DNA of 64,000 nt, taken from the NCBI GenBank assembly GCA_028819235.1, contig JAPPMC010000172.1, forward strand, positions 21,366 through 85,365, written 5' to 3'. The translations under genes and the position numbers were made by a program. Origin of the DNA: Bryobacterales bacterium (GTDB lineage Bacteria; Acidobacteriota; Terriglobia; Bryobacterales; UBA6623). Positions 1 through 64,000 of the stretch are shown one piece after another. Each line of letters begins with the position of its first letter. Position 1 is the stretch's first letter. The notes below the pieces were generated by a model. That model was given only the letters and a program-made list of their open reading frames with translations, did not search any database and was not told the DNA's origin.

Positions 1-132
1 GAGCCGACTGGAGTGGCAAGCCTCGCAGCGCTCCACCAAGACGGGCCGGATCCGCCGCTCGAAGAACTCTGCTTCTGGGCTCTGGCCCATGGCCGCCGCG
101 GCCAGAGCCAGGGCGGAGCCCAGCGGCCTCAT
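1..132 (-). CDS. N-terminal fragment (44 codons, runs off the left edge) of a PSCyt1-type cytochrome c domain protein, probably another DUF1549/DUF1553 family member
   Basis: Minus-strand translation from ATG at 130-132 gives MRPLGSALALAAAAMGQSPEAEFFERRIRPVLVERCEACHSSRL. This is a signal peptide followed by a CEACH heme-type motif, in the same context as the two full-length PSCyt proteins here. The ATG overlaps the TGA of the upstream DUF1501 gene (ATGA, 129-132). It is absent from the ORF track because it is truncated. Confidence 0.55.
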   Translation of the reverse strand, partial: MRPLGSALALAAAAMGQSPEAEFFERRIRPVLVERCEACHSSRL

Positions 133-1514
133 GCCAGAAGTTCCCGGAGCACGGTGCCGTGAACGTCCGTTAGGCGAAAGTCGCGACCTGCGTAGCGGTA
201 GGTCAGCCGCTCATGGTCGAAGCCCAGCTGGTTGAGTATCGTGGCGTGAAGGTCATGGACGCTGACACGATCCTCGACGGCCTGAAAACCAAACTCGTCC
301 GTCTGGCCGTGCACAATGCCTCCTCGGACACCGCCACCCGCCATCCACATCGTGAAACCGTAGGGATTGTGGTCGCGGCCGTCCCCAGCCTCGGAGACCG
401 GGGTGCGACCGAACTCGCCGCCCCAGACAACGAGGGTCTCATCGAGCAGGCCTCGGCGCTTTAAGTCGCGGATGAGCGCGGCCGATGCCCGGTCCATGTC
501 CGGGCACCGTTCCCGTAGGTTCCTGTTGATCGTCTTGTGATCGTCCCAAGGCTGGCCCGGGCCGTAGTACAAATGCACGTAGCGCACTCCGCGCTCGACC
601 AGCCGGCGGGCGAGCAGGCATCCCCTGGCGTACGGCGTGTCCCCGTACTCTTCGCGCACTGCCGCGGGCTCGTTGCCAACGTCGAAGACGTCCAATGCCT
701 CGAACTGCATGCGGTACGCAGTCTCCATGGCCTGTATGCGGGCGTCCAGATAGCTATCTCCCCCGACGCTTTCCCTGTGCTGCCGGTTGAGTGCCTGAAT
801 CAGGTCCAACTGCAGGCGTTGCGCGTCCGCTCCGAGAGCGTCGTTGCGCAGGTACCGGATCATTCGCTCGGGATCCGCATCGGTGTTGTCGAAGTGGGTT
901 CCCTGGTGCTCCGCCGGAAGGAAGGCCGATCGCCACAGGTTTCCGCCCCGGTGACCGGGACTGAGGACCACGAAACCTGGAAGGTTGCGGTTCTCGGTCC
1001 CCAAACCGTAGGAAATCCAGGCCCCCAGAGATGGGCGGGTGGCGGCGATGTTCCCGGAGTGGATCAGGTTGCGCGCAGGACCGTGGGTCGGGTTGAAGGT
1101 GTACATGGAGCGGATTACGCACAGCTCGTCCACGACGCCCCCGAGTTCGGGCAAGAGCTCGCTGACCTCGATGCCACTCTTGCCACGCTTCCGGAACTCG
1201 AACGGCGACGGAAGCAGACCTCCGGTCATCCGCTCCGTGCGCAGGTCCACCGACTCTGGACGCTCGCCCGCGTAGCGGAGCAGAGCCGGCTTCGGGTCCA
1301 ACATGTCCATGTGGGACGGTCCGCCCGTCATGAACAGGAACACCAGGTGCTTCGCGCGCGGCGCGAAGTGCGGACCGGCAGGGCTGGAATTGGGAGCCCC
1401 GGTGAGCTGCTCCTGCAGCATCCCGGCCAATCCTACGGCGCCGAATCCGCCGCACAGCGAGCCGACCAGCTGCCTGCGGGAGAGGCGGGTTCCCGGCGGG
1501 GTGGCGTCTGGCAT
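129..1514 (-). CDS. DUF1501 domain protein (sulfatase/alkaline-phosphatase-like fold, Tat signal)
   Basis: 461-aa ORF. N-terminal twin-arginine motif SRRQLVGSL. Typical DUF1501 blocks are present (FLFMTGGPSHMDMLDPKP, GRDHNPYGFTMWMAGGG, LHATILNQLGFDHERLTY). It is a paralogue of the ORFs at 4286-5707 and 27744-29177. Confidence 0.9.
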   Translation of the reverse strand: MPDATPPGTRLSRRQLVGSLCGGFGAVGLAGMLQEQLTGAPNSSPAGPHFAPRAKHLVFLFMTGGPSHMDMLDPKPALLRYAGERPESVDLRTERMTGGLLPSPFEFRKRGKSGIEVSELLPELGGVVDELCVIRSMYTFNPTHGPARNLIHSGNIAATRPSLGAWISYGLGTENRNLPGFVVLSPGHRGGNLWRSAFLPAEHQGTHFDNTDADPERMIRYLRNDALGADAQRLQLDLIQALNRQHRESVGGDSYLDARIQAMETAYRMQFEALDVFDVGNEPAAVREEYGDTPYARGCLLARRLVERGVRYVHLYYGPGQPWDDHKTINRNLRERCPDMDRASAALIRDLKRRGLLDETLVVWGGEFGRTPVSEAGDGRDHNPYGFTMWMAGGGVRGGIVHGQTDEFGFQAVEDRVSVHDLHATILNQLGFDHERLTYRYAGRDFRLTDVHGTVLRELLA

Positions 1515-1588
1515 TCGAGTCGAGTATATCGGACGACTCCCAGAGCGACGTGCCGTAGGGCTCCGGACCGGGCCCGGCGCGGCCCGCG

Positions 1589-4135
1589 CTAGTACTCGAT
1601 CTCGAACACGGCCCGGATCTTTCTCTTGATTCCACGGTAGAAGACTCCGTGATGGGCGCTTACGAAGTTCTCTTGGACGTCTTGCGGATTGAAGTTGTTG
1701 AGCAAGTTGAAGAGCCGGATCCCGGTACGGAATATGCGGTCCTTCCCGCGGAACGGAATTCGCAGCCTCTTCGTCACCTGTAGGTCCAAGGCGTTATACA
1801 GCGGGAATCGGCCGGCCCTGTTGCGCGGACTCACGAACCGGCGCAGTTCGTCAATCCGCGAATGCGGGAAACCGCTGCGGACGTCCCAGACCGGGATGGA
1901 CTTGATTCCGAATGGCAGGTCAAACTCCGTCCAGGCCAGCAGGCGGTGCGGCACGTCGAATCGGAGGGGGGCGCGTTCGTTCGGTTGGATCAGCGCCGAA
2001 GGAGTGGGGCCGTATATCGCTCCAATGTCGTTCAGGTCACCATACGAGCTGGACTTGACGTACGACAAGGTGAGGTGTCCCGTTCCTCTGAGCCTGTAGC
2101 GGACGGATGCCTGGAATTCCCGGTACAGGTCGGCCCCATCGTTGTTCATCACCAATTCGGAGCCCCTTCCATCGGCCAGCCGAGCTGGGTTGACGAGGAA
2201 GTTGGAGGTTGTCCGCCGAAACTGGTACCCGGCCCGGACGAAGAGGTTGTCCACAAGCTCATGGTCGAGCTGCACGTTCCAGCCCAAACTGCGCGCGTTG
2301 CGCAAGGGTTCAGTGAGACGGGCCTCGAAGGTGTCCCTCGACACGATCTCGCCGAAGGGGCCGAACACAGTCTCCGTCCGGTAGGGGAGCTGCTCGAACG
2401 TCGGGACGAGCAGGCTGATCCGGTCCACGAACAGACCCGAGCCTCCCCGCAGCACGGTGCGCGCCCGGCTGCCGATGGCATACGCAAAGCCAAACCGATA
2501 GGACGGGTTCCAGCGGTTGGACAGTGAGTCGCGCTCCAAGCGCCCGCCGATATCCAAGGTTAGGCTGTCGTTAACCATCCACTTGTCCTGCAAGAAAGTC
2601 GCCATGTCGACCTTGCTCGCAAGCACCCTCGCGGGATCCCCATATGTCAACTCCCTTACGGGGAAGCCGGCTGCACCCAGCCATGTCACGGGGTTGTAGG
2701 TGTGCATGCCGTCATAGCGCTCCCAGCCCACGTCGAAGCCCGTCTTGAGCATGTGCTTGCCGAGAGGCCGGAAGGTATACAGCTCCGAGAGCTTGCGTCT
2801 GCTGGTGGCACGCGCTTGACGGTTGAAGAACGACCCCGCCGCGCGGTCGATCCCGATCACGCTCGGGTGGTAGCCCAAAGGCTTCACGTCATTCTCCAGG
2901 TCCTGGATGGAAAAATGCGACAGCAGCACCCCCCCGGAAGCGAACTCGTGAGTGTCCTTGACCGTGTACAAGAAGGCCCGCTTTCGCAGATCCGCGGTCG
3001 AGGGCTGGGGAGTGAAGGCGTTCAGGCCGAAGTAGCTGAACTTCTCGGGATAGACCAAGGCCGTTAGAGAGACGCGATTGCGGTCCGATACTGAGACGTC
3101 GAACTGGTTGAAGATGGTCAGCATCTCGCGCTCGACGTCACGCTCGAACAGGGGCAGGTTCGCATCCTCCTGGTCGGCGCGAACGAACTGGTACTCCGTG
3201 GCGTGCAGCCATGCGACCCGGTTCGAGATCAGCGGAATGTTGAGCGTCAGCCGAGGCGTGCTGGACTCGACTCCCGAGACGCGGCCCGCCCGTCGGCGCG
3301 GCCGGGGAGTGAAGTTCTGCAGCTCGAACTGGAATTCGGTCGGATCCGCCGCTATGGTCTCCACGGTTGACATCGCCCCGGCGAAGCCGCCGTACTGCGC
3401 ATCGTACGGGCTGGAGAGAACCTCAACGCTGGAGACAACCGTTAGCGGAAGGGTCATCTCGGAAGTGCGCGCTACGGGGTCGGTGACGTCGATGTTGTTC
3501 AGCTGGGATCCGCTCTGCGTGGCGCGCACGCCGTTCATGTTGATCTCCCCTGCACGCCCTCGGAGCACGCCCGGGATGAGGGGCATGACATCCTCCACGC
3601 TGCGATTTGCCGCCGGGGCGTTGTAGAAGGTCGAGATCCCGACCGACCCTGACGTGGTGGTTTCGGTTGTGTCGATCTCGATTGCCGATGCGGTGACCTC
3701 CACGCTCTCCACGACCGTCTCCACCTCCATGGAGATATCCAAGCGCAGGCTCTCCTCGTCGGCGGGGACGCAGGTGATCTCCGACTGTCCCGCCATGCCC
3801 GGTGCCGCAGCGATCAGTAGGTAGCACCCATCGGGAACAGCCTCGAACCGGAAGAGACCGAGTTCGTCGGATTCGGCGGTCGCCGGGACGGCATCCTCGG
3901 CAGAAACGGAGTGCAGTTCGACGATCGCGCCCGGCACGCCAAAGTGCTCGCCCGCGGAACCCTCGATGTACGCCTGCCCAACGATGACCTGTCCGGAGGT
4001 TTGCGCCCGGATGTCCTGCGGCGCCAAGAGTGCGGCAAATACTGCGGTTGCCGAGACCAAACTTCGACGCGCCTTAAGGACAGTCGCGCACCCGAGGGCC
4101 AATCCTTCCGCCAGTCCAGCCCCGGTCACTTGCAT
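1589..4135 (-). CDS. TonB-dependent receptor with N-terminal carboxypeptidase-regulatory-like domain
   Basis: Long ORF ending in the beta-barrel terminal motif (...RAVFEIEY). The N-terminus has a signal-like AVFAALLAPQDIRAQ followed by a CarboxypepD_reg-like beta-sandwich (GAIVELHSVS..., GCYLLIAAAPGMAG). Start taken at the internal ATG (MQVTGAG...). The track ORF extends to 4276, but that extension is Arg-rich and unlikely to be coding. Confidence 0.85.
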   Translation of the reverse strand: MQVTGAGLAEGLALGCATVLKARRSLVSATAVFAALLAPQDIRAQTSGQVIVGQAYIEGSAGEHFGVPGAIVELHSVSAEDAVPATAESDELGLFRFEAVPDGCYLLIAAAPGMAGQSEITCVPADEESLRLDISMEVETVVESVEVTASAIEIDTTETTTSGSVGISTFYNAPAANRSVEDVMPLIPGVLRGRAGEINMNGVRATQSGSQLNNIDVTDPVARTSEMTLPLTVVSSVEVLSSPYDAQYGGFAGAMSTVETIAADPTEFQFELQNFTPRPRRRAGRVSGVESSTPRLTLNIPLISNRVAWLHATEYQFVRADQEDANLPLFERDVEREMLTIFNQFDVSVSDRNRVSLTALVYPEKFSYFGLNAFTPQPSTADLRKRAFLYTVKDTHEFASGGVLLSHFSIQDLENDVKPLGYHPSVIGIDRAAGSFFNRQARATSRRKLSELYTFRPLGKHMLKTGFDVGWERYDGMHTYNPVTWLGAAGFPVRELTYGDPARVLASKVDMATFLQDKWMVNDSLTLDIGGRLERDSLSNRWNPSYRFGFAYAIGSRARTVLRGGSGLFVDRISLLVPTFEQLPYRTETVFGPFGEIVSRDTFEARLTEPLRNARSLGWNVQLDHELVDNLFVRAGYQFRRTTSNFLVNPARLADGRGSELVMNNDGADLYREFQASVRYRLRGTGHLTLSYVKSSSYGDLNDIGAIYGPTPSALIQPNERAPLRFDVPHRLLAWTEFDLPFGIKSIPVWDVRSGFPHSRIDELRRFVSPRNRAGRFPLYNALDLQVTKRLRIPFRGKDRIFRTGIRLFNLLNNFNPQDVQENFVSAHHGVFYRGIKRKIRAVFEIEY

Positions 4136-4285
4136 CCGACTTGCCACTGGCGAGTTAGGCCGCGCCGACCACCGATCGGGCACAACTCGCCGCCGAGGGC
4201 AGCGAGTCCGGCTCCTAAGTGTTGAGACGCACGACGCCCGGGAAGGGGTACGTGCGTGTCCGGCCTCGACCGCCACGCGGCCGAC

Positions 4286-5707
4286 CTACGCGACTAGCTC
4301 GCGAATCAACTCGCCCCCGGTCTGGCTGAGCTGCTTGTCCCGTCCTTGGGCGAAATACGTCAGCCTCGCGTCGTCGAGCCCCAGCAGGTGTAGCAGCGTG
4401 ACGTGCATGTTCTTGATGGGATGCACGACCTCGACGGCCGTCCGGCCGGTCTCGTCGGTGGCCCCGATGATCCTGCCCCGGGGCGCTCCACCGCCAGCCA
4501 TCCAGAAGGGCATTGCCGGCGCATTGTGGTCGCGGCCGAACCTAGTACCGCCGCCGCGGACACCGTTATCCGGCGAACGGCCGAACTCGCCAGCCCATAC
4601 GACGAGAGTCTCGTCGAGAAGCCCAGTGCGCTTCAGATCCTTCAACAGTGCCGCGATTGGCCGGTCGATCGCGTCCAGCCGCGAGCCGTGGGCCTTCTCG
4701 ATGTAGTCGTGCGAATCCCACCCTGACACGATCACTTGGACGAAACGCACCCCGCGCTCGACCAGCCTCCGAGCCAGAAGGCACCGGCGTGCGATGGAGT
4801 CGACCTCCGGATCACCGGAGCCTACCCCGTACATTTCCTTCGTCGGCTCGCTCTCGGCGTCGATCCTGATGGCCTCCGGCATTTCCGCCTGCATGCGGAA
4901 CGCAAGCTCGTAGCTCTCAATGCGCGACGCTAGTTCCTTGTGTTCGGGACGCCGGGCCATATGTGCGCGGTTGAGCCGGCCCAGGAGCTCGAGCGTCTTC
5001 TGCTGCTGGACTTCGGTAACGTATCCGGGAGGCGCCATGTCCAGCACGGGCGCGCCTTGGGACCGCAAGGGTGTTCCCTGGTAGTGTGCGGGGAGAAACC
5101 CGTTCGACCAGTTGCCCGCGCCTCCTTGCGGGTACGCATGGTCCGGCAGGACCACAAAGGCGGGGAGATTCTCGTTCTCGGTCCCAAGGCCATAGGTAAC
5201 CCACGAGCCGATCGCCGGGTCGCCTCCGAAGCGGTTTCCCGTGTTGAGGTGGTATAGCGCCGTTGGGTGGTTGACGGAAGTGGCCTGGAGACCGCGGTAG
5301 AAACAGACATCGTCGACGCAGTCGGCGAAGTTGCGCAGCTTCGCGTTGATCTCGATCCCCAGCTTGCCGGCGCGGCGGAACTCGAAGGGGCTCTGCACGA
5401 AGTACCGCTTGCCGGTGTTCATGCTGGCCTCGAAGGCGTTCCGCTCCTTCACGAACTCCTTCAAGTGCAGATCGGCAAGCTTGGGCTTCGGGTCAAAGGT
5501 GTCGATGTGGCTCGGACCGCCTTCCATGAGCAGGAATATGCAGCTCTTCGCCTTGGCATCGTGGTGGCCCGGCCTTGGCGCCAGTTCCCCGCCCCGGGCG
5601 CGTTCGCGCGCCAGTAGCCCTGTCAGGGCGATGGACCCCAAGCCCATACCGGAGTGGTAGAGGAGGTCCCTTCGGGAAGGAGTAGCGGTTATGACGCGGC
5701 GGTTCAT
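4286..5707 (-). CDS. DUF1501 domain protein (Tat signal)
   Basis: 473-aa ORF. Tat motif SRRDLLYHSGMGLG. DUF1501 blocks present (FLLMEGGPSHIDTFDPKP, GRDHNAPAMPFWMAGGG, MHVTLLHLLGLDDARLTY). Its start lies 2 nt after the stop of the upstream PSCyt/DUF1553 gene. Confidence 0.9.
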   Translation of the reverse strand: MNRRVITATPSRRDLLYHSGMGLGSIALTGLLARERARGGELAPRPGHHDAKAKSCIFLLMEGGPSHIDTFDPKPKLADLHLKEFVKERNAFEASMNTGKRYFVQSPFEFRRAGKLGIEINAKLRNFADCVDDVCFYRGLQATSVNHPTALYHLNTGNRFGGDPAIGSWVTYGLGTENENLPAFVVLPDHAYPQGGAGNWSNGFLPAHYQGTPLRSQGAPVLDMAPPGYVTEVQQQKTLELLGRLNRAHMARRPEHKELASRIESYELAFRMQAEMPEAIRIDAESEPTKEMYGVGSGDPEVDSIARRCLLARRLVERGVRFVQVIVSGWDSHDYIEKAHGSRLDAIDRPIAALLKDLKRTGLLDETLVVWAGEFGRSPDNGVRGGGTRFGRDHNAPAMPFWMAGGGAPRGRIIGATDETGRTAVEVVHPIKNMHVTLLHLLGLDDARLTYFAQGRDKQLSQTGGELIRELVA

Positions 5708-5709
5708 GG

Positions 5710-8430
5710 TCAGTACACGTAGATGAATTCGTTGGAGTTGAACAATGTCAACGCCAGGTCGGCCAGCGCCCGGGTCTTGGGAGTGGCCTCGCTCGGGTGC
5801 GGGTTGTGCTCGTAGGGCCCCGTATAGGCTGGCTGTACGAATGCGAACCTTTCGCCGGTGAGTTCGCTGGTGATGTCGTGCACGACGTCGGCGGGTGACT
5901 CACGCGGCGGTACGGGGCTCTGCACGTGGTGCGCTGTCATGTCGCCGAGGAAGTCCTCGGCCAGCGACTTCTCGGAATGCGTTGGCGGCCGGGAGTAGGC
6001 CAGTCGGAATGCGGCATCCACGGGATTGCCGGGCACCTCGGCCGCAAGGCGCTCGGCCATGATGAGCGCAACCTCCCGCGACTGCTCGGAGTTGAGCAGG
6101 GCGAACGCCTGTGTGGGGACGGTCGAAGCCTCCCGACGCTCGCAGGTTAGGTCGGGATTCGCCCCGTTGAAGGCCTCGACCATAGGATCCAACAGGCTGC
6201 GCTGCTGAAAGCTATAGATGGATCGCCGGTTGCGCCGGCGTCGCGTGGGCTCCGCCTCGTACAGCGGCCGCAGAGTGCCCATGGCATGGCGGGGCTGCAT
6301 GGCCACATCTGAGTTGATCTGGGGATAGGTCCCGGGGCCGCCAGTCATGTCGCTGAGCTCTCCCGAAACAGCGAGGATGCTGTCGCGCAACTCCTCGGCG
6401 GTCAGCCTCCGGGGCGAGAATCTGGCCAAGTAGGCATTGTCTGGATCTGCGCGGTCCAGCAGCGAACTGTCAGGATGCCGGCCAGAGCGTTGGTAAACCT
6501 CCGAGTAGAGGATCACACGGTGAACGGCCTTGACGCTCCAGCCCTGCTGGACGAAGAACGTTGCCAGCCAGTCGAGTAGTTCCGGGTGCGATGGCTTACC
6601 GCCCATCTTGCCGAAATTGTTGGCGTTGGCGGCAAGTCCTCGACCGAAGTGGTGCTGCCAGATGCGGTTCACCATCACCCTTGCCGTAAGCGGGTTTCGC
6701 GGATCTGCAATCCACTTTGCGAGCGCGGAGCGGCGCCCCTCCATTCCATCGGGCATGTCGGGTGGCGCCAGTCCGGAATAGCGTTCGACGGCCTCTAGGG
6801 CGCCAGGCGCGACCTCCTCGGCCGGGGACTGAATGTCGCCCCCAACAAGGATGTGGGTCTTGGCCTGCCGGTAGTCTTCAGGCTTGAGGTAGCTGTTGCG
6901 CGATGCGACTACGTCCCATTCCGGCACGAGGCCGTTGCTGACGGCCATCGCCAGAGCCTCGAACCGAAGCAGCGAGAGCTTGTGCATCGTCACGCGCTTG
7001 CGCAGGAGCTTGAGAAGCTCTGCTTGCTCCCGCTTGTCTGTGTAGCCCTGGAGAACACCGCTGCTCGCCGCCTTGGCCACCTCGGCGCCCTTCACCGCCG
7101 CCAATCGCTGCCGGGCCGCTTCATGGATGTGGTCCATCCGGCTCTGCAGCTTGGCCAAGCGAGCCTGGAACGGTGCCCGCCCCTCTTCGAGGCCATCCGT
7201 CTGCTCGTCCGGCAGGAATGCCAACGGTCGCCGGGCGAACGCCGTCCCAGCAAAGACCGCCTGCATACGGTAGTAGTCCTTGATTGGGATTGGGTCGAAT
7301 TTGTGGTCGTGGCAGCGGGCGCAGCCGAGGGTCATCGCCAAGAAGGTCTGCCCAACATGGTGGGTTACATCGTCCATGAAGAGCTGGCGAGTAACCGCGG
7401 CCACGGCCATGCCTGTGTGCTCCCACGGCCCTGTGCGCAGGAAACCGGTGGCGATGAGGGCCTCCGGCTCCTGCGGGAACAGCTCGTCGCCCGCAATCTG
7501 CTCCAGAACGAAGCGGTCGTATGGCTTGTCGCCATTGAAGCTGCGTATGACATAGTCGCGGTAGCGCCAAGCGTTCGGCCATTCGAAGTCGTTCGAGTAA
7601 CCGGCCGTGTCCGCGTACCTGGTGACGTCCAGCCAGTGCCGGGCCCAGCGCTCCCCATAGCGCGGAGAGTCCAGCAGTCGTTCGACAAGTGACTTGTAAG
7701 CACCGGACGAGCGGTCATTGAGGAAGTCCGCAACCTCCTCAGGGGTCGGGGGCAAGCCGGTTAGGTCATAGGTGACGCGACGGATCAGAGTGACCTTGTC
7801 CGCCCTTGGTGCTGGCTCAATGCCCTCTTCTGCGAGCCTTGCTAGGACGAAGCTGTCAACCGGAGTGCGCACTCCTGCGGCATCGACGCCCTCGATGGGA
7901 GGAGCCGGATTCCCGACTGGCCGAAATGCCCACAGGTCCTCCTCGGCAAACTCCCAGTTGGGAGTAGCGTCGGTAGCGTCGGCCCGGGTATAGGAGGCCC
8001 CTGCTTCGACCCAGGCCCGAAACGCTTCGCGCACTTCCGGGGCAAGGCGCTTCTCGGCCCCGCCCGGCGGCATCTTCAGGTCTCCGCGGTGGTCAATGGC
8101 CGAGATCAGCAAGCTGGCGGCAGGGTTCCCGCTGACGATCGCCGGGCCCCGGTCACCGCCGCGGATCGCCCCTTCTCGAGTGCGCAGATCAAGGTTTGCG
8201 AAGGTGTTCGCTTCACCGTGGCAGCCAAGGCAGTTCTGCTTCAGTGTCGGCTGCACCGTCTCCGAGAACAGGTCAGACTGTGCCGGCGCCGCTGCCAGCC
8301 AGCCGACAGGCCCCAACAGCGAGCCCCAAGCCACGACGCACCGAGACCAGTCCGTCCACGCCACATGCACCGACCTAGCGTCTGTGAACGCCACTCCGAG
8401 TCCGGCCCCTCTTAGGTTCATCCTCTCCAA
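5710..8430 (-). CDS. PSCyt1 cytochrome c + DUF1549 + DUF1553 (PSD1) protein
   Basis: 906-aa ORF. Contains CLGCHG heme-type motif near the N-terminus, a DUF1549 block (HWLDVTRYADTAGYSNDFEWPNAWRYRDYVI), a DUF1553 block (CARCHDHKFDPIPIKDYYRMQAVF) and a PSD1-like C-terminus (LFNSNEFIYVY). Confidence 0.9.
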   Translation of the reverse strand: MERMNLRGAGLGVAFTDARSVHVAWTDWSRCVVAWGSLLGPVGWLAAAPAQSDLFSETVQPTLKQNCLGCHGEANTFANLDLRTREGAIRGGDRGPAIVSGNPAASLLISAIDHRGDLKMPPGGAEKRLAPEVREAFRAWVEAGASYTRADATDATPNWEFAEEDLWAFRPVGNPAPPIEGVDAAGVRTPVDSFVLARLAEEGIEPAPRADKVTLIRRVTYDLTGLPPTPEEVADFLNDRSSGAYKSLVERLLDSPRYGERWARHWLDVTRYADTAGYSNDFEWPNAWRYRDYVIRSFNGDKPYDRFVLEQIAGDELFPQEPEALIATGFLRTGPWEHTGMAVAAVTRQLFMDDVTHHVGQTFLAMTLGCARCHDHKFDPIPIKDYYRMQAVFAGTAFARRPLAFLPDEQTDGLEEGRAPFQARLAKLQSRMDHIHEAARQRLAAVKGAEVAKAASSGVLQGYTDKREQAELLKLLRKRVTMHKLSLLRFEALAMAVSNGLVPEWDVVASRNSYLKPEDYRQAKTHILVGGDIQSPAEEVAPGALEAVERYSGLAPPDMPDGMEGRRSALAKWIADPRNPLTARVMVNRIWQHHFGRGLAANANNFGKMGGKPSHPELLDWLATFFVQQGWSVKAVHRVILYSEVYQRSGRHPDSSLLDRADPDNAYLARFSPRRLTAEELRDSILAVSGELSDMTGGPGTYPQINSDVAMQPRHAMGTLRPLYEAEPTRRRRNRRSIYSFQQRSLLDPMVEAFNGANPDLTCERREASTVPTQAFALLNSEQSREVALIMAERLAAEVPGNPVDAAFRLAYSRPPTHSEKSLAEDFLGDMTAHHVQSPVPPRESPADVVHDITSELTGERFAFVQPAYTGPYEHNPHPSEATPKTRALADLALTLFNSNEFIYVY

Positions 8431-9021
8431 AACCCCGACGCCGATCCACCAAGATTGTAGCCTCCCAATCCAATCACTGCCAGACCTGTGCCCACCCGAT
8501 CGGAGGTCGGCCGGCCGATGCGGACCTTAGAACGGATTACGGTCGAGAGGCCCGAGCGACTAGGGCCGAGGGGGCGAACGTAGGCAATGGGGCAGAATTG
8601 TGGCGCCGTGCGCAGACAGGCTGGGGAAGGTCTCTCGTGCAGCCGCTCAATTGCTCTTCTCTTTCGCGCTGCCCCCTCCATTCCCACCGATCCGCCACCG
8701 GAGTAGTCCGCGGCGGCGTCCGGGAACGCGCCCGGAAGCCTGGATCCGGCATCCGCTTGTTCGATTCCTGGGCCGGATGCAGCACCGCCACGGAGGGTCT
8801 GAAGGGACAAGTGTCGGGTTCGACACCTGATTGGCGACTCTGGACGCCGAACGGCCGCCACGCCCCCGCGAGAGGGCTCGCCCGCAGCACGGTCGTGCCC
8901 AGAGAGCCCGTGGTACAGTTGTAAAAATCTCTGAGTTGCGTCCATTACGCGGTTCGGAGCCGCATGCCCAACGGCTGAGCACCCCCCCGTCCATTCCAAA
9001 GGAGATCCAAGAAATCCACTC

Positions 9022-12000
9022 ATGACTGTTCGCACCCTATTGGCGATGGCCCTCGCATTGGCCATTCCCTCGGGAGCCCTGTTCGGCCAAGCCGCCGACA
9101 CGGCTCTCATAGTTGGCACTGTGACGGACGCCACGGGCGCCGTCGTTCCTGGCACAAGCATCACACTCGCCCACTTGGCGACTGGCACCGAGTACACGGC
9201 CGAATCAGGTGAGACCGGCACGTACCGGTCGCCGCCGCTGAGGATCGGCGAGTACATGGTCATCGCCGAAGCCGACGGCTTCAAGCAGTACTCCGGCAGC
9301 GGCGTCGTCTTGTCGATTGGCGACACTCGTCAGCTTGACATCACGCTTGAGATCGGTGCCGTCACCGAGGTCATCGAGGTCGAGGCCTCGGCCCCGCTAC
9401 TTCAGACGAGCGAAGCATCCGCCGGGACCGTAATCGAAAACCGCCAGATCGTCGACCTGCCTTTGAACGGCCGCGACTACCTCCAGCTCGCCGTGATTTC
9501 TTCGGGCACGGTCATGTCCCGCGGGCAGGGCGTTTCGATCGGCGGCCAGCGAGGCACGGAAGTCAACTTCGTTATCGACGGCATGGACAACAACAACCAG
9601 TCGATCGCGTCCCAAGGGAGGCAGAAAGAAGCTGTCAAACCGTCCATTGACGCGATTTCCGAGTTCAAGGTGATCACCAACGGCTTCGCGGCCGAGTATG
9701 GCCGGACATCCGCCGGAATCGTCAGCCTTTCGATCAAGTCCGGTACGAATGAGTTCCACGGAACGGGCTTCACCTTTTTCCGTGACGAGTCGATGGACGC
9801 TCGCAACTTTTTCGCACCTGCAAATGCCGAGAAACCGAAGTTCGAGCGCCGCCAGTATGGTTTCGCCGTTGGCGGTCCAATCAAGAGAAATCGGGCATTC
9901 CTATTTGGGGATATGGAGATCACGGACGTGAGGGAGTCAAGGACATTCGTCTCAACCGTGCCAACCCCCGCAGTCAAGAACGGCGACTTTAGCGGGTTTG
10001 ACATTGTTCACGACCCATTGACTTGGGATGGAACGGAACGCCAGCCGTTCGCCAACAACACGATTCCGCAGAGTCGGTTCGATCGCGTGACTAATGTCAT
10101 GAGGAACTGGTATCCCGACCCTGATAATCCGTCGCCAACCCGCAATTACACTTTCGTCACTCCCAGAAACCAAGATTTCCACAAATTCGATATCCGATAC
10201 GATCAGAACCTGAGCGCTACGGACAATTTCTTTTGGCGCTGGAGCAGCCAAGAGCAGAACATTGCCAGTACGCCGCGGTATCCCTCGATTCCGGACTTCG
10301 GTTCGATGTCGCGTGGAGCCGAGCAGAATGTCACAAGCAACAACACGGTCGTGTCGTACCAGAAGGTGTGGTCGCCGACATTGATCACCGCGTTCCGTGC
10401 TGGCTGGAACTATCTGGACACGGACGTTGAAACACACCTTGACATTGCCGAGAATATTAACGCCAAGTTGGGTATCCCGGGATTCAACCAACATCTTCGT
10501 GGAACGAACGAGATGACCCTCACCGGGTACTCCCAGTTGGGCAACAATACATTCCGACCCAACTTGATCCAGTCACAGACTCGCCAAGCTTCCGCGGATA
10601 CGACGTACACTCGTGGGAATCACGCCGTCAAATTCGGTGTCCAGTCTTGGTGGCTGCAAAGCTTCATCGACAATCCACAGAGAACGATGGGAACGATTTG
10701 GTATGACGGTCGGTTTACAGAACGGTCTCCCTCTAACCGAGGCGGGACTGGCGATTCGATGGGAGACTTCCTGCTGGGCTACGCTCGTGAGTTCGGCGCA
10801 TCCAACACTGTGTATATGAACATGCGGACCAACTTCCTGCACTTCTACGCACAGGATGACTGGAAGGTGACGGACAAGCTCACGCTGAACCTAGGGGTGC
10901 GGTACGAGTTGAACCCGCCGTACTACGAGACGCTTGACGGAATCGCAAACTTCAATCTCGGACCGTGCAGCCTTGAAGCCCGCATTGTCCCGGGAGGATG
11001 CGACCAAGGCTTCATCCACGTGGCCGGGCTCAACGGCAGTGACAATTTCAACCGACGCTTGATGACCACGGACTACACGAACTTCGCTCCTCGTTTCGGG
11101 CTGGCGTACAAGCTGACGGAGAAGACTGTGCTTCGCATGGCGTACGGAATCTTCTACGGCAACATGTCCAATACAGGCGGGGGCGAGTTTATGGAGACTA
11201 TGCCGCCCTTCCACATCAAGTCCAGTCTGGTCACCGGTCGCGTAGAGCCAACCCTGAAGCATTCGGAGGGCCTGCCTCCAGACACGATCAGCCCCCGGAA
11301 CGCGAGGGGCGTGGAGATGTCGTCGTTCGAGGTCGATCCTCAATGGCCTCTGGCCCAGAACTGGAACCTCAACCTGCAATTTTCCATGCCTGGCGACGCG
11401 CTGTGGGAAGTCGGGTACTTCGGCAACAAGATGAACCACATGATTGGTCGGTACGACGAGAACCTTCCTCGCCCGGGTCCCGGGAGCCCCAATTCGCGCA
11501 GGCCGTGGGCCAGGACGGAAATCCCAGCGTCTTGCCGCGGCGACCTGTGCTTCGAGGGTACTGAGCCGGGCGGGTTCATCACGCTGGGAAGGATGAATCG
11601 GCACGCTTTCCGAGAAAACACTCTCTACCACGGCTTCCAGACGAAGCTCGAGAAGCGCTATTCGCAGGGATTGACGTACATCCTGTCCTATTCGTGGTCC
11701 CACGTGATCGGCGATGCCCGTGGCGTGACCGGTTCCGGGGACGCGCCGGGATCGAACCTGCGCTTTGTGCTCGACCCGCTCGACTGGCGACGCGAGCGCG
11801 GCGATGGTGCGCAGGACATGCGCCACCGCTTCATCGGCAGCTACGTCTACGAACTGCCCTTTGGCAGGAGCAAGAGGTTCGGCAGCGGTTGGGGTAGTGG
11901 CGTGAACGCGGTTCTGGGCGACTGGTCGATCGGGTCGATCATCACGCTCACCTCCGGCACTCCCCAGCACCTGACGGTTGCCGGAAACCCGGCCAATGTC

Positions 12001-12354
12001 GGTGGAGGTGACCGACCTGATGTCGTAGCGGGCACTTCCTGGAAGCTCGACAATCCGGACCCAGCCCGCTTCTACAACGCGGCAGCGTTCGTTCCCAACC
12101 AACCCTTCACATTCGGGAATGCGGGAAAGAACGTGCTAGTTGGACCAGGGACGATCGGCTGGGACTTCTCGCTGTACAAGAACATCCGTTTTGGAGAGAA
12201 GTACGGGCTGCAGTTCCGCGCGGAGGCGTTCAACTTCCCCAACCACCCGAACTTCAACTTCCCCAACGCCCAAGTGGGCAACCGGAACTTCGGCATCATC
12301 TCCAGCGCTCGCGCACCGCGGATCATGCAGATCGGGCTGAAGTTCGTCTTCTGA
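9022..12354 (+). CDS. TonB-dependent receptor with carboxypeptidase-regulatory-like domain
   Basis: 1110-aa ORF. Signal peptide MTVRTLLAMALALAIPSGALFGQA. CarboxypepD_reg start IVGTVTDATGAVVPG, plug-like region, and a C-terminal barrel motif (PRIMQIGLKFVF). Confidence 0.9.
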   Translation: MTVRTLLAMALALAIPSGALFGQAADTALIVGTVTDATGAVVPGTSITLAHLATGTEYTAESGETGTYRSPPLRIGEYMVIAEADGFKQYSGSGVVLSIGDTRQLDITLEIGAVTEVIEVEASAPLLQTSEASAGTVIENRQIVDLPLNGRDYLQLAVISSGTVMSRGQGVSIGGQRGTEVNFVIDGMDNNNQSIASQGRQKEAVKPSIDAISEFKVITNGFAAEYGRTSAGIVSLSIKSGTNEFHGTGFTFFRDESMDARNFFAPANAEKPKFERRQYGFAVGGPIKRNRAFLFGDMEITDVRESRTFVSTVPTPAVKNGDFSGFDIVHDPLTWDGTERQPFANNTIPQSRFDRVTNVMRNWYPDPDNPSPTRNYTFVTPRNQDFHKFDIRYDQNLSATDNFFWRWSSQEQNIASTPRYPSIPDFGSMSRGAEQNVTSNNTVVSYQKVWSPTLITAFRAGWNYLDTDVETHLDIAENINAKLGIPGFNQHLRGTNEMTLTGYSQLGNNTFRPNLIQSQTRQASADTTYTRGNHAVKFGVQSWWLQSFIDNPQRTMGTIWYDGRFTERSPSNRGGTGDSMGDFLLGYAREFGASNTVYMNMRTNFLHFYAQDDWKVTDKLTLNLGVRYELNPPYYETLDGIANFNLGPCSLEARIVPGGCDQGFIHVAGLNGSDNFNRRLMTTDYTNFAPRFGLAYKLTEKTVLRMAYGIFYGNMSNTGGGEFMETMPPFHIKSSLVTGRVEPTLKHSEGLPPDTISPRNARGVEMSSFEVDPQWPLAQNWNLNLQFSMPGDALWEVGYFGNKMNHMIGRYDENLPRPGPGSPNSRRPWARTEIPASCRGDLCFEGTEPGGFITLGRMNRHAFRENTLYHGFQTKLEKRYSQGLTYILSYSWSHVIGDARGVTGSGDAPGSNLRFVLDPLDWRRERGDGAQDMRHRFIGSYVYELPFGRSKRFGSGWGSGVNAVLGDWSIGSIITLTSGTPQHLTVAGNPANVGGGDRPDVVAGTSWKLDNPDPARFYNAAAFVPNQPFTFGNAGKNVLVGPGTIGWDFSLYKNIRFGEKYGLQFRAEAFNFPNHPNFNFPNAQVGNRNFGIISSARAPRIMQIGLKFVF

Positions 12355-12363
12355 CCGTTCCCA

Positions 12364-12395
12364 CCGGAGGGCGCCCTTTGAGGGGCGTCCTCCGG
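12364..12395 (+). terminator. GC-rich stem-loop 10 nt after the TonB-receptor stop (candidate intrinsic terminator without U-tract)
   Basis: CCGGAGGGCGCCC (12364-12376) pairs with GGGCGTCCTCCGG (12383-12395), 13 bp with one G.U. The loop is TTTGAG. No T-run follows, so termination activity is uncertain. Confidence 0.4.
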
Positions 12396-12725
12396 CATGC
12401 GCCAGCACTCCGACTCGAGCCGGGAATGGACTCCTGATCGTCCCGTGTCGCCCGGCACAACGGGTGGTCACCAGGGACAGCCGCCAGCAGGCAGGCTGGC
12501 CGATCGTCTTGCGCATGACGCGATCTGCCGGTCCGCCTCCCTGCGTTGAGACAGATACGTACGCTCGCGCGATACTCAATGTGTAGAGCCGTCGTGCGCA
12601 CCGGACATGAATCGGAAATGTCGGCACATCCACGGCACGTTGTCACGCGCGCGACGGCTGTCGAAGTGACTTCTTGGAAGTTGGCCCCTCCGTACCTCGA
12701 TCCCAAGGGTGAGTCCGCACACCCA

Positions 12726-14702
12726 ATGCTGCGAGGGGCGATGGCCGCTCTGCTGACAATTGCTCCATTTGTGGCCTCGTATGCGCAGACTAGCGACCGG
12801 AGCGGCAATGCTTCGTTCACCGATAACTGTGTGATCTGCCACGCCGGAGACGGTAGAGGCACGAACCGCGGCCCATCAATCTTGGAGTTCGTCGCGAGTG
12901 CTTCCGGAAACGACGTTGGGAGCTTCCTCCGGAGTGGATCTCCGGAGACTGGGATGCCAGCGTTCGACCTGCCCAACTCTGAAATGGAGGCCTTGGTGGA
13001 ATTCCTCCGGACGCTGCCCCAACCCAGCGACAGCGCACTGGCACTTCCACCCGCTGACTTCCCGCTTGTGGACGGCGGCCGCGTCCGAGGAGTCGTCCTG
13101 AACCAGAGCGGGTTTGACGCCCAGATCCGAACCGCCACAGGAAGCATTCGGCTTCTCCGTCGGTCTGCGGACACCTACTCTGCGGCCGAAATCGGTCCCA
13201 GCGTCGATTGGCCAACCTACCACGGCACATTCAGCGGCAACCGCCACAGTCCGCTGGACCAGATCAACCGAGGGAATGTCCGCGCACTGGCACCGCGATG
13301 GTTCTACCCGATTCCGGGACAGAGGATGATCGAGGGCACACCAGTCGTCATCGACGGAATCATGTACGTCACCGCCGTGAATCGGGTCACCGCCCTAGAC
13401 GCGGAGACTGGACGAGAAATCTGGACGTACTCCCAGCCGCGCAACACGGGTCTTATCGGCGATGCGGCTATCGGCCTGAACCGGGGAATTGCCGTCCGCG
13501 ACGACTTGGTCTTCACTGTGACCGATCACGCCCACGCGATCGCGCTGAACCGCTCGACCGGAGAACTGGTCTGGGACGTTGAGATGGCGGACTGGCGGGA
13601 CCACTACGGCGCGATTGCGGCCCCGCTGGCGATCGGGGATCTGGTCTACTTCGGCATCTCCGGCGGCGACACCGGCCTGCGAGGTTTTCTGGATGCCTAT
13701 CTTGCCGAGACCGGAGAGCGAGCGTGGCGGTTCTGGACGATTCCGGCACCCGGAGAGCCCGGTTCCGAGACCTGGGGGGATCCGGACGTAATGGAGAAGG
13801 GATGCGGAGCAACCTGGCTTACTGGAAGCTATGACCCGGAACTGGACGTTCTCTACTGGCCGACGGGAAATCCATGCCCCGACCTCAACGGTGACCGACG
13901 CCCCGGAGACAACCTCTACACCAACTCCGTCCTAGCACTGGCGCCGCGGACGGGCGATCTACTGTGGCACTTCCAGTTCACGCCTCACGACACGCACGAC
14001 TGGGACGCCCAGGAGCCTCTGATCCTCGTGGACGAAGAGTTCGACGGGCGACCTCGCAAGCTGCTGGTCCAAGCGAATCGCAACGGCTTCCTGTATGTGC
14101 TCGATCGCCAGACCGGAGAGTTTCTATTGGGCGAGCCGTTCGTGGATCAGACCTGGGCCGAGAGAATCGATCGGACAGGTCGTCCGATCGTCAAGCCAGG
14201 CAGCGACCCCACCGTTGAAGGGAGCGTTGTGTGCCCTCCGATCCGCGGTGCCACGAACTGGTGGTCGTCGGCCTACAGCCCTGTCACGAGGCTGTTCTAC
14301 GTGATGGTCCACGAAGCGTGCATGCTCTACATCAAGGAAGACGTGCCGTGGCAGCGCGGAAAGTCATGGCTGGGGGGAACGTTCCGCCTCGCGGACGGCT
14401 CCCCGAATCAGAGGCACATCCGCGCGCTGGACATCCAAACCGGACGGACCGTGTGGAACTACGCTCAAACCGGTCGCTCCACGACATATTCCGGCGTGCT
14501 CTCCACAGAGGGCGGTCTGGTGTTCTTCGGCGAGGACAGCGGAGCGTTCGCCGCAGTCGACGCCGAGAGCGGACAGCCGCTGTGGCACTTCCAGGCGAGC
14601 CAAGACTGGAAGGCCTCGCCCATGACGTACATGGTCGGCGGACGTCAATTCATAACGATCGCGTCCCAGCTTGGGTTCTGGTCGTTCGCTCTGCGCAACT
14701 GA
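12726..14702 (+). CDS. Quinohemoprotein-like dehydrogenase: N-terminal cytochrome c domain + PQQ-dependent 8-bladed beta-propeller
   Basis: Signal-like MLRGAMAALLTIAPFVASYAQ, then a CVICH heme motif. PQQ-ADH family blocks follow (WPTYHGTFSGNRHSPLDQINRGNV, YDPELDVLYWPTGNPCPD, GDNLYTNSVLALAPRTGDLLWHFQFTPHDTHDWD). Start moved to the internal ATG; the track ORF begins at 12546. Confidence 0.85.
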   Translation: MLRGAMAALLTIAPFVASYAQTSDRSGNASFTDNCVICHAGDGRGTNRGPSILEFVASASGNDVGSFLRSGSPETGMPAFDLPNSEMEALVEFLRTLPQPSDSALALPPADFPLVDGGRVRGVVLNQSGFDAQIRTATGSIRLLRRSADTYSAAEIGPSVDWPTYHGTFSGNRHSPLDQINRGNVRALAPRWFYPIPGQRMIEGTPVVIDGIMYVTAVNRVTALDAETGREIWTYSQPRNTGLIGDAAIGLNRGIAVRDDLVFTVTDHAHAIALNRSTGELVWDVEMADWRDHYGAIAAPLAIGDLVYFGISGGDTGLRGFLDAYLAETGERAWRFWTIPAPGEPGSETWGDPDVMEKGCGATWLTGSYDPELDVLYWPTGNPCPDLNGDRRPGDNLYTNSVLALAPRTGDLLWHFQFTPHDTHDWDAQEPLILVDEEFDGRPRKLLVQANRNGFLYVLDRQTGEFLLGEPFVDQTWAERIDRTGRPIVKPGSDPTVEGSVVCPPIRGATNWWSSAYSPVTRLFYVMVHEACMLYIKEDVPWQRGKSWLGGTFRLADGSPNQRHIRALDIQTGRTVWNYAQTGRSTTYSGVLSTEGGLVFFGEDSGAFAAVDAESGQPLWHFQASQDWKASPMTYMVGGRQFITIASQLGFWSFALRN

Positions 14703-14728
14703 TCCTTGGTGCGTTGCAGACCTGCGCG

Positions 14729-16213
14729 TCAGCTGGCGTCCGCTCGAATGTCTCGCAACTCGCGGTCCATCCTGGCAGCGGTGTCCGAATCGCCGGCCGC
14801 TCGCGCAGCGTCCCTGAGGCCGACCACCGATAGCGCCCGCCTGGGGGCCCGCAGCAGCGACACGCTGAATGCCTCGGCTGCCTCGGCTGCCCGACCGAGG
14901 CTAAGCAAGGCCTCCCCTAGGAGCTCGTGGGATGGCTTCGCAGGAAACGGCGGACCGTAGCCATATGACGTGGATTCCTCTTGTTCGGCCGCCATCCGCA
15001 ACTTCTCAACGCCACGATCGGGATCGTTCTGAAGCAGGAGAAGACCTTCCAGCTCCAAAGCAGCAATCGGCACGGACTTGGCCTTTCCCGCATTCTCGCG
15101 AGAGTATGTCTGGAGCCTGCCGAGCCATTCCTTGGCCGCGTTGATCCGTCCTGTCTTCACTGCGGCTATGCCCTCGGCCAGTGCGTAGGCACCGAGCGCC
15201 CGTCCATCAATCCCATCCAAGTCAACCTCCTCCAAGCCCGCATCCCAGAGTTCAGCCTCGATCATCAGATGCGACCGCAGGTATGCATGGTGGCTACGCG
15301 CCAGCCTGCTGCCTGAAGCACGGGCGTCATCGGCGATGACGTGGAGCCAGCGGCGTGCCTCATCCAGGCGGCCCTGCTGCAGATAGGCGTACTGTAGCCA
15401 CCACATTGCGTGGTAACCACGCGAGTCCGTGCCGAGGCCGAGCCGTTTGACCCGCGCTTCGGAGGAGTTCCAAGAATCGATGTTTGACGAGACGCACTCG
15501 TCCCACATGCCCAAGGCGAGAAAGATGTGCGAAGGCATGTGCTGGGCATGGGGGGCCGATGAGGCCACCTTCGAGTACCGTCTCGCGTAGCGCAGCCCTA
15601 ACGGCGCATGTACTGGATCGTCGAATGAGTGAATCAGGTAGTGCAGTGCACCGGGATGATCCGGGTTCCGCCTATACACCTCCTCAGCCACTGCCGCAAT
15701 CCGCATGTAGGTGCGCGTATCCCGAGTCCCGCCCGTCGTCCCGAACATCGAGACGGCATACAGCGCGGCAGCCTCCATGTCGTCGGAATCCGACCGGTAG
15801 AGGTCTCCCATCGCTTCGGAGTACAGCCTCCAGCGGTCTTCTTTGGATCCCTCGCCGAAGAGTACGCGCGCGGCTCTCACGTACTCCGCCTCCCTCTCGG
15901 TGAGCCTAGACTCCTCGGTGAGCCGCGACAATGCCAACTTGCCCTCCTTTATGTTCTCCCGTCCCCAGACGGGGCGATAGTGGGTCAGAGCTTCGCCCCA
16001 GTACGCCAGACCAAACCCTTGGTCGGCCTCCTGCGTCCGCCGAAAGGCCGTGGCAGCGTCGTCGTACTCAAAGTTGTGGAGCAGCGCCATCCCCGTGAGG
16101 AAGTCCTCCTGCGCCGCATCCGAGCCGCTGTTGGGGAAGTTGATCACGCCAAGTGTCTGCTCCGCCCCCAGCCCTCCCGCGGCGAAGAGAAGCCCGGCAA
16201 TCAGATTCTTCAT
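14729..16213 (-). CDS. Secreted TPR-like repeat protein (hypothetical)
   Basis: ORF with signal peptide MKNLIAGLLFAAGGLGA. The body is a helical-repeat-like sequence rich in A/L/Y/E (FEYDDAATAFRRTQEADQGFGLAYWGEALTHY...). Start taken at MKNL; the track ORF starts 51 nt upstream. Confidence 0.7.
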   Translation of the reverse strand: MKNLIAGLLFAAGGLGAEQTLGVINFPNSGSDAAQEDFLTGMALLHNFEYDDAATAFRRTQEADQGFGLAYWGEALTHYRPVWGRENIKEGKLALSRLTEESRLTEREAEYVRAARVLFGEGSKEDRWRLYSEAMGDLYRSDSDDMEAAALYAVSMFGTTGGTRDTRTYMRIAAVAEEVYRRNPDHPGALHYLIHSFDDPVHAPLGLRYARRYSKVASSAPHAQHMPSHIFLALGMWDECVSSNIDSWNSSEARVKRLGLGTDSRGYHAMWWLQYAYLQQGRLDEARRWLHVIADDARASGSRLARSHHAYLRSHLMIEAELWDAGLEEVDLDGIDGRALGAYALAEGIAAVKTGRINAAKEWLGRLQTYSRENAGKAKSVPIAALELEGLLLLQNDPDRGVEKLRMAAEQEESTSYGYGPPFPAKPSHELLGEALLSLGRAAEAAEAFSVSLLRAPRRALSVVGLRDAARAAGDSDTAARMDRELRDIRADAS

Positions 16214-16791
16214 GGTCCACAGCCTAACACCGAGCGGGCTCCCTGCACATCGGTACGAAGGCAACCCGTGCTAGCAAGGGGAGCCCGGCCGGCCTGGTTC
16301 GCTTCCCCTTTCGCAAGCCAGATGGGGCGCGGGTCCGGCCTCCACGATGGGATGTCGACCGTTGTTCTTTGGCGGCCACCGAACTCAGATCCGCACGTCG
16401 GATGATCCCCGATTGCCTATTCCTGCGACTTGCAGGTCAGCGTTTGCGAGGGTCGCCCAAGACTCATGGGACTTGCCGGAGGGACAGGACCGCTCTCCGG
16501 GGCTAGACATCGCCGGAGGTGCACCGCCTTCGTGCCGGCGACACCGGCGTCTTGGACCCGACTCCCTTGAGATTGTGGGAATCCACAACCTTGACGGTCC
16601 GGTGGGCAATCGGCTCCTTATCCTCCACAAGCAGCGTGCGCGGCACGTGTCGACCTACCGTTGAGGTCGCACTAGGAACGCTGGGACCCAATCCATTGGA
16701 CCCGGTCGATCAAGTGGCGGCCAAGAGGCACTCACGGGTCACGTGCCCGCTGACGGCAGGGTGGAATCTGTGGCGGTCGGCTTCCCGCAGA

Positions 16792-17010
16792 TCAGCGATA
16801 CAGGGAGTTCCTGTCCCACGTGCTGTCTCCGCCGACCGGTACGGTCACGAGTCGGATCCGGCGTTTCCCAACCGCATGTGGGGCCGCCCATGCTGCTCTG
16901 TCAAGGATTGCATGCACCTCAGCCTGCAGCGAGCGGTTGTGGCTCCGGGCGAGTCGCATGAGTGCTCGTAGCGTGGTGGGATCGATGTCCCTGACCAGAA
17001 TCGAAGTCAC
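16792..17010 (-). CDS. Ribbon-helix-helix (Arc/FitA/VapB-like) antitoxin-type DNA-binding protein
   Basis: 72 codons with a GTG start. The N-terminus TSILVRDIDPTTLRALMRLARSHNRSLQAEVHAILDRA matches the RHH pattern of FitA/VapB-type antitoxins (beta-strand, helix, helix). Confidence 0.6.
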   Translation of the reverse strand: MTSILVRDIDPTTLRALMRLARSHNRSLQAEVHAILDRAAWAAPHAVGKRRIRLVTVPVGGDSTWDRNSLYR

Positions 17011-17019
17011 ACCAACAGC

Positions 17020-17430
17020 CTACGAGAGTACGGTCCCATTCAGCGGTTTACATGAATGGTCGAGTTGCTCGCAGGTCGAGTCGGCCGCGGCCACCCATCC
17101 GACCGGTTCCGCGGATTCGCTGTAGTGATCACAGTCGGCCATGGTCTTGCGATTGAGGTCTGGCACGCCGTGGAAGGTCTGTCGCTCTACGGCTGGCTGG
17201 CCGAGCAGAGCGAATTGTCGTTCTCGAACTGTGCGGGTTCCGGAGATTCTGGCCGCCCAAACTCCAGAAACTATGGCCAGTTCGGCTGATCCGGCGGCCC
17301 ACATGGGCGCGACTAAGTTCTCCGCGAGTGAGCATGCAAGGGCGTTCCGGATGCCCTCAGCGCCGCCGGATGCCAGCTTGCCCGCAGCGAACGCAGCCAC
17401 TACCTTCAGAAGGGAGACATGTACCATCAT
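17020..17430 (-). CDS. Hypothetical protein (136 aa), packed between hicA and the RHH gene
   Basis: ORF with coding-like codon usage. It starts 19 nt after the hicA stop and ends 9 nt before the RHH gene start. I recognise no family. Confidence 0.35.
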   Translation of the reverse strand: MMVHVSLLKVVAAFAAGKLASGGAEGIRNALACSLAENLVAPMWAAGSAELAIVSGVWAARISGTRTVRERQFALLGQPAVERQTFHGVPDLNRKTMADCDHYSESAEPVGWVAAADSTCEQLDHSCKPLNGTVLS

Positions 17431-17449
17431 TCCCGCAGGCCCAGCCCGG

Positions 17450-17629
17450 CTAGCGGCAATCCAGCTTCGAGAGGATGTGCCTGGCGAGGTGTTCGTTGAT
17501 TTCGCGATGGCGTGGCACGGGCTGGGAGAACCCCGTGGCGGGATTGCGGTACCAGTCGTGCTTGCCGCCGTGCCGGACTAGCACACAGCCAGCCCTCTTG
17601 ATTCTCCTGACAAGCACGGTCCGTTTCAC
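17450..17629 (-). CDS. hicA: HicA family mRNA-interferase toxin (59 aa)
   Basis: Hand translation of the minus strand from GTG (17629-17627) gives VKRTVLVRRIKRAGCVLVRHGGKHDWYRNPATGFSQPVPRHREINEHLARHILSKLDCR, then TAG at 17452-17450. This matches the HicA signature (G-x-HxxY / GSH-type dsRBD core, PxH..i....l..Il). The GTG overlaps the hicB stop (GTGA). It is absent from the ORF track because it is under 60 aa. Confidence 0.85.
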   Translation of the reverse strand: MKRTVLVRRIKRAGCVLVRHGGKHDWYRNPATGFSQPVPRHREINEHLARHILSKLDCR

Positions 17630-17817
17630 GCGACCGCGATATCGGCCACCCTGCGGATTCCTCGCAACTCGCCGCTGGTGAGATCCTTGTAGAGAGCGCG
17701 GAGATGGGATTCGAGGTCTTCCAGCGTGTCTCCTTGGGTCCAGTAGTCGGGGAATTCTTGGAGATACCCGATCCAGAAGCCGTCATCCTCCCAGAAGACG
17801 ATCTTGACCGTCGGCAT
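17626..17817 (-). CDS. hicB: HicB family antitoxin, short form (63 aa; UPF0150-like, no C-terminal DNA-binding domain)
   Basis: MPTVKIVFWEDDGFWIGYLQEFPDYWTQGDTLEDLESHLRALYKDLTSGE... fits the HicB N-domain pattern (..G.w.a...e.Pg..tQG.TleE....l.eA). GGAGGG lies 7 nt upstream of the ATG at 17817. The track ORF extension to 17991 is not supported. Confidence 0.8.
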   Translation of the reverse strand: MPTVKIVFWEDDGFWIGYLQEFPDYWTQGDTLEDLESHLRALYKDLTSGELRGIRRVADIAVA

Positions 17818-18949
17818 CCTGATTCCCTCCGGGTCCCGCCCGATTGCGACAACGTTTGAGTATGCCACGCTACGGAGGCGTGCCAACACTGGAACAGGTC
17901 CCACCCTGAACTCTTCGTAACGCTTGGCCTGAGTTGACTCTTGACGGGGCAGGTCATGTGCTCGGAATCGTCGGTACGCGGCCGTGCTCACGCCAAACGG
18001 CGATACGGGCGACTGCTGGAGTGCGTCTAGTTGAGGGTTCGATGGGAAGTGAGCCTGTTCGGTGGTGCACGATCACGGTGGGGGAGCGTGCCGTCCACTG
18101 TGGCGGGAGTGCTCCGGTCCGCTCGGGACCGTCACGGACCAAGACGGTCGGGAGGTGCCGGACCGCCCGCCCGCGCATGCCCACCCCGTTGTCGGCTGGG
18201 CCCGACATCGCCCATAGGCAGGCTAGCAGTCACGAGTGCGCCACTTACTCGTGGTCCAGCATTACGTGGGGCTGAGTACAGGCCCGCCAAAAGAACGTGG
18301 GTGTCCGGATCCGGGCGTCGCGTTGATCGCTGCCACCCGGCCATGTTTCCCAGCAGCACCACCCAAGACCTGGAGTCCGGCGGTCGCCGACGCCGACGTT
18401 TCATGGGCCGCGTCAACCGCATGACGTGCACCACCGTCCAGATTACCCTCCGATCGTCGCTGGAGAGGACCGTCCGCCACCACCACTAGCCCTCCTAGGC
18501 GAAACCGGTCCAGCTCGAGACCTTGCCGCAATCCCCAGAACCAGCGCCGACTCTCCTTCTCGCCTTCGTCCCACGGCTCTTCCAATGGCCGCGCCCACAC
18601 CTCCGATCCACTCACCCCCGCGGGCCGCCGCCCCCGCGTGAATAGGGGCAATCGCCGTATTGACGAAGATCCCCCACGCACTTCTGGCGCGATCCCTGAG
18701 GCGCCCCAGCCTGCTGGCGCACCTACGTGGACTCGTTAGAGTCCAGCGACCGCATCCGCCATTGGCCAACGCATCTAGCGGCCCCTGGCCATGTCGTAGC
18801 CATCCCCGGGGCGGCTCGGCTTGATCCTGTCGGAGATTTTGCCAAGTGTCCAAGCCCGGATTGCAGGCCTGCCACGGCAGCGCTCGCGGAGGCTCGGCGT
18901 CACACTGCGTGCCAGCCTGCGTAAGATGACTACATCGGAGGAGAACTTG

Positions 18950-20176
18950 ATGCCTGACATCCGATTGACCAGAAGCCAACTGGCATGGGTCTTCTGTGGC
19001 TTAGCGATAGCTGCCCTGATAGCCACCACGGCGACCTCGCAGCGTAGGGAGGGCGGTGGCCGGTTCGCTGCGCTAGAGCGAGAGGCGATCGCGGAGCCAT
19101 TCGTCGGGGTGACGCCACAAGGGACTGTGGAGCTAGGGCTGTTCTCGGTCGAATCGACGGGCGTCTCGACCGCTCCCGTTCTGCGGGCAGCTCGCGTATT
19201 CCTAAGTGCACTTGGCTCAGCGCAGAGGGGGCGGGCCAGTTTCGCGGTGGACGATCCAGAGTGGCGCCGTTGGGCCAACCAGCACAGCCTAGTTCGGCAA
19301 GGAGTCTCATTCGAGGAAATGGACGCCGATCAACGCGAAGCGGCCTTCGACCTGATGCGCGCGGGCCTCAGCGCGAAAGGCTTCCGGCGCAGCCGGGACA
19401 TCATGCGACTGAACCACACCTTGGCAGAGATCACCTCGAACTTTGACGAATTAGGCGAATGGCTCTACTACTTCACGGTCATGGGGGAACCGTCCGAGGA
19501 CCAGCCGTGGGGGTGGCAGCTGGACGGACACCACCTGATCGTCAACTACTTCGTGCTGGGTGACCAAGTCGTCATGACACCTACCTTCATGGGTTCCGAG
19601 CCGGTGACGGCCGAATCAGGAAAGTACGAGGGAGTGTCGGTCATGCAGGACGAACGGCGAAGGGGCCTCGATCTGATGGATGCGCTGGATGAGGCCCAGA
19701 GGGACAAGGCGGTCCTTTCGTCAGGAAAGACAGGCAATAGCGTCATGGCGGAAGCCTTCCGGGACAACGTGGTCCTTGACTACGCAGGCCTCGCCGTCAG
19801 CGACATGGACGATTCCCAGCGAAGACTCCTGCTCGCTCTGGTCGCAGAATTCGTCGGCAACATGGCTGACGCGCATGCCGCCGTGAGGATGGCCGAGGTC
19901 GAACGGCACCTTGACCGCACCTATTTTGCGTGGATCGGTGGCCATGGCCATGACAGCGCGTTCTATTTCCGCATCCACAGCCCGGTCATTCTGATCGAAT
20001 TCGACCACCAACGTCCGGTGTTCCTGAGAGACCTGCCGCGCGCGCCCAGTCTGCAGCACGTCCACTCGATCACGCGTACGCCTAACGGCAACGACTACGG
20101 CAAAGACCTCTTGCGACAGCACTACGAGCGCAGCCACCGGGCCGATCTGCCGGGGACGGGCAACGACCCCGCGTGA
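18950..20176 (+). CDS. DUF3500 domain protein
   Basis: Characteristic DUF3500 blocks are present (DQPWGWQLDGHHLIVNYFVLGDQVVMTPTFMGSEP; FYFRIHSPVILIEFDHQ). Start chosen at the ATG at 18950, preceded by GGAGGAG (7-nt spacer). An N-terminal TM/signal WVFCGLAIAALIATTA follows. Confidence 0.85.
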   Translation: MPDIRLTRSQLAWVFCGLAIAALIATTATSQRREGGGRFAALEREAIAEPFVGVTPQGTVELGLFSVESTGVSTAPVLRAARVFLSALGSAQRGRASFAVDDPEWRRWANQHSLVRQGVSFEEMDADQREAAFDLMRAGLSAKGFRRSRDIMRLNHTLAEITSNFDELGEWLYYFTVMGEPSEDQPWGWQLDGHHLIVNYFVLGDQVVMTPTFMGSEPVTAESGKYEGVSVMQDERRRGLDLMDALDEAQRDKAVLSSGKTGNSVMAEAFRDNVVLDYAGLAVSDMDDSQRRLLLALVAEFVGNMADAHAAVRMAEVERHLDRTYFAWIGGHGHDSAFYFRIHSPVILIEFDHQRPVFLRDLPRAPSLQHVHSITRTPNGNDYGKDLLRQHYERSHRADLPGTGNDPA

Positions 20177-20198
20177 GAAGGCCGCTCGCAACGCCCGC

Positions 20199-21338
20199 CT
20201 AGGTTGCACCCGCGCGACCGCTAGGACGTCCGACGGCCGGGCGATCCAGGGATATCCCTTTCACGAGGGCGTACACGAGCCGACCCCGTCCCAGGTCAAG
20301 TTCGTTCATGGCATCGCGGGTGATCCGGGCCCTCAAGCGTCCTCCGCCGACGTCCACGAGGACGTCCGCGAACGCGGACCGCCGATGCTCGACTGTCTCG
20401 ACCACCCTACCTCGCAAGACGTTCCGAAAGCTCAGCAATGCGGGCTTCTTGGTCGCGAGCGCGACATCGCGGGCACGGACGCGCAATCGGGCCACATCTC
20501 CGACTTGGAGCGCGGCACGCGGCACGACAATCTGTTTTCCGTGGTGATCCAGCCGGGTCAGATGCAACTCGTCATCGTGGCTGGCCACGGTGACGTCCAG
20601 TACGACGCCGGCCTCGGAGTCGTCTTCGGAACGGTCTAGGCCCAGCCGCTCCAAGACCTCGGCGACCGGCCCATGCCCCACCGAGCGGCCGTCCTCCATT
20701 ACGATCATCGAGTCGGCCAATCTAGCGACCTCGCGGAGGTCGTGGCTCACATACAACACCGGAACAGAGAGGCTCCGGTGGAGCATCTCGACGTACGGCA
20801 GGATTTCTTCCTTTGCGCGTGCGTCAAGCCCCGCGAGCGGCTCGTCCATCAGCAGCAGCTCGGGCTGGGCCAGCAAAGCACGGCCAACGGCGACTCGCTG
20901 ACGCTCTCCGCCGGATAGGTTTGCCGGGTCGCGCTGCAACAGGGTGTTAAGGCCCATCAAGTCGACCACGTCTTCAAACTCTAGGGTCGCCCGTTGCCCC
21001 TTCCGAACCGACCTATTCCATCCGTAGAGCAGGTTGCCGCGAACTGACAAGTGAGGGAACAGGCTGGGCTCTTGGAAGACATACCCCACTGATCGCTCGT
21101 GCGGTCGCCGGAACACGCCTCCAGCGTCGTCTTGCCACACGTCTCCGGCTACGCTGAAGTTCCCGTTCATGTGCCGGAGGCCTGCGGCGCAACGCAATAC
21201 CGTGGTCTTGCCGCACCCCGAAGGCCCGAAGATCGCAGTGATGCCCTGCGCCGGGACGTCGATGGCGAAGTCCAGGTCCAGCGTCCCGACGTCCCCTCGG
21301 AATCGACCTTGGACACGCGACACGGAAGTGCCAGTCAC
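20199..21338 (-). CDS. modC: Molybdate ABC transporter ATP-binding protein
   Basis: Walker [10 protein letters not shown], signature [15 protein letters not shown] and Walker [14 protein letters not shown]-terminal Mop/TOBE-like domain (NVLRGRVV...[15 protein letters not shown]). Start set at a GTG overlapping the modB stop (GTGA at 21335-21338); the track start at 21437 would overlap modB by about 100 nt. Confidence 0.9.
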
Positions 21339-22024
21339 GCGCGCCTCCCAGTCCGCTTCTGTAAGAGGAGCATCGACAGGATGACTGCGAACGAGAACGC
21401 CAGCATCCCGCCCGACAGCCAGTGCGCTTGGCGCCACTGCAGCGTCTCGACCAGTTCGTAGACCGCAATCGACAGCACCTTGGTCTCACCGGGAATGTTC
21501 CCACCGATCATTAGGACGACGCCGAACTCTCCGATCGTGTGCGCGAATCCCAGAACAGTGGCGGTCACTAGGCCCGGGCGGGCAAGTGGAACTGCCACTG
21601 ACCAGAATGAATCCCACGGCCTCGCCCCAAGGGTGGCCGCAACCTCCAGCGGGCGGTCTCCCATCGCCTCGAAGGCGTTCCGGATTGGCTGCACGACAAA
21701 CGGAAGCGAGTAGATCACCGAGCCTAAGACGATGCCCTCGAAAGAGAAGGCCAGTGTGCGCGCACCAGCCAATCCTGCGAACCAGCCTCCGGGACCGTCG
21801 CGACCGAGGAAGAGCAGCAGATAGAACCCGAGCACTGTGGGCGGCATAACCAAGGGCAGAGCGACGATAGACGCCGCGACTTCCTTCCACCAAACACGAG
21901 TGCGGCACAGCCACCAGCCAAGTGGAGTTCCCACGAGCAGCAGTATGGCCGTCGAGCACGCGGCAAGTTCGAGGGTCAGCCAGATGGCCGACCACAGCGA
22001 GGCTGCATCAGCCACTGAGGTCAC
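21335..22024 (-). CDS. modB: Molybdate ABC transporter permease
   Basis: 229-aa polytopic membrane protein with the ModB/CysTW-type EAA loop region ([34 protein letters not shown]). Its start overlaps the modA stop by 4 nt. Confidence 0.9.
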
Positions 22025-22821
22025 TGCGGCAGACCGTAACCGTACTGAACCAGGATTGGCGTGGCATCCGAGCTGCCTAGGAAGGAAAGGAATGCCCGCG
22101 CCGCTTCGCTGTGCGCGCCGCGCTCGAGCAGTACAGCATCCTGACGAATCGGCAGGTGCAGTCTCTCGGGCACCAACCAGTACTCCCCAATGGTCGAAGT
22201 GCGAACTTGTGCCAAGGAGACGAAGCCTAGATCGGCGTTCCCGCTGTGAACGAACTGGTAGGCCTGGGCCACGCTCTGTCCGCTAACAATGCGACTGGCC
22301 AGGGTCTCAAGCACTCCAAGTGCCTCCATCGCCTCGACTGCGGCCTTGCCGTATGGCGCCGTGCGCGGCTGCGCGATCGCCAGCCTCCCGAAACGGGCCT
22401 TCCGGAGCACTTGCGGACCAGTGGTCAATGACGGGTCCAAGCTGAAGAGTGCGATCCGTCCGATGGCGTAGGTGAATCGCGTGCCTGTTACTGCCTCCCC
22501 TGCTTGGAGCACCTCCGACACCCGATAGCTGTCCGCGGATAGGAAGATGTCAAACGGCGCACCCTGGACGATCTGGGCGAACAGCTGACCGCTCGATCCA
22601 TAGCTGAAGACCGCTGTATGGCCGGTTTGGTCCTCGAATTCCTCCCCTATCTCGGCGGCCGCTTCGCGAAAATTCGCAGCCACGGCGACCGCCACTTCGC
22701 CAGCGCGAAGAGGAGCTGATGCCAACGCGACGGCCAGCAACAAGCGGACACATGTGCGCTGGAACGTCGGAGTGAGCAACGCACTCTCACGCCGCATCGC
22801 GCAGGACAACAGCGATCGCAA
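22021..22821 (-). CDS. modA: Molybdate ABC transporter substrate-binding protein
   Basis: Signal peptide followed by ModA family blocks ([61 protein letters not shown]). It is the first gene of modABC. Confidence 0.9.
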
Positions 22822-23317
22822 GAATCCAGTCTAGCGCCGGATTCAGACGGGCTCGAGCCGGATGAGCGCGGGCCACCGTAGGTCGCCACGCGGTCATCAA
22901 GACGCGCTACGACCCAGACCTCGGGAGGAGATCGGCGATGATTCCTGTAAGAAGCTAGGTCGTAGTTTCAAGCACGGGCGGCCAGATCGGTACGACCAAC
23001 CGTGAGCGCTCCGCCCGCCCTACGGCCTTCCATCGGGCCCTGCTGCTGCCTCGTCTTTGAGCCAACCTCGCCGGACCAGTGCGCTACGTGCTCGACCAAC
23101 GGTTTGTGCGAGTGCCTGATCGGATTCTGATGCTTTGGCCACCCTGCCGCTCAGCCACCAGAACGTAGGACTGCGAAGCGTGTCCTCATGCATAATCGAT
23201 CAATCGGAGGCAGCAGGTACCCAATCGCCAGCCTAGGCGATCCTTGAATCTCCCACGCATGGACGTTGTGATGGGTTCTCGCGCCGTCATGGTCACCGGG
23301 CCGCGCCAAGGCCGAGA

Positions 23318-25153
23318 TTGGCGATTGGCCAATTCCGGGATACTCTTTCCATGAAGTCGACGGCAGGATGCCCTTGGGTGGAGGCCCAGTGGGACCGCCC
23401 ATCGCACGGATATGGAGAGGGGGAGCCCACGTTGCCCCACCGTCCAGACCGACCTTGGTCTAGCCATCGGCGACGCGCCGCAAGTCTCTCGCGAGTGACC
23501 CTAGGCCTGGCACTGGGAGCGACACTTGTCACGCTATCGCCGACTGGCGCAGAGATTCGGTTTCTGGATGTCACCGCCGAGTCTGGCGTGACGTTCCGTC
23601 ACGATCCATCCAAGACTTCGAGCAAGCACCTCATCGAGGCAATGGGCTCCGGAGTGGCGATGCTCGATTTCGATCGAGACGGGCACCTCGATCTGTACTT
23701 CGTCAACGGTGCCGCAAAGGAGGGAGTCGCTCGTGGCGTGCCACTCTCGAAAGAACACCCCCGCTACTGGAATCGCCTATACAGAAACTCTGGAAACGGC
23801 CACTTCTGCGACGTGACGCTCGAAGCCGGTGTCGCAGGCAGCGGCTACGGCATGGGCGTGGCGACGGCAGACTACGACGGTGACGGCGACACGGACATCT
23901 TTGTGAGCAACTTCGGGCCGGACCTGCTGTTCCGCAACGAGGGCGACGGAACGTTCTTGGAAGTCGCAGAGTCCGCAGGAATCCTTGGGCCCGGGTGGTC
24001 CAGCGGCGCCGCCTTCTTCGACTTCAACGGTGACGGCCACCTTGACCTTATCGTGGCGGGCTACCTAGCTTGGGACTTCGAGCTCAGCCGCCCCTGTGGG
24101 GAATCGCTACCCGAGCGTCGGTCCTACTGCCACCCGCGGCTGTTTCGCCCGGCACCCCACACTCTCTACCAGAACCTCGGGACCGGCCGGTTTGAGGACG
24201 TCACCGCCAAGAGCGGCATCGCGGAACAACCAGGGAAGGGCCTCGGAGTGGCGATCAACGACTCCAATGCCGACGGCCTTCCAGACATCTTCATCGCAAA
24301 CGACTCCTTTCCCCAGCAATTGTTCGTCAATGCTGGAGGAGGACGCTTTCGGGAATCCGGGCTGATCGCGGGGGTCGCGTACGACCGCGAAGGTCGCGAC
24401 TTTGCCGGCATGGGGGTGGTTTGGGAAGACTATAACGGTGACCGATTGCCTGATCTGCTGGTCAACGCTCTGGGCCGGCAAGGGTATTGGCTCTTCCAGA
24501 ACACTGGCATGGAGTATCGAACTGCTTCCGGAGAGAGCGGCCTGCTGTCGTTGTCTGAGCTGCGATCCGGATGGGGCATGGGACTGGAGGACTTCGACAA
24601 CGACGGTTGGCGGGACTTGATCGTCGGTCAAGGCCACGTCATGGACGACATCTCTCTGAGCGACGATGCTCTCGCTCACAAGGAGCCGGTCCTGCTGGCT
24701 CGGAATCTCCACGGCCAGTTCTTCGACGTGTCGCAGCGCGCCGGGCCCGCCTTCCTAAACCGCTGGGCGGCGCGCGGCGTCGCCATTGGTGACGTGGACG
24801 GAGACGGTCGGGTCGATGCAGCCATCAGCGTGAACGACGGTCCAGCCGTCGTGCTCCGCAACCAGTCCAGCGAGGCGGCCTGGCTCTCGGTGTCCTTGAG
24901 GGGACGGGCCCCGAACAGGGATGCGATTGGAGCAAGGGTCTGCGTAATCCCCGAGAACGGGCGGGCGCAGTGCGCATTTCGAGGCACTGCCGGAAGCTAC
25001 TTGTCCGCATCGTCAGTCCCGCTGCACTTTGGACTCGGCGCGACTTCGAGGCTGGCCAAGGTCGCGGTCGACTGGCCGGACGGAACGCGCCAAGAAGTGC
25101 CCACTCCACCGTTTGGTCGGCTGAGTATCCGCCAAGACGGCCCGACTGAATAA
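23318..25153 (+). CDS. CRTAC1 family protein (FG-GAP/VCBS repeats + ASPIC/UnbV C-terminal domain)
   Basis: Repeated FG-GAP-like units (DFDRDGHLDLYFVNG, DYDGDGDTDIFVSNF, DFNGDGHLDLIVAGY, DSNADGLPDIFIAND, DFDNDGWRDLIVGQG, DVDGDGRVDAAISVN). UnbV_ASPIC tail (RDAIGARVCVIPENGRAQ...PLHFGLG). The true start is uncertain; in-frame TTG/GTG candidates near 23440-23495 precede the HRRRAASLSRVTLGLALGA signal-like segment. Confidence 0.85.
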   Translation: MAIGQFRDTLSMKSTAGCPWVEAQWDRPSHGYGEGEPTLPHRPDRPWSSHRRRAASLSRVTLGLALGATLVTLSPTGAEIRFLDVTAESGVTFRHDPSKTSSKHLIEAMGSGVAMLDFDRDGHLDLYFVNGAAKEGVARGVPLSKEHPRYWNRLYRNSGNGHFCDVTLEAGVAGSGYGMGVATADYDGDGDTDIFVSNFGPDLLFRNEGDGTFLEVAESAGILGPGWSSGAAFFDFNGDGHLDLIVAGYLAWDFELSRPCGESLPERRSYCHPRLFRPAPHTLYQNLGTGRFEDVTAKSGIAEQPGKGLGVAINDSNADGLPDIFIANDSFPQQLFVNAGGGRFRESGLIAGVAYDREGRDFAGMGVVWEDYNGDRLPDLLVNALGRQGYWLFQNTGMEYRTASGESGLLSLSELRSGWGMGLEDFDNDGWRDLIVGQGHVMDDISLSDDALAHKEPVLLARNLHGQFFDVSQRAGPAFLNRWAARGVAIGDVDGDGRVDAAISVNDGPAVVLRNQSSEAAWLSVSLRGRAPNRDAIGARVCVIPENGRAQCAFRGTAGSYLSASSVPLHFGLGATSRLAKVAVDWPDGTRQEVPTPPFGRLSIRQDGPTE

Positions 25154-25219
25154 GAGCCGTACTGAACCTGATACCCGTCGGCTGTCGCACGGCGATGCGC
25201 GAGCCGGTACGGGCCTCGT

Positions 25220-26614
25220 TCACTCCCTGTCCGGGACTCGCCACCAGCCCTGAATCTCCGCCCTGAGCTCCGAGACGAGCTCGGGATGCTCAGAGGACAG
25301 GTCCCGAGTCTCGAATGGATCGCTGAGGACGTTGTACAGCTCTGGTTCAAACCGCATCCATTCGGCGATCGCCCCCCGGATCATGAGAGTCACATCCCTA
25401 TTCGGCAGGTGGGGAAGAACCAGCTTCCAGCCATCCTCGCGAACGACGGTGCGGTACTTGAGATTCGCCTCCGGACGGTCGACATCCACGGCAGTGTGCG
25501 CGAACGTCGCGCCGAACACCGAGGTCCGCCCGGCCAGCCCTGCTTTGTCGCGCAGGTCTACGCCGGGGAGCCCTTCCGGGCGCGCAATTCCAGCGATCCC
25601 AAGGATCGTAGGGACGATGTCAACGCTGCTCACCAGCGTCGTCTCGTCGCGACGGGGATCCACGTGCCCGGGCCAGTGCACCATCACTGGCGTTCGGACC
25701 CCCATGTCGTAGGGGGACATCTTGGCGCGCGACCTCTGCTGGGCTTCGTTGGACTCTTCGGCGATCCAGCCATTGTCGGCCACGTACAGCACTGCCGTGT
25801 TGTCGGCCAGTCCTCTCTCGTCCAAGAACTGGAGAAGCTCGCCTACGGTTTCGTCAAGCCACTCCACCATCGCGAGATAGCGGGCCACGCGCTCGTGGCG
25901 ATCACCGTGCAGGTACTTCGAGAGCAATCGGTCCGGTGGATCATGCGGTGTGTGTGGCAAGAATGGCGCGTACCAGATGAAGAAAGGAGCGCGCTGGCCT
26001 TCGGGGCCCTGCAGGCCGCGCATGAAGTCAAAGATCGGCTCCAAGCCTTCGCGCCCGATCCGAAGTCCCTCGTCACCGTGGCGTCCCCGGCGTGTCACGT
26101 CGCCGTGCGTCATTGCCGCCGCGAACCCGTGGTCCAGTGGATTGCCTTCCCACCACTTGCCTGACTGATGGCCGGAATACCCTGACCGGGCCAGCAATTC
26201 CGTGACGTTCTCGTTTCGCGCGAAGACCCGCTCCATGGTTGCGCGGTTGGCAGGATCCCACGCGTCCCGAGGCCAGGCACCCGGAGGATCGTTCCCGGTG
26301 ATCCCGTGCTGGTGCGGATACAGGCCCGTCGCAAGTGTCGCAAGGCTTGGCCGACACACGGGCGAAGGCAAGTACCCCCTCGTAAACACCAGCGACCGCG
26401 AAGCCAAACGGTCCAAGTGGGGCGTACGAGCGACGTCGCTCCCCATGAAGCCGTAGTCCGGCCATCCGTGGTCGTCTGAGATGATCAGGACGATGTTGGG
26501 GGGCTGACCTGATGCGTCGGCCGCCAGCCCGAGGCCGGCGACTCCTGAGAGAGCCAGTGTGGCGAGAGCCCGGGGGAACGCTCCGGGAAGCCCGCCGGGA
26601 AACCACACCCGCAC
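25220..26614 (-). CDS. Type I sulfatase family protein with non-canonical CRPSL active-site motif
   Basis: Signal peptide. Sulfatase blocks NIVLIISDDHGWPDYGFMG and PVCRPSLATLATGLYPHQHG, plus later metal/active-site blocks (WYAPFLPHTP, LYVADNGW). See the finding on the motif. Confidence 0.9.
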   Translation of the reverse strand: MRVWFPGGLPGAFPRALATLALSGVAGLGLAADASGQPPNIVLIISDDHGWPDYGFMGSDVARTPHLDRLASRSLVFTRGYLPSPVCRPSLATLATGLYPHQHGITGNDPPGAWPRDAWDPANRATMERVFARNENVTELLARSGYSGHQSGKWWEGNPLDHGFAAAMTHGDVTRRGRHGDEGLRIGREGLEPIFDFMRGLQGPEGQRAPFFIWYAPFLPHTPHDPPDRLLSKYLHGDRHERVARYLAMVEWLDETVGELLQFLDERGLADNTAVLYVADNGWIAEESNEAQQRSRAKMSPYDMGVRTPVMVHWPGHVDPRRDETTLVSSVDIVPTILGIAGIARPEGLPGVDLRDKAGLAGRTSVFGATFAHTAVDVDRPEANLKYRTVVREDGWKLVLPHLPNRDVTLMIRGAIAEWMRFEPELYNVLSDPFETRDLSSEHPELVSELRAEIQGWWRVPDRE

Positions 26615-26618
26615 TTGG

Positions 26619-27626
26619 TCAGTACCCCTTCCGCTTGTCGACGATGTTGTACAGGCGTTGCCCTTCGGCGAACCGCTTGATATTCGACTTAACGATCCCC
26701 AGCATGCGTCCGCGGTCCATGTCCGACCGTCCCGCGATGTGCGGGGTGATTATGACGTTGTCCATGCTCCAAAGCGCGTGGCCCTTGGGAAGGGGCTCTG
26801 GGTCCGTCACGTCGACCCCTGCCCCAGCGAGCCGCTGCGAGTCCAGCGCCTTCACCAATGAGTCCAGATCGTAGGTTCCGCCGCGGCTGACGGCGATGAA
26901 GTACGAGCCCTGCTTCATTCGTTCAAACTGGTCCGGTCCGATCATCCTGTGGCTGGCGGGTGTGTGAGGCGCAGCCATGAAGAGCACATCCGCATCCCCG
27001 ATCACGCTGTCGAGCATGTCCGGCTTGACGACTTCTTCAACGTACGGTGCGTAGGGGATGTCCTCGGGGTCGACGCCGACGACCTTCATGCCGTGTGCCC
27101 AAGCCCGGATGGCGATCTGCATGCCGATGCCGCCCATGCCGATCACCAGCGCATTCTTGCCATTGAGTTCCACCAGCGTGTACGGTCGGCCCTGCCAGTT
27201 CTCGTCGGCCTGCCTCTTTAGGTACGTAGGCAGGAAGCGCGTGTGCGCCAGCAGCAGCGCCATCGCATGGTCGGCAATCTCCGGACCCTGGACTATCTGG
27301 TTGTTGGTCAGGACTATATCGCTGTTCGCCAGTGCATCCGAGCCCGACTTGTGCAGGACCTGCTCCACACCCGCACTCAGTGTCTGTACCCAACGCAGCT
27401 TCTTGCCGGCCTGGACCAGCTCCGGCGAGATGTTGCCGATGTATGCGTCCGCATCGGCGATCTCGCCCATGGCCGTGTCGGACGAAACCCTGACTAGCTT
27501 GACCTTGTCGGAGGCCGACTGCCAGTCGGCGATTGTCTCCTCGTTCTGGCCAGCGACCAGAATTTTGAGCTGCTGTGCTCCGCACAGCGATACCGAAAGC
27601 GCAACGAGCGCCAGAAAACGGACCAT
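26619..27626 (-). CDS. D-isomer-specific 2-hydroxyacid dehydrogenase family protein with N-terminal signal-like segment
   Basis: NAD-binding GxGxxG (LVIGMGGIGMQIAIRAWAHGMKVVGVD). Catalytic blocks (FIAVSRGGTYD, AGAGVDVTDPEPLP, NVIITPHIAG). Start chosen at MVRFLALVALSVSLCGAQQ. Its stop lies 4 nt upstream of the sulfatase start. Confidence 0.85.
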   Translation of the reverse strand: MVRFLALVALSVSLCGAQQLKILVAGQNEETIADWQSASDKVKLVRVSSDTAMGEIADADAYIGNISPELVQAGKKLRWVQTLSAGVEQVLHKSGSDALANSDIVLTNNQIVQGPEIADHAMALLLAHTRFLPTYLKRQADENWQGRPYTLVELNGKNALVIGMGGIGMQIAIRAWAHGMKVVGVDPEDIPYAPYVEEVVKPDMLDSVIGDADVLFMAAPHTPASHRMIGPDQFERMKQGSYFIAVSRGGTYDLDSLVKALDSQRLAGAGVDVTDPEPLPKGHALWSMDNVIITPHIAGRSDMDRGRMLGIVKSNIKRFAEGQRLYNIVDKRKGY

Positions 27627-27743
27627 GACTGTTCCTCCCTGGGACCTGATTGTACTGAAACCCCCGCTGCGATCCGGAGCCTCTGCAAGGGGAGACGAAG
27701 CCTCCACTGGAGCGGCGTCGGCCAGTCTGACCCCGCCCGACCT

Positions 27744-29177
27744 TCAGGCCAGCATGGCGTCAACCACCGTGCCGCCCACGTCGGTCAGCCGGAAGTCGCG
27801 TCCCGAGTGACGGTATGTGAGGCGCTCGTGGTCTATTCCGAGACAGTGCAGAACCGTCGCCTGCAGGTCATGAACGTGGACGGGATCTCGCTCGACTGTC
27901 AGGCCCAGCTCGTCCGTGCTGCCGATCACCTGTCCACCCTTGATTCCGCCTCCGGCAAACCACACGCTGAAACCGTCCGCATGGTGGTCCCGACCAATGT
28001 TCGCCGGATCGGAAGGATTCCGCCATTCGGCGAGGGACGTGCGACCGAACTCACCCGCCCAGATCACCAAGGTCTCATCCAGCAGGCCGCGCTGCTTCAG
28101 GTCTTGAACCAAGGCGGCCGCCGGCTGGTCAGTCGTGCGGCACTTCGCGCTGAGGCCCTTGTCAAGGTTGGTGTGGTGGTCCCACTGGGCGTGCTGGTTA
28201 AGGACGAAGCGAACACCACGCTCCACCAAGCGCCGCGCCAGAAGGCAGGTCATCCCGTAGTCGCGGGTCGCTGCGGCGTTCAGGCCGTACATTTCGCGGG
28301 TTCCATCGGACTCGTCGGAGACGTCGATCAGCTGGGGCGCGTCCGCCTGCATGCGGAACGCGAGCTCGTAGGCCGCAATGCGCGCCGCGATCTCGCGGTC
28401 GCCCGAGCGAGCCAACTGTTGTGAATTGAGCTCGCGAATGAGGTCAAGATCCTCGCGCTGCATCTCGGAGGAGACGCCAGGGGGATTAGACAGGTGCAGG
28501 ATCGGATCGCCAGTGCTGCGGAGCAGGACACCTCCATAGTTGGAAGGCAGAAAGCCGTTCGTCCAGTTCCCAGTGCTCCCCTGCGTGGACGAGCCGGTCT
28601 TCAGCACGACAAACCCCGGAAGATTCCGGGACTCGCTTCCCAGGCCGTAGGTGACCCAAGACCCTATAGTGGGCCGCCCGGGAATTGGACTGCCCGACAT
28701 GAGCAGGGCCTGGCCAGGGTGGTGATTCACAGACTCGCCCCGCACGGACCGAACCAAGCAGATCTCGTCCGCTATCTTGGCCGTGTGGGGCAGCCACTCG
28801 GAGAGCTCGATCCCGGACTGGCCAGCTGGCGCGAAGCGACGGCGGCTTGCCAGCACCTTGGCCGTCGGCTGGATGAATGCGAGCTGCAATTGGGAGGCCA
28901 CAGACGGAGGGAGCGACTGACCGTCCCACTTGTGCAACTCCGGCTTGGGATCAAACAGGTCGATCTGGCTGGGAGCCCCCGCCTGGAAGAGGAAGATGAC
29001 GTTCTTGGCTTTGGGCGCGAAATGCGGCTGGCGAGGCGCCAGCGGATCGGCTGACGCGGGCGCAGTGCGCCCCTCAACACCGAGCAGGTGGGCGAGTGCG
29101 CCTAACCCGGTCCCGAATAGCGTTCGCTCGAGAAAGTCGCGACGGGAGCGGATCACGCTCAGTTCAGGGATTGTCAT
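27744..29177 (-). CDS. DUF1501 domain protein (Tat signal)
   Basis: 477-aa ORF. Tat motif SRRDFLERTLFGTGLGA. DUF1501 blocks present (FLFQAGAPSQIDLFDPKP, GRDHHADGFSVWFAGGG, LQATVLHCLGIDHERLTY). Its start overlaps the upstream PSCyt gene stop by 4 nt. Confidence 0.9.
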   Translation of the reverse strand: MTIPELSVIRSRRDFLERTLFGTGLGALAHLLGVEGRTAPASADPLAPRQPHFAPKAKNVIFLFQAGAPSQIDLFDPKPELHKWDGQSLPPSVASQLQLAFIQPTAKVLASRRRFAPAGQSGIELSEWLPHTAKIADEICLVRSVRGESVNHHPGQALLMSGSPIPGRPTIGSWVTYGLGSESRNLPGFVVLKTGSSTQGSTGNWTNGFLPSNYGGVLLRSTGDPILHLSNPPGVSSEMQREDLDLIRELNSQQLARSGDREIAARIAAYELAFRMQADAPQLIDVSDESDGTREMYGLNAAATRDYGMTCLLARRLVERGVRFVLNQHAQWDHHTNLDKGLSAKCRTTDQPAAALVQDLKQRGLLDETLVIWAGEFGRTSLAEWRNPSDPANIGRDHHADGFSVWFAGGGIKGGQVIGSTDELGLTVERDPVHVHDLQATVLHCLGIDHERLTYRHSGRDFRLTDVGGTVVDAMLA

Positions 29178-31738
29178 GGCCGAGTCACAAATTCGTCCAG
29201 GTTCATGAGCACCCTGCCGACGCCGGTCCAGGCCACCAGCTCGTTATTGTCGATACCTTCGACACTGGGTAGAGTGGCGGAGCCACCGTGCTCGCCCTGC
29301 CCGGCCGCCAAGCGCCCGTCAACATACTGCTCGAAGCGGCCAATCTCGGCTTCGGTTGGCTCGCGACCAAGTACAAGGTTGAAGGCATAACGCAGCCGAC
29401 CCCTCAGCGAAGCCGTTGGTGCTTGGGACAGTACCCGGACCGCGAGGGCACGCCACGCTTCGGCAAAGGTGGGGTCGTTTAGCAGATTGAGTGCTTGGAG
29501 CGGCGTGTTCGAGCGTTCTCGCCGACATGCAGGGGCACGAAAGTCGGGAGAGTCGAATGTCACCAGGTACGGGAATGGCTGGGTGCGCTGGAACTGAATG
29601 TACATGCCGCGTTTGTAGCGCTCCGCACCCGTGCTGGGCATCCAATCCGTGCCTCCTGCCTTGAATCCGGTCGTGCCCTCCGGCATGGCGGGACGGAAGC
29701 TTCGACCGCCGACATCCGGGTGCAAGAGGCCGGAAGACGCCAAGGCCCTGTCCCAGATCAACTCCGCCGGCAGCCGCAGGCGGCTCTGTCGCGCGAGCAG
29801 CACATTCGACGGGTCTCGCTGGGCCAGGTCTTCCCGCACACGGGCCGACTGCTTGTACGTTTCCGACGTCACGATCAGACGGTGCAGGTGCTTGATATCC
29901 CAGCCGCTGTCCCGAAGCTCGGCAGCCAGCCAGTCGAGGAGATGCGGGTGACTTGGCGGGGAGCCCTGCGTGCCGAAGTCCTCCGATGTCCGCACCAGCC
30001 CCTGGCCGAAGTACTCCTGCCAGACTCGATTGACCACGACGCGTGCGGTGAGCGGATTCCCTTCGGAGAATAGCCACCGCGCTAGGGCAAGCCTGTCAGC
30101 GACAGGTTCCGTCGAGGCCGGCAGGGCATGCGGTGTGCGTGGGGATACCTCGATCCCAGGTCGATCCCAGCTGCCCCTGACACGCAGGAAGGTGGGGCGA
30201 CGGCTGGCGCGTTCCCGGACAATGCGAGCCTCGCTGGGCTGAGGGAAGCGCCTGTGGAGTTCGCTGAGTTGCCGCAGGGCATCAGGGAATCGTAATTCCT
30301 TGGCCTTCTCCCCTCCCACAACGAGACTGTATGCACGCAGGAAGTAGTAGGTGACCATGTTTGCCTGACGCCAGGTCCGGCGCTCGGGAGGGACGCGCAC
30401 GACCTCTTGGCCCCCGTCCGTGTTCAGGCCGAGCTCCTGCCAAGCCAAGTCGTAGTCCAGATAGACGCCCGGATTGGCGCCGGCCTGAAGGCTGCGGCGT
30501 TCCCAGTCCGCCTGCAGCGCGGGCACGTTGTGATCGTCCAAGATGCGCTGGTGCTCACGCCGGTAATCATTGACCCTCTGCAGGTAAGGCCCCATCTCTC
30601 CCGAGAGGGGTGCGTAGATCATCGCCTCGTCAAGGTTGTCGAAGTACGCGAACACCTGATAGAAGTCGCGCTGCGACAGCGGGTCATACTTGTGATCGTG
30701 GCACTGCGCGCAGCCGAGGGTGAGCCCCAGCCAGACTGTGCCAAACGTGCCGGTCCGGTCAATGGTCTCCTCGAAAGCGTATTGGGCCGGATTGACGCCA
30801 CCTTCACGGTTGCGCAGTGTGTTGCGGTGAAATCCGGTGGCGACCAGATCCTCGACAGTGCGGTCGGGCACGAGATCTCCGGCTATCTGGAGGGTCGAGA
30901 ACTGGTCGAATCCCATGCCTGCGTTGAGTGCGTCAATCACCCAGCGCCGGTAACGCCAAGCGTGCGGGCGGACCAGATCCTTCGCGTAACCGTCCGAGTC
31001 GGCATAGCGCACCTGGTCCAGCCAGTGCATGGCTTGCTTCTCGCCAAAGTGGTCCGAAGCGAGCAGCCGCTCAACCGCGCGCCCGTAAGCACCCCTGCTG
31101 CCATCGTCGAGGTAGACGCGCTGTTCTTCCGGTGTCGGAGGAAGGCCTATCAGGTCAAGGTTGAGGCGGGTGAGCAATGTCTTGGGGTCTGCTACAGGTG
31201 CCGGCTCAATACCCTCCGAGTGTAGGCGCGCCCGCACAAAGTGGTCCACCGGGTGATCTCCGGCAGGGACGGACGGGCGGACTATCGGCTGGAACGCCCA
31301 GTGTCTCTCCGCATCTGAGGCAGCTTCGCCTGCCGAGCCTCGCGAGCCTTCCTCGGGCCAATGCGCGCCTTGATCGATCCACGCACGCAACACGCCGATC
31401 TCCGCCGCCGACAACGGATCTCCCACGGGAGGCATGACCACCTTCACTCGATACCCCGCCACCATGTGGACCAGACGGCTCTCCCGGGAATTGCCGGGCA
31501 GTATAGCGGGGCCCGAGTGCCCTCCCCTCATGGCATCGGCGCGCCGGTCAAGGCGGAGACCGTTCATCGCGTTCGCGGAACCGTGGCAAGCCTGGCAGCG
31601 GTCCCTCAGGATTGGCTGGACGTGGGTCCCGAAGTCTATCCGCTCGGTCACCGGCTCCGGCATTTCGCCGGGCTGGGCGAAAGAGGCGGTGACGCCGAGA
31701 AGGACGCAACCAACCGAAACGGTGCGCAAGGGCAGCAT
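29174..31738 (-). CDS. PSCyt1 cytochrome c + DUF1549 + DUF1553 (PSD1) protein
   Basis: CQACHG motif, a DUF1549 block (HWLDQVRYADSDGYAKDLVRPHAWRYRRWVI), a DUF1553 block (CAQCHDHKYDPLSQRDFYQVFAYF) and a PSD1 tail (LMNLDEFVTRP). Start set at the internal ATG (MLPLRTVSVGCVLLGVTASFAQ, signal peptide). The 125-codon upstream extension in the track is Arg-rich and implausible. Confidence 0.85.
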   Translation of the reverse strand: MLPLRTVSVGCVLLGVTASFAQPGEMPEPVTERIDFGTHVQPILRDRCQACHGSANAMNGLRLDRRADAMRGGHSGPAILPGNSRESRLVHMVAGYRVKVVMPPVGDPLSAAEIGVLRAWIDQGAHWPEEGSRGSAGEAASDAERHWAFQPIVRPSVPAGDHPVDHFVRARLHSEGIEPAPVADPKTLLTRLNLDLIGLPPTPEEQRVYLDDGSRGAYGRAVERLLASDHFGEKQAMHWLDQVRYADSDGYAKDLVRPHAWRYRRWVIDALNAGMGFDQFSTLQIAGDLVPDRTVEDLVATGFHRNTLRNREGGVNPAQYAFEETIDRTGTFGTVWLGLTLGCAQCHDHKYDPLSQRDFYQVFAYFDNLDEAMIYAPLSGEMGPYLQRVNDYRREHQRILDDHNVPALQADWERRSLQAGANPGVYLDYDLAWQELGLNTDGGQEVVRVPPERRTWRQANMVTYYFLRAYSLVVGGEKAKELRFPDALRQLSELHRRFPQPSEARIVRERASRRPTFLRVRGSWDRPGIEVSPRTPHALPASTEPVADRLALARWLFSEGNPLTARVVVNRVWQEYFGQGLVRTSEDFGTQGSPPSHPHLLDWLAAELRDSGWDIKHLHRLIVTSETYKQSARVREDLAQRDPSNVLLARQSRLRLPAELIWDRALASSGLLHPDVGGRSFRPAMPEGTTGFKAGGTDWMPSTGAERYKRGMYIQFQRTQPFPYLVTFDSPDFRAPACRRERSNTPLQALNLLNDPTFAEAWRALAVRVLSQAPTASLRGRLRYAFNLVLGREPTEAEIGRFEQYVDGRLAAGQGEHGGSATLPSVEGIDNNELVAWTGVGRVLMNLDEFVTRP

Positions 31739-32333
31739 CAATCTCCCCGCCGGAAACAGGCAGGACAGTGGCCGGTCCCGGACTTCGCCGCGGGGGCTCC
31801 ACCGGACGACCGTCCCGCGCAACTTCTCACGCACCCATCGTAACGGTTGGGTCGATCCGACGGAAGCCAGTCGGTCAGACCGAAGCCAACCGAACCGAGT
31901 CGGACGACGCCCGCGCGGGCGGCCACGCGCACGCGATCGGTGGAAGATGTCTGCCGGCCGCTCCGAGGCCTGCATCGGGCGCTGAGGCATTCGGAGACGA
32001 ATGGCAGTGGTTATCAGCAAGCTGCGCCCTGTCTCGCGCATAACAACGGTCGCTAGGTTGAGGTCCTCACGCTTGATCTCTCTTAGTGAAACGCTGGCGA
32101 CCGGCCAATACATCGGTCAACTTCCGCGTTTGGAGCGCCGAAAACCCGTGGATTGGTCCTGTTTCGGCGCTTGCGAGCGGTCTAGAACGACAGAAAAGTG
32201 CGGAAACGTACCGAAGACTGCCCCATCGTTGTCTCATCCGTGCTACGATCACTGCGGCATTAGCGCTTTATGCTGCAGAACGCATGGGGCGCTTCCAATG
32301 CCTTGTAGCAGGACAACGAAAATAGGAGGTCAA

Positions 32334-32660
32334 ATGGCAAACAAGGTCTTGATTGGGATCGCTGCTCTGGTGGCGATCGTGGATGCTCTGGCTCCGGATC
32401 TCGCGGGCGCAGGCATCGCGTCGCTGCTCTTGGTGCTCGTCGGCCTGATCTACGCCGCACTTGCCTGGGATCCCGAAGACGCGACCGGTGAGCTGATTGT
32501 GGCAGTGGCTGTTGGCGCAGCCGCAAGCGCGGACGTGCTGAACCACATTCCGGCGATCGGCGGGCACTTGGACGCGATTGTCGGGCACCTCAGCACAGTG
32601 CTGTATTCAGGTGTGGCCACAGTCTTGGCGATGAGGATCCTCAATCGGCTGAAGGGCTGA
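32334..32660 (+). CDS. Small hypothetical membrane protein (108 aa, about 3 TM helices)
   Basis: The ATG at 32334 is preceded by AGGAGG (5-nt spacer). The sequence is MANKVLIGIAALVAIVDALAPDLAGAGIASLLLVLVGLIYAALAW..., hydrophobic-helix rich. The track ORF begins far upstream (32001) in non-coding-looking sequence. Confidence 0.55.
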   Translation: MANKVLIGIAALVAIVDALAPDLAGAGIASLLLVLVGLIYAALAWDPEDATGELIVAVAVGAAASADVLNHIPAIGGHLDAIVGHLSTVLYSGVATVLAMRILNRLKG

Positions 32661-33106
32661 GAGGTGTCCTGACTGCCTTCGGCAAGGACGCCACAGGCGT
32701 GGCTTGCACACTATGTAGTGGGTGAGCCGGGTGCGGGTTCAATATCTGCCACCTCAAGCGTCGGTGGCAACCGGGGCCGTCGGTCGCCAGGAATTGATGA
32801 GGAGTTCTCGGGAGCGTTGCCGGACTGAGCCGTGATCCGAAGTCCTTGCCGTAGGCTATCTCGACTGGGGCCGTCTGGCCGTCTGGCGATGCGACTGCGG
32901 TGCAAGGTCGGCGGCGCCGGTTCGGCTTTCTCGACGACAGGTCGGGAGATGCCCGGAACGCAGGTCGGTGGGCGTTGGCCCGGCGGCCAGTCTTGCGTGA
33001 CCACGGCGTTCCATTCAAAGGATTCGTCGGCATGACCGAAATCGTTCTTGGGAACCATCTCAAGGCCAAGAATCAAGGCGAGTGTGGGCTAGGGTCTCTG
33101 AGGTTG

Positions 33107-33152
33107 GCGAGCGGCTGCGGTAGTCCGTAGCCGCTCGCGTTTGCTTTGCTTT
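33107..33152 (+). terminator. Candidate rho-independent terminator (plus-strand orientation)
   Basis: A perfect 10-bp GC-rich stem, GCGAGCGGCT (33107-33116) / AGCCGCTCGC (33129-33138), with a 12-nt loop. It is followed by the T-rich GTTTGCTTTGCTTTGG. The T-tract is on the plus-strand side only. Confidence 0.45.
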
Positions 33153-33981
33153 GGTCCTGATTTGGGCCATCAGGGAATCGCTGGGAGCAGAGAATATCTT
33201 TGGCGTTAGCGAGTGTTAAGTTTTGGTAAATCGGTCAGCTATTAGCTTGGGCATACGTTGAACATTTCTTGGGCCCTATGGTTTCTTGATGGGGTCCTCG
33301 GGCAGCCACGAAACCAATGGGGCGAACGCCCGGAGGTGCGCTGGCACCCATAGCCAGGGCCCATGCCGAACCGAGTAGGCCCTGCACGTCATTGGTCCGT
33401 CCCGCCACTGGGTAGGGCGGCACGGCGGGCCAGCCAACGGAAGGTCCGCTCACCCCACTGACGCCTTGTTGCGGGGGACCGGCTGGCCGCCCTTTACGCG
33501 TGCGCCCCGAAGGCCAGTGCCAAGGAACGAGACCGCTCCGATGTCCAGATTCGGTATCTGGTGCCCAGCGACGGCTCGCGTCCTCGACCAATGGGCGGAG
33601 TGGGCGACACTGCATGGGTTCGCAGGTCGTGTCACTCGCTCTCCAGACGTTCCGATACCGGGCGGTCCCGTATGGCATCCGCTGAGGACACGGCGCAGGG
33701 AGCATCGGAACGGGCCGGCCGTCGGCATGCTCGGGCGCACGGGCAAACAGTGGCAGGCGCTCACCGGACCCGCGACCGGGCTGCCCGATCTCCAATAGCG
33801 AAGTCGTAAGCAGCAAGATCTGCCCGCGTGGACCGGAGGTGGACAAGTTTGCACTGCCATTTGGAAGCACGGGGCCGGGCCACCACGCCCATTGAGCCGC
33901 CGTGAAGCGCGTCGACAACTGGTTCAGGGGGCGATGGCCAACTCTAGGCCGGTCCTACGCCGATTGGGACGCACGCAAGGG

Positions 33982-36900
33982 TCAGAAGACCAGCTTCAGC
34001 CCAAGTTGCACTAGGCGCGGGCGCCGCGTCCCGCCGACGAGGCCGAAGTTTCGGTTGGCCACATTGCCGTTGGGATTGAGGAACTGGGCGTGGTTGAAGG
34101 CGTTGAACATTTCCACCCGGAACTGCACGAACCGAGCCTCGCCGAGCGCCACCTGCTTCTGAATGCCGATGTCGAACTGGTTCAGGCCGGGGCCGCTGAT
34201 CGGCGCGCGGTCCGAGTTGCCGAAGAAGCCGCGCTCGGTGTTTTGGAAACAGCTCCTGTCGATGAACAGGCGGTCCCTTCGCAGGTCCACGTTGGAGAGG
34301 TTCCCTGAACAGGTTCTGTTGGGGCGATGGCCGACAAACGGGCTGCCGGTGCGGTTCGGAACGGTGATAAGGATTGGCAGGCCGTTGGAGAAGGTGGCGA
34401 TCGTGGTGACGTTCCACCCGCCGACCACGGCGTCGGCCGCCTTGCCCATGCCTGAGCCGAAGCGCCGGCCCCGGCCAAGAGGCAGCTCCCAGATGGCGCT
34501 GACCACACCGCGGTGCTTGACGTTGAAAGACGTCGGGCCCTTGTCGAGGGCACGATTGGTGGCGATCTGGTTGTTGGTCGCGCCCCCGAGCTCCCAGCCA
34601 TCGTAGAGGGCCTTGCCGAACGTGTACTCGACCCGAAAGTCCAGCCCTCCGGACATGCGATGGTGGTAGCGGGCGATCAAGGCGTTGTAGCTGGAATTGG
34701 CATTGAAGTCAGACTGCAGGATCGCGTTGTACCTGAGATAGGGCCGTGTCGACCGGTCACAGCGCAGGTCGGGCCCGACTTGGCACTGATTGTTGTCGTA
34801 GCGATTCTGCTGGCGATGGCCGCTGTTGCCCAGGTAGCTGAGCTCAAGCAGGTCGTTGTCGCCCAGCGTCCGCTGCACGGAGAGGTTCCACTGTTGGACA
34901 TAGGGCGTCCGGCCCTCCTCCTGCAGCGTGAACGGAGTAATGCCCGAGGGCAAGTTCTGAGCGAAGTTGTCGTCGATCGGCGGAAGCGGCACAACAGGAA
35001 AGATGTTCACCCCCGGTATGAACTCTGGGATGAGCTTGCCCGTGTTGATCGCATCGACACTGTTCGTGAACGGGGGCCCGACCGCGGAGAACTGGAGCTC
35101 GATCAGCTGCATGTCCGAGAAGTAAGCGCCGGCTCCCGCCCGGATCACGGTCTTGTCGTCCAGCTGCCAAGCAAGGCCGAGTCGCGGGGCGAAGTTGTCG
35201 CTGTCCGGCTCGATGACGCGCGGGTCCACCTGTCCCAAGACGGCAAACTCGAGTAGGCCCGTCGCCGGATCGAATCCGTGCGGAAAGTCGGCTGCCCTGC
35301 CCTGCGGGTTCGGAATCGTGTCCTTGAACCACGAGAGCCCCCAATTGAGGGTCAGGTTGCGCCGAACCTTCCAAGTGTCCTGAACATACGGCATGAACTG
35401 CGTGTGGCGGTATGGCAGCATCGGCAAGCCGCGCGTGCTGCCGCGATCGGGCGTTCCAAGGAGGTAGTCCGCAAAGGCATTCCCGCTGCGGCCGTCAGGT
35501 GTCAGGTTCCCGGCCGCATTCGTTGCCAACTGTGCGGAATACACGCGGTTGTACCTCAGGCCCCCGTGCGCACCCGCATTGGCGTTCTGCTGCCAGGTCC
35601 GCCGGTAGCGAATGCTCGCTCCGAACCGGAACTGATGATTTCCCGAGATGTACGTCATTCCCGGATCCAACTGATAGTTGTTGTCGATGTTTCCGAGATC
35701 GCCGTTCGATCGCCCAAACCCGGTGAAGCCTTGGATGCCCTGCGCGAATACGCCGCGGGTGTCAAACGTGCCGGTGATGCCGAGCGGCGTGAGGATGTCT
35801 CCTACCTCACGGGCTTCGTTGCTGAACAGGGCCTGATTGCGGGAGACCCCCAAACGGAGGGTGCTGATCCACTTCGGCGAGATCGTGTAGGTGTGCTGGA
35901 TCATCCACATGGCGAACTCGTTCGGATAGAACGCCCCGCTTAGCGGAAACGCGCCGGGCCGCACGGCGGCGTTGTCAGACCAGATGAACTGGCTGAACAG
36001 GCTCTGCTTGGGGGTGAGCTGTGTGTCGATTCGAACGTTGAATTGGTTGTCATCGACGGTGTTCCTAGGGTGCACGAAGAGGTTGTTCGGGCGCTGGTGA
36101 AAGCTGGATCCCGGCAAGTAGTACTGCAGGAGGTTCTCCGAGACCGAGTTGAAGCGCGATCTGGGGACCGCCTGGTTCGGGAACGGGTTTCGCCTGCCAG
36201 CCTCGCGATCAAGAGTGTCAGGGTCATGTATGACGAACGGATCCTCGGAGAAGTCCCCGCCGAACATGGCCTGCGTCGGCGTGAACACGCCGCGGGAAAA
36301 CGCCACCCGCTCCCGCATTCCCTCATACCCACCGCGGAACCAGACCTTGTTCGGCACGACCGGCCCGCCTACCGCGAAGCCGAACTGGTTCCGCTTTAGC
36401 TCTTCCGGTCCGGGCGCAAAGAAGCTCCGAGCGTCGAGCGCCGTATTGCGCACGAATTCGAACAGCTCGCCGTGGAACTCGTTCGTGCCGCCGCGGGTCG
36501 TGACGTTCACCATCGAGGGATTCGGGCCCTGGTCCGGCATGAAGAAGCTGGACTGCACCTTGAACTGGTCAACATTGGCGACGGAAACGTTGATGGCCAA
36601 CTCGCCGCCGCGTGCGCCGCGCACTTGGATGCCATTGATGGTGTAACTGTTGTTGGCTGCCTTGACGCCGCCCACCACCACGAAGCGCCCCGGATGACCG
36701 ATCTGGCCCGCGAAGGAAGCCCTCCCCTCGGCCGGAGCAGTGCCGCCAGAGAGCAGTGCCAGCTGCAAGAAATTCCGACCGTTGAGCGGGAGCTCGTTGA
36801 CGCGTTCCGAGTCCACTACGGTTCCGATGGCGTTCGACTCGGTCTCCAGCAGTACGGCGGCTGCCTCGACGGTCACCACTTCAGTGACCTGGCCGATGTC

Positions 36901-37236
36901 CAGAGCGAGGTCCACGACAGCCCGCTGGCCGACTTGGACCTGAAGGTCCGTGACCTCCTTGGTCGCAAAACCGTCCGCTGACACACGAACGGAGTACACG
37001 CCGGGAGTGACGTCTGGGTAGGTGTAATTCCCTGACTCGTTGGAAGACACCTGCTGCTCGGACCCTCTGTCGGGACTGATCAGGATCACATCCGCACCCG
37101 GGATAACCCCTCCGGTGGCGTCGGTTACCGTTCCAGACACCGAGGCGCTTCCGGACACCCCCTGACCGGATGCGCTGGTTGCCACCAGCAAGGCCATGGC
37201 TATGGCCTGGGCGATGGAATAGGATCGACTGATCAT
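33982..37236 (-). CDS. TonB-dependent receptor with carboxypeptidase-regulatory-like domain
   Basis: Start at MISRSYSIAQAIAMALLVATSASGQ, with GGAGG upstream. CarboxypepD_reg start VSGTVTDATGGVIPG. C-terminal barrel motif (PRLVQLGLKLVF). It is a paralogue of 9022-12354. Confidence 0.9.
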   Translation of the reverse strand: MISRSYSIAQAIAMALLVATSASGQGVSGSASVSGTVTDATGGVIPGADVILISPDRGSEQQVSSNESGNYTYPDVTPGVYSVRVSADGFATKEVTDLQVQVGQRAVVDLALDIGQVTEVVTVEAAAVLLETESNAIGTVVDSERVNELPLNGRNFLQLALLSGGTAPAEGRASFAGQIGHPGRFVVVGGVKAANNSYTINGIQVRGARGGELAINVSVANVDQFKVQSSFFMPDQGPNPSMVNVTTRGGTNEFHGELFEFVRNTALDARSFFAPGPEELKRNQFGFAVGGPVVPNKVWFRGGYEGMRERVAFSRGVFTPTQAMFGGDFSEDPFVIHDPDTLDREAGRRNPFPNQAVPRSRFNSVSENLLQYYLPGSSFHQRPNNLFVHPRNTVDDNQFNVRIDTQLTPKQSLFSQFIWSDNAAVRPGAFPLSGAFYPNEFAMWMIQHTYTISPKWISTLRLGVSRNQALFSNEAREVGDILTPLGITGTFDTRGVFAQGIQGFTGFGRSNGDLGNIDNNYQLDPGMTYISGNHQFRFGASIRYRRTWQQNANAGAHGGLRYNRVYSAQLATNAAGNLTPDGRSGNAFADYLLGTPDRGSTRGLPMLPYRHTQFMPYVQDTWKVRRNLTLNWGLSWFKDTIPNPQGRAADFPHGFDPATGLLEFAVLGQVDPRVIEPDSDNFAPRLGLAWQLDDKTVIRAGAGAYFSDMQLIELQFSAVGPPFTNSVDAINTGKLIPEFIPGVNIFPVVPLPPIDDNFAQNLPSGITPFTLQEEGRTPYVQQWNLSVQRTLGDNDLLELSYLGNSGHRQQNRYDNNQCQVGPDLRCDRSTRPYLRYNAILQSDFNANSSYNALIARYHHRMSGGLDFRVEYTFGKALYDGWELGGATNNQIATNRALDKGPTSFNVKHRGVVSAIWELPLGRGRRFGSGMGKAADAVVGGWNVTTIATFSNGLPILITVPNRTGSPFVGHRPNRTCSGNLSNVDLRRDRLFIDRSCFQNTERGFFGNSDRAPISGPGLNQFDIGIQKQVALGEARFVQFRVEMFNAFNHAQFLNPNGNVANRNFGLVGGTRRPRLVQLGLKLVF

Positions 37237-37436
37237 TGAACCTCCTTCAGGGACGCACACCGGTACACGCCATGCGACCGCCCGGATCCTACCACTTGCG
37301 GCAACCGCGACGGCGCACTTAAGGCGCGGTCATGACTCACCAGACGTCACTCGGGGCGCTGGGGCCCGGAGACGCCGATCCGGTCTCGTGGCGGTGACGA
37401 TTCGGCCCAGGGGTTCGCTCGCAGCGCGCGAGAAGA

Positions 37437-38936
37437 TCAGCCGCCGGGGACGGCCAGTAGCGCGACGTTGCCCGCGCGCTCGACAATCTGCGCGACGGTG
37501 GCGGTCATGGTCTCCACCAGTGGCGCGGGAAACACGCCCACTACGAGAACGATCACTGCCAGCGGCAGCAGAGTGGCGATCTCACGGCGCGTCATGTCCG
37601 GAAGCGAAGCCGCAATGGAGTTGCCAGGACGCCCCAAGACGACGCGCTGGAAGGTCCAGAGCATGTAGCCCGCCGCCAGCACGATCCCGCCCATGGAGAG
37701 AACGACCATCAGCAGGCTTCCATAAGAGGTTCCGACGAGCACCAGAAACTCGCCCACGAAATTCGCCGTGCCCGGCAATCCGAACGATGCGACGCAGAAT
37801 ATGCAGAAGAAGACTGCAAACCGCGGCATGGGCCTGTGGAGTCCCCCGTACGAGGCGATCTGCCGGTCGTGTGTCCGGTCGTATAGCAGGCCGGCGGCAA
37901 GGAAGAGCGCTCCGGTGGTGACCCCGTGGGTGAACATCTGCAGGATCGACCCCTGAATCCCCTCTTCATTGAAGGCAAAGATGCCCAACGTAACGAATCC
38001 CATGTGAGAGATGGACGAGTAGGCGATCAGCTTCTTCAGGTCAGACTGAGCGAGAGCCAGGCATCCTCCGTACAAGATGGCCACGATGGATGCCCACAGG
38101 ATGTACTTGGAGTATATGGCCGAGACCTCAGGCAGGATGGGCAGGCAGAAGCGGAGGAACCCGTAGCCACCCATCTTGAGCAGGATTCCCGCAAGGATCA
38201 CGCTGCCGGCCGTCGGGGCCTCGGAGTGCGCATCGGGCAGCCAAGAATGGAAGGGCACCATCGGGAGCTTGATTGCGAATCCCAAGACCAGTGCCAGAAA
38301 GATCCAGTGCTGGGCGCCTTCCTCGATCGTTGCTGCCGCCATGGCCTGAATGTCGAAGGTGCCTCCAGCCTGCATGTGGAGCCCGAGCAGGCCGACCAGG
38401 AGCAGGAGGCTGCCGGTCAGGCTGTACAGCACGAACTTCAGCCCGGCGGCAATCCGCTTCGGTCCGCCCCAGATCACGATCATGAAGTACATCGGCACCA
38501 TCGTGACTTCCCATAGCATGAAGAACAGGAAGGCGTCCATGGCCGCGAAGACCAGCAGCATGGAGCCCTCCGCGAGCAGGATCAAGCTCAGGTACGCCTT
38601 CACTTTCGTCGTGATCGAGCTCCAGGATGCCAGCACCGACAGCGGAGTAAGTATCGTCGTTAGCAGCACCAAGAGCATGCTCAGGCCGTCCAGCCCGACC
38701 GCGAACTCCACGTTGAAGGTCGGCATCCAAGCGGCCCTCCGAACGAACTGCATGCCGGATACAGCGGGATCGAATGCCTGCCACAGCGCCAGGGAAAGGG
38801 CCAAGCTCACAAGCGAACTCGCCATTGCCCAGTACCGGGCCCATTGGTCCCGCCGTGCCAGTACCACAGCGAGGATTCCCAAGAAGGGAACCGCGATCAG
38901 CGGGACCAGCAGGTTCTCGGAAACAAAAGACGGCAT
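37437..38936 (-). CDS. NuoM/NdhD-type proton-conducting antiporter-like membrane subunit (Proton_antipo_M family)
   Basis: 499 aa and polytopic. NuoM-type signature HSWLPDAHSEAPTAGSVILAGILLKMGGYGFLRF. It starts 18 nt after the NuoL-like gene. Confidence 0.9.
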   Translation of the reverse strand: MPSFVSENLLVPLIAVPFLGILAVVLARRDQWARYWAMASSLVSLALSLALWQAFDPAVSGMQFVRRAAWMPTFNVEFAVGLDGLSMLLVLLTTILTPLSVLASWSSITTKVKAYLSLILLAEGSMLLVFAAMDAFLFFMLWEVTMVPMYFMIVIWGGPKRIAAGLKFVLYSLTGSLLLLVGLLGLHMQAGGTFDIQAMAAATIEEGAQHWIFLALVLGFAIKLPMVPFHSWLPDAHSEAPTAGSVILAGILLKMGGYGFLRFCLPILPEVSAIYSKYILWASIVAILYGGCLALAQSDLKKLIAYSSISHMGFVTLGIFAFNEEGIQGSILQMFTHGVTTGALFLAAGLLYDRTHDRQIASYGGLHRPMPRFAVFFCIFCVASFGLPGTANFVGEFLVLVGTSYGSLLMVVLSMGGIVLAAGYMLWTFQRVVLGRPGNSIAASLPDMTRREIATLLPLAVIVLVVGVFPAPLVETMTATVAQIVERAGNVALLAVPGG

Positions 38937-38954
38937 GATCGGATCCCTTCTCTT

Positions 38955-41003
38955 CTACCCTGCAATCCACCAGTAAGCAAGCCCTATCACCAGAACCAGC
39001 CCGCACACGGCGATCAGCAGGTTCGAGCGAACCGTCCGAGGTTCCCTGCGCTGCAGCGCCCGCGCCGAGGCGACGGCAGCGAAGGCCGCCCGCTGGCCCG
39101 CGGAATCGACCCCCCGCAAGTCGATGATCCGAAACTGCCATGCCGATATGCCAATGGCGAGACTTGCCAGTCGCTGGATCGTGCCTTCGATAACGGCCTC
39201 CTCCAGCCGACGGCGCATCCCGCCCGAGAGGCGCAGCGTAAGGCGCACAGCGCCAGCCCGAAGGAGGACTTGCTCCAAGAAGATGGCCTCGACATAGTGG
39301 CGCAACCAGACCGCCATGCGGAGCAAGGGCCGCACCACGCAGGCGCGGTGAAGTTCGTCGATGTAGAGCTGGTTCAAGAACAGGACATACAGACGCATCA
39401 CCCACGGACGCTGCTGTAGCGGCTTGGCCACAGGGCGCCGATGTCGCACGTGCGCAAGCAACCATCCCGCCAACGCGGTGGCAAGTGCCACGCCCAATCC
39501 GGTCGAAATGCCCGCCGCGCGCGGAGGCGCAGATAGGCCCCCTTGTCCCACAACGGGGCCCAAGAACTCGGTGAAGCGGGACCACAGTGGCAGCATCAGC
39601 GCGGCGCCGCCTAGCGTCATCAATGCAACGACCGGCAGCTTGTTGGCCGCGAACAGCTTCGGAGCGGCGCCAGCCACACGAGGGGAAAACAGGCGCTGCA
39701 CGGCGCGATACGTGTAGCTGGCCGTGGTGAAGACCGCCAGGAGTGCGATGACCCAGAATGCGGCCCTCGCGCCTTCGGTGTGCTGCGCCGTCCACAGCCG
39801 CTCGTACGGACCCGTGAACAGCAGCAGCGGCGGAATGCAGGCCAAGACGAGAGCGCCGACGGCCAGCCTTCGCGAGCCGGATTCACCGTCCATCGCCGTC
39901 CCGTGCCCATGACTTGCCTGCCAGAGCGAGTTGCCGGTAGACAGGAACAGGAAGCCTTTCAGGAAGCCATGGGCCACAAGATGGAAGACCGCGGCCGTGA
40001 AAGCGCCCACCCCACAGGCGAAAACCATGAAGCCGATCTGGCTGATCGTCGAATAGGCCAACAGGCGCTTGATGTCGGACTGCGTAAGGGAAACCAAGGC
40101 TCCGTAGAGTGCTGTAGCCGCCCCGACTACGGCAATGGCCACCATCGCCGACGGGGCGAGCATCACAAGCGGACTCAGCCGGATGAGCAGGAATGGCCCG
40201 GCATTGACCATGGTTGCCGCATGAATCAGCGCTGAGACCGGCGTCGGAGCTTCCATGGCGTACGGCAGCCAGACGTGTAGCGGAAACTGCGCGGACTTCC
40301 CCATCGCCCCGCTCAGCAGACAAAGCGTGATGAGTGTGTTGCGACCGATTTCAACCCCGAGCAGACTGATGGTCTCTCCTGACATGCTCGCGGCCTGCGC
40401 CAGGATCTCGCGGATGTCGAGCGTCCCGTAGGTCGCGAAGGCAAGTACGACGCCGAAGCCCAACCCCACGTCGGCGACGGCGTTGACCAAGAACGACTTT
40501 GTGGCCGCCCGCGCGGCCGCCACGCGGCCGGCCCAGTGCGAGATCAGCAGATACGAGCAGATCCCCATCAGTTCCCAGCACATGTAGGTGACCAGCAGGT
40601 TGTTGCTGAGGACAAGCAGAGCCATGGCCCCCGTGAAGAGACCGATCAGGGCAAAGAACCGCCGGTACCGCGGATCTCCAATCATGTAGCGTGCCGAATA
40701 CACGTGGACGATGAAGCTGACCCCCGTCACCAGCACGAGCACGACTGCGGCCAGTTGGTCGAGCCACAAGCCAACCACGATGCGAAGGGAACCCACCTGC
40801 AGCAGTTCGTAGACCGGAATCTCCAAGGGGCCGTGGCCTGCAATCTGGAAGAGGCCCGCGACCGAGAGAACGAAGGAGCCCCCGACGGCGGGAATGCCGA
40901 CCAGGTGTGACCGGTCACCGATCGACCGGCCCGCCAGCGGCAGGAACAAGAATGCGGCCAGGGGCAATCCTGGGATGAGGGCGTAGGGCAACATGGCTAT
41001 CAA
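38955..41003 (-). CDS. NuoL/MrpA/DabB-type antiporter-like membrane subunit with long C-terminal extension
   Basis: 682 aa. NuoL/MrpA-type blocks (WELMGICSYLLISHW, KSAQFPLHVWLPYAMEAPTPVSALIHAATMVNAGPFLLIRL). The C-terminal ~150 aa are largely non-hydrophobic and Arg/Ala/Leu-rich (FLNQLYIDELHRA...), ending in one hydrophobic helix (NLLIAVCGLVLVIGLAYWWIAG). Confidence 0.9.
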   Translation of the reverse strand: MIAMLPYALIPGLPLAAFLFLPLAGRSIGDRSHLVGIPAVGGSFVLSVAGLFQIAGHGPLEIPVYELLQVGSLRIVVGLWLDQLAAVVLVLVTGVSFIVHVYSARYMIGDPRYRRFFALIGLFTGAMALLVLSNNLLVTYMCWELMGICSYLLISHWAGRVAAARAATKSFLVNAVADVGLGFGVVLAFATYGTLDIREILAQAASMSGETISLLGVEIGRNTLITLCLLSGAMGKSAQFPLHVWLPYAMEAPTPVSALIHAATMVNAGPFLLIRLSPLVMLAPSAMVAIAVVGAATALYGALVSLTQSDIKRLLAYSTISQIGFMVFACGVGAFTAAVFHLVAHGFLKGFLFLSTGNSLWQASHGHGTAMDGESGSRRLAVGALVLACIPPLLLFTGPYERLWTAQHTEGARAAFWVIALLAVFTTASYTYRAVQRLFSPRVAGAAPKLFAANKLPVVALMTLGGAALMLPLWSRFTEFLGPVVGQGGLSAPPRAAGISTGLGVALATALAGWLLAHVRHRRPVAKPLQQRPWVMRLYVLFLNQLYIDELHRACVVRPLLRMAVWLRHYVEAIFLEQVLLRAGAVRLTLRLSGGMRRRLEEAVIEGTIQRLASLAIGISAWQFRIIDLRGVDSAGQRAAFAAVASARALQRREPRTVRSNLLIAVCGLVLVIGLAYWWIAG

Positions 41004-41112
41004 CGCGCTTCCTGGGCAGATGGACTGCGCCCGACGCGACCATCCCGATCAGGCGCGAAGAGGGCCTGACCGGCAAGTGCCAAGAGCAAGAACGGCCCAC
41101 TGCCTGCCAAGG

Positions 41113-42579
41113 TCACGGCCCTCCAACCACCCGCAAGAACGCCGACATCAAGCCGTCGCCGAAGATCCCCAGGCCCAAGACCAAGCCCGCCGGGACGGCC
41201 ATGCTCAGCCGCACCGGCCACCCCAAGGCCCCGCGCAGCTCACCCGTGCGGGAGGCCTGCTGGGAGCGGAAGATCCTCTCAAGGACGGGGGCGAAATACC
41301 CCAGCGTCAGCAGAGAAGTCAACACCAGAGCCCCTGCTGCGAATGGATTGCCGGCCTCCATCGTCCCCAGCAGGATGTTCCACTTGCCGACGAACCCGCC
41401 TGTCGGCGGAATGCCCACCATCCCAACCGCCGCGATCACCAACGGGGCGATGACCCACGGATTCCGAATCTGGGCCCCGGCGATGTCGTCGATCGCTCGG
41501 ACCCCGTAGCGCCACGCGGCCACACCGGCGAAGATGAACAACCCGGCCTGCATCACCGCGTCGTTGACCAAGTAGTACAGTGCTCCGGCGGTGGCCTTGG
41601 TGCTGGATTGCCCAAGGCCGACCATGACAAGCCCCACGTGCGCAATGCCGCCATAGGCGAAGATCCGCTTGATCTCCGTCTGACGAATGGCTAGCAGGGC
41701 CCCGCCCACGGAAGCGACGATCCCCAAGCCTGAGACGACGGCATAGAGAATCTGCTCCGCGCCTGCATTTGCGGGGATGATCCCCCACAGCAGGATGCGG
41801 GCCCAAACCAAGATCGCCGTCTTCGTCACGAGCGCGGCGAGCAACGGAGCGGCCGAGTTCGGGGCGTGCGCATAGGCGTCGGGGAGCCAAGCGTGCACAG
41901 GCAGGAGGGCCATCTTGATGGCAAGACCGATGAGAATGAACGCAATGCCCCCGGCAGCCGCCTTCGACTCGAGCAAGCCCGGCAGGCGCTGAGCTAGGTC
42001 GGCGATATTCAGAGTGCCCGTCAGGGCGTAGAAATACGCCACTCCCAGCAGGTAGAACGCGGTTGCCAGCGCACCAATCATCAGGTACCGGAACGCCGAC
42101 AGCAATGCCCTGCCCCCGGGCACAGCGACCAACGCGTAGGAAGCCAGCGAGACCACTTCCAAGAACACGAAGATGTTGAACAGATCGCCGGCGTAGATTA
42201 CGCCGACAACTCCGGCGAGCAGCAGCAATACGGTCGTGTGGTACGGGACTGTTCGTCCCGCCAGCGAAGCCTCGCCCAGCGGCCCTGAGAATCCGAGGAC
42301 CAACAGCCCCACAAGGCTCGCAATAGCCGCCATCGTCGCCGACACCTCGTCGGCGACCCACTCGATGCCGAGCGGAGCCTGCCAGCCGCCGACCGCGTAG
42401 CGGACGGGTCCGAACGCCACCACGGAGCAGAGGCTGGCAATCGCCAGCAACGTCATCGCGACGGCCGCCGCCGCTGTAAGAGGCCGGCAGGCGGACCGCT
42501 TCCAGTGCCCGACCACGGGCATAGACACTGCGGCCGCCAAGGGGACCAAGAAGACCAAGGCCGGGAGAGACTCGGTCAC
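41113..42579 (-). CDS. mrpD: MrpD/MnhD (NuoN-like) antiporter-like membrane subunit
   Basis: 488 aa and polytopic. Block ALLPVHAWLPDAYAHAPNSAAPLLAALVTKTAILVWARIL. The GTG start overlaps the mrpC stop (GTGA at 42576-42579). Confidence 0.9.
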   Translation of the reverse strand: MTESLPALVFLVPLAAAVSMPVVGHWKRSACRPLTAAAAVAMTLLAIASLCSVVAFGPVRYAVGGWQAPLGIEWVADEVSATMAAIASLVGLLVLGFSGPLGEASLAGRTVPYHTTVLLLLAGVVGVIYAGDLFNIFVFLEVVSLASYALVAVPGGRALLSAFRYLMIGALATAFYLLGVAYFYALTGTLNIADLAQRLPGLLESKAAAGGIAFILIGLAIKMALLPVHAWLPDAYAHAPNSAAPLLAALVTKTAILVWARILLWGIIPANAGAEQILYAVVSGLGIVASVGGALLAIRQTEIKRIFAYGGIAHVGLVMVGLGQSSTKATAGALYYLVNDAVMQAGLFIFAGVAAWRYGVRAIDDIAGAQIRNPWVIAPLVIAAVGMVGIPPTGGFVGKWNILLGTMEAGNPFAAGALVLTSLLTLGYFAPVLERIFRSQQASRTGELRGALGWPVRLSMAVPAGLVLGLGIFGDGLMSAFLRVVGGP

Positions 42580-42953
42580 TGCAGCTTCTCCAAGATTGCT
42601 TCCTCATCGAAGCTGCCGAACCGCTTGTTGATCGCCGACACGATGCCCAACGAGACGCCCAGGGTGGCGACCTGCACGACGATCGCGGTCAGCGTTAGCA
42701 CGTGGGGCAATGGATTGACGAAGGCCTCGGCCTGGACCGGTCGGGACGGATCCAGCAGCACCGGGACGGTCGCCCCTTCCTTCGCGCTGATCGTCACGAA
42801 GTAGAAGATCACGCTGTTCTGGACCAGGTACAGACCGATGAGCTTCTTGATCAGATTGGGGTGGCTCACGCAGATGTAGAGGCCGGCCAGCAGGAGCAGG
42901 ATGAAGGTGACGAAATTGGGCCGCTGGATGGCCGCGTCCAGCAGCTCAGGCAT
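42576..42953 (-). CDS. mrpC: MrpC/MnhC (NuoK-like) subunit
   Basis: About 125 aa. MPELLDAAIQRPNFVTFILLLLAGLYICVSHPNLIKKLIGLYLVQNSVIFYFV... matches the MnhC/NuoK pattern (3 TM; L.K.iiGl.i....v.l). Start at the ATG at 42953, overlapping the mrpB stop by 8 nt. Confidence 0.85.
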   Translation of the reverse strand: MPELLDAAIQRPNFVTFILLLLAGLYICVSHPNLIKKLIGLYLVQNSVIFYFVTISAKEGATVPVLLDPSRPVQAEAFVNPLPHVLTLTAIVVQVATLGVSLGIVSAINKRFGSFDEEAILEKLQ

Positions 42954-43398
42954 GCTCGTCTCCTGTCTCACCAGCCCGCCACAGGCTGAACACGATCGAG
43001 ACCGAGGCAACGGCGATGTCAATTCCGACGCCAGCCTGGGTAAGCAGGATCGCCACATGGCGCCGTTCGGCCTCGTCCAGGCCTGGAATGACCAGTCCCG
43101 AATAATCCAGGTACGCTCCGCCCCCGATCAGGCACAGCCCGCCGATCCCCGCAAAGAGCAGCAGGCCGACACCGTCGCTGGCAAGGAGCCGCTCGGCCGC
43201 GTGCCGGGTCTCCCCCTGATCCCCGAAGACCAGCAGGTCCACCACCACGCTGGCGGCGAACATGACCCCAGCCACAAAGCCCCCTCCCGGGCCGTACTGA
43301 CCGAAGAACAGCACGTAGACGGCGAAGATCTGCACCATCGGCACCAGCAGCCGCACCGTGCGGCGGCAGATGAGACTGTCGTACGGCGGCTGGATCAT
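42946..43398 (-). CDS. mrpB: MnhB/MrpB domain subunit
   Basis: About 150 aa. RTVRLLVPMVQIFAVYVLFFGQYGPGGGFVAGVMFAASVVVDLLVFG is the MnhB-domain hallmark (G...PGGGF.gG). The ATG at 43398 overlaps the upstream stop (ATGA). Confidence 0.8.
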   Translation of the reverse strand: MIQPPYDSLICRRTVRLLVPMVQIFAVYVLFFGQYGPGGGFVAGVMFAASVVVDLLVFGDQGETRHAAERLLASDGVGLLLFAGIGGLCLIGGGAYLDYSGLVIPGLDEAERRHVAILLTQAGVGIDIAVASVSIVFSLWRAGETGDEHA

Positions 43399-43925
43399 TC
43401 CGAGTCCCTCCTCAGCAGGAGCCAACACGCGATCCCAGATGTGAAGACGACGACCGTCTCGATGAGCGTGTCGAGGGCGCGGTAGTCCATCAGCACTGCC
43501 GTCACGATGTTCGTCGTTTGGGTCTCGGCATACGCCCTCGTGAGGTACTCGGGCGACACGTGGACACTGGCAGGCGCCTGAGGATCGCCGAGTTGGGGCA
43601 GGTCGTTCGCCGCGTAGAGCAGCAGCCCCGCCAGCACGGGCAGCACGACTACGGCCGCCAGCGGAGGGGACGCCCTTCGGAACCGTATGCCGCCCCGACC
43701 AGCGTTGAAGAGGGTCAGCAGGAAGAAGACCGTCGCCAACCCGGCACCAACAACCGCCTCAACGAACGCAACGTCGACGGCCCCCAGCCAGGCCCAAACC
43801 AGCGCCAGAAAGAAGCTGTACGAACCCAGAAGCAGCACTGCGCTGAGGAGATCCTTGGCTACGATTGCGGCACCTGCGGTCAGCAGCAGCAGAAGCAGGA
43901 GCGGCAGCTCGAAGGAATACGTCAT
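43395..43925 (-). CDS. DUF4040/MbhD-MbhE-like subunit (equivalent to the MrpA C-terminal domain)
   Basis: 176 aa. The hydrophobic N-half (LLSAVLLLGSYSFFLALVWAWLGAVDVAFVEAVVGAGLATVFFLL) and C-half (TNIVTAVLMDYRALDTLIETVVVFTSGIA) match the MbhD/MbhE-type pattern (V.ail.dyRg.DTl.E). The ATG overlaps the mrpG stop (ATGA). Confidence 0.8.
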   Translation of the reverse strand: MTYSFELPLLLLLLLTAGAAIVAKDLLSAVLLLGSYSFFLALVWAWLGAVDVAFVEAVVGAGLATVFFLLTLFNAGRGGIRFRRASPPLAAVVVLPVLAGLLLYAANDLPQLGDPQAPASVHVSPEYLTRAYAETQTTNIVTAVLMDYRALDTLIETVVVFTSGIACWLLLRRDSE

Positions 43926-44221
43926 CGACGGTCCTCCGCCACCGGTCGATGGCCGGTCCGCAGCGCCGCCCTGACAGTCGCGTGGGCAATGACTGGATTC
44001 AGCAGGTACAGCAGGGCCAGCACGACCAGGATACGGAGGGTGCTCGTGCTCATGCCATGGTGGACCGCCAGTCCGAGCAGTAGGAAGAACGCCCCCAGCG
44101 AGTCGGTGAGCGATACCGCGTGCGCCCTCGTGTAGACATCCGGGAGCCGCACCATGCCAATGGCTGCGACGATCAGGAAGAACAGGCCAGTCCCAACCAG
44201 CAGCGTGACTACCAGTGACAT
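43922..44221 (-). CDS. mrpG: MrpG/MnhG subunit
   Basis: 99 aa. LFFLIVAAIGMVRLPDVYTRAHAVSLTDSLGAFFLLLGLAV is the MnhG/PhaG signature (G..Rl.D.y.R.Ha..k..tlG). Its ATG abuts the mrpF stop (TAGATG). Confidence 0.85.
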   Translation of the reverse strand: MSLVVTLLVGTGLFFLIVAAIGMVRLPDVYTRAHAVSLTDSLGAFFLLLGLAVHHGMSTSTLRILVVLALLYLLNPVIAHATVRAALRTGHRPVAEDRR

Positions 44222-44488
44222 CTAGCGAGCCCCCCTCTGTTCCAGGTACTTCGCGATCGCCAGTGCTCCGACCAAGTTCAGCAAGGCATAGCCAGTGGAG
44301 ATGTCCACGAAGACTTCCACCCTGTCATAGACCGTGCCGATGACCACCACGAGGATGATGGCCTTGGTGGAGATGCCATTCAGCCCGAGCATGCGATCGA
44401 ATATTGTCGGTCCGCGCACGACCCTATACAGATAGAGCACGATCAGCACAGCAAGGACGTTGAGCACAAGCAGCAGCGATAGGTTCAC
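44222..44488 (-). CDS. mrpF: MrpF/MnhF subunit
   Basis: 88 aa. LYRVVRGPTIFDRMLGLNGISTKAIILVVVIG is the MrpF/PhaF signature (R...GPt..DR..a.d....). The GTG start overlaps the mrpE stop (GTGA at 44485-44488). Confidence 0.85.
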   Translation of the reverse strand: MNLSLLLVLNVLAVLIVLYLYRVVRGPTIFDRMLGLNGISTKAIILVVVIGTVYDRVEVFVDISTGYALLNLVGALAIAKYLEQRGAR

Positions 44489-45024
44489 GATCGGCCCCCT
44501 TGTGCACGGAAGACCCCGGCAACGCGGTGCTCCAGCTTCTTGGCGGAGGCGACTGCGCCCTTCTCACCGTCGATGGCATGCACGATAAGGCCCTCGCGCG
44601 AGGCCTCAACCGTGACGGTTCCCGGCGTCAGGGTGATCGAGTTCCCCAGCAGCAGGATCGCCCTGTCGTCATCGAGACCTGTCTTGTGCCGGATCAGGAC
44701 CGGGCGGATCGGAAGTCTCGGATGGAGGATGAGGTACGCGACGCGCAGGCCACTGACGATGATCTGCCCGCACAGCCATGGGAAGTAGAGCAACGCGTGC
44801 GCCCAGCGCACGGGCCGGCCGGAAGCCGGCCGTGCCCCGAAGTTGATCACGGCCACGCCCAGCGCTGCCAGCAGACCCACCAACAAGTGGACCGGTTCGG
44901 CACTCTCCGACACCAACAGCCAGAGGGCGAACAGGACCGCAGCCCAGAACAAGGCTCGGCGCGTGAGTTGGTTCCTCACGGCGTCACGCGGCCTCCGAAA
45001 ACTCCAGCGGTTCCCAAGTCGCAT
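44485..45024 (-). CDS. mrpE: MrpE/MnhE subunit
   Basis: MnhE-like: LFWAAVLFALWLLVSES...HLLVGLLAALGVAV, then PGTVTVEASREGLIVHAID (typical PGT...d......l.vH.ld). The ATG at 45024 would overlap dabA by 41 nt. An in-frame GTG at 44979, 4 nt after the dabA stop, is an equally plausible start. Confidence 0.8.
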   Translation of the reverse strand: MRLGNRWSFRRPRDAVRNQLTRRALFWAAVLFALWLLVSESAEPVHLLVGLLAALGVAVINFGARPASGRPVRWAHALLYFPWLCGQIIVSGLRVAYLILHPRLPIRPVLIRHKTGLDDDRAILLLGNSITLTPGTVTVEASREGLIVHAIDGEKGAVASAKKLEHRVAGVFRAQGGRS

Positions 45025-47755
45025 CGGTGTGGTACCGCTGGAAGCGCGGCGCCGAAGGGTCTAGTGCCACTAGGTTCACCCACTGGTTGTGGAAGAGAGT
45101 TTGCAGGATCTCGTGCTTGCGGATGATCGCCGAGATCCTCTCGATCGGGGCTTCAATGATGGCCAGCAGGCGCATCGGCTCGTGATACCTGCGCTGGCCG
45201 TCGATTACGCCCTGCACAGGAAGGCCGCCGCGCAGATCGCTCTGGCTACCCAGCATGACACCAACGCCACCCACGACGTTGTGGATGACTTTGCTTCCGC
45301 TGCCGTACTTCCAAGGAGAGACCGCGGAGAAGTAGTACTCCGTGTTGATCCATTCTCCGACAATCAGCGGAGCGGTCATGATCTTCTCCAGATCCTCCCC
45401 CTTGGTGTCCGCAATCGGATCGTACGAGTGCAGGAAGACGCGCGACTCCAAGTTCAGGCCGAGCGTACGCGCTCGACGGCCGATCAGGAACGCGGCGTTG
45501 CTCGAAAGCCCCCATTCCGGGCGGGGGTTGGCCCAGTCGACGCTGCGGGATAGCGCGTGCAGGGCCGCTCCCCGCGGCCTTAGCGGCCCTGGGGCTCCGG
45601 GGATCCTACGCAGTCGCTCTGCCGCTTGGTGCCCCGTGACCACAGCCAGATCGCGGTCGAGGGCGCGCAAGTCTTCCCTGTGGCTGGCGGGAACATCTTG
45701 GCGGTCGTAGAATGTGACCCGGTCCGTCGTGGTGTCGTGCTTTCCCGCCACGAACCACACATCCTCGGGAATCGGCTGCCCGCGCTCGGCCAAGATGCGC
45801 CGCACCCTAGGGTCGTTGGCCATTCCAACGAAGGCCCGAGCGTTCGGGTCGCCGTGCGCCCCGCCGCATGCCCCGCAGTTGTACGCGGCAGCGTATGGGT
45901 TGTTCTCCGACTCCGCGCCGTGCCCGCAGGCGACGATGATCCGCCCCAACCCGCGCGTCAGCCCGATCATGCGCAGGCCACCGCCAACCATGGCCGCCTG
46001 CTCTTCGAGCGTGAACCCCACCGGTGGCTTGACCGGAGCATCCGACGGATCGGCGGACACGCGGGTCTGCACACCGCCGTCGAAGCGCCGGCGCATCCAT
46101 CCGAGCAGCCGCGCGTACGCGGACTGGGCCAGCGTCCGGCCGAGCAGGCCGATGCTGAAGAGAGCGCCGACGGCGTCGACCAGCACGAAGGCACCGAGGG
46201 GGCTCTGCTTGAGGTCGTGAAACAGCGTGTCGCGCAGCCTGCGCCAGCGGGTCCCGGATGCATAGCCTCGCAGGGCGCCCTCCTGACCACTCCGCACCGC
46301 CTCGTTCACGGTCTTGGGAGGCTTGAGAAGAACGGGGCACAGTGCCAGCCGGTCCTCGCTGTCGAAGGCCTGGTGGCTGATGGGCACTCCGAAGAATCCT
46401 GCGTAGCCGAATGTCTCGTAATTCCCCTGCTTCTCCAGGTGGCGGCGGAACGGCTCGGATCGGGCGTCAATGCAGAAAATCATCTGCGCAGCGGGCCTTT
46501 CCCGGCCGCTGACGTCGGGTGGCCGGTGAGCCGCAAAGCGCCGCAGGAAGCGGACGCGGAAGGAATCCTCATAGGCCTCGAGCCAGATCGGGCCCTGTCC
46601 CCCTTCTGGTAGGCGGTGGGCGTAGCCAAGGAGCGCCTCCGCACCCTTCGCCGACAGGGCGCGGATCTGGGCGGGTGCCAAGTTCAGGGCGGTAGCCAGC
46701 GCGTACAGCTCGCCGACCGAGCCCGTGCATACGGGGAACTCCTGGGGACCGGCGGCGTGAATGCAGGCGCGGACCGACGGCAGCAAGGGTTCAGACGCGT
46801 CCCCTCGCTCGGCGCAAGCGGCGCGCACGAATTCCGTCTCGTAGAAGAGGCGGACTGCGAGATACTCGACGACATCCGCCGGATGCTCCGCCTGAGCTGG
46901 ATACGTGGGGTTCTCGCTCCTCCACCGCAGAAAACCCGTCCATCCGGGGAGTTGCGCAAACGCGCGGGTCTGGTAGTCAAACCAGCGGTCCTCGGGAATG
47001 CCCAGCACACCGAGGGACCGGTGCACAGCGTCCGTGGCAGATTCCGGGAGGGCATCGATCTTGGCCACCGCACCCAAGATGCCGGCTAAGCGGTGTCCCG
47101 GATCCGTTCGCGCGAGAAGCCGCCAGCTGCTGTAGAACCCACATTCGCGGCCAGGCATTTGCCAGCCCGCCAATCCCTCGTCGAGGAACGCCGCAATCCA
47201 CTTGATCATCTGGCCGTCGACGGACTCCACAACCGAAGTTCCGACAGACCGGTCAAGCCAATCTCCAAGAGTGTGCGCGGGCGGCAGGTCGCCGCTGGGG
47301 ACACCCTCCGGTTCAGGGTCAATCTGGAGGCACACCGCCTCGACGGCCTCGAGCAGTTCGGTACGCCCCTCTCGGCTGGCGGACCATTGCAACAGCGAAC
47401 CGCTCAATGGCTTTACACCCACGGTCAGGGCTCCCCAGGCCACGTCGCGAGGCGAGAGGATTCGGTTGCCAGCCCTGACGGAAGGTCCGTCCAGGTCTGG
47501 CCCGAGGCGGTCCAGAGCGCTGCTCAGGCTCTCCGCGCGAATCCTCCCCTGGCGCCAGAACTCCCGGAACTCGCCGTTGGACAGGTACCCCCGACCGCCA
47601 ATGGTCGCGGAAGCCTCGCGGACGGCGTCGTCAAACGGCAGGAACTCGAATCCCCGCAGGGGGTTTCGGTACGCGAACGTGCGCAGCGGCCAAATCTGCG
47701 CAGCAGACCGGCAAGCATCGACAATCTGGCCGCGGAGGTCCGTATCTTGGCTCAT
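44984..47755 (-). CDS. dabA: DabA (DUF2309/UPF0753) putative inorganic-carbon pump subunit, beta-carbonic-anhydrase-like
   Basis: 923 aa. The N-terminal WPLRTFAYRNPLRGFEFLPFDDAV is the hallmark DUF2309 start. FCIDARSEPFRRHLE (Cys428-x-Asp430-x-Arg432) and GHGAESENNPYAAAYNCGACGG (His612, Cys627) reproduce the Cys-x-Asp...His-x14-Cys Zn-site pattern described for DabA. Confidence 0.9.
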   Translation of the reverse strand: MSQDTDLRGQIVDACRSAAQIWPLRTFAYRNPLRGFEFLPFDDAVREASATIGGRGYLSNGEFREFWRQGRIRAESLSSALDRLGPDLDGPSVRAGNRILSPRDVAWGALTVGVKPLSGSLLQWSASREGRTELLEAVEAVCLQIDPEPEGVPSGDLPPAHTLGDWLDRSVGTSVVESVDGQMIKWIAAFLDEGLAGWQMPGRECGFYSSWRLLARTDPGHRLAGILGAVAKIDALPESATDAVHRSLGVLGIPEDRWFDYQTRAFAQLPGWTGFLRWRSENPTYPAQAEHPADVVEYLAVRLFYETEFVRAACAERGDASEPLLPSVRACIHAAGPQEFPVCTGSVGELYALATALNLAPAQIRALSAKGAEALLGYAHRLPEGGQGPIWLEAYEDSFRVRFLRRFAAHRPPDVSGRERPAAQMIFCIDARSEPFRRHLEKQGNYETFGYAGFFGVPISHQAFDSEDRLALCPVLLKPPKTVNEAVRSGQEGALRGYASGTRWRRLRDTLFHDLKQSPLGAFVLVDAVGALFSIGLLGRTLAQSAYARLLGWMRRRFDGGVQTRVSADPSDAPVKPPVGFTLEEQAAMVGGGLRMIGLTRGLGRIIVACGHGAESENNPYAAAYNCGACGGAHGDPNARAFVGMANDPRVRRILAERGQPIPEDVWFVAGKHDTTTDRVTFYDRQDVPASHREDLRALDRDLAVVTGHQAAERLRRIPGAPGPLRPRGAALHALSRSVDWANPRPEWGLSSNAAFLIGRRARTLGLNLESRVFLHSYDPIADTKGEDLEKIMTAPLIVGEWINTEYYFSAVSPWKYGSGSKVIHNVVGGVGVMLGSQSDLRGGLPVQGVIDGQRRYHEPMRLLAIIEAPIERISAIIRKHEILQTLFHNQWVNLVALDPSAPRFQRYHTDATWEPLEFSEAA

Positions 47756-47798
47756 GCTTGCGGCCTTTGGTCGGGGCTCACGCGCATCAGCCGACTAG

Positions 47799-49382
47799 CT
47801 AGCGTACTTTGCGCACGCGTGCGGCCGCCGGGTCACCCGACAGCGGACGGTGCTCATCCAACCCCTGCACTACTAGCTTAGATCCATCCGCCTCGAACTC
47901 CTTGGCCGTGTCCGCGATGCGGTCCATCACCGTATGGTCGACCAACCTTGTGCCCGAAAGATCCAACGTCACTTCCGGACGGCCCTTCAGGCCGGCCAGC
48001 CGCTTCTTCAGGCCAATCCAGGTGCTGAACACGGCAGCACCCTGAACCGCCACGGTCGCCCCTGTAGGGGTCTCCTCCACCGCAGCGCGCAGCCGGAACA
48101 GCGAGCCGACCGGCGCGCCGTTTATGACGTGGATCAGTGCCTTCACCAAGATCCCGATGGCGATGCCCGACAGCAAGTCGGTGGCAAGCACGCCGAGGAT
48201 CGTTGAAACGAAGATCACCAGCTGCTCGCGGCCCACGTGGTACATGTGGGCGAACTCTTTGGGAGAAGCCAAGCGGAAGCCAGTAAACACCAGCATTGCC
48301 CCGAGCGCGGCGAGGGGAATCTGGTTGATCAGGCCCGGCGCGAGCGCAACGAAGACCAGCAGGAATAGCCCGTGGAACATGTTGGCGAAGCGAGTCTTGG
48401 CGCCGTTGTCAATGTTGGCCTTGCTTCGCACGATCTCGGAGATCATCGGCAGGCCGCCCACGAAGGCCGCGAGCGTGTTGCCGACGCCCACGGCCAGAAG
48501 GTCGCCGTCGTAGTTCGTCTTCCTGCGGTAGGGGTCGATCTCGTCGACGGCTTTGGCGCTCAGCAGGGACTCAAGGCTGCCGATCAGAGAGAAGAGCACG
48601 ATGTACTGAACCCCAGTGGCAGTCAGCACCCCAGAAAAGTCCGGGAAGGTTAGGGCGCCGAACATGTTGCTGGGAACATTGACCAGGAACTCGCCGCCGA
48701 GCCCGTAGCGCATGCCCATAGGGACGGCGAAGATCAGGACGATGACCGGAGCGGGGATGGCCCCCAGCAGCGGAACGCGCTTCAGGAGGGGGAAGCCGAA
48801 CAGCAGCACGAGGCTCACGATCCCGATCAGACCCACCTGAGGGTTCATCTCCATCACGAACGTTGGGATCTTTGCGAGCAATTCCAAGGGAGATCCCTCG
48901 TTGCCCAAACCCAGGGTGACCGGGACTTGCTTGGCGATGATGATCACGCCGATCGAGGCCAGCAAGCCGTGCACGGCCGCACTCGGGAAGAACTCCCCGA
49001 GGATTCCAGCGCGGAATACGCCAAAGAGGGTCTGGATCAGACCCGCGACCACGCCAACCCCCAGTGCGAGTCGGTACGCCTGGAAGTCGGCGGCCGGATC
49101 GCGGCCGGCTGTGAACCCGAAATCGGTCACGCACCCGATCGCTATTACGATCAGGCCAGCCGCGGGGCCCTTGATCGTCAGTTCCGAATTGCTGAAGAAT
49201 GTCGAGAGGACACCGCCGATGATGGCGGTGAAGATTCCTGCAATCGCGGGGTAGCCGCAAGCTAGGGAGATGCCCAGGCAGAGCGGCAGTGCAATAAGGA
49301 AGACGAGGAATCCCGAGAGTAGGTCGGACCCCCAGTATCGGCGAAGGCCGGCGGCGTTTCCGACTGGTTGCGCAGTTGTCAT
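47799..49382 (-). CDS. SulP family inorganic anion (sulfate/bicarbonate-type) transporter with C-terminal STAS domain
   Basis: 527 aa. SulP blocks (DLLSGFLVFLIALPLCLGISLACGYPAIAGIFTAIIGG; VGNTLAAFVGGLPMISEIVRSKANIDNGAKTRF). STAS-like tail (VAVQGAAVFSTWIGLKKRL...TLDLSGTRLVDHTVMDRI). Its stop lies 43 nt upstream of the dabA start. Confidence 0.9.
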   Translation of the reverse strand: MTTAQPVGNAAGLRRYWGSDLLSGFLVFLIALPLCLGISLACGYPAIAGIFTAIIGGVLSTFFSNSELTIKGPAAGLIVIAIGCVTDFGFTAGRDPAADFQAYRLALGVGVVAGLIQTLFGVFRAGILGEFFPSAAVHGLLASIGVIIIAKQVPVTLGLGNEGSPLELLAKIPTFVMEMNPQVGLIGIVSLVLLFGFPLLKRVPLLGAIPAPVIVLIFAVPMGMRYGLGGEFLVNVPSNMFGALTFPDFSGVLTATGVQYIVLFSLIGSLESLLSAKAVDEIDPYRRKTNYDGDLLAVGVGNTLAAFVGGLPMISEIVRSKANIDNGAKTRFANMFHGLFLLVFVALAPGLINQIPLAALGAMLVFTGFRLASPKEFAHMYHVGREQLVIFVSTILGVLATDLLSGIAIGILVKALIHVINGAPVGSLFRLRAAVEETPTGATVAVQGAAVFSTWIGLKKRLAGLKGRPEVTLDLSGTRLVDHTVMDRIADTAKEFEADGSKLVVQGLDEHRPLSGDPAAARVRKVR

Positions 49383-49682
49383 GACTTTGGGCCCATAGAT
49401 TAGCGCAGTTGGACAGGACCGTCCGGGTGTGACCGCCTCGGTCGCGTCACGACCATCGCCCGACTCCTAGCCGGACACCCGAGTCCCCCAGCGCGAACCG
49501 GGCCGAAAGTGACGGGGGCCGAACCGGATCTCCGGCTCCCTCATTCGGCCGACTGCCCGCAAAGTCCGCGGCGATTGGGCCGGACCGTCCGGCTACGTGC
49601 CGTGGATTCCCAATCGGCCGCCGTCGCGCCCCAAGGCGCGCCCCTGCGGCACCGGCGTTCCAGCGTTGCGCAGATATGGTCC

Positions 49683-51092
49683 TCAGCGCGGCCTCCAGTT
49701 TGGGTGGGGCTCATGCGCCCGTTCCATGGCTGCCTCGATCTCGCGGACGACCTCTGGGTGGTTCCGCGCAAGGTTGTACTTCTCCAGGGGATCCCTCAAC
49801 ACGTCGTATAGCTCAAGCCGGCCCGTCAGCATGGGTCGCCGCACACCCTTCCACTGTCGCAGCCGAACGGCCTGTGCCGAGCCTGACTCGTAGAACTCCC
49901 AGTACAGGAAATCGTGCTGCTTCTGGCGAGCGGCCTCTCCCAGAAGCGTGGGGGCGAAGCTAACCGAATCGTGCCCCGCAGGGAGTTCGGCTCCCGCGAG
50001 CTCGGCGACGGTCGCCATCAAGTCACCGAAGTATCCGATGTGGTCCGAGGTGTGTTCGGCCCCCACTGTACCCGGCCACCAAGCCAAAAAAGGCACTCGA
50101 ATCCCGCCGTCGTAGAGATCCCGCTTGATACCCCGCAGGCTCCCGGACGGGTTGAAGCGAACCAAGTCGTGGTTCGACTCATTGTGGGGACCGTTGTCCG
50201 ACGAGAACATGACAAGTGTGCTGTCCGCGATGCCCAGTTGCTCCAAGTGGTCCATGAGCACGCCTACATCTCGGTCCATCCGGGTGATCATGGCCGCTTG
50301 GCCCTTGTCCGGGGCCGGCCAGTCCACATCCTCGTAGATCCCGTGGTCGGGAACCTCCGCACCGTCCCCGGTCCCGCGCGTTCCCTCGTTGTTGGCATGG
50401 GGGATCGTCAGCGCCAGATACAGAAAGAAGGGGGTCTGTCCTCTCTTGCCGATCCATTGCAGGGCCTCGCGCATGATGACGTCGTGCGAGTACTCATTCC
50501 GCTCCGTTGCCCAGCCCCCGTGGAAGCCACCGTAAACCCGCTCCACTCGCTGGACCGTGTTGCGCAGCAGAACTCGATCGAGGCCGCTCCATAGGAATTC
50601 GGGATAGTAGTTGTGAGCGTGGACCTGATTCAGGTAGCCGAAGAAGGTGTCGAAGCCCTGCTTCAGCGGATGGCCCTCAAGTCCCACCTCGCCTAGGCCC
50701 CACTTGCCGAAGAGCGCTGTCTCATACCCGGCGGACTTGAGCACCTCCGCGACCGTGACATCTGAATCCCGCAGCGACTGGGCCGTCATGTCCGGGCCCG
50801 GCGCGTTGCCCCGCACATGGGTGTGGCCAGTGTGCTGCCCCGTCATCAGCACGCTGCGAGACGGTGCGCAGACCGTAGCTCCGGCGTAGAACTGCATAAA
50901 CTTCAGGCCTTGGGCCGCCATGCGGTCCAGATTCGGGGTCTTGATCACCCGCTGGCCGTAGGCTCCGAGGTCGCCGTATCCCAGGTCGTCCGCCAGAATG
51001 AAGATGACGTTCGGCGCCCCAACCGACGGCAAGCCGACAGCTGCCCCGGCGAGACCCGAGAGCAGTGCGCAGGCACGGAGCAAGTACTGCAT
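49683..51092 (-). CDS. Type I sulfatase (arylsulfatase family)
   Basis: Signal peptide. NVIFILADDLGYGDLG. Canonical CAPSR motif (GATVCAPSRSVLMTGQHTG). Later blocks (HANNEG, VMFSSDNGP). Confidence 0.9.
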   Translation of the reverse strand: MQYLLRACALLSGLAGAAVGLPSVGAPNVIFILADDLGYGDLGAYGQRVIKTPNLDRMAAQGLKFMQFYAGATVCAPSRSVLMTGQHTGHTHVRGNAPGPDMTAQSLRDSDVTVAEVLKSAGYETALFGKWGLGEVGLEGHPLKQGFDTFFGYLNQVHAHNYYPEFLWSGLDRVLLRNTVQRVERVYGGFHGGWATERNEYSHDVIMREALQWIGKRGQTPFFLYLALTIPHANNEGTRGTGDGAEVPDHGIYEDVDWPAPDKGQAAMITRMDRDVGVLMDHLEQLGIADSTLVMFSSDNGPHNESNHDLVRFNPSGSLRGIKRDLYDGGIRVPFLAWWPGTVGAEHTSDHIGYFGDLMATVAELAGAELPAGHDSVSFAPTLLGEAARQKQHDFLYWEFYESGSAQAVRLRQWKGVRRPMLTGRLELYDVLRDPLEKYNLARNHPEVVREIEAAMERAHEPHPNWRPR

Positions 51093-51123
51093 GTTGTGCT
51101 AGTCCTCCGGACGAATCCAGATT

Positions 51124-54100
51124 CTACCGCCGCCGTCCAACGGGACCCCAGCGGGTGGCCTCCAAGAACGCAATCAGGTCCGCAAGCTCGCGGTGGCTGA
51201 GTTGCGCGTCCAGTCCGGAAGGCATCACTGAGACAGTCCCGGGGCGGATCTCGTCGATATCCGCCCTGGCGAGCTGCACACGCTCGTCGGCGTTGACCGC
51301 GATCAGCAGGTGGCTGTCGCTCTCCTCGACGACCACGCCGCTGACGCTTCGCTCCCCCGCCACCGCCACGATCGGCTCATAGCTGCGCACGAAGCTCGCG
51401 CTGGGATAGACGATCGCCTCCAGAAGATCCCTGCGGTCCCGAATCTGGCCAATGGTCGTCAGACCCGGGCCGACGTTGCCTCCCGCGTACCCTATCGCGT
51501 GGCATGCCAAGCACGCACCCTCCGTACTGTTGAAGACCGCCTGCCCCCTTTCGGCATCGCCAGGTTCAAGCTCTACCAGCAGATCCTCAAGCTTGCTCCG
51601 TTGGCCCTCGAGGCCGGCGACCTCGCCGACGAGCAGTCCGTCCAACTCGGCCCGGACGGCGGAATCGTACCGGGCTGTTGCGCGATCCGCTATGTCGGCC
51701 CTGAGATTGGCCAAGCCCGGGGCTTCCTGTAGGCGGGCGACCAAGCGGTCTCCCACATCACGATCACCGGACTGGGCGAAGGCCTCCACTAGTCCAGGAA
51801 GCTCCATGGGGCCAACTTCCGGCAGCAGGTCTGCGAGATCAAGCAGTTGCGACCTGTCCAGCGGCACACGCGAGAGCACTCGAGCGGCGGCAGCCCGCAG
51901 GTTCACGGGGCGGGATGCGAGCACTTGGTCAGCCGCGAGGTTGTACAGTTCTGTGTCAAGGCCGCTGACCGCTGGGGCACCGGCGTCCAACGCCAGAATC
52001 CTCACGCTCGCGTCCAAGATTCGGTCGTGCGCCACCTCGACTAGAGCCCGGTCGAGCTGCGGGTGGCCAGATTCTCCGCGCGGCATGCGGCGGGCCGCCC
52101 GAAAGGCCTCCTCTCGCGTGTCTTCCCGACCCAGCGCTGTGGCGATCGCCCCGGGCCAAGACGGCGGCGCTGTCTCGAGGGACGCTGCGGCCATAGCTTC
52201 CAGTGCCGTCTTGGATGCCTCCAGACGAGCACTTGGAACGGCGGAAGAGGCAATTAGGTCCTGGACAGTCGGGTCTGCCGCGAATCGCTTGAGTAGCCCG
52301 ACCAGTTCGGCGCGTCCATCCCGGCCGACAGAGTGCAGGCGGTTCCGGAGATAACCCGCGAGCAGGCGTCCCCATTCCGGATGGCGGCCCGCGATCCAGC
52401 GCGCTGCTTCTTCGACAGCTGGATCCCGAGACTCCAAACGGGTCAGGACGCGCCGACCGGTTAGGGCCTGCGACCGCATTTGGTCGAGGGCGATCATGGC
52501 GGCTCTCTCGGTGGCCGCGGAACGCCCATCCAGACCCGCAGCTGTCGCTCGCGGGTCCGCGATCTCGATCAGGGCGTAGATCAGGGAATGCGTCAGCATC
52601 TCGTCGTCCAGGCTGTCGGAAGTGGCGTCAAGCAGCGGCCCCACCGCACGGCTATCACCGATTCGGCCCAACGCCTCGGCCGCACCTCGTCGCACACTGG
52701 CGGCCTGGTCCGACAACAGTCCCGCCGCCGCCTCGAAGGCCCCGCCGTCGCGATGCAGTGCCACCGAGTGCAGCGTCGCAAGGCGGACAGCAGCGGAACT
52801 GTCCGAGAGGCCCGCGCGGACGGTAGTCCGGGCTCCCTCAGTGCCAATCCGCGTGAGAGCCCAGACGGCATTCAAGCGGGCAACTTCGCTTCCCGAGGAA
52901 AGCACTTCATCCAGGGCGGCCAAGTCACCGGCCTTCGCCAGTTCACGGACAGCCCGGTCACGGACCGCGGGGCGCTGGTCATCAAGTAGGTCCGCCAAAC
53001 CGGCAGCCGTCACGCGGCTCCAGTCGATCTGGGAGCCGCGCGGGTCGGGTGGGGGTGAGGCGCCGCCGCGCCGGACGCGGTAGATCGCCCCTAACACGTC
53101 CGGCTTCTCCATCTGCGCGGTCGGACAGCACAGCTTGTACCAGGCCCCGGTGTCGACCACAAGCAGGCTTCCGTCGGCGTCTTCCATGACGTCTGTCGGA
53201 TGGAAGTCCCTGCTCTCGGACACCAAGAAGTCCGAGTCCTCGGTGCGGAACGTAGCCCCTTCGGGCACAAGCCGGTGCGAGGTGACCTTACGCAGGTTGA
53301 AGGCAGTCGCAAACAACCGACCCTGGTAGTCTTCGCCGAAGACCGAGGATGCGTACCGGGCCAGCCCAACGGTCGCGGCACTACCCATGTCCGTCATCAC
53401 CGGGAGCAGGCCTCCAGTCATGGGATGGCCGTCCGTGACGCTGTGGGCCTTGCCGTAGACGCCTCCGTACACCGCGTGGACGATTCCGTCCCGCTTTCCG
53501 AGCTGCGGATGGTGCAGGAACGTCGACGTCAGGAAGCGCTCGCCGTCAGGGGCGAACGCAACTTCGACTGGATTGTCCATTCCGCCGGTCAAGACCACCT
53601 CGACAGGACCCCCATCGACTCGCCGCCGGAAGATGTGCGCGGCCCTCGTCACGAGCGGCTCGCGGCCGGGGCGCTCGTAGGTCTGCTCGGCGAAGGCTCC
53701 CTTGGTCCAGTAGATCCGCCCGTCCAGTCCCAGATAAGGACCGTGCAAGTCGTTAGCGCAGTTCGTGAGTGTCTTGCCGTCGAACCACTCCTCACGGCGA
53801 TCGGCAACTCCGTCCCCGTCAACGTCCGTGAGCTTCCAGATGATCGGCGGCGCCGCTACGTAGACGGAGCCCTCGTGCCAGAGCACGCCCTCTGGGAGCA
53901 TCATTCGGTCGGCGAACACGGTGCGACGGTCGTACTTGCCATCCCCATCCAGGTCTTGAAGCTGCAGGATGCTGTGCGGCTTCTCCGACAGCTGCGTCCG
54001 AACATCGTCGTTCGAACCGGAGGACTCCGCCACGTACAGCCGGCCCTCGTCGTCCATGTCCACGATCATCGGTCGCTGCACGAGCGGCGGGCCCGCCGCC

Positions 54101-54216
54101 ACTTCCACCGAGAAGCCCTCCGGAACAGTGATGCCGGCAGGTACGCGGCTGCCAGAATCCGAGCAGCCGACCAGCAGCAAGGCAATGGCGAGGGGGGAGG
54201 CGGACGGGAATCTCAC
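51124..54216 (-). CDS. PVC-type heme-binding CxxCH protein (membrane-bound-dehydrogenase-like beta-propeller + HEAT repeats + C-terminal cytochrome c), probable lipoprotein
   Basis: Propeller-like N-half (DDEGRLYVAESSG, DGDGKYD, DGDGVADR). HEAT-like repeats (VRDRAVRELAKAGD..., VRRGAAEALGRIGD). C-terminal CLACHAIGYAGGNVGPGL. Start proposed at the GTG at 54216 (GGAGA 4 nt upstream), giving M-RFPSASPLAIALLLVGCS (lipobox-like LVGC). The track ORF runs to 55011 through AT-rich intergenic DNA. Confidence 0.85.
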   Translation of the reverse strand: MRFPSASPLAIALLLVGCSDSGSRVPAGITVPEGFSVEVAAGPPLVQRPMIVDMDDEGRLYVAESSGSNDDVRTQLSEKPHSILQLQDLDGDGKYDRRTVFADRMMLPEGVLWHEGSVYVAAPPIIWKLTDVDGDGVADRREEWFDGKTLTNCANDLHGPYLGLDGRIYWTKGAFAEQTYERPGREPLVTRAAHIFRRRVDGGPVEVVLTGGMDNPVEVAFAPDGERFLTSTFLHHPQLGKRDGIVHAVYGGVYGKAHSVTDGHPMTGGLLPVMTDMGSAATVGLARYASSVFGEDYQGRLFATAFNLRKVTSHRLVPEGATFRTEDSDFLVSESRDFHPTDVMEDADGSLLVVDTGAWYKLCCPTAQMEKPDVLGAIYRVRRGGASPPPDPRGSQIDWSRVTAAGLADLLDDQRPAVRDRAVRELAKAGDLAALDEVLSSGSEVARLNAVWALTRIGTEGARTTVRAGLSDSSAAVRLATLHSVALHRDGGAFEAAAGLLSDQAASVRRGAAEALGRIGDSRAVGPLLDATSDSLDDEMLTHSLIYALIEIADPRATAAGLDGRSAATERAAMIALDQMRSQALTGRRVLTRLESRDPAVEEAARWIAGRHPEWGRLLAGYLRNRLHSVGRDGRAELVGLLKRFAADPTVQDLIASSAVPSARLEASKTALEAMAAASLETAPPSWPGAIATALGREDTREEAFRAARRMPRGESGHPQLDRALVEVAHDRILDASVRILALDAGAPAVSGLDTELYNLAADQVLASRPVNLRAAAARVLSRVPLDRSQLLDLADLLPEVGPMELPGLVEAFAQSGDRDVGDRLVARLQEAPGLANLRADIADRATARYDSAVRAELDGLLVGEVAGLEGQRSKLEDLLVELEPGDAERGQAVFNSTEGACLACHAIGYAGGNVGPGLTTIGQIRDRRDLLEAIVYPSASFVRSYEPIVAVAGERSVSGVVVEESDSHLLIAVNADERVQLARADIDEIRPGTVSVMPSGLDAQLSHRELADLIAFLEATRWGPVGRRR

Positions 54217-54441
54217 TGGGTCTCCGGGGATCGTTTGCACTAGGCCGCACGAGGGGCCCTGCGCGGCGACCATGCTAGCGCCACAAGGCATCGGCTGCCA
54301 AGGCCGGAACGGCCCGACGTCCCGATGGAGCGCGGCGCGTACCCCGATCATGCGAACCGTACGGCCCCTGGGGACCCTCCCCACGGCCAGAGCTCGACAA
54401 TCTGTATAGATCAAAAAACGAATATAAAAGCAGGTGTCAAC

Positions 54442-54471
54442 GTGATATTCTGTAGTAGTGTGGAATATAAT
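54442..54471 (+). promoter_or_regulatory. Candidate sigma70-type promoter in the AT-rich divergent intergenic region
   Basis: A perfect TATAAT at 54466-54471, with GTGATA (4/6 match to TTGACA) 18 nt upstream at 54442-54447. It lies about 90 nt upstream of the ORF at 54563. Assigned by eye only. Confidence 0.3.
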
Positions 54472-54562
54472 AGAATCACACAACGTGATCCATGCTAAAA
54501 TCTCGAAGTGATAGCACCAGAGTCCTGTCTGTCGTGCCCACTTCCGAAGGAGGGTTTGTTCC

Positions 54563-55114
54563 ATGATATTCGATATAGAGACACTGCGAATTCTCTCTAA
54601 TTTCGTGGCACCTTGCGGTGCGGTTGCCGCTGTCGCCAAGGTCAGCCGCGAGGCGAGCGCCGACAGGCTCCGCCGACGGCTCCACGACTTGGAGATCGAA
54701 CTTTTCGAGACTGCCCGTGCTCGCGGCATGCTAAGGCACCCGGCAGTGGCCCTTCTTAACGACGAGATTCGCAGGGCAGTCCGTGAAGCGAGTGCCATCC
54801 ACCTGCGGCGCTGGGCTTGGCACACTTTGCGGAGGAACGAACGCAGCATTCCCATCCTCGGGATCAAAGGGCTGCTTGAGCAGGCCGTCGGCAGCGTCCG
54901 CGATCCACGAGCTCGCGCCTGCATCGAGTGCTTGGGCAGGAGAGCCCGCGCCGAAGTGCAGGCCCACCTTGCGGTCGGGGCCGTACCGTTCGCCAGTGCG
55001 GTTTGGGGCATGACGACACCTCGGCACCGCCGAGCTGCAGTGGGGATCGTGGAGCGGCCTCGACGGGCCGGTGGCCAGCGGGCCGATGGTGCACATCTGC
55101 CAAGGGCGGCGTGA
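54563..55114 (+). CDS. Short LysR-like HTH protein (183 aa; N-terminal wHTH + linker helix recognisable, effector domain not recognisable)
   Basis: GAAGGAGGG lies 8 nt upstream of the ATG. FDIETLRILSNFVAPCGAVAAVAKVSREASADRLRRRLHDLEIELFETARARGMLRHPAVALLNDEIRRAV parallels the LysR N-terminal pattern (LR.F..va..gS...AA..l..sq.a.S..i..LE..lG..LF.R..rgv.lT.aG..ll). The remainder is unassignable. Confidence 0.4.
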   Translation: MIFDIETLRILSNFVAPCGAVAAVAKVSREASADRLRRRLHDLEIELFETARARGMLRHPAVALLNDEIRRAVREASAIHLRRWAWHTLRRNERSIPILGIKGLLEQAVGSVRDPRARACIECLGRRARAEVQAHLAVGAVPFASAVWGMTTPRHRRAAVGIVERPRRAGGQRADGAHLPRAA

Positions 55115-55164
55115 GTCGCAGGTCACGCGGGGCCTCTGGAATCGCCGTCTAGACTGGGAGCGCA

Positions 55165-56154
55165 ATGGCCGCCAGCCCAGTCACCAGATTCGCCTTGGCG
55201 GCTGCGATGGCGGCTGTGACGGCAATCGCCGCCGCTCAGTCCGGAAACGATGCCCGTCCCATCCGCAACGATGTGCCGCTGCAGGGCCAAGAGGTGCTTG
55301 TCTTCCGGCACCAGCGACTACACAGGGGAGGGCATGAGGCCTATTTCAGGCTGAGCAGGGATGGTGTGTGGCCATGGTTCGAGAAGATCGGGAGCCGGAT
55401 CATTGGGCAGTGGAAGGTGGTCCACCCGGACAGGAGTGCCGAGGATCTCGAATTCGACCACGGATATCGGCTGGCCCGTTACGCCAGTTACGACCACTGG
55501 AAGGCCACGCGGCAGGGACACCTCCTGCTTGGGGGGAACGGTCCTGACTACGAGAAGAGCCGCGAATCGCTCCGGGCAAGGAACCACTACTCGGCCGGAT
55601 CCGACGGTGCCCACTTCCTGGAAGGTGTGACGGCAAGCACAAGGGTCTACTTCATGCCAGCGCTGGAGGAACGCTATCTGGCGGCCGGGGAACAGCAGTC
55701 CGCAGGCCCGCTGCCCGTGCGAAACGATGTGGCCTGGCCCGCACCGGAGATCGTAGCCGTCGACAGATTCGACGTCCGAAAGGGACACGCCAAGAGCGTC
55801 ATCGCGAGAGGCGTGCGTGATGTTTGGCCGTATCTCGAGAAAGTAGGCGCCCGCCCAATCGGCCTATGGGAGGAGGTCTTCCCGCCTGAAAGTGGCTTCG
55901 AGGCCAGACCTGATCACGACACAGTCTTCCAGATGATGCGCTACGCGGGCTACGAGCACTGGAAGGCGGCGCGCCCAGAGGCCATCGCCAGAATGGGCGG
56001 CGATGGCAGGGACTACGATGCGTACCGTCGGGCGCTGGGCCTGCTGCGCTCCGCCACCGTCGACCGACGTGTGATCTTCCTGCAAGGGCACATGTACCAC
56101 AGCCCTCCAAAGTTCATGCCGGGGATTCCCGAGGCGTTTCGCCGAGCACCATGA
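55165..56154 (+). CDS. Secreted tandem NIPSNAP-like (dimeric alpha/beta-barrel) protein
   Basis: Signal peptide MAASPVTRFALAAAMAAVTAIAAAQ. Two internally similar halves (RNDVPLQGQEVLVFRHQRL...WPWFEKIGSRIIGQWKVV...YASYDHWKATR versus RNDVAWPAPEIVAVDRFDV...WPYLEKVGARPIGLWEEV...YAGYEHWKAAR). The family name is a best guess. Confidence 0.65.
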   Translation: MAASPVTRFALAAAMAAVTAIAAAQSGNDARPIRNDVPLQGQEVLVFRHQRLHRGGHEAYFRLSRDGVWPWFEKIGSRIIGQWKVVHPDRSAEDLEFDHGYRLARYASYDHWKATRQGHLLLGGNGPDYEKSRESLRARNHYSAGSDGAHFLEGVTASTRVYFMPALEERYLAAGEQQSAGPLPVRNDVAWPAPEIVAVDRFDVRKGHAKSVIARGVRDVWPYLEKVGARPIGLWEEVFPPESGFEARPDHDTVFQMMRYAGYEHWKAARPEAIARMGGDGRDYDAYRRALGLLRSATVDRRVIFLQGHMYHSPPKFMPGIPEAFRRAP

Positions 56155-56231
56155 CCGGGCCGCGGCGTCCGAGCGGGACCGGACAAACGGAACTGCAGAC
56201 AAGCCAAATGTTGCTGAGACAATCTGGACTC

Positions 56232-57719
56232 ATGTCCAGAACTTCGGCGTTGCTCGCAGCAGGGCTCGTGCTTACCACGCTCGCATCGGAACGCGCGGTC
56301 CCGGCCCCTCCCAACATTCTTTTCCTGTTGGCCGACGATCTGGGCTGGCGGGACTTGGGGTGCTACGGGAGCCACTTCTACGAGACCCCCAGTATCGACG
56401 GGCTAGCGTCGAGCGGGGCCCGCTTCACGCAGGCCTACGCGGCATGCCCGGTCTGCTCACCTACGCGCGCCAGCATCCTCACCGGCAAGTACCCAGTGCG
56501 CATGCGCGTCACTGACTACATCAGCCCGACCGGAGGCAACCAGCCCGAGAACTGGGACCGCAACACGGTGCTGCTGCCCGCGCCGTACCTGGACCGCATG
56601 CCGCTGGAGGAGACCACGCTCGCAGAGGCCCTTCTTGAGGGCGGCTACGAAACGTTCTTCGCGGGCAAGTGGCACCTCGGGCCGGAAGGCTTCTGGCCCG
56701 AAGACCAAGGCTTCGGCGAGAACCGGGGCGGCTGGGAGCACGGCGGCCCGTGGGGCGGGGACAGCTACTTCTCACCGTACGGGAATCCCAATCTGCAGGA
56801 TGGCCCTCCGGGCGAGCACCTGCCGGACCGGCTCGCCAGCGAGACCGTCCGGTTCATCCGCGAACACCGGGACCAGCCCTTCTTCGCGTACCTCTCCTTC
56901 TATTCCGTCCACACGCCACTCATGACGACACCGGAATTGGAGAGAAAGTACACAGAGAAGGCAAGACGTCTTGAGTTCTCCGGGCCGCGTTGGATCCGCG
57001 AGCAGCACCGCGACGTGCGCCAAGCGCAGGACCACGCCGTGTACGGGGGCATGGTTGAGTCGATGGATGACGCGATCGGCCGCGTGCTTGACGCACTGGA
57101 CGGGAACGGGCTCCGAGAGCGAACGGTGGTCGTGCTCATGTCGGACAATGGCGGTTTGAGCTCGTCGGAGGGATCGCCGACCTCCAACCTGCCACTGCGC
57201 GGCGGTAAGGGCTGGATGTACGAGGGCGGTATCCGAGAGCCGATGCTGGTGCGGGCTCCAAGCGTCACCTCGGCGGGATCTGTGATCGACTCCCCGGTCA
57301 CGAGTACGGACTTCTTTCCGACGCTGTTGGAGCTCGCAGGGCTGAGCCTTCGCCCGGACCAGCACGTCGACGGCGAAAGCATGGTGCCGCTCTTGCGCGG
57401 CGAGCGGCTGAGTGAGCCCAGACCCCTGTACTGGCATTACCCGCACTACGGCAATCAAGGTGGAGCCCCGAGCGCTGCCATACGCCTCGGAGACTGGAAG
57501 CTGATTCTCTGGTACGAGGACGATGCGATCGAACTCTACAACCTCGCCAACGATCCGGGTGAGCGCTACGATCTCTCCGGACTGGCGCCGGACGTAGCGG
57601 AGAACTTGGAGCGGCGGCTTGCGGAATGGCTCGGCGGTGTCGATGCCAACATGCCGTCGCGCAACAACTCCCATGACTCTGGTCGACCCTCCGGACGCTT
57701 GCCGCCAAACGAGCGCTAG
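56232..57719 (+). CDS. Type I sulfatase
   Basis: Signal peptide MSRTSALLAAGLVLTTLA. NILFLLADDLGWRDLGCYG. Canonical CSPTR (ACPVCSPTRASILTGKYP). Block VVLMSDNGG. Start moved to the internal ATG (track start 56151). Confidence 0.9.
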   Translation: MSRTSALLAAGLVLTTLASERAVPAPPNILFLLADDLGWRDLGCYGSHFYETPSIDGLASSGARFTQAYAACPVCSPTRASILTGKYPVRMRVTDYISPTGGNQPENWDRNTVLLPAPYLDRMPLEETTLAEALLEGGYETFFAGKWHLGPEGFWPEDQGFGENRGGWEHGGPWGGDSYFSPYGNPNLQDGPPGEHLPDRLASETVRFIREHRDQPFFAYLSFYSVHTPLMTTPELERKYTEKARRLEFSGPRWIREQHRDVRQAQDHAVYGGMVESMDDAIGRVLDALDGNGLRERTVVVLMSDNGGLSSSEGSPTSNLPLRGGKGWMYEGGIREPMLVRAPSVTSAGSVIDSPVTSTDFFPTLLELAGLSLRPDQHVDGESMVPLLRGERLSEPRPLYWHYPHYGNQGGAPSAAIRLGDWKLILWYEDDAIELYNLANDPGERYDLSGLAPDVAENLERRLAEWLGGVDANMPSRNNSHDSGRPSGRLPPNER

Positions 57720-58208
57720 CAGGCCAGCCCCGCCCCGGGAAAGTTGCAAGCCTGTTCTCGTAATCAGCACGATATTCGCCAGCGTGACGAGGAATGGCGC
57801 TCGCCGTCTCGGCCTGGCCGCTCACGGCATTCGCCTTTACGTCTGATAGGCACAGTGAGGGCTCTCTGTACCGACAGAATCGTCCGCTAGGCCAACCGAG
57901 CCACCGGCCGCGCAACTAGTTTCTTGGGCGAGGTCTTGGGCCATCCTTGGGCGAGACCGGATGGTCTCTGGCCCCGCCAGCGCACTGGCAGCAGAGTGGG
58001 CTGGCCGAGCGGTCGGTAGCCGGACTGCGATCGGCCAATCGCGGCCGCCAAGCCGGCATGGGACAGCCGATCGATCTGTTATGGGAGGCCCACGACCGGC
58101 CGGAAGTCTCACTGATGGGCGTCGATGATAGAGACCCGAAAGGTGGCCTTGGCATTCCGGGGTGGTGATACCGCGGATCAAATACCAGATCAAGATCACG
58201 ATTCCCGG

Positions 58209-59441
58209 ATGAGCGACCGTGCCAGAATGGTGCAGCCAATGAACCGGCGCGGATTCTTCGTCCGTCTGGCCGCGGCCCTTGCCCCGGGCGCGTCCCTGTA
58301 CCGGACGACCGGCGCTTCCCCGGCCCCCGAGCGCCTCGAGATCACACGCGTCGAGCCGTTTGTGATCCGCATCGGCGGCCGACGGAACATCGTGGTCTGC
58401 CGGGTCGAGACGGCGGACGGACTCCACGGTTGGGGAGAGGGCACCTCGCCCCCCAACATCGCCCCGACCGTGGCGCAGATCCGAACGCTCGGACAACTCA
58501 TCGTCGGCCAGCGAGCATGGGACACAGAGAGAATCTGGCGCCGCATGTACACCGTCGAGGAGAACACCCTCGGCGGAACACTATATGCGGCCATGTCGGC
58601 AATTGACATCGCCCTGTGGGACATTCTCGGAAAGCACTTGGGCGTACCGGTTTACGACCTCTTGGGAGGACGGGTCTGGGACTCGTTGCGGGTCTACACG
58701 TCATATCGCTGGGGCAACATTCCCCGGACCGCCGAGGCGTACCGCAAGCGCACGGAGGAACTGATCACCCAAGGCGCCACCGCTGGAAAGTACGATCCCT
58801 TCGGCCCTTATCCGGCACCGTCACGCCAGCTGCCGACCGGGATTCTCAACGAGGTGCGAGAGATGGTCAGGGGCATCCGTGAGGCGAGCCCCGACTTCGA
58901 CATCTGCATCGAGTGCCACGGGAAGTTCAACGTGGCATCCGCGGGCCGCATCCTTCGGGCCATGGAACCGTTCGACCCGTTTTTCGTCGAAGAACCGCTT
59001 CCCCCGGAGAACGTGGAAGCGCTGGCCGGCCTGCAGCGGTCTACCAACATCCCGATAGCGACAGCAGAGGGGATTCAGGGCCATTTCCTATACCGCGACC
59101 TGCTTGCTCGCATGGCGGCCCGGATTTGGCAACCCGACGTGGCGAGGGTCGGGGGAATCACGGCCATGAAGAAGATAGCGGCGTTGGCCGACACAGGCTA
59201 CATCACGATCGCCCCGCACAGCCCCAATGGTCCGGTCTGCACGGCGGCAAGCATCCAGCTCGCCGCGTCAATCCCGAACTTTCTGATCATGGAGGAGGGG
59301 AACAAGGAAACTGACCAGTATGGGGAAATCTTCCTTGATGGCTGGGATCAGGGGCTGGCCGAATGGTCCATCCCGGCCGGCCCCGGCTTGGGAATCGACC
59401 TGACGCCAGAGTTCTTGAGGGAATACTCGGTCGACGCCTGA
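58209..59441 (+). CDS. Enolase-superfamily (mandelate racemase/muconate lactonizing enzyme; sugar-acid dehydratase-like) protein with twin-arginine signal
   Basis: MR/MLE blocks (VVCRVETADGLHGWGEGT, AMSAIDIALWDILGKHLGVPVYDLLGG, DICIECHGKF, FFVEEP, IATAEG, WQPDVARVGGIT). The N-terminus MNRRGFFVRLAAALAPGA is a good Tat motif. The start could be the ATG at 58209, 58227 or 58239. Confidence 0.85.
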   Translation: MSDRARMVQPMNRRGFFVRLAAALAPGASLYRTTGASPAPERLEITRVEPFVIRIGGRRNIVVCRVETADGLHGWGEGTSPPNIAPTVAQIRTLGQLIVGQRAWDTERIWRRMYTVEENTLGGTLYAAMSAIDIALWDILGKHLGVPVYDLLGGRVWDSLRVYTSYRWGNIPRTAEAYRKRTEELITQGATAGKYDPFGPYPAPSRQLPTGILNEVREMVRGIREASPDFDICIECHGKFNVASAGRILRAMEPFDPFFVEEPLPPENVEALAGLQRSTNIPIATAEGIQGHFLYRDLLARMAARIWQPDVARVGGITAMKKIAALADTGYITIAPHSPNGPVCTAASIQLAASIPNFLIMEEGNKETDQYGEIFLDGWDQGLAEWSIPAGPGLGIDLTPEFLREYSVDA

Positions 59442-59624
59442 CCGTCCAAGGCCCGTCCGACGCCAGCGGGGAGTCCCCAACGGTCCGCCGGGGCTGGGGC
59501 GCCCACGTGATCGCAGCTGGCTCCGGCCGCGACGGGCCTTGGGACACCCACCACCCCGCAACCCGGGCACAGGGCGCATCGCAGCCAATGCGATCCAAGA
59601 CCAACCGTCCGGTACGATCTTGGC

Positions 59625-61049
59625 GTGACCCGACGTTGGGCAATCTTGCTTGCGGCCATCTGGGCCGTGTCGGCGATGGGATCGGATGCCCCTCCGAATT
59701 TCCTGCTGATCATCGCCGACGACGTCACCTACAACGACCTTCCCGCCTACGGGGGGCCGAACATTCAGACACCGAACATAGACCGCTTGGCCGCAGAGGG
59801 CCTGACCTTTGACAGGGCCTACCTGTCAATGGCGATGTGCAACCCCTGCCGCACAGAGCTGTCTACGGGGCTCTACCCGTTTCGCAACGGGTCCAGCTGG
59901 AATCACTCGGCTGCCCGCGCGGGCACCAAGTCTGTCGTGGACCTGCTTGGCAGCCGTGGATACCGGGTCGGCCTGTCCGGGAAGAAGCACGTCAGCCCGG
60001 ACTCGTCATTCGCCTTCGAGTCTGTTCCTGGCGTCACCAATCAGAGGGAGCGTGCGGCCCTGCCCCCTTTCGACACGTCGGCACTGCAAGAGTTCATGGC
60101 CAGGGACTCGGGGCCGTTTCTGCTGGTCACCGCCTTCCACGAGGCGCACGCGCCTTGGACCGTCGGCCAACCGGAGAAGTTGGACCTCGGCCAATTGGCG
60201 CTCCCAGAGAATCTGGCTGACACACCTCGGACCCGTGAGCAGTTTGCCCAGTACCTTGCAGAGATCGAGGTTTGGGATTGGGAGGTGGGGAGAGTCCTCG
60301 AAGCGCTGGATGCAACTGGCAAGGCAGCCAACACCGTTGTCCTGCTGACATCCGAGCAGGGATCGGCGTTCCCCGGGAACAAGTGGACGAACTGGAACAC
60401 CGGGGTCCACACGGCGCTAATCGTCCGCTGGCCCGGCGTGATCGAGGCCGGACGTCGCACTGAGGCACTGGTGCAATACGCGGACGTTGTTCCGACGCTG
60501 CTGGCGGCGTCAGGCTTGGACCCTGATGGCTCTTTCGACGGTTCAAGCTTCCTTCCTGTACTCGAAGGGTCGTCGTCGGCCCACCGCGAATTCGTGTATC
60601 TGATGCACAACAACGTCCCGGAGGGCCCGCCCTACCCCATACGCGCGATTGTGGACGTCAAGTGGCACTACATCCGCAACCTTCGGCCCTGGACGCTCTT
60701 CTTCGAGAAGCACATGATGGGCGGTTTCCGCCCGAACTGGTTCTGGGAGAGCTGGCTGGCGTCGACAGGCCCTTCCGGTGACACGAGGATCAATACGAGA
60801 GCGGTGGAACTGCTAGGGCGATTCTTGCGACGTCCCGGGGAGCAACTCTACGACGTTGCGGCCGATCCATACCAGCTGAAGGACCTCTCCCGAGATCCGT
60901 CATTGAAGGGAGTGCGCGACAGGCTGGCGGCCGAAGTCGATCGGTGGATGCGGTCGCAGGGCGACCCCGGCGCACCCCTCGACACCGAGCGGATGTGGCG
61001 CGCGGCCCGGGAGAGCCGGCACCTCCTTCCCGTCGGGCCGCGGGACTGA
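59625..61049 (+). CDS. Type I sulfatase
   Basis: GTG start and a signal peptide (RRWAILLAAIWAVSAMG). NFLLIIADDVTYNDL. CNPCR motif (MAMCNPCRTELSTGLYP). Block VVLLTSEQG. Confidence 0.9.
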   Translation: MTRRWAILLAAIWAVSAMGSDAPPNFLLIIADDVTYNDLPAYGGPNIQTPNIDRLAAEGLTFDRAYLSMAMCNPCRTELSTGLYPFRNGSSWNHSAARAGTKSVVDLLGSRGYRVGLSGKKHVSPDSSFAFESVPGVTNQRERAALPPFDTSALQEFMARDSGPFLLVTAFHEAHAPWTVGQPEKLDLGQLALPENLADTPRTREQFAQYLAEIEVWDWEVGRVLEALDATGKAANTVVLLTSEQGSAFPGNKWTNWNTGVHTALIVRWPGVIEAGRRTEALVQYADVVPTLLAASGLDPDGSFDGSSFLPVLEGSSSAHREFVYLMHNNVPEGPPYPIRAIVDVKWHYIRNLRPWTLFFEKHMMGGFRPNWFWESWLASTGPSGDTRINTRAVELLGRFLRRPGEQLYDVAADPYQLKDLSRDPSLKGVRDRLAAEVDRWMRSQGDPGAPLDTERMWRAARESRHLLPVGPRD

Positions 61050-61617
61050 GGCGGTCCGCGTTTCTCGGCAGCACAGGACACGGGAGAGGATGGCTTGGGC
61101 CACCGTCGCGGGAACGCACGCCAACGGCCGTCAGCGTCGGTCGGATATGGCAGTGTGTCACTGCTAAGGTCTGGGCGAGCCTGCCCGATGGCCGTCCGGC
61201 AGTGTCAAGAGAGGGTCCGTCTCGTCCCGGAACGATCATGAGTTCGCGACGCCAAAGAGCGCCTTGACCGCTGGGGATCCATGCGCCAACAGCCCGGGCA
61301 CGGGCACGGGCTTTTGCGGCCGAATTGCACAGACCATGTGGCCACGAAGTCCGCCGCCCGCCCTGAGGCCGCGTGGTCGCGGACGGCGAGATCGGATCCG
61401 CATCCAGATGCCACGAGTGCGAAGTCTCGTCCAGCGGGCAGCAGCCTGCCTTCTTCGCCTGTGGTCATCGCCCTCGCGGCGAGGTCGCGCACACAATTGT
61501 CGCGGCGGAGGATTCCAAGGCCCGTCGTAAACTGCCCTAGCAACCCGACGAGGCAATTCCGGCCCGAGATGCCGACAGCCGATTGCCTGCATGGGCGCCC
61601 TAGAATCCAGACAGTAC

Positions 61618-61773
61618 ATGAACACACTGCTGATCGCAACGGTCTTGACGGGGATCGGCGTCCTGTTGGGAGTCTGGCTGATCGTCGATAACGCGTCCAG
61701 GGATATTCGACGGCGGATCGACGCGCTGAAGGCGCGCCTCGATGGCTCGGCCTCCGACGACGCCGGACAGTAG
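61618..61773 (+). CDS. Possible small membrane protein (51 aa)
   Basis: MNTLLIATVLTGIGVLLGVWLIVDNASRDIRRRIDALKARLDGSASDDAGQ has one clear TM helix followed by an amphipathic tail. There is no convincing RBS and it lies in an otherwise unassigned 0.9-kb gap. Confidence 0.3.
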   Translation: MNTLLIATVLTGIGVLLGVWLIVDNASRDIRRRIDALKARLDGSASDDAGQ

Positions 61774-61954
61774 CCCCGGCCACCAGAGGATCCGCGTCGT
61801 CCGGGTTTCGCGCTGCACGACCGGGCTTGCCTCTCAGGCGACCCACGGGCACCGGCCTCGGCGGTGACCCGGCCCGCATTCCCCGCATCCTCAATGGCCG
61901 TCGCACGGATGAACACTGGCTCGGCGCGACCCCGGTCGTACAGGGCCCAGCGAC

Positions 61955-63535
61955 TCAGCGGGGAAACGTCTCTAGGTCAGCGCGGGCCTGAACGAGCGTG
62001 GCCGAATGGCGCCTGCAGCTTGCCCGCATTGCATCCAAGCGCTCGGCATGCCTCTCGTCCGAGACTAGGTTGCGCTCCTCCCCGGGGTCCGCAGCCAAAT
62101 CAAACAGCTGCTCAAAGTCCGGTTCGCGACCCGTGAAATCGACATCCGCCTCGCCATAGGACTCGCTGTCACTGCGAAAGTAGCGGACGTACTTCCAGTC
62201 CTTCGTCCGGACAGCCTCCATGAACGGGCCCGTGCGCAAGAGGAACAGGCTCTCAAGGAAGATTTCGTCCCGCCATTGCATCTCGGGAGAGGCCATCAGC
62301 GGCCGAAGGTCCCGGCCCTGCATGCTGCCGGGCGGGTCCACTCCGGCGTATGAAGCGATCGTGGCCGGCACATCGATGCTCAGCACGAGCTCGTCCACGG
62401 TCCTGCCCGCAGTCTCCGGTGCCCGTGGGTCACAGACGATCAATGGGACTCGAGTCGTAAGGTCGTACAGCAGTGACTTGCCTCCCATGGCGTACTCGCC
62501 GAGTAGGATTCCGTGATCGCTGGAGAAGATCAGCACCGTGTTCTCCGTCAGCCCTCGGCGATCGAGGCTGTCCCGTAGCTTGCCGACCGCGGCATCGACG
62601 CCGTGGACCAGCTGGTAGTAGCGGATCTGGTATTCCCGCAGCACATCGTCGCCCTGATACGTGTACGAGTACGTCGCCATGCGCCCCTCGCGAGGGTGCA
62701 CGTCGATCGGGATGTGCATGCCTGTGTCGTCCGCGTACGTGCCCGGCGGGGGGAGATTGGCGTCTCGGTACAGCGATCCGTAGACCGGGTGGTCGGCGAG
62801 CCGCGGGTGGCTGGTGGCAGGGCTGTTCATGCGCGTCGGGCCCTCTTCGTCGGGGTAGAGCATGCTGCCTGAAATGGACCCGTGAGGTGCGGAGAAGCTG
62901 ACTGAGAGCACAAATGGCCGGTCGCTGGGAGCGGAATCGAGGAATCGCTCAATGCTCTCGCTCATGACCGGAGTCACGATGTCGGCCTCGGAGTCGTGGT
63001 AGATCGACAGGTGATCAAACTCCTTGGGCCAGAAACGGGCCCAATCGTCATGCCCGCGCCAGAAATCGAACTTCTCCAGCGGCCTTCCGCGGAAGGAGTA
63101 TTGCTGCAGACCGATCTTGCCGACAAAGCCGACGTGATAGCCGGCGTCGCGCAGGAGCGCAGGGTATGTGTAGGCCCACTGGGTCTCCGAGAGGACGTTC
63201 GGCGAGGAGAATCCGATCTGGTGCACCCTTTCGTACTGCCCGTTCAGGAAGCTTGCCCGGCTGGGCATGCAGACTGGCGCCACGACATGAGCCTCCGTGA
63301 AGCGAACGCCGTCCGTTGCGAGCCGGTCGAGGTTTGGGGTCTTCACAACGGGATTCCCCGCTATGCCGAGGGCGTCGGCGCGCTGATCGTCGGACAGCAG
63401 AAAGATGATGTTGGGGCGCGGGGGGCGGGATGCGCGCTCGCCGCAGGCAAGGCCCGTCAAGGCAATGGCCCCGACGGTCAAGCAAGGCCAAACCAGAGAA
63501 CTCGAGAATCTCCACGAACCCATGACGGTCCCCAC
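61955..63535 (-). CDS. Type I sulfatase
   Basis: Signal/lipoprotein-like N-terminus (LTVGAIALTGLACG). NIIFLLSDDQRADALG. Canonical CMPSR (VAPVCMPSRASFLNGQYE). Block LIFSSDHG. Confidence 0.9.
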   Translation of the reverse strand: MGTVMGSWRFSSSLVWPCLTVGAIALTGLACGERASRPPRPNIIFLLSDDQRADALGIAGNPVVKTPNLDRLATDGVRFTEAHVVAPVCMPSRASFLNGQYERVHQIGFSSPNVLSETQWAYTYPALLRDAGYHVGFVGKIGLQQYSFRGRPLEKFDFWRGHDDWARFWPKEFDHLSIYHDSEADIVTPVMSESIERFLDSAPSDRPFVLSVSFSAPHGSISGSMLYPDEEGPTRMNSPATSHPRLADHPVYGSLYRDANLPPPGTYADDTGMHIPIDVHPREGRMATYSYTYQGDDVLREYQIRYYQLVHGVDAAVGKLRDSLDRRGLTENTVLIFSSDHGILLGEYAMGGKSLLYDLTTRVPLIVCDPRAPETAGRTVDELVLSIDVPATIASYAGVDPPGSMQGRDLRPLMASPEMQWRDEIFLESLFLLRTGPFMEAVRTKDWKYVRYFRSDSESYGEADVDFTGREPDFEQLFDLAADPGEERNLVSDERHAERLDAMRASCRRHSATLVQARADLETFPR

Positions 63536-63616
63536 TATATGCGGACCCTCGAGACCGCTGTCCGGTGCTAGTCGGGCGTTTGCGGCGCGTCTTGCGCTGT
63601 TCCTGCCCCCAAGAAC

Positions 63617-64000
63617 TCAATCTCCGGACGCGGCCTCTGAAGGCGCGGTCTTCGGAAGTGCCCGAACCCTCGAACGCCTCTTTCCCCACAGCAGCCAGCG
63701 CGCCACCGCGCGTAAATCCTCCAAGACCAAGTAGAGCGTCGGGACCATCACGAGTGTGACCACTGTCGCGAACAGCACGCCGGAAGACAAGGCCACCGCC
63801 ATCGGGATCAGGAATTGGGCCTGGATGCTCTTCTCCAGCATCAGAGGCGTCACGCCGGCAGCGGTCGTGAGCGATGTGAGCAGAATGGCCCTGAACCGCG
63901 CCTGACCTGCCAGAACGACCGCCTCGCGCAGGTTCCCCTGCTCCCGGCGGAAGCCCTCGATGAACGAGACCAGGACGAGCCCGTCGTTCACGACGATTCC
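63617..64000 (-). CDS. RND (AcrB/HAE1-type) efflux transporter permease, C-terminal part; gene continues beyond the right edge
   Basis: VNDGLVLVSFIEGFRREQGNLREAVVLAGQARFRAILLTSLTTAAGVTPLMLE...LFATVVTLVMVPTLYLVLEDL is the conserved C-terminal TM10-12 region of RND pumps. Confidence 0.85.
   Translation of the reverse strand, partial: GIVVNDGLVLVSFIEGFRREQGNLREAVVLAGQARFRAILLTSLTTAAGVTPLMLEKSIQAQFLIPMAVALSSGVLFATVVTLVMVPTLYLVLEDLRAVARWLLWGKRRSRVRALPKTAPSEAASGD

What the first reader, a model, noticed from the sequence alone, without database searches (positions are those of the whole stretch)
37437..49382. DabA embedded in an 11-gene SulP - DabA - Mbh/Mrp-type - NuoL - NuoM cluster: candidate multisubunit energy-coupled inorganic-carbon pump
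Seen in sequence: eleven co-directional minus-strand genes.
- SulP/STAS transporter (49382->47799).
- DabA/DUF2309 (47755->44984).
- MrpE, F, G, DUF4040 (MbhD/E-like), MrpB, MrpC and MrpD (45024->41113), joined by 4-8 nt start/stop overlaps.
- After a 109-nt gap, a 682-aa NuoL/MrpA-like gene, then 18 nt later a 499-aa NuoM-like gene.

Established knowledge: described DAB (DabA+DabB) and Staphylococcus MpsAB systems pair DUF2309 (PF10070) with a single NuoL-like PF00361 subunit. Cyanobacterial CO2 uptake couples CupA/B to NdhF3/NdhD3 (NuoL/NuoM homologues). Mbh/Mbx/Mbs complexes attach soluble catalytic modules to an Mrp module.

Inference: here a beta-CA-like DabA occupies the operon position of such a catalytic module. 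It sits next to a complete Mrp-type antiporter with three antiporter-like subunits and next to a possible bicarbonate-type SulP carrier. This suggests a complex-I-membrane-arm-like machine that uses an ion gradient to drive vectorial CO2 hydration. I am not aware of a described DabA-Mrp assembly.
Basis: partly seen in the sequence, partly recalled or inferred. Interest (0 to 1): 0.9.

Follow-up and report, generated by a model that had tools for sequence, protein, structure and literature searches.

The report
DabA carbon pump on Mrp/complex-I arm
A soil acidobacterium carries a carbonic-anhydrase-like CO2-uptake protein (DabA) whose usual single membrane partner is replaced by nine genes for a sodium/proton-antiporter and complex-I-like membrane arm; the same gene block recurs in six bacterial phyla, including the main nitrite oxidisers, and appears not to have been described.

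Summary
All eleven minus-strand genes exist at the stated coordinates with the stated families and junctions.

- Every DabA at least 45% identical to this one (30 loci, 6 phyla) is followed by mrpE-F-G, mbhD/E, mnhB, mrpC, mrpD, nuoL-like and nuoM-like in the same order.
- Seeded from the Mrp side in metagenomes, 47 of 47 informative loci have dabA upstream.
- These DabAs form one clade. None has a DabB-type partner.

The L-like subunit is a genuine complex-I-type NuoL. It meets the curated NDH_I_L threshold, keeps the TM5 Glu and TM7 Lys that DabB lacks, and has a lateral helix predicted to be about twice the E. coli length. The M-like subunit is a genuine NuoM type. The third antiporter-like subunit is MrpD type.

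One Nitrospirales genome has deleted exactly mrpE through nuoM and carries a classical dabB/C/A operon inserted beside the remaining dabA.

Best reading, at about 0.55: one DabA-NuoL-NuoM-Mrp assembly that couples ion flux to vectorial CO2 hydration. Physical assembly, ion direction and the SulP substrate remain untested.

I rate it a new variant of a known kind. No description was found in the papers searched.

The parts
47799..49382 (-). SulP-family anion transporter, 527 aa, with a weak STAS domain. It is a frequent but not universal first gene of the cluster. The substrate is unproven; bicarbonate is a candidate.
   Evidence: PF00916 at 1.4e-53. The best solved relative is the BicA TM domain 6ki1_A at 71 bits. 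NCBIfam BicA scores 112 bits against a cut-off of 880. SulP lies upstream of dabA in 20 of 26 informative genome loci and 15 of 25 metagenome loci.
44984..47755 (-). DabA (PF10070), 923 aa: a beta-carbonic-anhydrase-like cytoplasmic subunit belonging to the Mrp-linked DabA clade.
   Evidence: PF10070 at 8.7e-249. The only PDB sequence hit is DabA2 9rd0_A at 7e-109. The Zn site (C428, D430, R432, H612, C627) and the motifs GYAGFFG 450-456, NNPYxAAxxCGACGG 618-632 and DWANxRPEWGL 740-750 are invariant in the clade. AF2 predicts a helical hairpin at 492-558, the candidate elbow motif.
44485..45024 (-). MrpE (MNHE), 179 aa by the longest ORF.
   Evidence: PF01899 at 1.1e-32. It follows dabA in every clade locus, with a 4-nt dabA/mrpE overlap in L016, L017 and L019.
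44222..44488 (-). MrpF, 88 aa.
   Evidence: PF04066 at 7.3e-13.
43922..44221 (-). MrpG, 99 aa.
   Evidence: PF03334 at 1.7e-21. It passes TIGR01300 at 74.4 bits against a cut-off of 63.1.
43395..43925 (-). MbhD/MbhE-type protein (DUF4040), 176 aa. It is the equivalent of the MrpA C-terminal domain, encoded as a separate gene.
   Evidence: PF13244 at 1.2e-16 and PF20501 at 3.8e-10. It passes NF009159 at 159 bits against a cut-off of 141 and aligns to residues of roughly 600-790 of the full-length MrpA models.
42946..43428 (-). MrpB (MnhB).
   Evidence: PF04039 at 9.9e-20.
42576..42953 (-). MrpC (NuoK-like), 125 aa, starting at ATG 42953.
   Evidence: PF00420 at 2.7e-16. The start is inferred from the translation and from the 125-aa orthologues in L082 and L083.
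41113..42579 (-). MrpD-type antiporter-like subunit, 488 aa.
   Evidence: Best PDB hits are MrpD 7qru_D (192 bits), MbsH 6u8y_H (171) and MbhH 6cfw_H (161). E141, K222, K253 and K399 are conserved.
38955..41003 (-). Complex-I-type NuoL subunit, 679-682 aa, with an unusually long C-terminal lateral helix and a TM16 anchor. It is not a DabB and not an MrpA.
   Evidence: It passes TIGR01974 NDH_I_L at 440.8 bits against a cut-off of 407.5. PDB scores: NdhF1 275, E. coli NuoL 245, MrpA about 140, DabB2 134 bits. In an NJ tree it is sister to E. coli NuoL and lies outside the DabB clade. E144 and K229 are kept in 24 of 24 cluster sequences, whereas DabB has hydrophobic residues or Q/K/R there. The median length C-terminal of the E. 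coli 525 column is 148 residues, against 89 in E. coli and 28 in DabB. AF2 predicts helices 533-627 and 633-652 plus a TM helix at 656-681, at low pLDDT.
37437..38936 (-). Complex-I-type NuoM subunit, 499 aa.
   Evidence: It passes TIGR01972 NDH_I_M at 579.5 bits against a cut-off of 263.8. Paracoccus NuoM 8qby_M scores 415 bits; MrpD scores about 97. E143, K223, K254, H311, H337 and E396 are all conserved.

Best explanation
The eleven genes encode one inorganic-carbon uptake system. Its core is a hybrid membrane complex.

**Proposed architecture.** A complex-I-like row of three antiporter-like subunits (NuoL type, NuoM type, MrpD type) is joined to the Mrp small-subunit module: MrpC, the MbhD/E-type MrpA C-terminal domain, MrpB and MrpE, F, G. 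The very long lateral helix of the NuoL-type subunit clamps the row together. DabA is the only peripheral module and docks on the cytoplasmic face of the NuoL-type subunit, as DabA docks on DabB.

**Proposed mechanism.** Ion movement through the arm drives the conformational cycle that gates DabA's buried Zn site. CO2 diffusing into the cell is thereby hydrated irreversibly to bicarbonate. The Mrp end exchanges Na+ for H+, which links the pump to a sodium circuit that can also energise the co-encoded SulP carrier if that carrier is a Na+/HCO3- symporter.

**Shown here:** gene content, subfamily identities, conserved order, co-inheritance, block loss, conserved catalytic and coupling motifs, and conserved channel residues.

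**Inferred:** physical assembly, the docking site, the direction of ion flow (H+ in with Na+ out, or Na+ in with H+ out), and the SulP substrate.

In this heterotrophic Bryobacterales host the likely role is to supply or retain bicarbonate for carboxylases. In Nitrospira and Nitrospina it would serve autotrophic carbon acquisition.
For: 1. All eleven genes and their families are confirmed.
2. Seeded from DabA in GTDB species genomes, all 30 loci with DabA at least 45% identical carry the same order dabA-mrpEFG-mbhDE-mnhB-mrpC-mrpD-nuoL-nuoM. They come from Acidobacteriota, Nitrospirota, Nitrospinota, Planctomycetota, Binatia and Gammaproteobacteria. Twenty-two are complete and the rest are cut only by contig ends. 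The remaining DabAs have the classical dabB-then-dabA order and no Mrp genes.
3. Seeded from MbhD/E in metagenomes, dabA lies upstream in 47 of 47 informative loci, nuoL-like downstream in 38 of 38, and nuoM-like in 22 of 22. Seeded from NuoL-like, two further loci show the same cluster.
4. The Mrp-linked DabAs are monophyletic.
5. Translational coupling is seen in several lineages. The mrpD stop and nuoL start overlap by 4 nt in L009, L011, L012, L021 and L024. dabA and mrpE overlap by 4 nt in L016, L017 and L019. The window has no terminator-like site at any junction.
6. No DabB-type gene is present. The L subunit is complex-I type. It keeps the TM5 Glu and TM7 Lys that DabB has lost. Its lateral element is about 120 residues, against about 66 in E. 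coli NuoL and none in DabB. These are the features a subunit uses to work within a row of neighbours.
7. The Mrp gene set has no MrpA N-terminal domain of its own. The adjacent NuoL-type gene supplies that part.
8. The catalytic residues and all three DAB-specific coupling motifs described in the DAB1 cryo-EM preprint (10.64898/2026.05.01.722082) are invariant in the clade.
9. A natural deletion supports a single unit. Nitrospirales L049 differs from its 85%-identical relative L035 by a clean loss of exactly mrpE through nuoM. It also carries an inserted dabB/degenerate-PF00361/dabA operon next to the remaining dabA.
10. Distance matrices of all ten proteins are congruent (r = 0.53-0.93). DabA correlates best with NuoL-like (r = 0.93, and its highest residual correlation at 0.39).
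11. An MpsC gene (PF10057), the third gene of the S. aureus mpsABC operon, lies beside dabA in Nitrospirales versions of the cluster.
Against: - There is no physical or expression evidence.
- Gene order alone cannot separate one complex from tightly co-regulated complexes.
- The NuoL-type subunit lacks the short cytosolic helices after TM11 that contact DabA in DabB; there is no insertion relative to E. coli NuoL. The docking mode must therefore differ in detail.
- AF2 confidence in the lateral helix is low (pLDDT 42-60).
- Archaeal Mrp and Mbh modules work with a single MrpD-type subunit, so the mrpE-D set could be self-sufficient.
- In L002 the nuoL-nuoM pair is inverted as a separate unit.
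- In three Nitrospirales loci an htrA gene sits between dabA and mrpE.
- The mirror-tree signal is weak and is confounded by protein length.
- In L049 the remaining dabA is split into three ORFs, but L035's dabA is also split, so assembly errors cannot be excluded.
Confidence: 0.55

Rival explanations
1. There are two or three separate machines that are merely co-regulated.
- DabA with NuoL type and NuoM type forms a three-subunit DAB. NuoL takes the role of DabB, and NuoM sits where DabC sits in DAB1.
- MrpE, F, G, A', B, C, D is an independent minimal Na+/H+ antiporter that maintains the sodium gradient.
- SulP is an independent Na+/HCO3- symporter.

The genes travel together because the functions cooperate, not because the proteins touch.
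For: - In the DAB1 structure DabC overlays the NuoM helices next to NuoL, so DabA-L-M has a direct structural precedent.
- The middle gene of a DAB1-type operon in L049 still scores as a degenerate PF00361 protein.
- Mrp modules with a single MrpD-type subunit exist in Mbh, Mbs and archaeal Mrp (PDB hits 6cfw_H and 6u8y_H).
- A cooperation model for bicA with Na+/H+ antiporters was proposed for A. halophytica and 'Ca. N. alkalitolerans' (PMC7784846).
- nuoL-nuoM is inverted as a unit in L002.
- The window has a 109-nt gap between mrpD and nuoL.
Against: - dabA is separated from nuoL and nuoM by the seven mrp genes in every lineage, and that order is kept across six phyla. Independent modules would be expected to shuffle or occur apart.
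- No locus has clade dabA with nuoLM and no mrp, or with mrp and no nuoLM.
- mrpD and nuoL are translationally coupled in several lineages.
- A lateral element of about 120 residues on NuoL is far longer than needed to clamp one neighbour.
- The L049 deletion removes mrp and nuoLM together.
Confidence: 0.3
2. The cluster is mainly a cytoplasmic pH and sodium homeostasis device, not a carbon-acquisition device. DabA hydrates metabolic CO2 to give H+ and HCO3- inside the cell. SulP exports the bicarbonate. The Mrp/NuoLM arm exchanges Na+ for H+. Together they acidify the cytoplasm and expel sodium under alkaline or saline stress.
For: - Mrp antiporters are best known for alkali and salt tolerance (PMC5703873).
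- Many carriers are marine or haloalkaline organisms: Nitrospina, marine Nitrospirales, Arenicellaceae and Pirellulaceae. Many of the metagenome loci carry marine or sediment record names.
- The host of this window appears to be a heterotroph. The window holds no carbon-fixation genes but many sulfatases and glycan-uptake genes.
- The SulP transport direction and substrate are unknown.
Against: - Characterised DAB and Mps systems act in Ci supply, including in heterotrophs (PMC6689103 listed; preprint 10.1101/476713).
- The clade is most diverse in rTCA autotrophs (Nitrospira, Nitrospina), which need Ci.
- Bryobacterales are typically found in acidic to neutral soils (my background knowledge, not tested here).
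- SulP is absent from about a quarter to 40% of clusters, so bicarbonate export cannot be an obligatory step.
Confidence: 0.1

Closest known systems
DAB1/DAB2 (DabAB, DabABC) and MpsAB(C) vectorial carbonic anhydrase pumps (PDB 9rd0; preprints 10.64898/2026.03.13.711513 and 10.64898/2026.05.01.722082)
   Same: - DabA is a full-length PF10070 protein.
- The Zn site, the lid motif, the NNPY...CGACGG and DW...RPEWGL coupling motifs and an elbow-like hairpin are all conserved.
- An NuoL-homologous subunit is encoded in the cluster.
- An MpsC gene accompanies the cluster in Nitrospirales.
- DabC occupies the NuoM position in DAB1, which parallels NuoL-NuoM here.
   Different: - There is no DabB-clade gene.
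- dabA is followed by mrpE, not preceded by dabB.
- The L subunit is complex-I type, with a lateral helix and with the TM5 Glu and TM7 Lys retained.
- The M subunit is a full NuoM with an apparently functional channel, not a degenerate DabC.
- Seven Mrp genes are added.
- The NuoL-type subunit lacks the post-TM11 cytosolic helices of DabB.
Cyanobacterial NDH-1MS / NDH-1MS' (CupA/CupB on NdhF3-NdhD3 or NdhF4-NdhD4; PDB 6tjv)
   Same: A CO2-hydrating protein is associated with NuoL- and NuoM-homologous subunits of a complex-I-like membrane arm. This is the same functional logic of vectorial CO2 hydration.
   Different: - There is no CupA/ChpY homologue. The hydrating protein is DabA, which is unrelated.
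- There is no redox module and no NuoH, A or J.
- The L and M subunits are not of the F3/D3 subtype. TIGR01960 scores 211 bits against a cut-off of 589. 6tjv_F scores 146 bits against 275 for NdhF1, and 6tjv_D scores 240 against 298 for NdhD1.
Mrp (CPA3) Na+/H+ antiporters, especially group 3 clusters with split MrpA and several MrpD-like genes (A. halophytica mrpCD1D2EFGAB)
   Same: - All Mrp functions are encoded: E, F, G, the MrpA C-terminal domain as MbhD/E, B, C, D, and an NuoL-like protein for the MrpA N-terminal domain.
- Several antiporter-like subunits are present.
- Association with a SulP/BicA gene has been noted before.
   Different: - The gene order is Mbh-like (E F G A' B C D).
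- The two extra antiporter-like subunits are complex-I NuoL and NuoM types rather than MrpA and MrpD types.
- Linkage to DabA is obligatory in every locus sampled.
Mbh / Mbs (Mbx) / Fpo / complex I: an Mrp-derived membrane module carrying a peripheral catalytic module
   Same: - The mrpEFG-D/E-B-C-D(H) order matches mbhA-H.
- MbhD/MbhE Pfam families are present.
- MrpD is close to MbhH and MbsH.
- The L-M-N-like row resembles the complex I P-module.
   Different: - There is no NuoH/MbhM-like subunit.
- There are no NiFe, Fe-S or quinone module genes.
- The peripheral module is not redox-active, and it probably docks on an antiporter-like subunit rather than at the Q-module interface.
The bicA-mrp-nuoL/M-nhaB-motB locus described in 'Ca. 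Nitrospira alkalitolerans' (PMC7784846), and COGNAT 'clade C' ybcC neighbourhoods (PMC5700660)
   Same: This is very probably the same locus type. Nitrospirales loci in this survey carry a CitMHS-family (Pfam) antiporter gene that may be the nhaB of that paper, then SulP, mrp, nuoL/M and an OmpA/MotB gene in that arrangement. COGNAT had already noted SulP and NuoM near ybcC genes that precede a nuoL homologue.
   Different: The Nitrospira paper discusses the locus without mentioning DabA in the main-text passages retrieved. COGNAT did not list any Mrp small-subunit COG. A 2026 survey reads one of the two DAC (DabA-type) cytoplasmic-subunit genes in Nitrospira as lacking a membrane partner (PMC13147460). 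None of them joined the three parts.

Membership tests
DabA / PF10070 (cytoplasmic subunit of DAB/Mps pumps) | Full-length match to PF10070 above the gathering score | tested here: met
   828 bits against a cut-off of 25, covering profile positions 3-747 of 747. DabA2 9rd0_A matches at E = 7e-109.
DabA / PF10070 | Beta-CA-type Zn site (Cys, Asp-x-Arg, His, Cys) | tested here: met
   C428, D430, R432, H612 and C627 are invariant in alignments of 18 and 49 clade members and in the classical DabAs.
DabA / PF10070 | DAB-specific coupling motifs: GI(A/G)GFFG lid, NNPY...CGACGG, DW(xxx)RPEWGL | tested here: met
   GYAGFFG 450-456, NNPYAAAYNCGACGG 618-632 and DWANPRPEWGL 740-750.
DabA / PF10070 | Membrane-dipping elbow (finger) helical hairpin | tested here: inconclusive
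   AF2 predicts helices 492-516, 519-542 and 544-558, with a hydrophobic middle helix, at pLDDT of about 60-74. The model was not superposed on a solved structure, and Foldseek returned no significant match.
DAB operon (DabAB/DabABC) as defined in the literature | Co-location of dabA with a DabB-type PF00361 gene in one operon | tested here: not met
   The neighbouring genes are sulP and mrpE. The PF00361 genes in the cluster are MrpD, NuoL and NuoM types. None falls in the DabB clade.
DAB operon | Energy-coupled Ci uptake, or rescue of CA-free E. coli | not testable with these tools
   This needs an experiment.
DabB (membrane subunit of DAB) | Membership of the DabB clade, no lateral helix or TM16, and TM5 Glu replaced by a hydrophobic residue | tested here: not met
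   The NuoL-like protein is sister to E. coli NuoL and lies outside the DabB clade. E144 and K229 are kept in 24 of 24 sequences. The C-terminal extension has a median of 148 residues, against 28 in DabB.
Complex I NuoL (TIGR01974) and NuoM (TIGR01972) | Score above the curated NCBIfam cut-off | tested here: met
   NuoL-like scores 440.8 against 407.5. NuoM-like scores 579.5 against 263.8.
Complex I (NDH-1) as a system | Presence of NuoH, A, J and N and of the peripheral-arm genes NuoB, C, D, I, E, F, G with the L and M genes | tested here: not met
   No such genes lie in the cluster or its flanks in the window or in 30 related loci.
Mrp antiporter (CPA3) | Genes for all MrpA-G functions | tested here: met
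   MNHE, MrpF, MrpG, MbhD/E (MrpA C-terminal domain), MnhB, MrpC, MrpD and an NuoL-like protein for the MrpA N-terminal domain are present. The order is irregular, as in group 3 and Mbh clusters.
Mrp antiporter (CPA3) | Na+(K+)/H+ antiport activity | not testable with these tools
   This needs a vesicle assay or complementation of E. coli KNabc.
NDH-1MS (CupA-type CO2 uptake) | A CupA/ChpY protein and NdhF3/NdhD3-subtype subunits | tested here: not met
   No CupA-like ORF is present. TIGR01960 ndhF3_CO2 scores 211 bits against a cut-off of 588.7.
Mbh/Mbs-type respiratory complexes | An MbhM/NuoH-like subunit plus NiFe or Fe-S peripheral subunits | tested here: not met
   These are absent from the cluster and its flanks.
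BicA-type SulP bicarbonate transporter | Score above the NCBIfam BicA equivalog cut-off | tested here: not met
   NF050096 scores 112.6 bits against a cut-off of 880. BicA is nevertheless the best solved relative, at 71 bits. The substrate remains open.

The most novel reading that the evidence does not exclude
This would be a third, independently assembled kind of vectorial CO2-hydrating machine, alongside DabAB and CupA-NDH-1. It is a redox-free, complex-I-like membrane arm: NuoL-NuoM-MrpD with the Mrp small subunits. Its only peripheral module is DabA, and it couples a Na+/H+ exchange cycle to CO2 hydration. If so, it would be an evolutionary link between Mrp antiporters, complex I P-modules and the reduced DabB/DabC pumps, with DabC as a decayed NuoM. 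It would also be the main CO2-uptake device of Nitrospira- and Nitrospina-type nitrite oxidisers.
Probability: 0.45. Interest if true: 0.85.

Novelty: new variant of a known kind. Interest (0 to 1): 0.75.

Why it matters
**Mechanism.** DAB pumps are currently understood as a DabA bound to one stand-alone NuoL-like proton channel. That picture underlies both 2026 cryo-EM studies. A whole DabA clade that has swapped this channel for a nine-subunit Mrp/complex-I-like arm gives a natural system for three questions.
- How is ion translocation transmitted to a soluble enzyme?
- Can sodium drive CO2 hydration?
- How did complex-I-type modules get reused?

**Ecology.** The clade occurs in the major nitrite oxidisers (Nitrospira, Nitrospina) and in abundant soil and marine heterotrophs. 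It therefore bears on how these organisms acquire inorganic carbon.

**Annotation.**
- The NuoL and NuoM genes here meet the curated complex I thresholds and are named 'NADH-quinone oxidoreductase subunit L/M' in databases. Metabolic reconstructions will miscount them as respiratory complex I.
- The DabA of this clade has been read as an orphan without a membrane partner (PMC13147460).

Tried and rejected
1. Foldseek of the AF2 DabA model against the PDB gave no significant match, not even 9rd0 or CsoSCA. I treat this as uninformative. The sequence search does find 9rd0_A.
2. I suspected that the clade had changed the DabB-contact residues of the NNPY loop (window A622 and N626, against E704 and D708 in T. 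albus). I rejected this. Most clade members keep Asp at the D708 position, and the E704 position is variable in all DabAs.
3. A search for terminators or promoters at the junctions found none. The 109-nt mrpD-nuoL spacer is not unusually structured (z = -0.73).
4. NCBIfam has no model that matches DabA.
5. The look-up of the 100%-identical NCBI protein P0121 in the contig index failed, so the source contig itself was not retrieved. P0121's own record names the organism as a Bryobacterales MAG, and L001 (88% DabA identity) agrees.
6. The published Desmarais et al. 2019 paper (PMC10184468) is not held. The preprint was read instead.
7. I was tempted to read the fragmented dabA of L049 as a pseudogene that decayed after loss of the membrane module. 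I downgraded this because L035's dabA is also split at a similar place, and long-read MAG frameshift errors are plausible.
8. The mirror-tree analysis gives only a weak preference for DabA-NuoL. I report it as suggestive, not as evidence of contact.
9. No MpsC gene occurs in the window.
10. The COGNAT supplement was checked for Mrp COGs and none is listed.

Full report
**1. The observation**

| Gene | Coordinates | Size |
|---|---|---|
| sulP | 49382-47799 | 527 aa |
| dabA | 47755-44984 | 923 aa |
| mrpE | 45024-44485 | 179 aa |
| mrpF | 44488-44222 | 88 aa |
| mrpG | 44221-43922 | 99 aa |
| mbhD/E | 43925-43395 | 176 aa |
| mnhB | 43428-42946 | 160 aa |
| mrpC (ORF ending at 42576) | see below | see below |
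| mrpD | 42579-41113 | 488 aa |
| nuoL-like | 41003-38955 | 682 aa |
| nuoM-like | 38936-37437 | 499 aa |

Pfam confirms each assignment:
- PF00916 for SulP.
- PF10070 for DabA (8.7e-249, full length).
- PF01899, PF04066 and PF03334 for MrpE, F and G.
- PF13244 plus PF20501 for a fused MbhD/E.
- PF04039 for MnhB and PF00420 for MrpC.
- PF00361 three times, once together with PF00662.

The junctions are as described. They are 4-8 nt overlaps or abutting genes, then a 109-nt gap, then an 18-nt gap.

There are two small corrections. mrpC starts at ATG 42953, giving 125 aa. The nuoL-like gene probably starts at ATG 40994.

The flanking genes are unrelated. Downstream is a CarboxypepD_reg/OMP barrel. 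Upstream are a sulfatase and a DUF7133/HEAT/cytochrome c protein.

**2. What the three antiporter-like subunits are**

The 682-aa protein:
- It meets the curated NCBIfam threshold for complex I NuoL (TIGR01974, 440.8 bits against 407.5).
- Against solved structures it scores 275 bits to cyanobacterial NdhF1 and 245 bits to E. coli NuoL. It scores only about 140 to MrpA and 134 to DabB2 of the solved DAB2 complex.
- Its AF2 model matches only complex I L-type chains in the PDB.

The 499-aa protein is a NuoM. It scores 579.5 bits on TIGR01972 against a cut-off of 263.8, and 415 bits to Paracoccus NuoM.

The 488-aa protein is MrpD type. It scores 192 bits to MrpD 7qru_D, followed by MbsH and MbhH.

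An NJ tree included 40 DabB proteins from classical dabB-dabA loci. It places the cluster's L-type proteins as sister to E. coli NuoL, outside a monophyletic DabB clade. The tree has no bootstrap and few outgroups.

Residue mapping gives three results.
- L type: E144, D178, K236, H261, H341, H345 and K349 are conserved.
- M type: all six canonical channel residues are conserved.
- DabB: the TM5 Glu is replaced by a hydrophobic residue and the TM7 Lys is often changed. All 24 cluster L-type proteins keep both.

The L-type protein aligns with E. coli NuoL from residue 13 to 567, where the lateral helix begins. It then has about 150 further residues, against 89 in E. coli. Across loci the median is 148 residues, and DabB has 28.

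AF2 models this region as a 95-residue helix, a 20-residue helix and a terminal TM helix. Confidence there is low, as expected for an isolated amphipathic helix.

All 120 closest database homologues are 644-753 aa long.

**3. DabA itself**

The only solved relative by sequence is DabA2 of H. neapolitanus (9rd0_A, 7e-109).

The DAB1 cryo-EM preprint defines the following features:
- the Zn ligands;
- the Asp-Arg dyad;
- a lid motif GI(A/G)GFFG;
- a loop NNPYESALDCGACGG that runs from DabB TM11 to the active site;
- a loop DW(xxx)RPEWGL that contacts both DabA's elbow and DabB;
- a membrane-dipping elbow.

The window protein has C428, D430, R432, H612 and C627. It has GYAGFFG (450-456), NNPYAAAYNCGACGG (618-632) and DWANPRPEWGL (740-750). 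All of these are invariant or nearly so in 49 relatives.

AF2 (pLDDT 78) predicts a helical hairpin at 492-558 with a hydrophobic middle helix, where the elbow should be.

This DabA therefore has everything needed for coupled catalysis on an NuoL-like partner.

**4. Is the linkage conserved?**

*Seeded from DabA.* A scan of one genome per GTDB species with a DabA alignment returned 80 loci with 10-kb flanks. I searched six-frame ORFs of these loci with the eleven window proteins.
- All 30 loci whose DabA is at least 45% identical show dabA, mrpE, F, G, mbhD/E, mnhB, mrpC, mrpD, nuoL-like and nuoM-like in this order on one strand.
- Twenty-two are complete. The other eight end at a contig edge, and none is contradictory.
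- In one locus (L002) the nuoL-nuoM pair is inverted.
- The hosts are Bryobacterales and other Acidobacteriota, Nitrospirales and Nitrospira, Nitrospina and Nitrospinaceae, Pirellulaceae, Phycisphaerae, Ca. Binatia, and Arenicellaceae and other Gammaproteobacteria.
- The remaining loci (DabA 28-42% identical) come from haloarchaea, Actinobacteria, Bacteroidota, Legionella, Melainabacteria, Chloroflexia and others. Those with readable flanks have the classical dabB-then-dabA order or a fused gene. None has Mrp genes.

*Tree.* The Mrp-linked DabAs are monophyletic in an NJ tree.

*Seeded from MbhD/E.* A metagenome scan returned 80 further loci. dabA is upstream in 47 of 47 loci with enough upstream sequence. 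nuoL-like is downstream in 38 of 38, and nuoM-like in 22 of 22.

*Seeded from NuoL-like.* Two homologues at 49-50% identity lie in the same cluster, with precomputed Pfam calls on every gene.

*SulP.* It is common but not universal: 20 of 26 genome loci and 15 of 25 metagenome loci.

*Translational coupling.* The mrpD stop overlaps the nuoL start by 4 nt in five lineages. dabA overlaps mrpE by 4 nt in the gammaproteobacterial loci.

*Window junctions.* No terminator-like or promoter-like site lies at any junction. The 109-nt spacer is not unusually structured.

**5. A natural deletion**

Nitrospirales MAG L049 is 85% identical at the DNA level to L035 through sulP, mpsC, dabA and an htrA gene. 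It then jumps to the gene that follows nuoM in L035. This is a clean loss of about 7.9 kb, covering exactly mrpE through nuoM.

Between mpsC and dabA the same genome has about 7.1 kb that L035 lacks. This segment carries dabB, a 412-aa ORF and a second dabA on the other strand. The middle ORF scores weakly but above threshold as PF00361 (29.7 bits against 21.5). It is therefore a degenerate antiporter-like protein of the kind the DAB1 paper calls DabC.

The seven mrp genes and nuoLM behave here as one dispensable unit, and a self-contained DAB sits in their place.

The remaining clade dabA is split into three ORFs. L035's is also split, so I do not claim decay.

**6. Co-inheritance**

I computed distance matrices for the ten proteins over 21 complete clusters. 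They are all correlated (r = 0.53-0.93).

DabA correlates best with the NuoL type (r = 0.93). After removing the common background its highest residual correlation is again with NuoL (0.39). NuoM pairs with MrpD (0.44), and MrpF pairs with MrpG (0.28).

This fits an order DabA-L, M-D, F-G. The signal is weak, depends on protein length and has no valid p-value.

**7. How it most likely works**

The shown facts are those in sections 1-6.

From the solved DAB structures I infer two things. DabA's buried Zn site is gated by movements transmitted from a proton-conducting NuoL-like subunit. This DabA uses the same loops.

The partner here has three notable properties. It keeps the inter-subunit coupling residues. 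It carries an extra-long lateral helix. It is always encoded with an NuoM, an MrpD and a complete set of Mrp small subunits that lacks its own MrpA N-terminal domain.

The most economical model is therefore one arm, L-M-D-(C, A', B)-(E, F, G), with DabA on L.

Ion flow through the arm would drive CO2 hydration and exchange Na+ for H+ at the Mrp end. A BicA-like SulP could use the resulting sodium gradient.

The direction of flow is open. There are two options:
- H+ in and Na+ out, so the pump is driven by the proton-motive force, as in DAB.
- Na+ in and H+ out, so the proton released by hydration is pulled away, as has been proposed for CupA.

I put this one-complex model at about 0.55.

The main rival, at about 0.3, is a DabA-L-M pump plus a separate minimal Mrp and a separate SulP, kept together by co-regulation.

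A third reading, at about 0.1, sees the set as a pH and sodium homeostasis device.

**8. Comparison with what is known**

Three prior observations touch this locus.
- COGNAT (2017) noted that ybcC genes lying upstream of a nuoL homologue often have SulP and NuoM neighbours. Its legend lists no Mrp COG.
- Daebeler et al. (2020) described a bicA-mrp-nuoL/M-nhaB-motB locus in 'Ca. N. alkalitolerans' and read nuoL/M as extra Mrp subunits. The retrieved main-text passages do not mention DabA. The Nitrospirales loci here have that arrangement, with dabA and often mpsC between sulP and mrpE.
- A 2026 survey of rTCA autotrophs states that one of the two DAC cytoplasmic-subunit genes of N. moscoviensis and N. 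tepida lacks a companion membrane gene and may work alone. This is probably the same clade, but I could not check those gene IDs.

The two 2026 cryo-EM preprints and the 2018 preprint mention Mrp only as a family name.

I found no paper that joins DabA to the Mrp module. Subscription-only literature could not be searched.

**9. Context**

A 100%-identical NuoL-like protein is in NCBI as 'MAG: NADH-quinone oxidoreductase subunit L [Bryobacterales bacterium]'. The closest genome locus is a Bryobacterales MAG.

The rest of the window encodes the following:
- five sulfatases;
- three PSCyt/PSD1-DUF1501 pairs;
- several CarboxypepD_reg outer-membrane barrels;
- a PQQ dehydrogenase.

There are no carbon-fixation genes. 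The host looks like a glycan-degrading heterotroph. This fits the known presence of DAB/Mps systems in heterotrophs.

In the 50%-identity representative library, 1804 DabA-family clusters score at or below 1e-30. Only about fifteen are at least 45% identical to this protein. The clade is thus a small part of DabA sequence diversity, although it is easy to find in marine and soil metagenomes.

**10. Verdict**

The conserved linkage is firmly established. The single complex and the mechanism are still inferences.
- I rate it a new variant of a known kind: a DAB-type vectorial carbonic anhydrase attached to an Mrp/complex-I-like multisubunit arm instead of DabB.
- Interest is 0.75.

Noticed in passing
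L005, L007, L010, L012, L020, L023, L026, L035, L082 (2133-2534), L083 (2375-2743): In Nitrospirales versions of the cluster a small MpsC gene lies divergently between sulP and dabA (PF10057, E = 3e-35). MpsC is the third gene of the S. aureus mpsABC operon. The window has no MpsC.
   Followed up: partly
L049 (2817-9949 and 14669-14735) compared with L035 (14707-22601): One Nitrospirales MAG has cleanly deleted mrpE through nuoM. At the same locus it holds an inserted dabB/412-aa/dabA operon. The residual clade dabA is split into three ORFs.
   Followed up: yes
L049:6456-7694 (minus strand); L080:8498-9904: The middle gene of DAB1-type operons, in the DabC position, still scores as a degenerate PF00361 protein in L049 (29.7 bits). 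This suggests that DabC is a decayed NuoM-like subunit. The L080 counterpart has no Pfam hit.
   Followed up: partly
L018 12925-14550, L022 13037-14536, L035 13168-14703, L049 13133-14665: In one Nitrospirales lineage a gene of about 500 aa is inserted between dabA and mrpE. I judged it to be a DegP/HtrA-type serine protease from its sequence alone; it was not scanned against Pfam.
   Followed up: no
window 25220-26614, 49683-51092, 56151-57719, 59625-61049, 61955-63535: Five sulfatase genes surround the cluster. One could therefore suspect that SulP handles sulfate released by them. However, the conserved sulP-dabA linkage in unrelated genomes argues that SulP belongs to the DabA cluster.
   Followed up: partly
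window 129-8430 and 27744-32113: There are three DUF1501 genes. Two are paired with PSCyt1/PSCyt2/PSD1 'planctomycete cytochrome' genes; the third (129-1514) lies next to a CarboxypepD_reg outer-membrane barrel. Several large CarboxypepD_reg/OMP_b-brl_4 barrels are also present (1589-4276, 9022-12354, 33982-37260).
   Followed up: no
L039, L056, L062, L070 (ORFs of about 4.2 kb); P0257, P0271, P0287 and others (1300-1470 aa): Actinobacterial loci and many library representatives encode DabB-DabA as a single fused polypeptide.
   Followed up: no
window 38955-41003 and 37437-38936; P0121: Public annotation names these genes NADH-quinone oxidoreductase subunits L and M, because they meet the curated complex I model thresholds. 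Genome-based counts of complex I copies in Nitrospira, Nitrospina and Acidobacteria may include this non-respiratory pair.
   Followed up: partly
window 38000-44000: AT skew is strongly positive on the plus strand (0.24-0.27) across the membrane-protein genes. This is consistent with T-rich codons for hydrophobic residues on the coding (minus) strand and is not a separate feature.
   Followed up: no
L035 9953-12978: dabA is split into two overlapping ORFs in a locus that has an otherwise intact cluster. L049 is split at about the same place. This is either a shared frameshift or a recurrent long-read assembly error.
   Followed up: no

What the first reader, a model, noticed from the sequence alone, without database searches (positions are those of the whole stretch)
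42576..45024. Mrp module has the Mbh/Mbx-type gene order E-F-G-DUF4040-B-C-D with near-complete translational coupling
Junctions read directly from the sequence:
- E/F: GTGA overlap (44485-44488).
- F/G: abutting TAG-ATG (44219-44224).
- G/DUF4040: ATGA (43922-43925).
- DUF4040/B: ATGA (43395-43398).
- B/C: 8-nt overlap (42946-42953).
- C/D: GTGA (42576-42579).

Canonical Mrp operons are mrpABCDEFG with a large MrpA. Here the order and the split MrpA-C-terminal piece (DUF4040) mirror MbhA-H of archaeal membrane-bound hydrogenases. Yet the window contains no hydrogenase, NuoB/C/D/H/I-like or ferredoxin module. The only soluble-type partner in the operon is DabA.
Basis: partly seen in the sequence, partly recalled or inferred. 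Interest (0 to 1): 0.6.

Follow-up and report, generated by a model that had tools for sequence, protein, structure and literature searches.

The report
Mrp-type membrane module serving DabA
Six tightly overlapping genes form the small-subunit core of an Mrp-type ion-translocating membrane module whose only soluble partner is the CO2-hydrating protein DabA; the whole 11-gene block is conserved across seven phyla and is probably an undescribed, enlarged form of the bacterial DAB carbon-uptake pump.

Summary
All six junctions are exactly as described, and the gene identities hold.

The order E-F-G-(MbhD/E fusion)-B-C-D is the group-3 Mrp layout, the same as MbhA-H and Pyrococcus mrpEFGBB'CD. It is not specific to Mbh/Mbx:
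- I found the same order in 17 DabA-less, redox-less clusters in Acidobacteriota.
- Those clusters are the closest relatives of the MrpD subunit.
- A clade of MrpD with only MbhH/MbsH is rejected (AU p=0.0035).

The module does not end at MrpD. A NuoL-type and a NuoM-type subunit follow it, and SulP and DabA precede it. About 45-65 of the 80 related loci, from seven phyla, keep this 11-gene block. In the window's own order, all 44 genomes with this module have DabA beside it.

The genome has no hydrogenase and no second complex-I catalytic module.

The NuoL-type subunit has lost the TM12 Lys/Asp, as DabB has, but keeps a long lateral helix. DabA keeps its Zn ligands and its membrane-finger acid.

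Best reading: one redox-free, ten-subunit, ion-driven CO2 hydratase.

Other windows of this scan found the same block in other genomes. I found no paper that links DabA to Mrp subunits.

The parts
47799..49382 (-). SulP-family anion transporter with a STAS tail; first gene of the conserved block
   Evidence: Pfam Sulfate_transp 182 bits. NCBIfam BicA scores only 113 bits against a cut-off of 880, so it is not a BicA orthologue. It is 63-97% identical and sits upstream of DabA in 46 of the related loci.
44984..47755 (-). DabA (PF10070), a beta-carbonic-anhydrase-like CO2 hydratase subunit; the only soluble protein of the block
   Evidence: Pfam DabA 828 bits. PDB 9rd0_A (DabA2) E=7e-109. C428/D430/H612/C627 align to the Zn ligands C351/D353/H524/C539, and D527 aligns to finger residue E444. 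All five are conserved in 63 of 63 cluster orthologues.
44485..45024 (-). MrpE/MbhA-type subunit. Start is either ATG 45024 (41-nt overlap with dabA) or GTG 44979 (4 nt after the dabA stop)
   Evidence: Pfam MNHE 113 bits; junction read.
44222..44488 (-). MrpF/MbhB-type subunit; GTGA overlap with mrpE
   Evidence: Pfam MrpF_PhaF 49 bits. Best PDB matches are MbsB and MbhB. The position of MrpF D35 is Asn here and in 59 of 63 orthologues.
43922..44221 (-). MrpG/MbhC-type subunit; its ATG abuts the TAG of mrpF
   Evidence: Pfam PhaG_MnhG_YufB 77 bits; TIGR01300 above cut-off.
43395..43925 (-). Fused MbhD+MbhE protein (DUF4040), equivalent to the C-terminal TM17-21 domain of MrpA; ATGA overlap with mrpG
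   Evidence: Pfam MbhD 61 bits and MbhE 40 bits. NCBIfam NF009159 159 bits, above its cut-off of 141. PDB matches: Dietzia MrpA residues 606-760 and MbhD/MbhE. The equivalents of E706, D792 and E796 are conserved in 61 of 61 orthologues.
42946..43398 (-). MrpB/MbhF-type subunit; ATGA overlap with the preceding gene
   Evidence: Pfam MnhB 71.5 bits; junction read.
42576..42953 (-). MrpC/MbhG/NuoK-type subunit; 8-nt overlap with mrpB
   Evidence: Pfam Oxidored_q2 59.5 bits. Best PDB match is MbsG. The cation-site His/Asp positions are Gln-Asn/Thr here.
41113..42579 (-). MrpD/MbhH-type antiporter-like subunit; GTGA overlap with mrpC
   Evidence: Pfam Proton_antipo_M 180 bits. PDB bit scores: MrpD of B. 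pseudofirmus 192, MbsH 171, MbhH 161. TM5 Glu, TM7 Lys, TM8 Lys and TM12 Lys are conserved in 63 of 63 orthologues.
38955..41003 (-). NuoL-type subunit with a long lateral helix; proposed DabB equivalent and docking site of DabA
   Evidence: TIGR01974 441 bits, above its cut-off of 407.5. PDB bit scores: NdhF1/NuoL 245-275, DabB2 134. TM12 SKDE is replaced by G-x-Y-E in the majority of the 60 cluster sequences tabulated, and DabB also lacks the Lys. A 138-residue non-TM stretch precedes a terminal TM helix. It is sister to DabB with support 90/91, which is not decisive.
37437..38936 (-). NuoM-type antiporter-like subunit; last gene of the block
   Evidence: PDB Paracoccus NuoM 415 bits. It lies inside the complex-I NuoM clade. 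TM5 Glu, TM7 Lys, TM8 Lys and TM12 Glu are conserved in 55 of 55 orthologues.

Best explanation
The six overlapping genes encode MrpE, MrpF, MrpG, a fused MbhD/E protein (the MrpA C-terminal domain), MrpB and MrpC. Together they form the small-subunit core of a bacterial group-3 Mrp-type membrane module.

This core is inherited as one 11-gene block with MrpD, a NuoL-type subunit, a NuoM-type subunit, DabA and a SulP carrier.

I read the block as one redox-free, ten-subunit machine:
- DabA is a Zn-dependent, beta-carbonic-anhydrase-like enzyme. It docks through its membrane finger on the NuoL-type subunit.
- The NuoL-type subunit does the job of DabB. Like DabB, it has lost the TM12 Lys/Asp that the finger acid replaces.
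- Unlike DabB, it keeps a full-length lateral helix. That helix clamps it to the NuoM-type and MrpD-type subunits, and through them to the small-subunit module.
- So DabA-L-M sits where MrpA's N-terminal domain sits in antiporters, and where the hydrogenase module sits in MBH.
- Ions (H+, perhaps Na+) flowing down their gradient through this arm drive one-way hydration of CO2 to bicarbonate in the cytoplasm.
- SulP adds or balances bicarbonate or other anion transport.
- This genome has no RuBisCO, so the bicarbonate would feed anaplerotic and biotin-dependent carboxylations.

Shown: gene content, junctions, conservation, co-occurrence, key residues, phylogeny.
Inferred: physical assembly, docking site, direction of the reaction, coupling ion.
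For: - Junctions and identities.
- Conservation: the same order SulP-DabA-E-F-G-DE-B-C-D-L-M appears in most of 80 related loci. In 45 of them every gene from DabA to NuoM has at least 70% coverage. By NCBI names they span Acidobacteriota, Nitrospirota, Nitrospinota, Planctomycetota, Pseudomonadota, Myxococcota and Binatota.
- Co-occurrence: in 201 genomes of the window's order, 44 have this MbhDE type (at least 69% identity). All 44 have DabA; I spot-checked adjacency (1-2 kb on the same contig) in two of them. None has the module without DabA.
- Co-inheritance: DabA, D, L and M each form one clade for the Mrp-linked set, with similar internal groupings.
- DabB-like trait: the L subunit lacks the TM12 Lys/Asp, as DabB does. 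DabA keeps its Zn ligands and the finger acid, here D527. In DAB2 the finger Glu444 replaces NuoL K399/D400 (PMC13144422).
- Lateral helix: L has a 129-173-residue lateral stretch plus a terminal TM helix in all the cluster members I checked. This matches complex-I NuoL (110 residues) and the third subunit of the DabA-less relatives (70-113). DabB has only 13-28.
- Same subunit count: the DabA-less relatives also have three antiporter-like subunits, so L and M look like one-for-one replacements.
- Other Na+/H+ capacity: a separate canonical mrpA-G operon lies on the same contig, outside the window.
- No redox module anywhere in the genome.
Against: - Nothing here is experimental. Assembly, stoichiometry and activity are all inferred.
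- L as sister of DabB has only moderate support (UFBoot 90 / SH-aLRT 91). The alternative, L grouping with complex-I NuoL, is not rejected (AU p=0.25).
- A 109-nt gap separates mrpD from the L gene (median 84 nt across loci). In many Nitrospirales dabA and mrpE are 0.2-0.5 kb apart, and in three loci 1.9-7.4 kb apart.
- One locus (L085) has DabA-NuoM-NuoL directly adjacent, with no Mrp genes between or upstream on that 10-kb contig. DabA-L-M may therefore work on its own.
- Two proposed Na+-path positions of characterised Mrp/MBH differ here: MrpF D35 is Asn, and MrpC H37/H40 (or Asp in MBH) are Gln and Ile. Na+ coupling cannot be assumed.
Confidence: 0.55

Rival explanations
1. There are two co-regulated but physically separate machines. 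One is a DabA-L-M trimer that works like DabA-DabB-DabC. The other is a small group-3 Mrp (E, F, G, DE, B, C, D), like the stand-alone Pyrococcus Mrp. It would handle Na+/H+ or pH balance for the SulP carrier and for the protons that CO2 hydration releases.
For: - L085 has DabA-NuoM-NuoL with no Mrp genes between them.
- DabC of DAB1 aligns with the NuoM helices next to NuoL (10.64898/2026.05.01.722082).
- P. furiosus has a working stand-alone mrpEFGBB'CD with a single antiporter-like subunit (PMC8415708).
- A conserved non-coding gap lies between mrpD and the L gene.
- Daebeler et al. proposed Mrp/BicA cooperation for the Nitrospira version of this locus (PMC7784846).
Against: - L keeps a lateral helix longer than that of complex-I NuoL. 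That is more than is needed to span M alone, and DabB lacks it.
- The closest DabA-less relatives have three antiporter-like subunits, the last one bearing a lateral helix. D+M+L reproduces that architecture.
- This Mrp type never appears without DabA in the 201 genomes of the order sampled.
- The genome already has a canonical Mrp.
Confidence: 0.27
2. It is an ordinary Na+/H+ Mrp antiporter, and dabA is merely an upstream neighbour with no functional link.
For: - The D subunit nests within bacterial Mrp-like clusters that lack DabA.
- The Nitrospira literature annotates the locus simply as a group-3 Mrp with extra mnh-like nuoL/nuoM genes (PMC7784846; PMC12342949).
Against: - The linkage is kept across seven phyla.
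- Co-occurrence is 44 of 44.
- The DabA-linked D, L, M and DabA sets are each monophyletic.
- dabA and mrpE overlap or abut.
- No canonical DabB is encoded elsewhere. The genome's only other PF00361 genes belong to complex I or to the canonical Mrp. DabA would therefore have no partner.
Confidence: 0.04
3. It is an Mbh/Mbx-like respiratory complex whose redox (hydrogenase- or ferredoxin-dependent) module is encoded elsewhere or is too divergent to recognise.
For: - The gene order is the same as MbhA-H.
- MrpF and MrpC score best against the MBS/MBH chains in the PDB.
Against: - The genome has single copies of NuoD, NuoH and NuoB, all outside this contig. It has no NiFe hydrogenase and no Fer4 protein on this contig.
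- The cluster has no MbhM/NuoH-like or MbhI-like membrane anchor.
- Exclusive kinship with MbhH/MbsH is rejected.
Confidence: 0.03
4. The chemistry runs the other way, or serves pH and ion homeostasis. The arm would use bicarbonate dehydration or CO2 hydration to move H+/Na+, for example consuming protons at alkaline pH, rather than to accumulate inorganic carbon.
For: - Many carriers are marine or haloalkaline organisms (PMC7784846).
- The COGNAT authors proposed an exergonic reaction that drives ion export (PMC5700660).
- Nitrospira and Nitrospina fix CO2 through the reductive TCA cycle (PMC7784846). Its key carboxylases use CO2 rather than bicarbonate (my own knowledge).
Against: - Characterised DABs take up CO2 and accumulate bicarbonate in an uncoupler-sensitive way (10.1101/476713; PMC13144422).
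- The catalytic and finger residues are unchanged.
- The block also occurs in heterotrophs with no autotrophy genes, such as this genome.
Confidence: 0.08

Closest known systems
DAB2 (DabA2-DabB2, Halothiobacillus neapolitanus; PDB 9rd0; PMC13144422) and DAB1 (DabA-DabB-DabC, Thermocrinis albus; bioRxiv 10.64898/2026.05.01.722082)
   Same: - DabA family protein with the same Zn ligands and an acidic residue on the membrane finger.
- A NuoL-related PF00361 partner that lacks the TM12 Lys.
- No redox module.
- DAB1 has a third subunit that sits where NuoM sits.
   Different: - Here the partner is a full NuoL-type protein. It keeps TM5 Glu and a long lateral helix, and it lies 4 kb downstream rather than adjacent.
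- A complete NuoM, an MrpD and six small Mrp subunits are added.
- The finger acid is Asp, not Glu.
- DabA is 30-40% identical to the DabAs of the simpler DAB-type loci from other genomes.
Group-3 Mrp of Pyrococcus furiosus (stand-alone mrpEFGBB'CD) and the MbhA-H / MbsA-H modules of MBH (6CFW) and MBS (6U8Y)
   Same: - Identical gene order E-F-G-(D/E)-B-C-D.
- No full-length MrpA.
- The MbhD/E fusion is the same as in P. furiosus MrpB.
- Equivalents of E706, D792 and E796 of the MrpA C-terminal domain are present.
   Different: - Bacterial, and the D subunit is not their exclusive sister (AU p=0.0035).
- No hydrogenase or other redox module.
- Two extra complex-I-type subunits, L and M.
- MrpF D35 is Asn, and the MrpC/MbhG cation-site His/Asp positions are Gln/Ile.
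DabA-less bacterial E-F-G-DE-B-C-D-D'-D'' Mrp-like clusters
   Same: - Same gene order.
- Three antiporter-like subunits, the last with a lateral helix.
- Closest relatives of the MrpD subunit (30-45% identity).
- Same MrpF Asn/Gly and MrpC Gln substitutions.
   Different: - No DabA and no SulP.
- Their second and third subunits form clades of their own, unrelated to NuoM or to NuoL/DabB.
- In the two loci whose flanks I inspected, the neighbours are housekeeping genes.
Cyanobacterial NDH-1MS (CupA/CupS on NdhF3/NdhD3; PDB 6TJV)
   Same: Works alike in principle: a CO2-hydrating protein sits on the NuoL/NuoM-type end of a complex-I-like membrane arm.
   Different: - CupA is unrelated to DabA.
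- NDH-1MS is driven by electron transfer and has NuoH/A/J/B/C/D/I homologues, none of which is present here.
- The L and M subunits here score far better against respiratory NuoL/NuoM than against NdhF3/NdhD3 (146 and 240 bits).
The 'group 3 Mrp + extra nuoL/nuoM + BicA' locus of Nitrospira lineage IV and Ca. N. alkalitolerans (PMC7784846; PMC12342949), and COGNAT 'clade C' ybcC-SulP-NuoM neighbourhoods (PMC5700660)
   Same: Very probably the same locus type. Nitrospirales loci have the identical block.
   Different: - The Nitrospira papers read it as a salt and alkali adaptation and do not mention DabA.
- COGNAT noted YbcC with SulP and NuoM but not the Mrp subunits, and could not assign a function.

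Membership tests
DAB vectorial carbonic anhydrase (DabA + DabB) | DabA (PF10070) above the curated cut-off | tested here: met
   828 bits against a cut-off of 25; 9rd0_A E=7e-109.
DAB vectorial carbonic anhydrase (DabA + DabB) | Zn ligands Cys-x-Asp ... His-x14-Cys, and an acidic residue on the membrane finger | tested here: met
   C428, D430, H612 and C627 align to C351, D353, H524 and C539. D527 aligns to E444. All are conserved in 63 of 63 orthologues.
DAB vectorial carbonic anhydrase (DabA + DabB) | A dedicated DabB-clade PF00361 partner | tested here: inconclusive
   The L subunit is sister to canonical DabB (98 SH-aLRT in the quick tree; 90/91 in the careful tree). The alternative is not rejected (AU p=0.25). 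It shares DabB's loss of the TM12 Lys, but keeps TM5 Glu and the lateral helix, which DabB lacks.
DAB vectorial carbonic anhydrase (DabA + DabB) | A two- or three-subunit complex encoded by adjacent genes | tested here: not met
   Ten candidate subunits are encoded, and seven genes lie between dabA and the L gene.
DAB vectorial carbonic anhydrase (DabA + DabB) | Energy-coupled CO2 uptake activity | not testable with these tools
   Needs expression in a carbonic-anhydrase-free host and 14C uptake assays.
Group-3 Mrp (no full-length mrpA; as in P. furiosus mrpEFGBB'CD and MbhA-H) | All Mrp domains present, with the MrpA C-terminal domain as a separate small protein and no fused MrpA | tested here: met
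   Pfam MNHE, MrpF, MnhG, MbhD+MbhE, MnhB, Oxidored_q2 and Proton_antipo_M; definition taken from PMC8415708.
Group-3 Mrp (no full-length mrpA; as in P. furiosus mrpEFGBB'CD and MbhA-H) | Gene order E-F-G-B(D/E)-B'-C-D | tested here: met
Mbh/Mbx/Mbs respiratory complexes | Adjacent NuoB/C/D/I-like catalytic subunits and a NuoH-like membrane anchor | tested here: not met
   None in the cluster. Genome-wide there are single copies of NuoD, NuoH and NuoB on other contigs and no NiFe hydrogenase.
Mbh/Mbx/Mbs respiratory complexes | The antiporter-like subunit groups with MbhH/MbsH | tested here: not met
   It nests among bacterial DabA-less clusters. The exclusive clade is rejected (AU p=0.0035). 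Mbx, Fpo and Ech references were not available.
Canonical Mrp Na+/H+ antiporter (groups 1 and 2) | A large MrpA (N-terminal antiporter domain fused to the C-terminal domain) and the order mrpA(B)CDEFG | tested here: not met
   Split and re-ordered here. A canonical operon exists separately at G000:C244:4034-9849.
Canonical Mrp Na+/H+ antiporter (groups 1 and 2) | Proposed Na+-path residues: MrpF D29 and D35; MrpC H37 and H40; MrpA E706, D792 and E796; MrpD TM5 Glu (PMC7419157) | tested here: inconclusive
   The equivalents of D29, E706, D792, E796 and the TM5 Glu are present. D35 is Asn. H37/H40 are Asn/Ile, with a conserved Gln beside them.
Complex I / NDH-1MS | NuoL- and NuoM-type subunits | tested here: met
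   TIGR01974 above cut-off; NuoM 415 bits; M lies inside the NuoM clade.
Complex I / NDH-1MS | A Q-module and NuoH/A/J, or CupA/ChpY | tested here: not met
   No such Pfam families among the 11 proteins.

The most novel reading that the evidence does not exclude
The Mrp platform has a third kind of head. In antiporters the head is MrpA's own N-terminal pump domain, and in MBH, MBS and complex I it is a redox module. Here a carbonic-anhydrase-like DabA, mounted on NuoL/NuoM-type subunits, would form a single ten-subunit, redox-free supercomplex. The ion-motive force, possibly through a modified, non-canonical cation path, would drive vectorial CO2 hydration. The block has spread by horizontal transfer through at least seven phyla, including the main marine nitrite oxidisers.
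Probability: 0.5. Interest if true: 0.8.

Novelty: new variant of a known kind. Interest (0 to 1): 0.62.

Why it matters
DAB pumps are currently understood as two- or three-subunit machines. How proton flow is coupled to one-way CO2 hydration is still an open question.

A natural version would help in several ways. Here the DabB-like subunit still looks like NuoL and is wired to a full complex-I/Mrp-type arm.
- It would be an evolutionary intermediate between complex-I subunits and DabB.
- It would be a redox-free test bed for long-range coupling along antiporter-like arms.
- It may be a major and overlooked inorganic-carbon uptake route in marine Nitrospira and Nitrospina, in Planctomycetota, in Woeseiaceae and in soil Bryobacterales.

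It would also correct current annotations, which read these loci as salt-tolerance Mrp antiporters.

Tried and rejected
- **Promoter and terminator scan of 36800-50000:** no sigma-70-like sites. Three weak terminator-like sites were found, fewer than the shuffles give. This is uninformative for this phylum.
- **Rfam on the same stretch:** no match at E<=1.
- **The 109-nt mrpD-L gap:** it folds no better than shuffles (z=-0.73).
- **Phylum-wide sample of 400 genomes:** it held no orthologue of the DabA-linked module apart from the window's own genome. Instead it revealed the DabA-less relatives. The order-level sample was needed for the co-occurrence count.
- **L as sister of DabB:** the AU test could not settle this.
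- **Literature:** four searches of the library for DabA/DUF2309 together with Mrp terms returned no paper that links them. The library does not hold most subscription-journal papers.
- **Na+ coupling:** I considered claiming it from the Mrp homology, but dropped the claim once two proposed Na+-path positions turned out to differ.
- **References:** I included no Mbx, Fpo, Ech, cyanobacterial Mrp or NdhF3/D3 sequences in the trees.

Full report
**Observation.** The minus strand of 37437-49382 carries eleven genes in a row:

| Gene | Coordinates | Note |
|---|---|---|
| SulP | 47799-49382 | |
| DabA | 44984-47755 | |
| MrpE | 44485-45024 | |
| MrpF | 44222-44488 | |
| MrpG | 43922-44221 | |
| MbhD/MbhE fusion (DUF4040) | 43395-43925 | 176 aa |
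| MrpB | 42946-43398 | |
| MrpC | 42576-42953 | |
| MrpD | 41113-42579 | |
| NuoL-type | 38955-41003 | 682 aa |
| NuoM-type | 37437-38936 | 499 aa |

All Pfam assignments are above the curated cut-offs. I read the sequence, and every junction in the finding is there:
- E/F: GTGA
- F/G: TAG followed directly by ATG
- G/DE: ATGA
- DE/B: ATGA
- B/C: 8-nt overlap
- C/D: GTGA

Each start is preceded by a purine-rich Shine-Dalgarno-like stretch. The chosen starts of B and C match where homology begins in orthologous loci. dabA is just as tightly joined: mrpE starts either 41 nt before the dabA stop (ATG 45024) or 4 nt after it (GTG 44979). No intergenic space is left for a promoter.

**What the module is.** The order E-F-G-(D/E)-B-C-D with no large MrpA defines 'group 3' Mrp. 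It is the order of MbhA-H and of the stand-alone P. furiosus mrpEFGBB'CD, whose MrpB is also an MbhD/MbhE fusion (PMC8415708).

The layout is not, however, a sign of Mbh/Mbx kinship.
- A 400-genome sample of the phylum held 17 clusters with the same E-F-G-DE-B-C-D order, followed by one or two more antiporter-like genes. None has DabA or a redox module. Subunit identities to the window's proteins are mostly 30-45%.
- The two whose flanks I inspected lie beside housekeeping genes: parAB and ATP synthase in one, dnaN and gyrBA in the other.
- In a tree of MrpD-type subunits, the DabA-linked ones form one clade (SH-aLRT 100) nested inside these bacterial clusters.
- MbhH and MbsH fall outside, together with the canonical MrpD of Bacillus, Anoxybacillus and Dietzia and the genome's own MrpD.
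- Forcing the DabA-linked D subunits into a clade with only MbhH/MbsH costs 42 log-likelihood units (AU p=0.0035).
- PDB bit scores agree: MrpD of B. pseudofirmus 192, MbsH 171, MbhH 161.

**The block is larger than the finding, and it is conserved.** I scanned one genome per species using a DabA alignment and then ran tblastn with all eleven proteins.
- The identical order SulP-DabA-E-F-G-DE-B-C-D-L-M appears in most of the 80 best loci.
- In 45 of them every gene from DabA to NuoM is covered to at least 70%. Most of the rest are cut by contig ends.
- By record name the loci come from Bryobacterales and other Acidobacteriota, Nitrospirales/Nitrospira, Nitrospina, Planctomycetota, Gammaproteobacteria (Woeseiaceae, Arenicellaceae), Myxococcota and Binatia.
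- The small subunits are 50-88% identical across these phyla.

In 201 genomes of the window's own order:
- 71 have DabA.
- 44 have this MbhDE type at 69% identity or more.
- All 44 are among the 71. In the two I spot-checked, the two genes lie 1-2 kb apart.
- No genome has the module without DabA.
- Ten loci drawn from the other 27 DabA-positive genomes are all simpler DAB types (DabB-DabA, SulP-DabA-DabB-DabC) at 30-40% DabA identity.

The Mrp-linked DabA proteins form one clade (SH-aLRT 93). The L and M subunits each form a clade as well, and the internal groupings are similar. The block therefore travels as a unit.

**No hidden catalytic module.** The genome is 98.45% complete. It has one NuoD, one NuoH and one NuoB, none on this contig, plus one NuoI-type ferredoxin next to NuoD/NuoH. 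The only hit to the NiFe-hydrogenase family is NuoD itself, and no Fer4 protein lies on this contig. It has one DabA, one beta-carbonic anhydrase and no RuBisCO. A second, canonical mrpA-G operon sits about 56 kb away on the same contig, outside the window.

**How it probably works.** DabA aligns to DabA2 of the solved DAB2 complex (9rd0, E=7e-109).
- Its C428, D430, H612 and C627 fall on the Zn ligands C351, D353, H524 and C539.
- D527 falls on Glu444 at the tip of the membrane finger.
- All five are conserved in 63 of 63 cluster orthologues.

In DAB2 that Glu takes the place of K399/D400 in TM12 of NuoL and completes a proton half-channel (PMC13144422). The NuoL-type subunit of this block fits that picture.
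- It is a true NuoL by score: TIGR01974 is above its cut-off, NdhF1/NuoL give 245-275 bits, and DabB2 gives 134.
- Its TM12 motif is F-x-G-[PSTA]-Y-E, where the genome's own complex-I NuoL has FFSKDEILW and its MrpA has a Lys.
- The majority of the 60 cluster orthologues tabulated show this change, and canonical DabB also lacks the Lys.
- In trees it is sister to canonical DabB: SH-aLRT 98 in the quick tree and 90/91 in the careful tree. An AU test does not exclude the alternative (p=0.25).

Unlike DabB, the NuoL-type subunit keeps the following:
- TM5 Glu, TM7 Lys, TM8 His and TM11 Lys.
- A 138-residue non-membrane stretch followed by a terminal TM helix, which is the lateral-helix layout. 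This stretch is 129-173 residues in the other cluster members, 110 in complex-I NuoL, 70-113 in the third subunit of the DabA-less relatives, and only 13-28 in DabB.

The NuoM-type subunit lies inside the complex-I NuoM clade (415 bits to Paracoccus NuoM). Both M and D keep all four canonical charged residues in every orthologue.

I therefore read L as the DabB equivalent. It is clamped by its lateral helix to M and D, and through them to the small-subunit module. DabA-L-M then occupies the position that MrpA's N-terminal domain holds in antiporters and that the hydrogenase module holds in MBH. The docking site, the assembly and the direction of the reaction are inferences.

**The coupling ion is open.** Steiner and Sazanov proposed a Na+ path through MrpF D29 and D35, MrpA E706, D792 and E796, MrpC H37 and H40, and the TM5 Glu of MrpD (PMC7419157).
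- The equivalents of D29, E706, D792, E796 and the Glu are conserved here.
- D35 is Asn in 59 of 63 orthologues.
- The MrpC positions are Gln plus Thr/Asn and Ile.
- All five solved MrpF-type chains (Mrp, MBH, MBS) have Asp at the D35 position, and the four solved MrpC-type chains have His, Asp or Glu at the cation site.
- The DabA-less bacterial relatives share these changes. They are a trait of the whole bacterial E-F-G clade, not of the DabA link.

**Literature.**
- The Nitrospira version of this locus has been described as a group-3 Mrp with extra nuoL/nuoM-like genes and BicA, and read as a salt and alkali adaptation. DabA was not mentioned (PMC7784846; PMC12342949).
- COGNAT (2017) noted ybcC next to SulP and NuoM, but not the Mrp genes, and could not assign a function (PMC5700660).
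- The DAB papers treat DABs as two- or three-subunit systems.
- Four searches found no paper that links DabA to Mrp subunits.

**Earlier notes of this scan.** I looked these up after forming my own reading. They show that the same block was found in at least eight other genomes, with the same general reading. This report adds:
- the DabA-less bacterial relatives;
- the rejected Mbh/Mbs kinship;
- the DabB-like TM12 change together with the retained lateral helix in L;
- the 44-of-44 co-occurrence;
- the deviant Na+-path residues.

**Verdict.** That makes it a new variant of a known kind, not yet tested by experiment.

Noticed in passing
outside the window: G000:C244:4034-9849 (about 56 kb upstream on the same contig): A second, canonical mrpA(B)CDEFG operon. 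Its MrpD groups with the Bacillus and Anoxybacillus MrpD. The genome therefore has an ordinary Mrp antiporter in addition to the DabA-linked module.
   Followed up: partly
window 44979-45024: The start of mrpE is ambiguous. ATG 45024 overlaps dabA by 41 nt and has no Shine-Dalgarno-like motif. GTG 44979 lies 4 nt after the dabA stop, with GGAGG 12 nt upstream. In most orthologous loci, MrpE homology begins after the dabA stop.
   Followed up: partly
window 41004-41112: A 109-nt non-coding gap between mrpD and the NuoL-type gene. A gap is present in all 57 loci measured (median 84 nt, range 13-326). It has no Rfam match and folds no better than shuffles (z=-0.73).
   Followed up: yes
L086-L102 (Acidobacteriota genomes G180, G285, G022, G055, G054, G142, G164, G082, G093, G206, G296, G186, G157, G367, G073, G258, G118): DabA-less clusters with the order E-F-G-DE-B-C-D followed by one or two more antiporter-like subunits. 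In those examined the last one bears a lateral helix. The two whose flanks I inspected lie next to housekeeping genes. They appear to be an uncharacterised bacterial group-3 Mrp family. In them MrpF D35 is Asn or Gly, and the MrpC cation-site His is replaced, with a conserved Gln alongside.
   Followed up: partly
L085:4390-10245 (Deltaproteobacteria MAG JAQBCN010000202.1): DabA is followed directly by NuoM-type and NuoL-type genes, with no Mrp genes between them or upstream on the 10-kb contig. This could be a minimal DabA-M-L form or an intermediate. Its DabA branches near the base of the Mrp-linked clade.
   Followed up: partly
L033:13589-19571 (Nitrospirales chromosome OZ245013.1); also L044 and L051: In L033 an inverted second DabA plus a DabB-like gene is inserted between the Mrp-linked dabA and mrpE, a 7.4-kb separation. 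L044 and L051 have inserts of 4 kb and 1.9 kb at the same place. The dabA-mrpE junction is therefore not always tight.
   Followed up: no
L106-L115 (same order as the window's genome): At least three other DAB layouts occur in the same order: DabB-DabA (DabA about 775 aa), SulP-DabA-DabB-DabC-like, and DabB-DabC-DabA. One genome (G422) carries two of them. SulP is also linked to DabA where no Mrp genes are present.
   Followed up: partly
window 33982-37260 and 49683-55011: The block is flanked on the same strand by three genes: a 1092-aa CarboxypepD_reg/OMP beta-barrel protein downstream, and a type I sulfatase and a 1295-aa DUF7133-HEAT-cytochrome c protein upstream. None of them is conserved next to the block in other phyla.
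   Followed up: no
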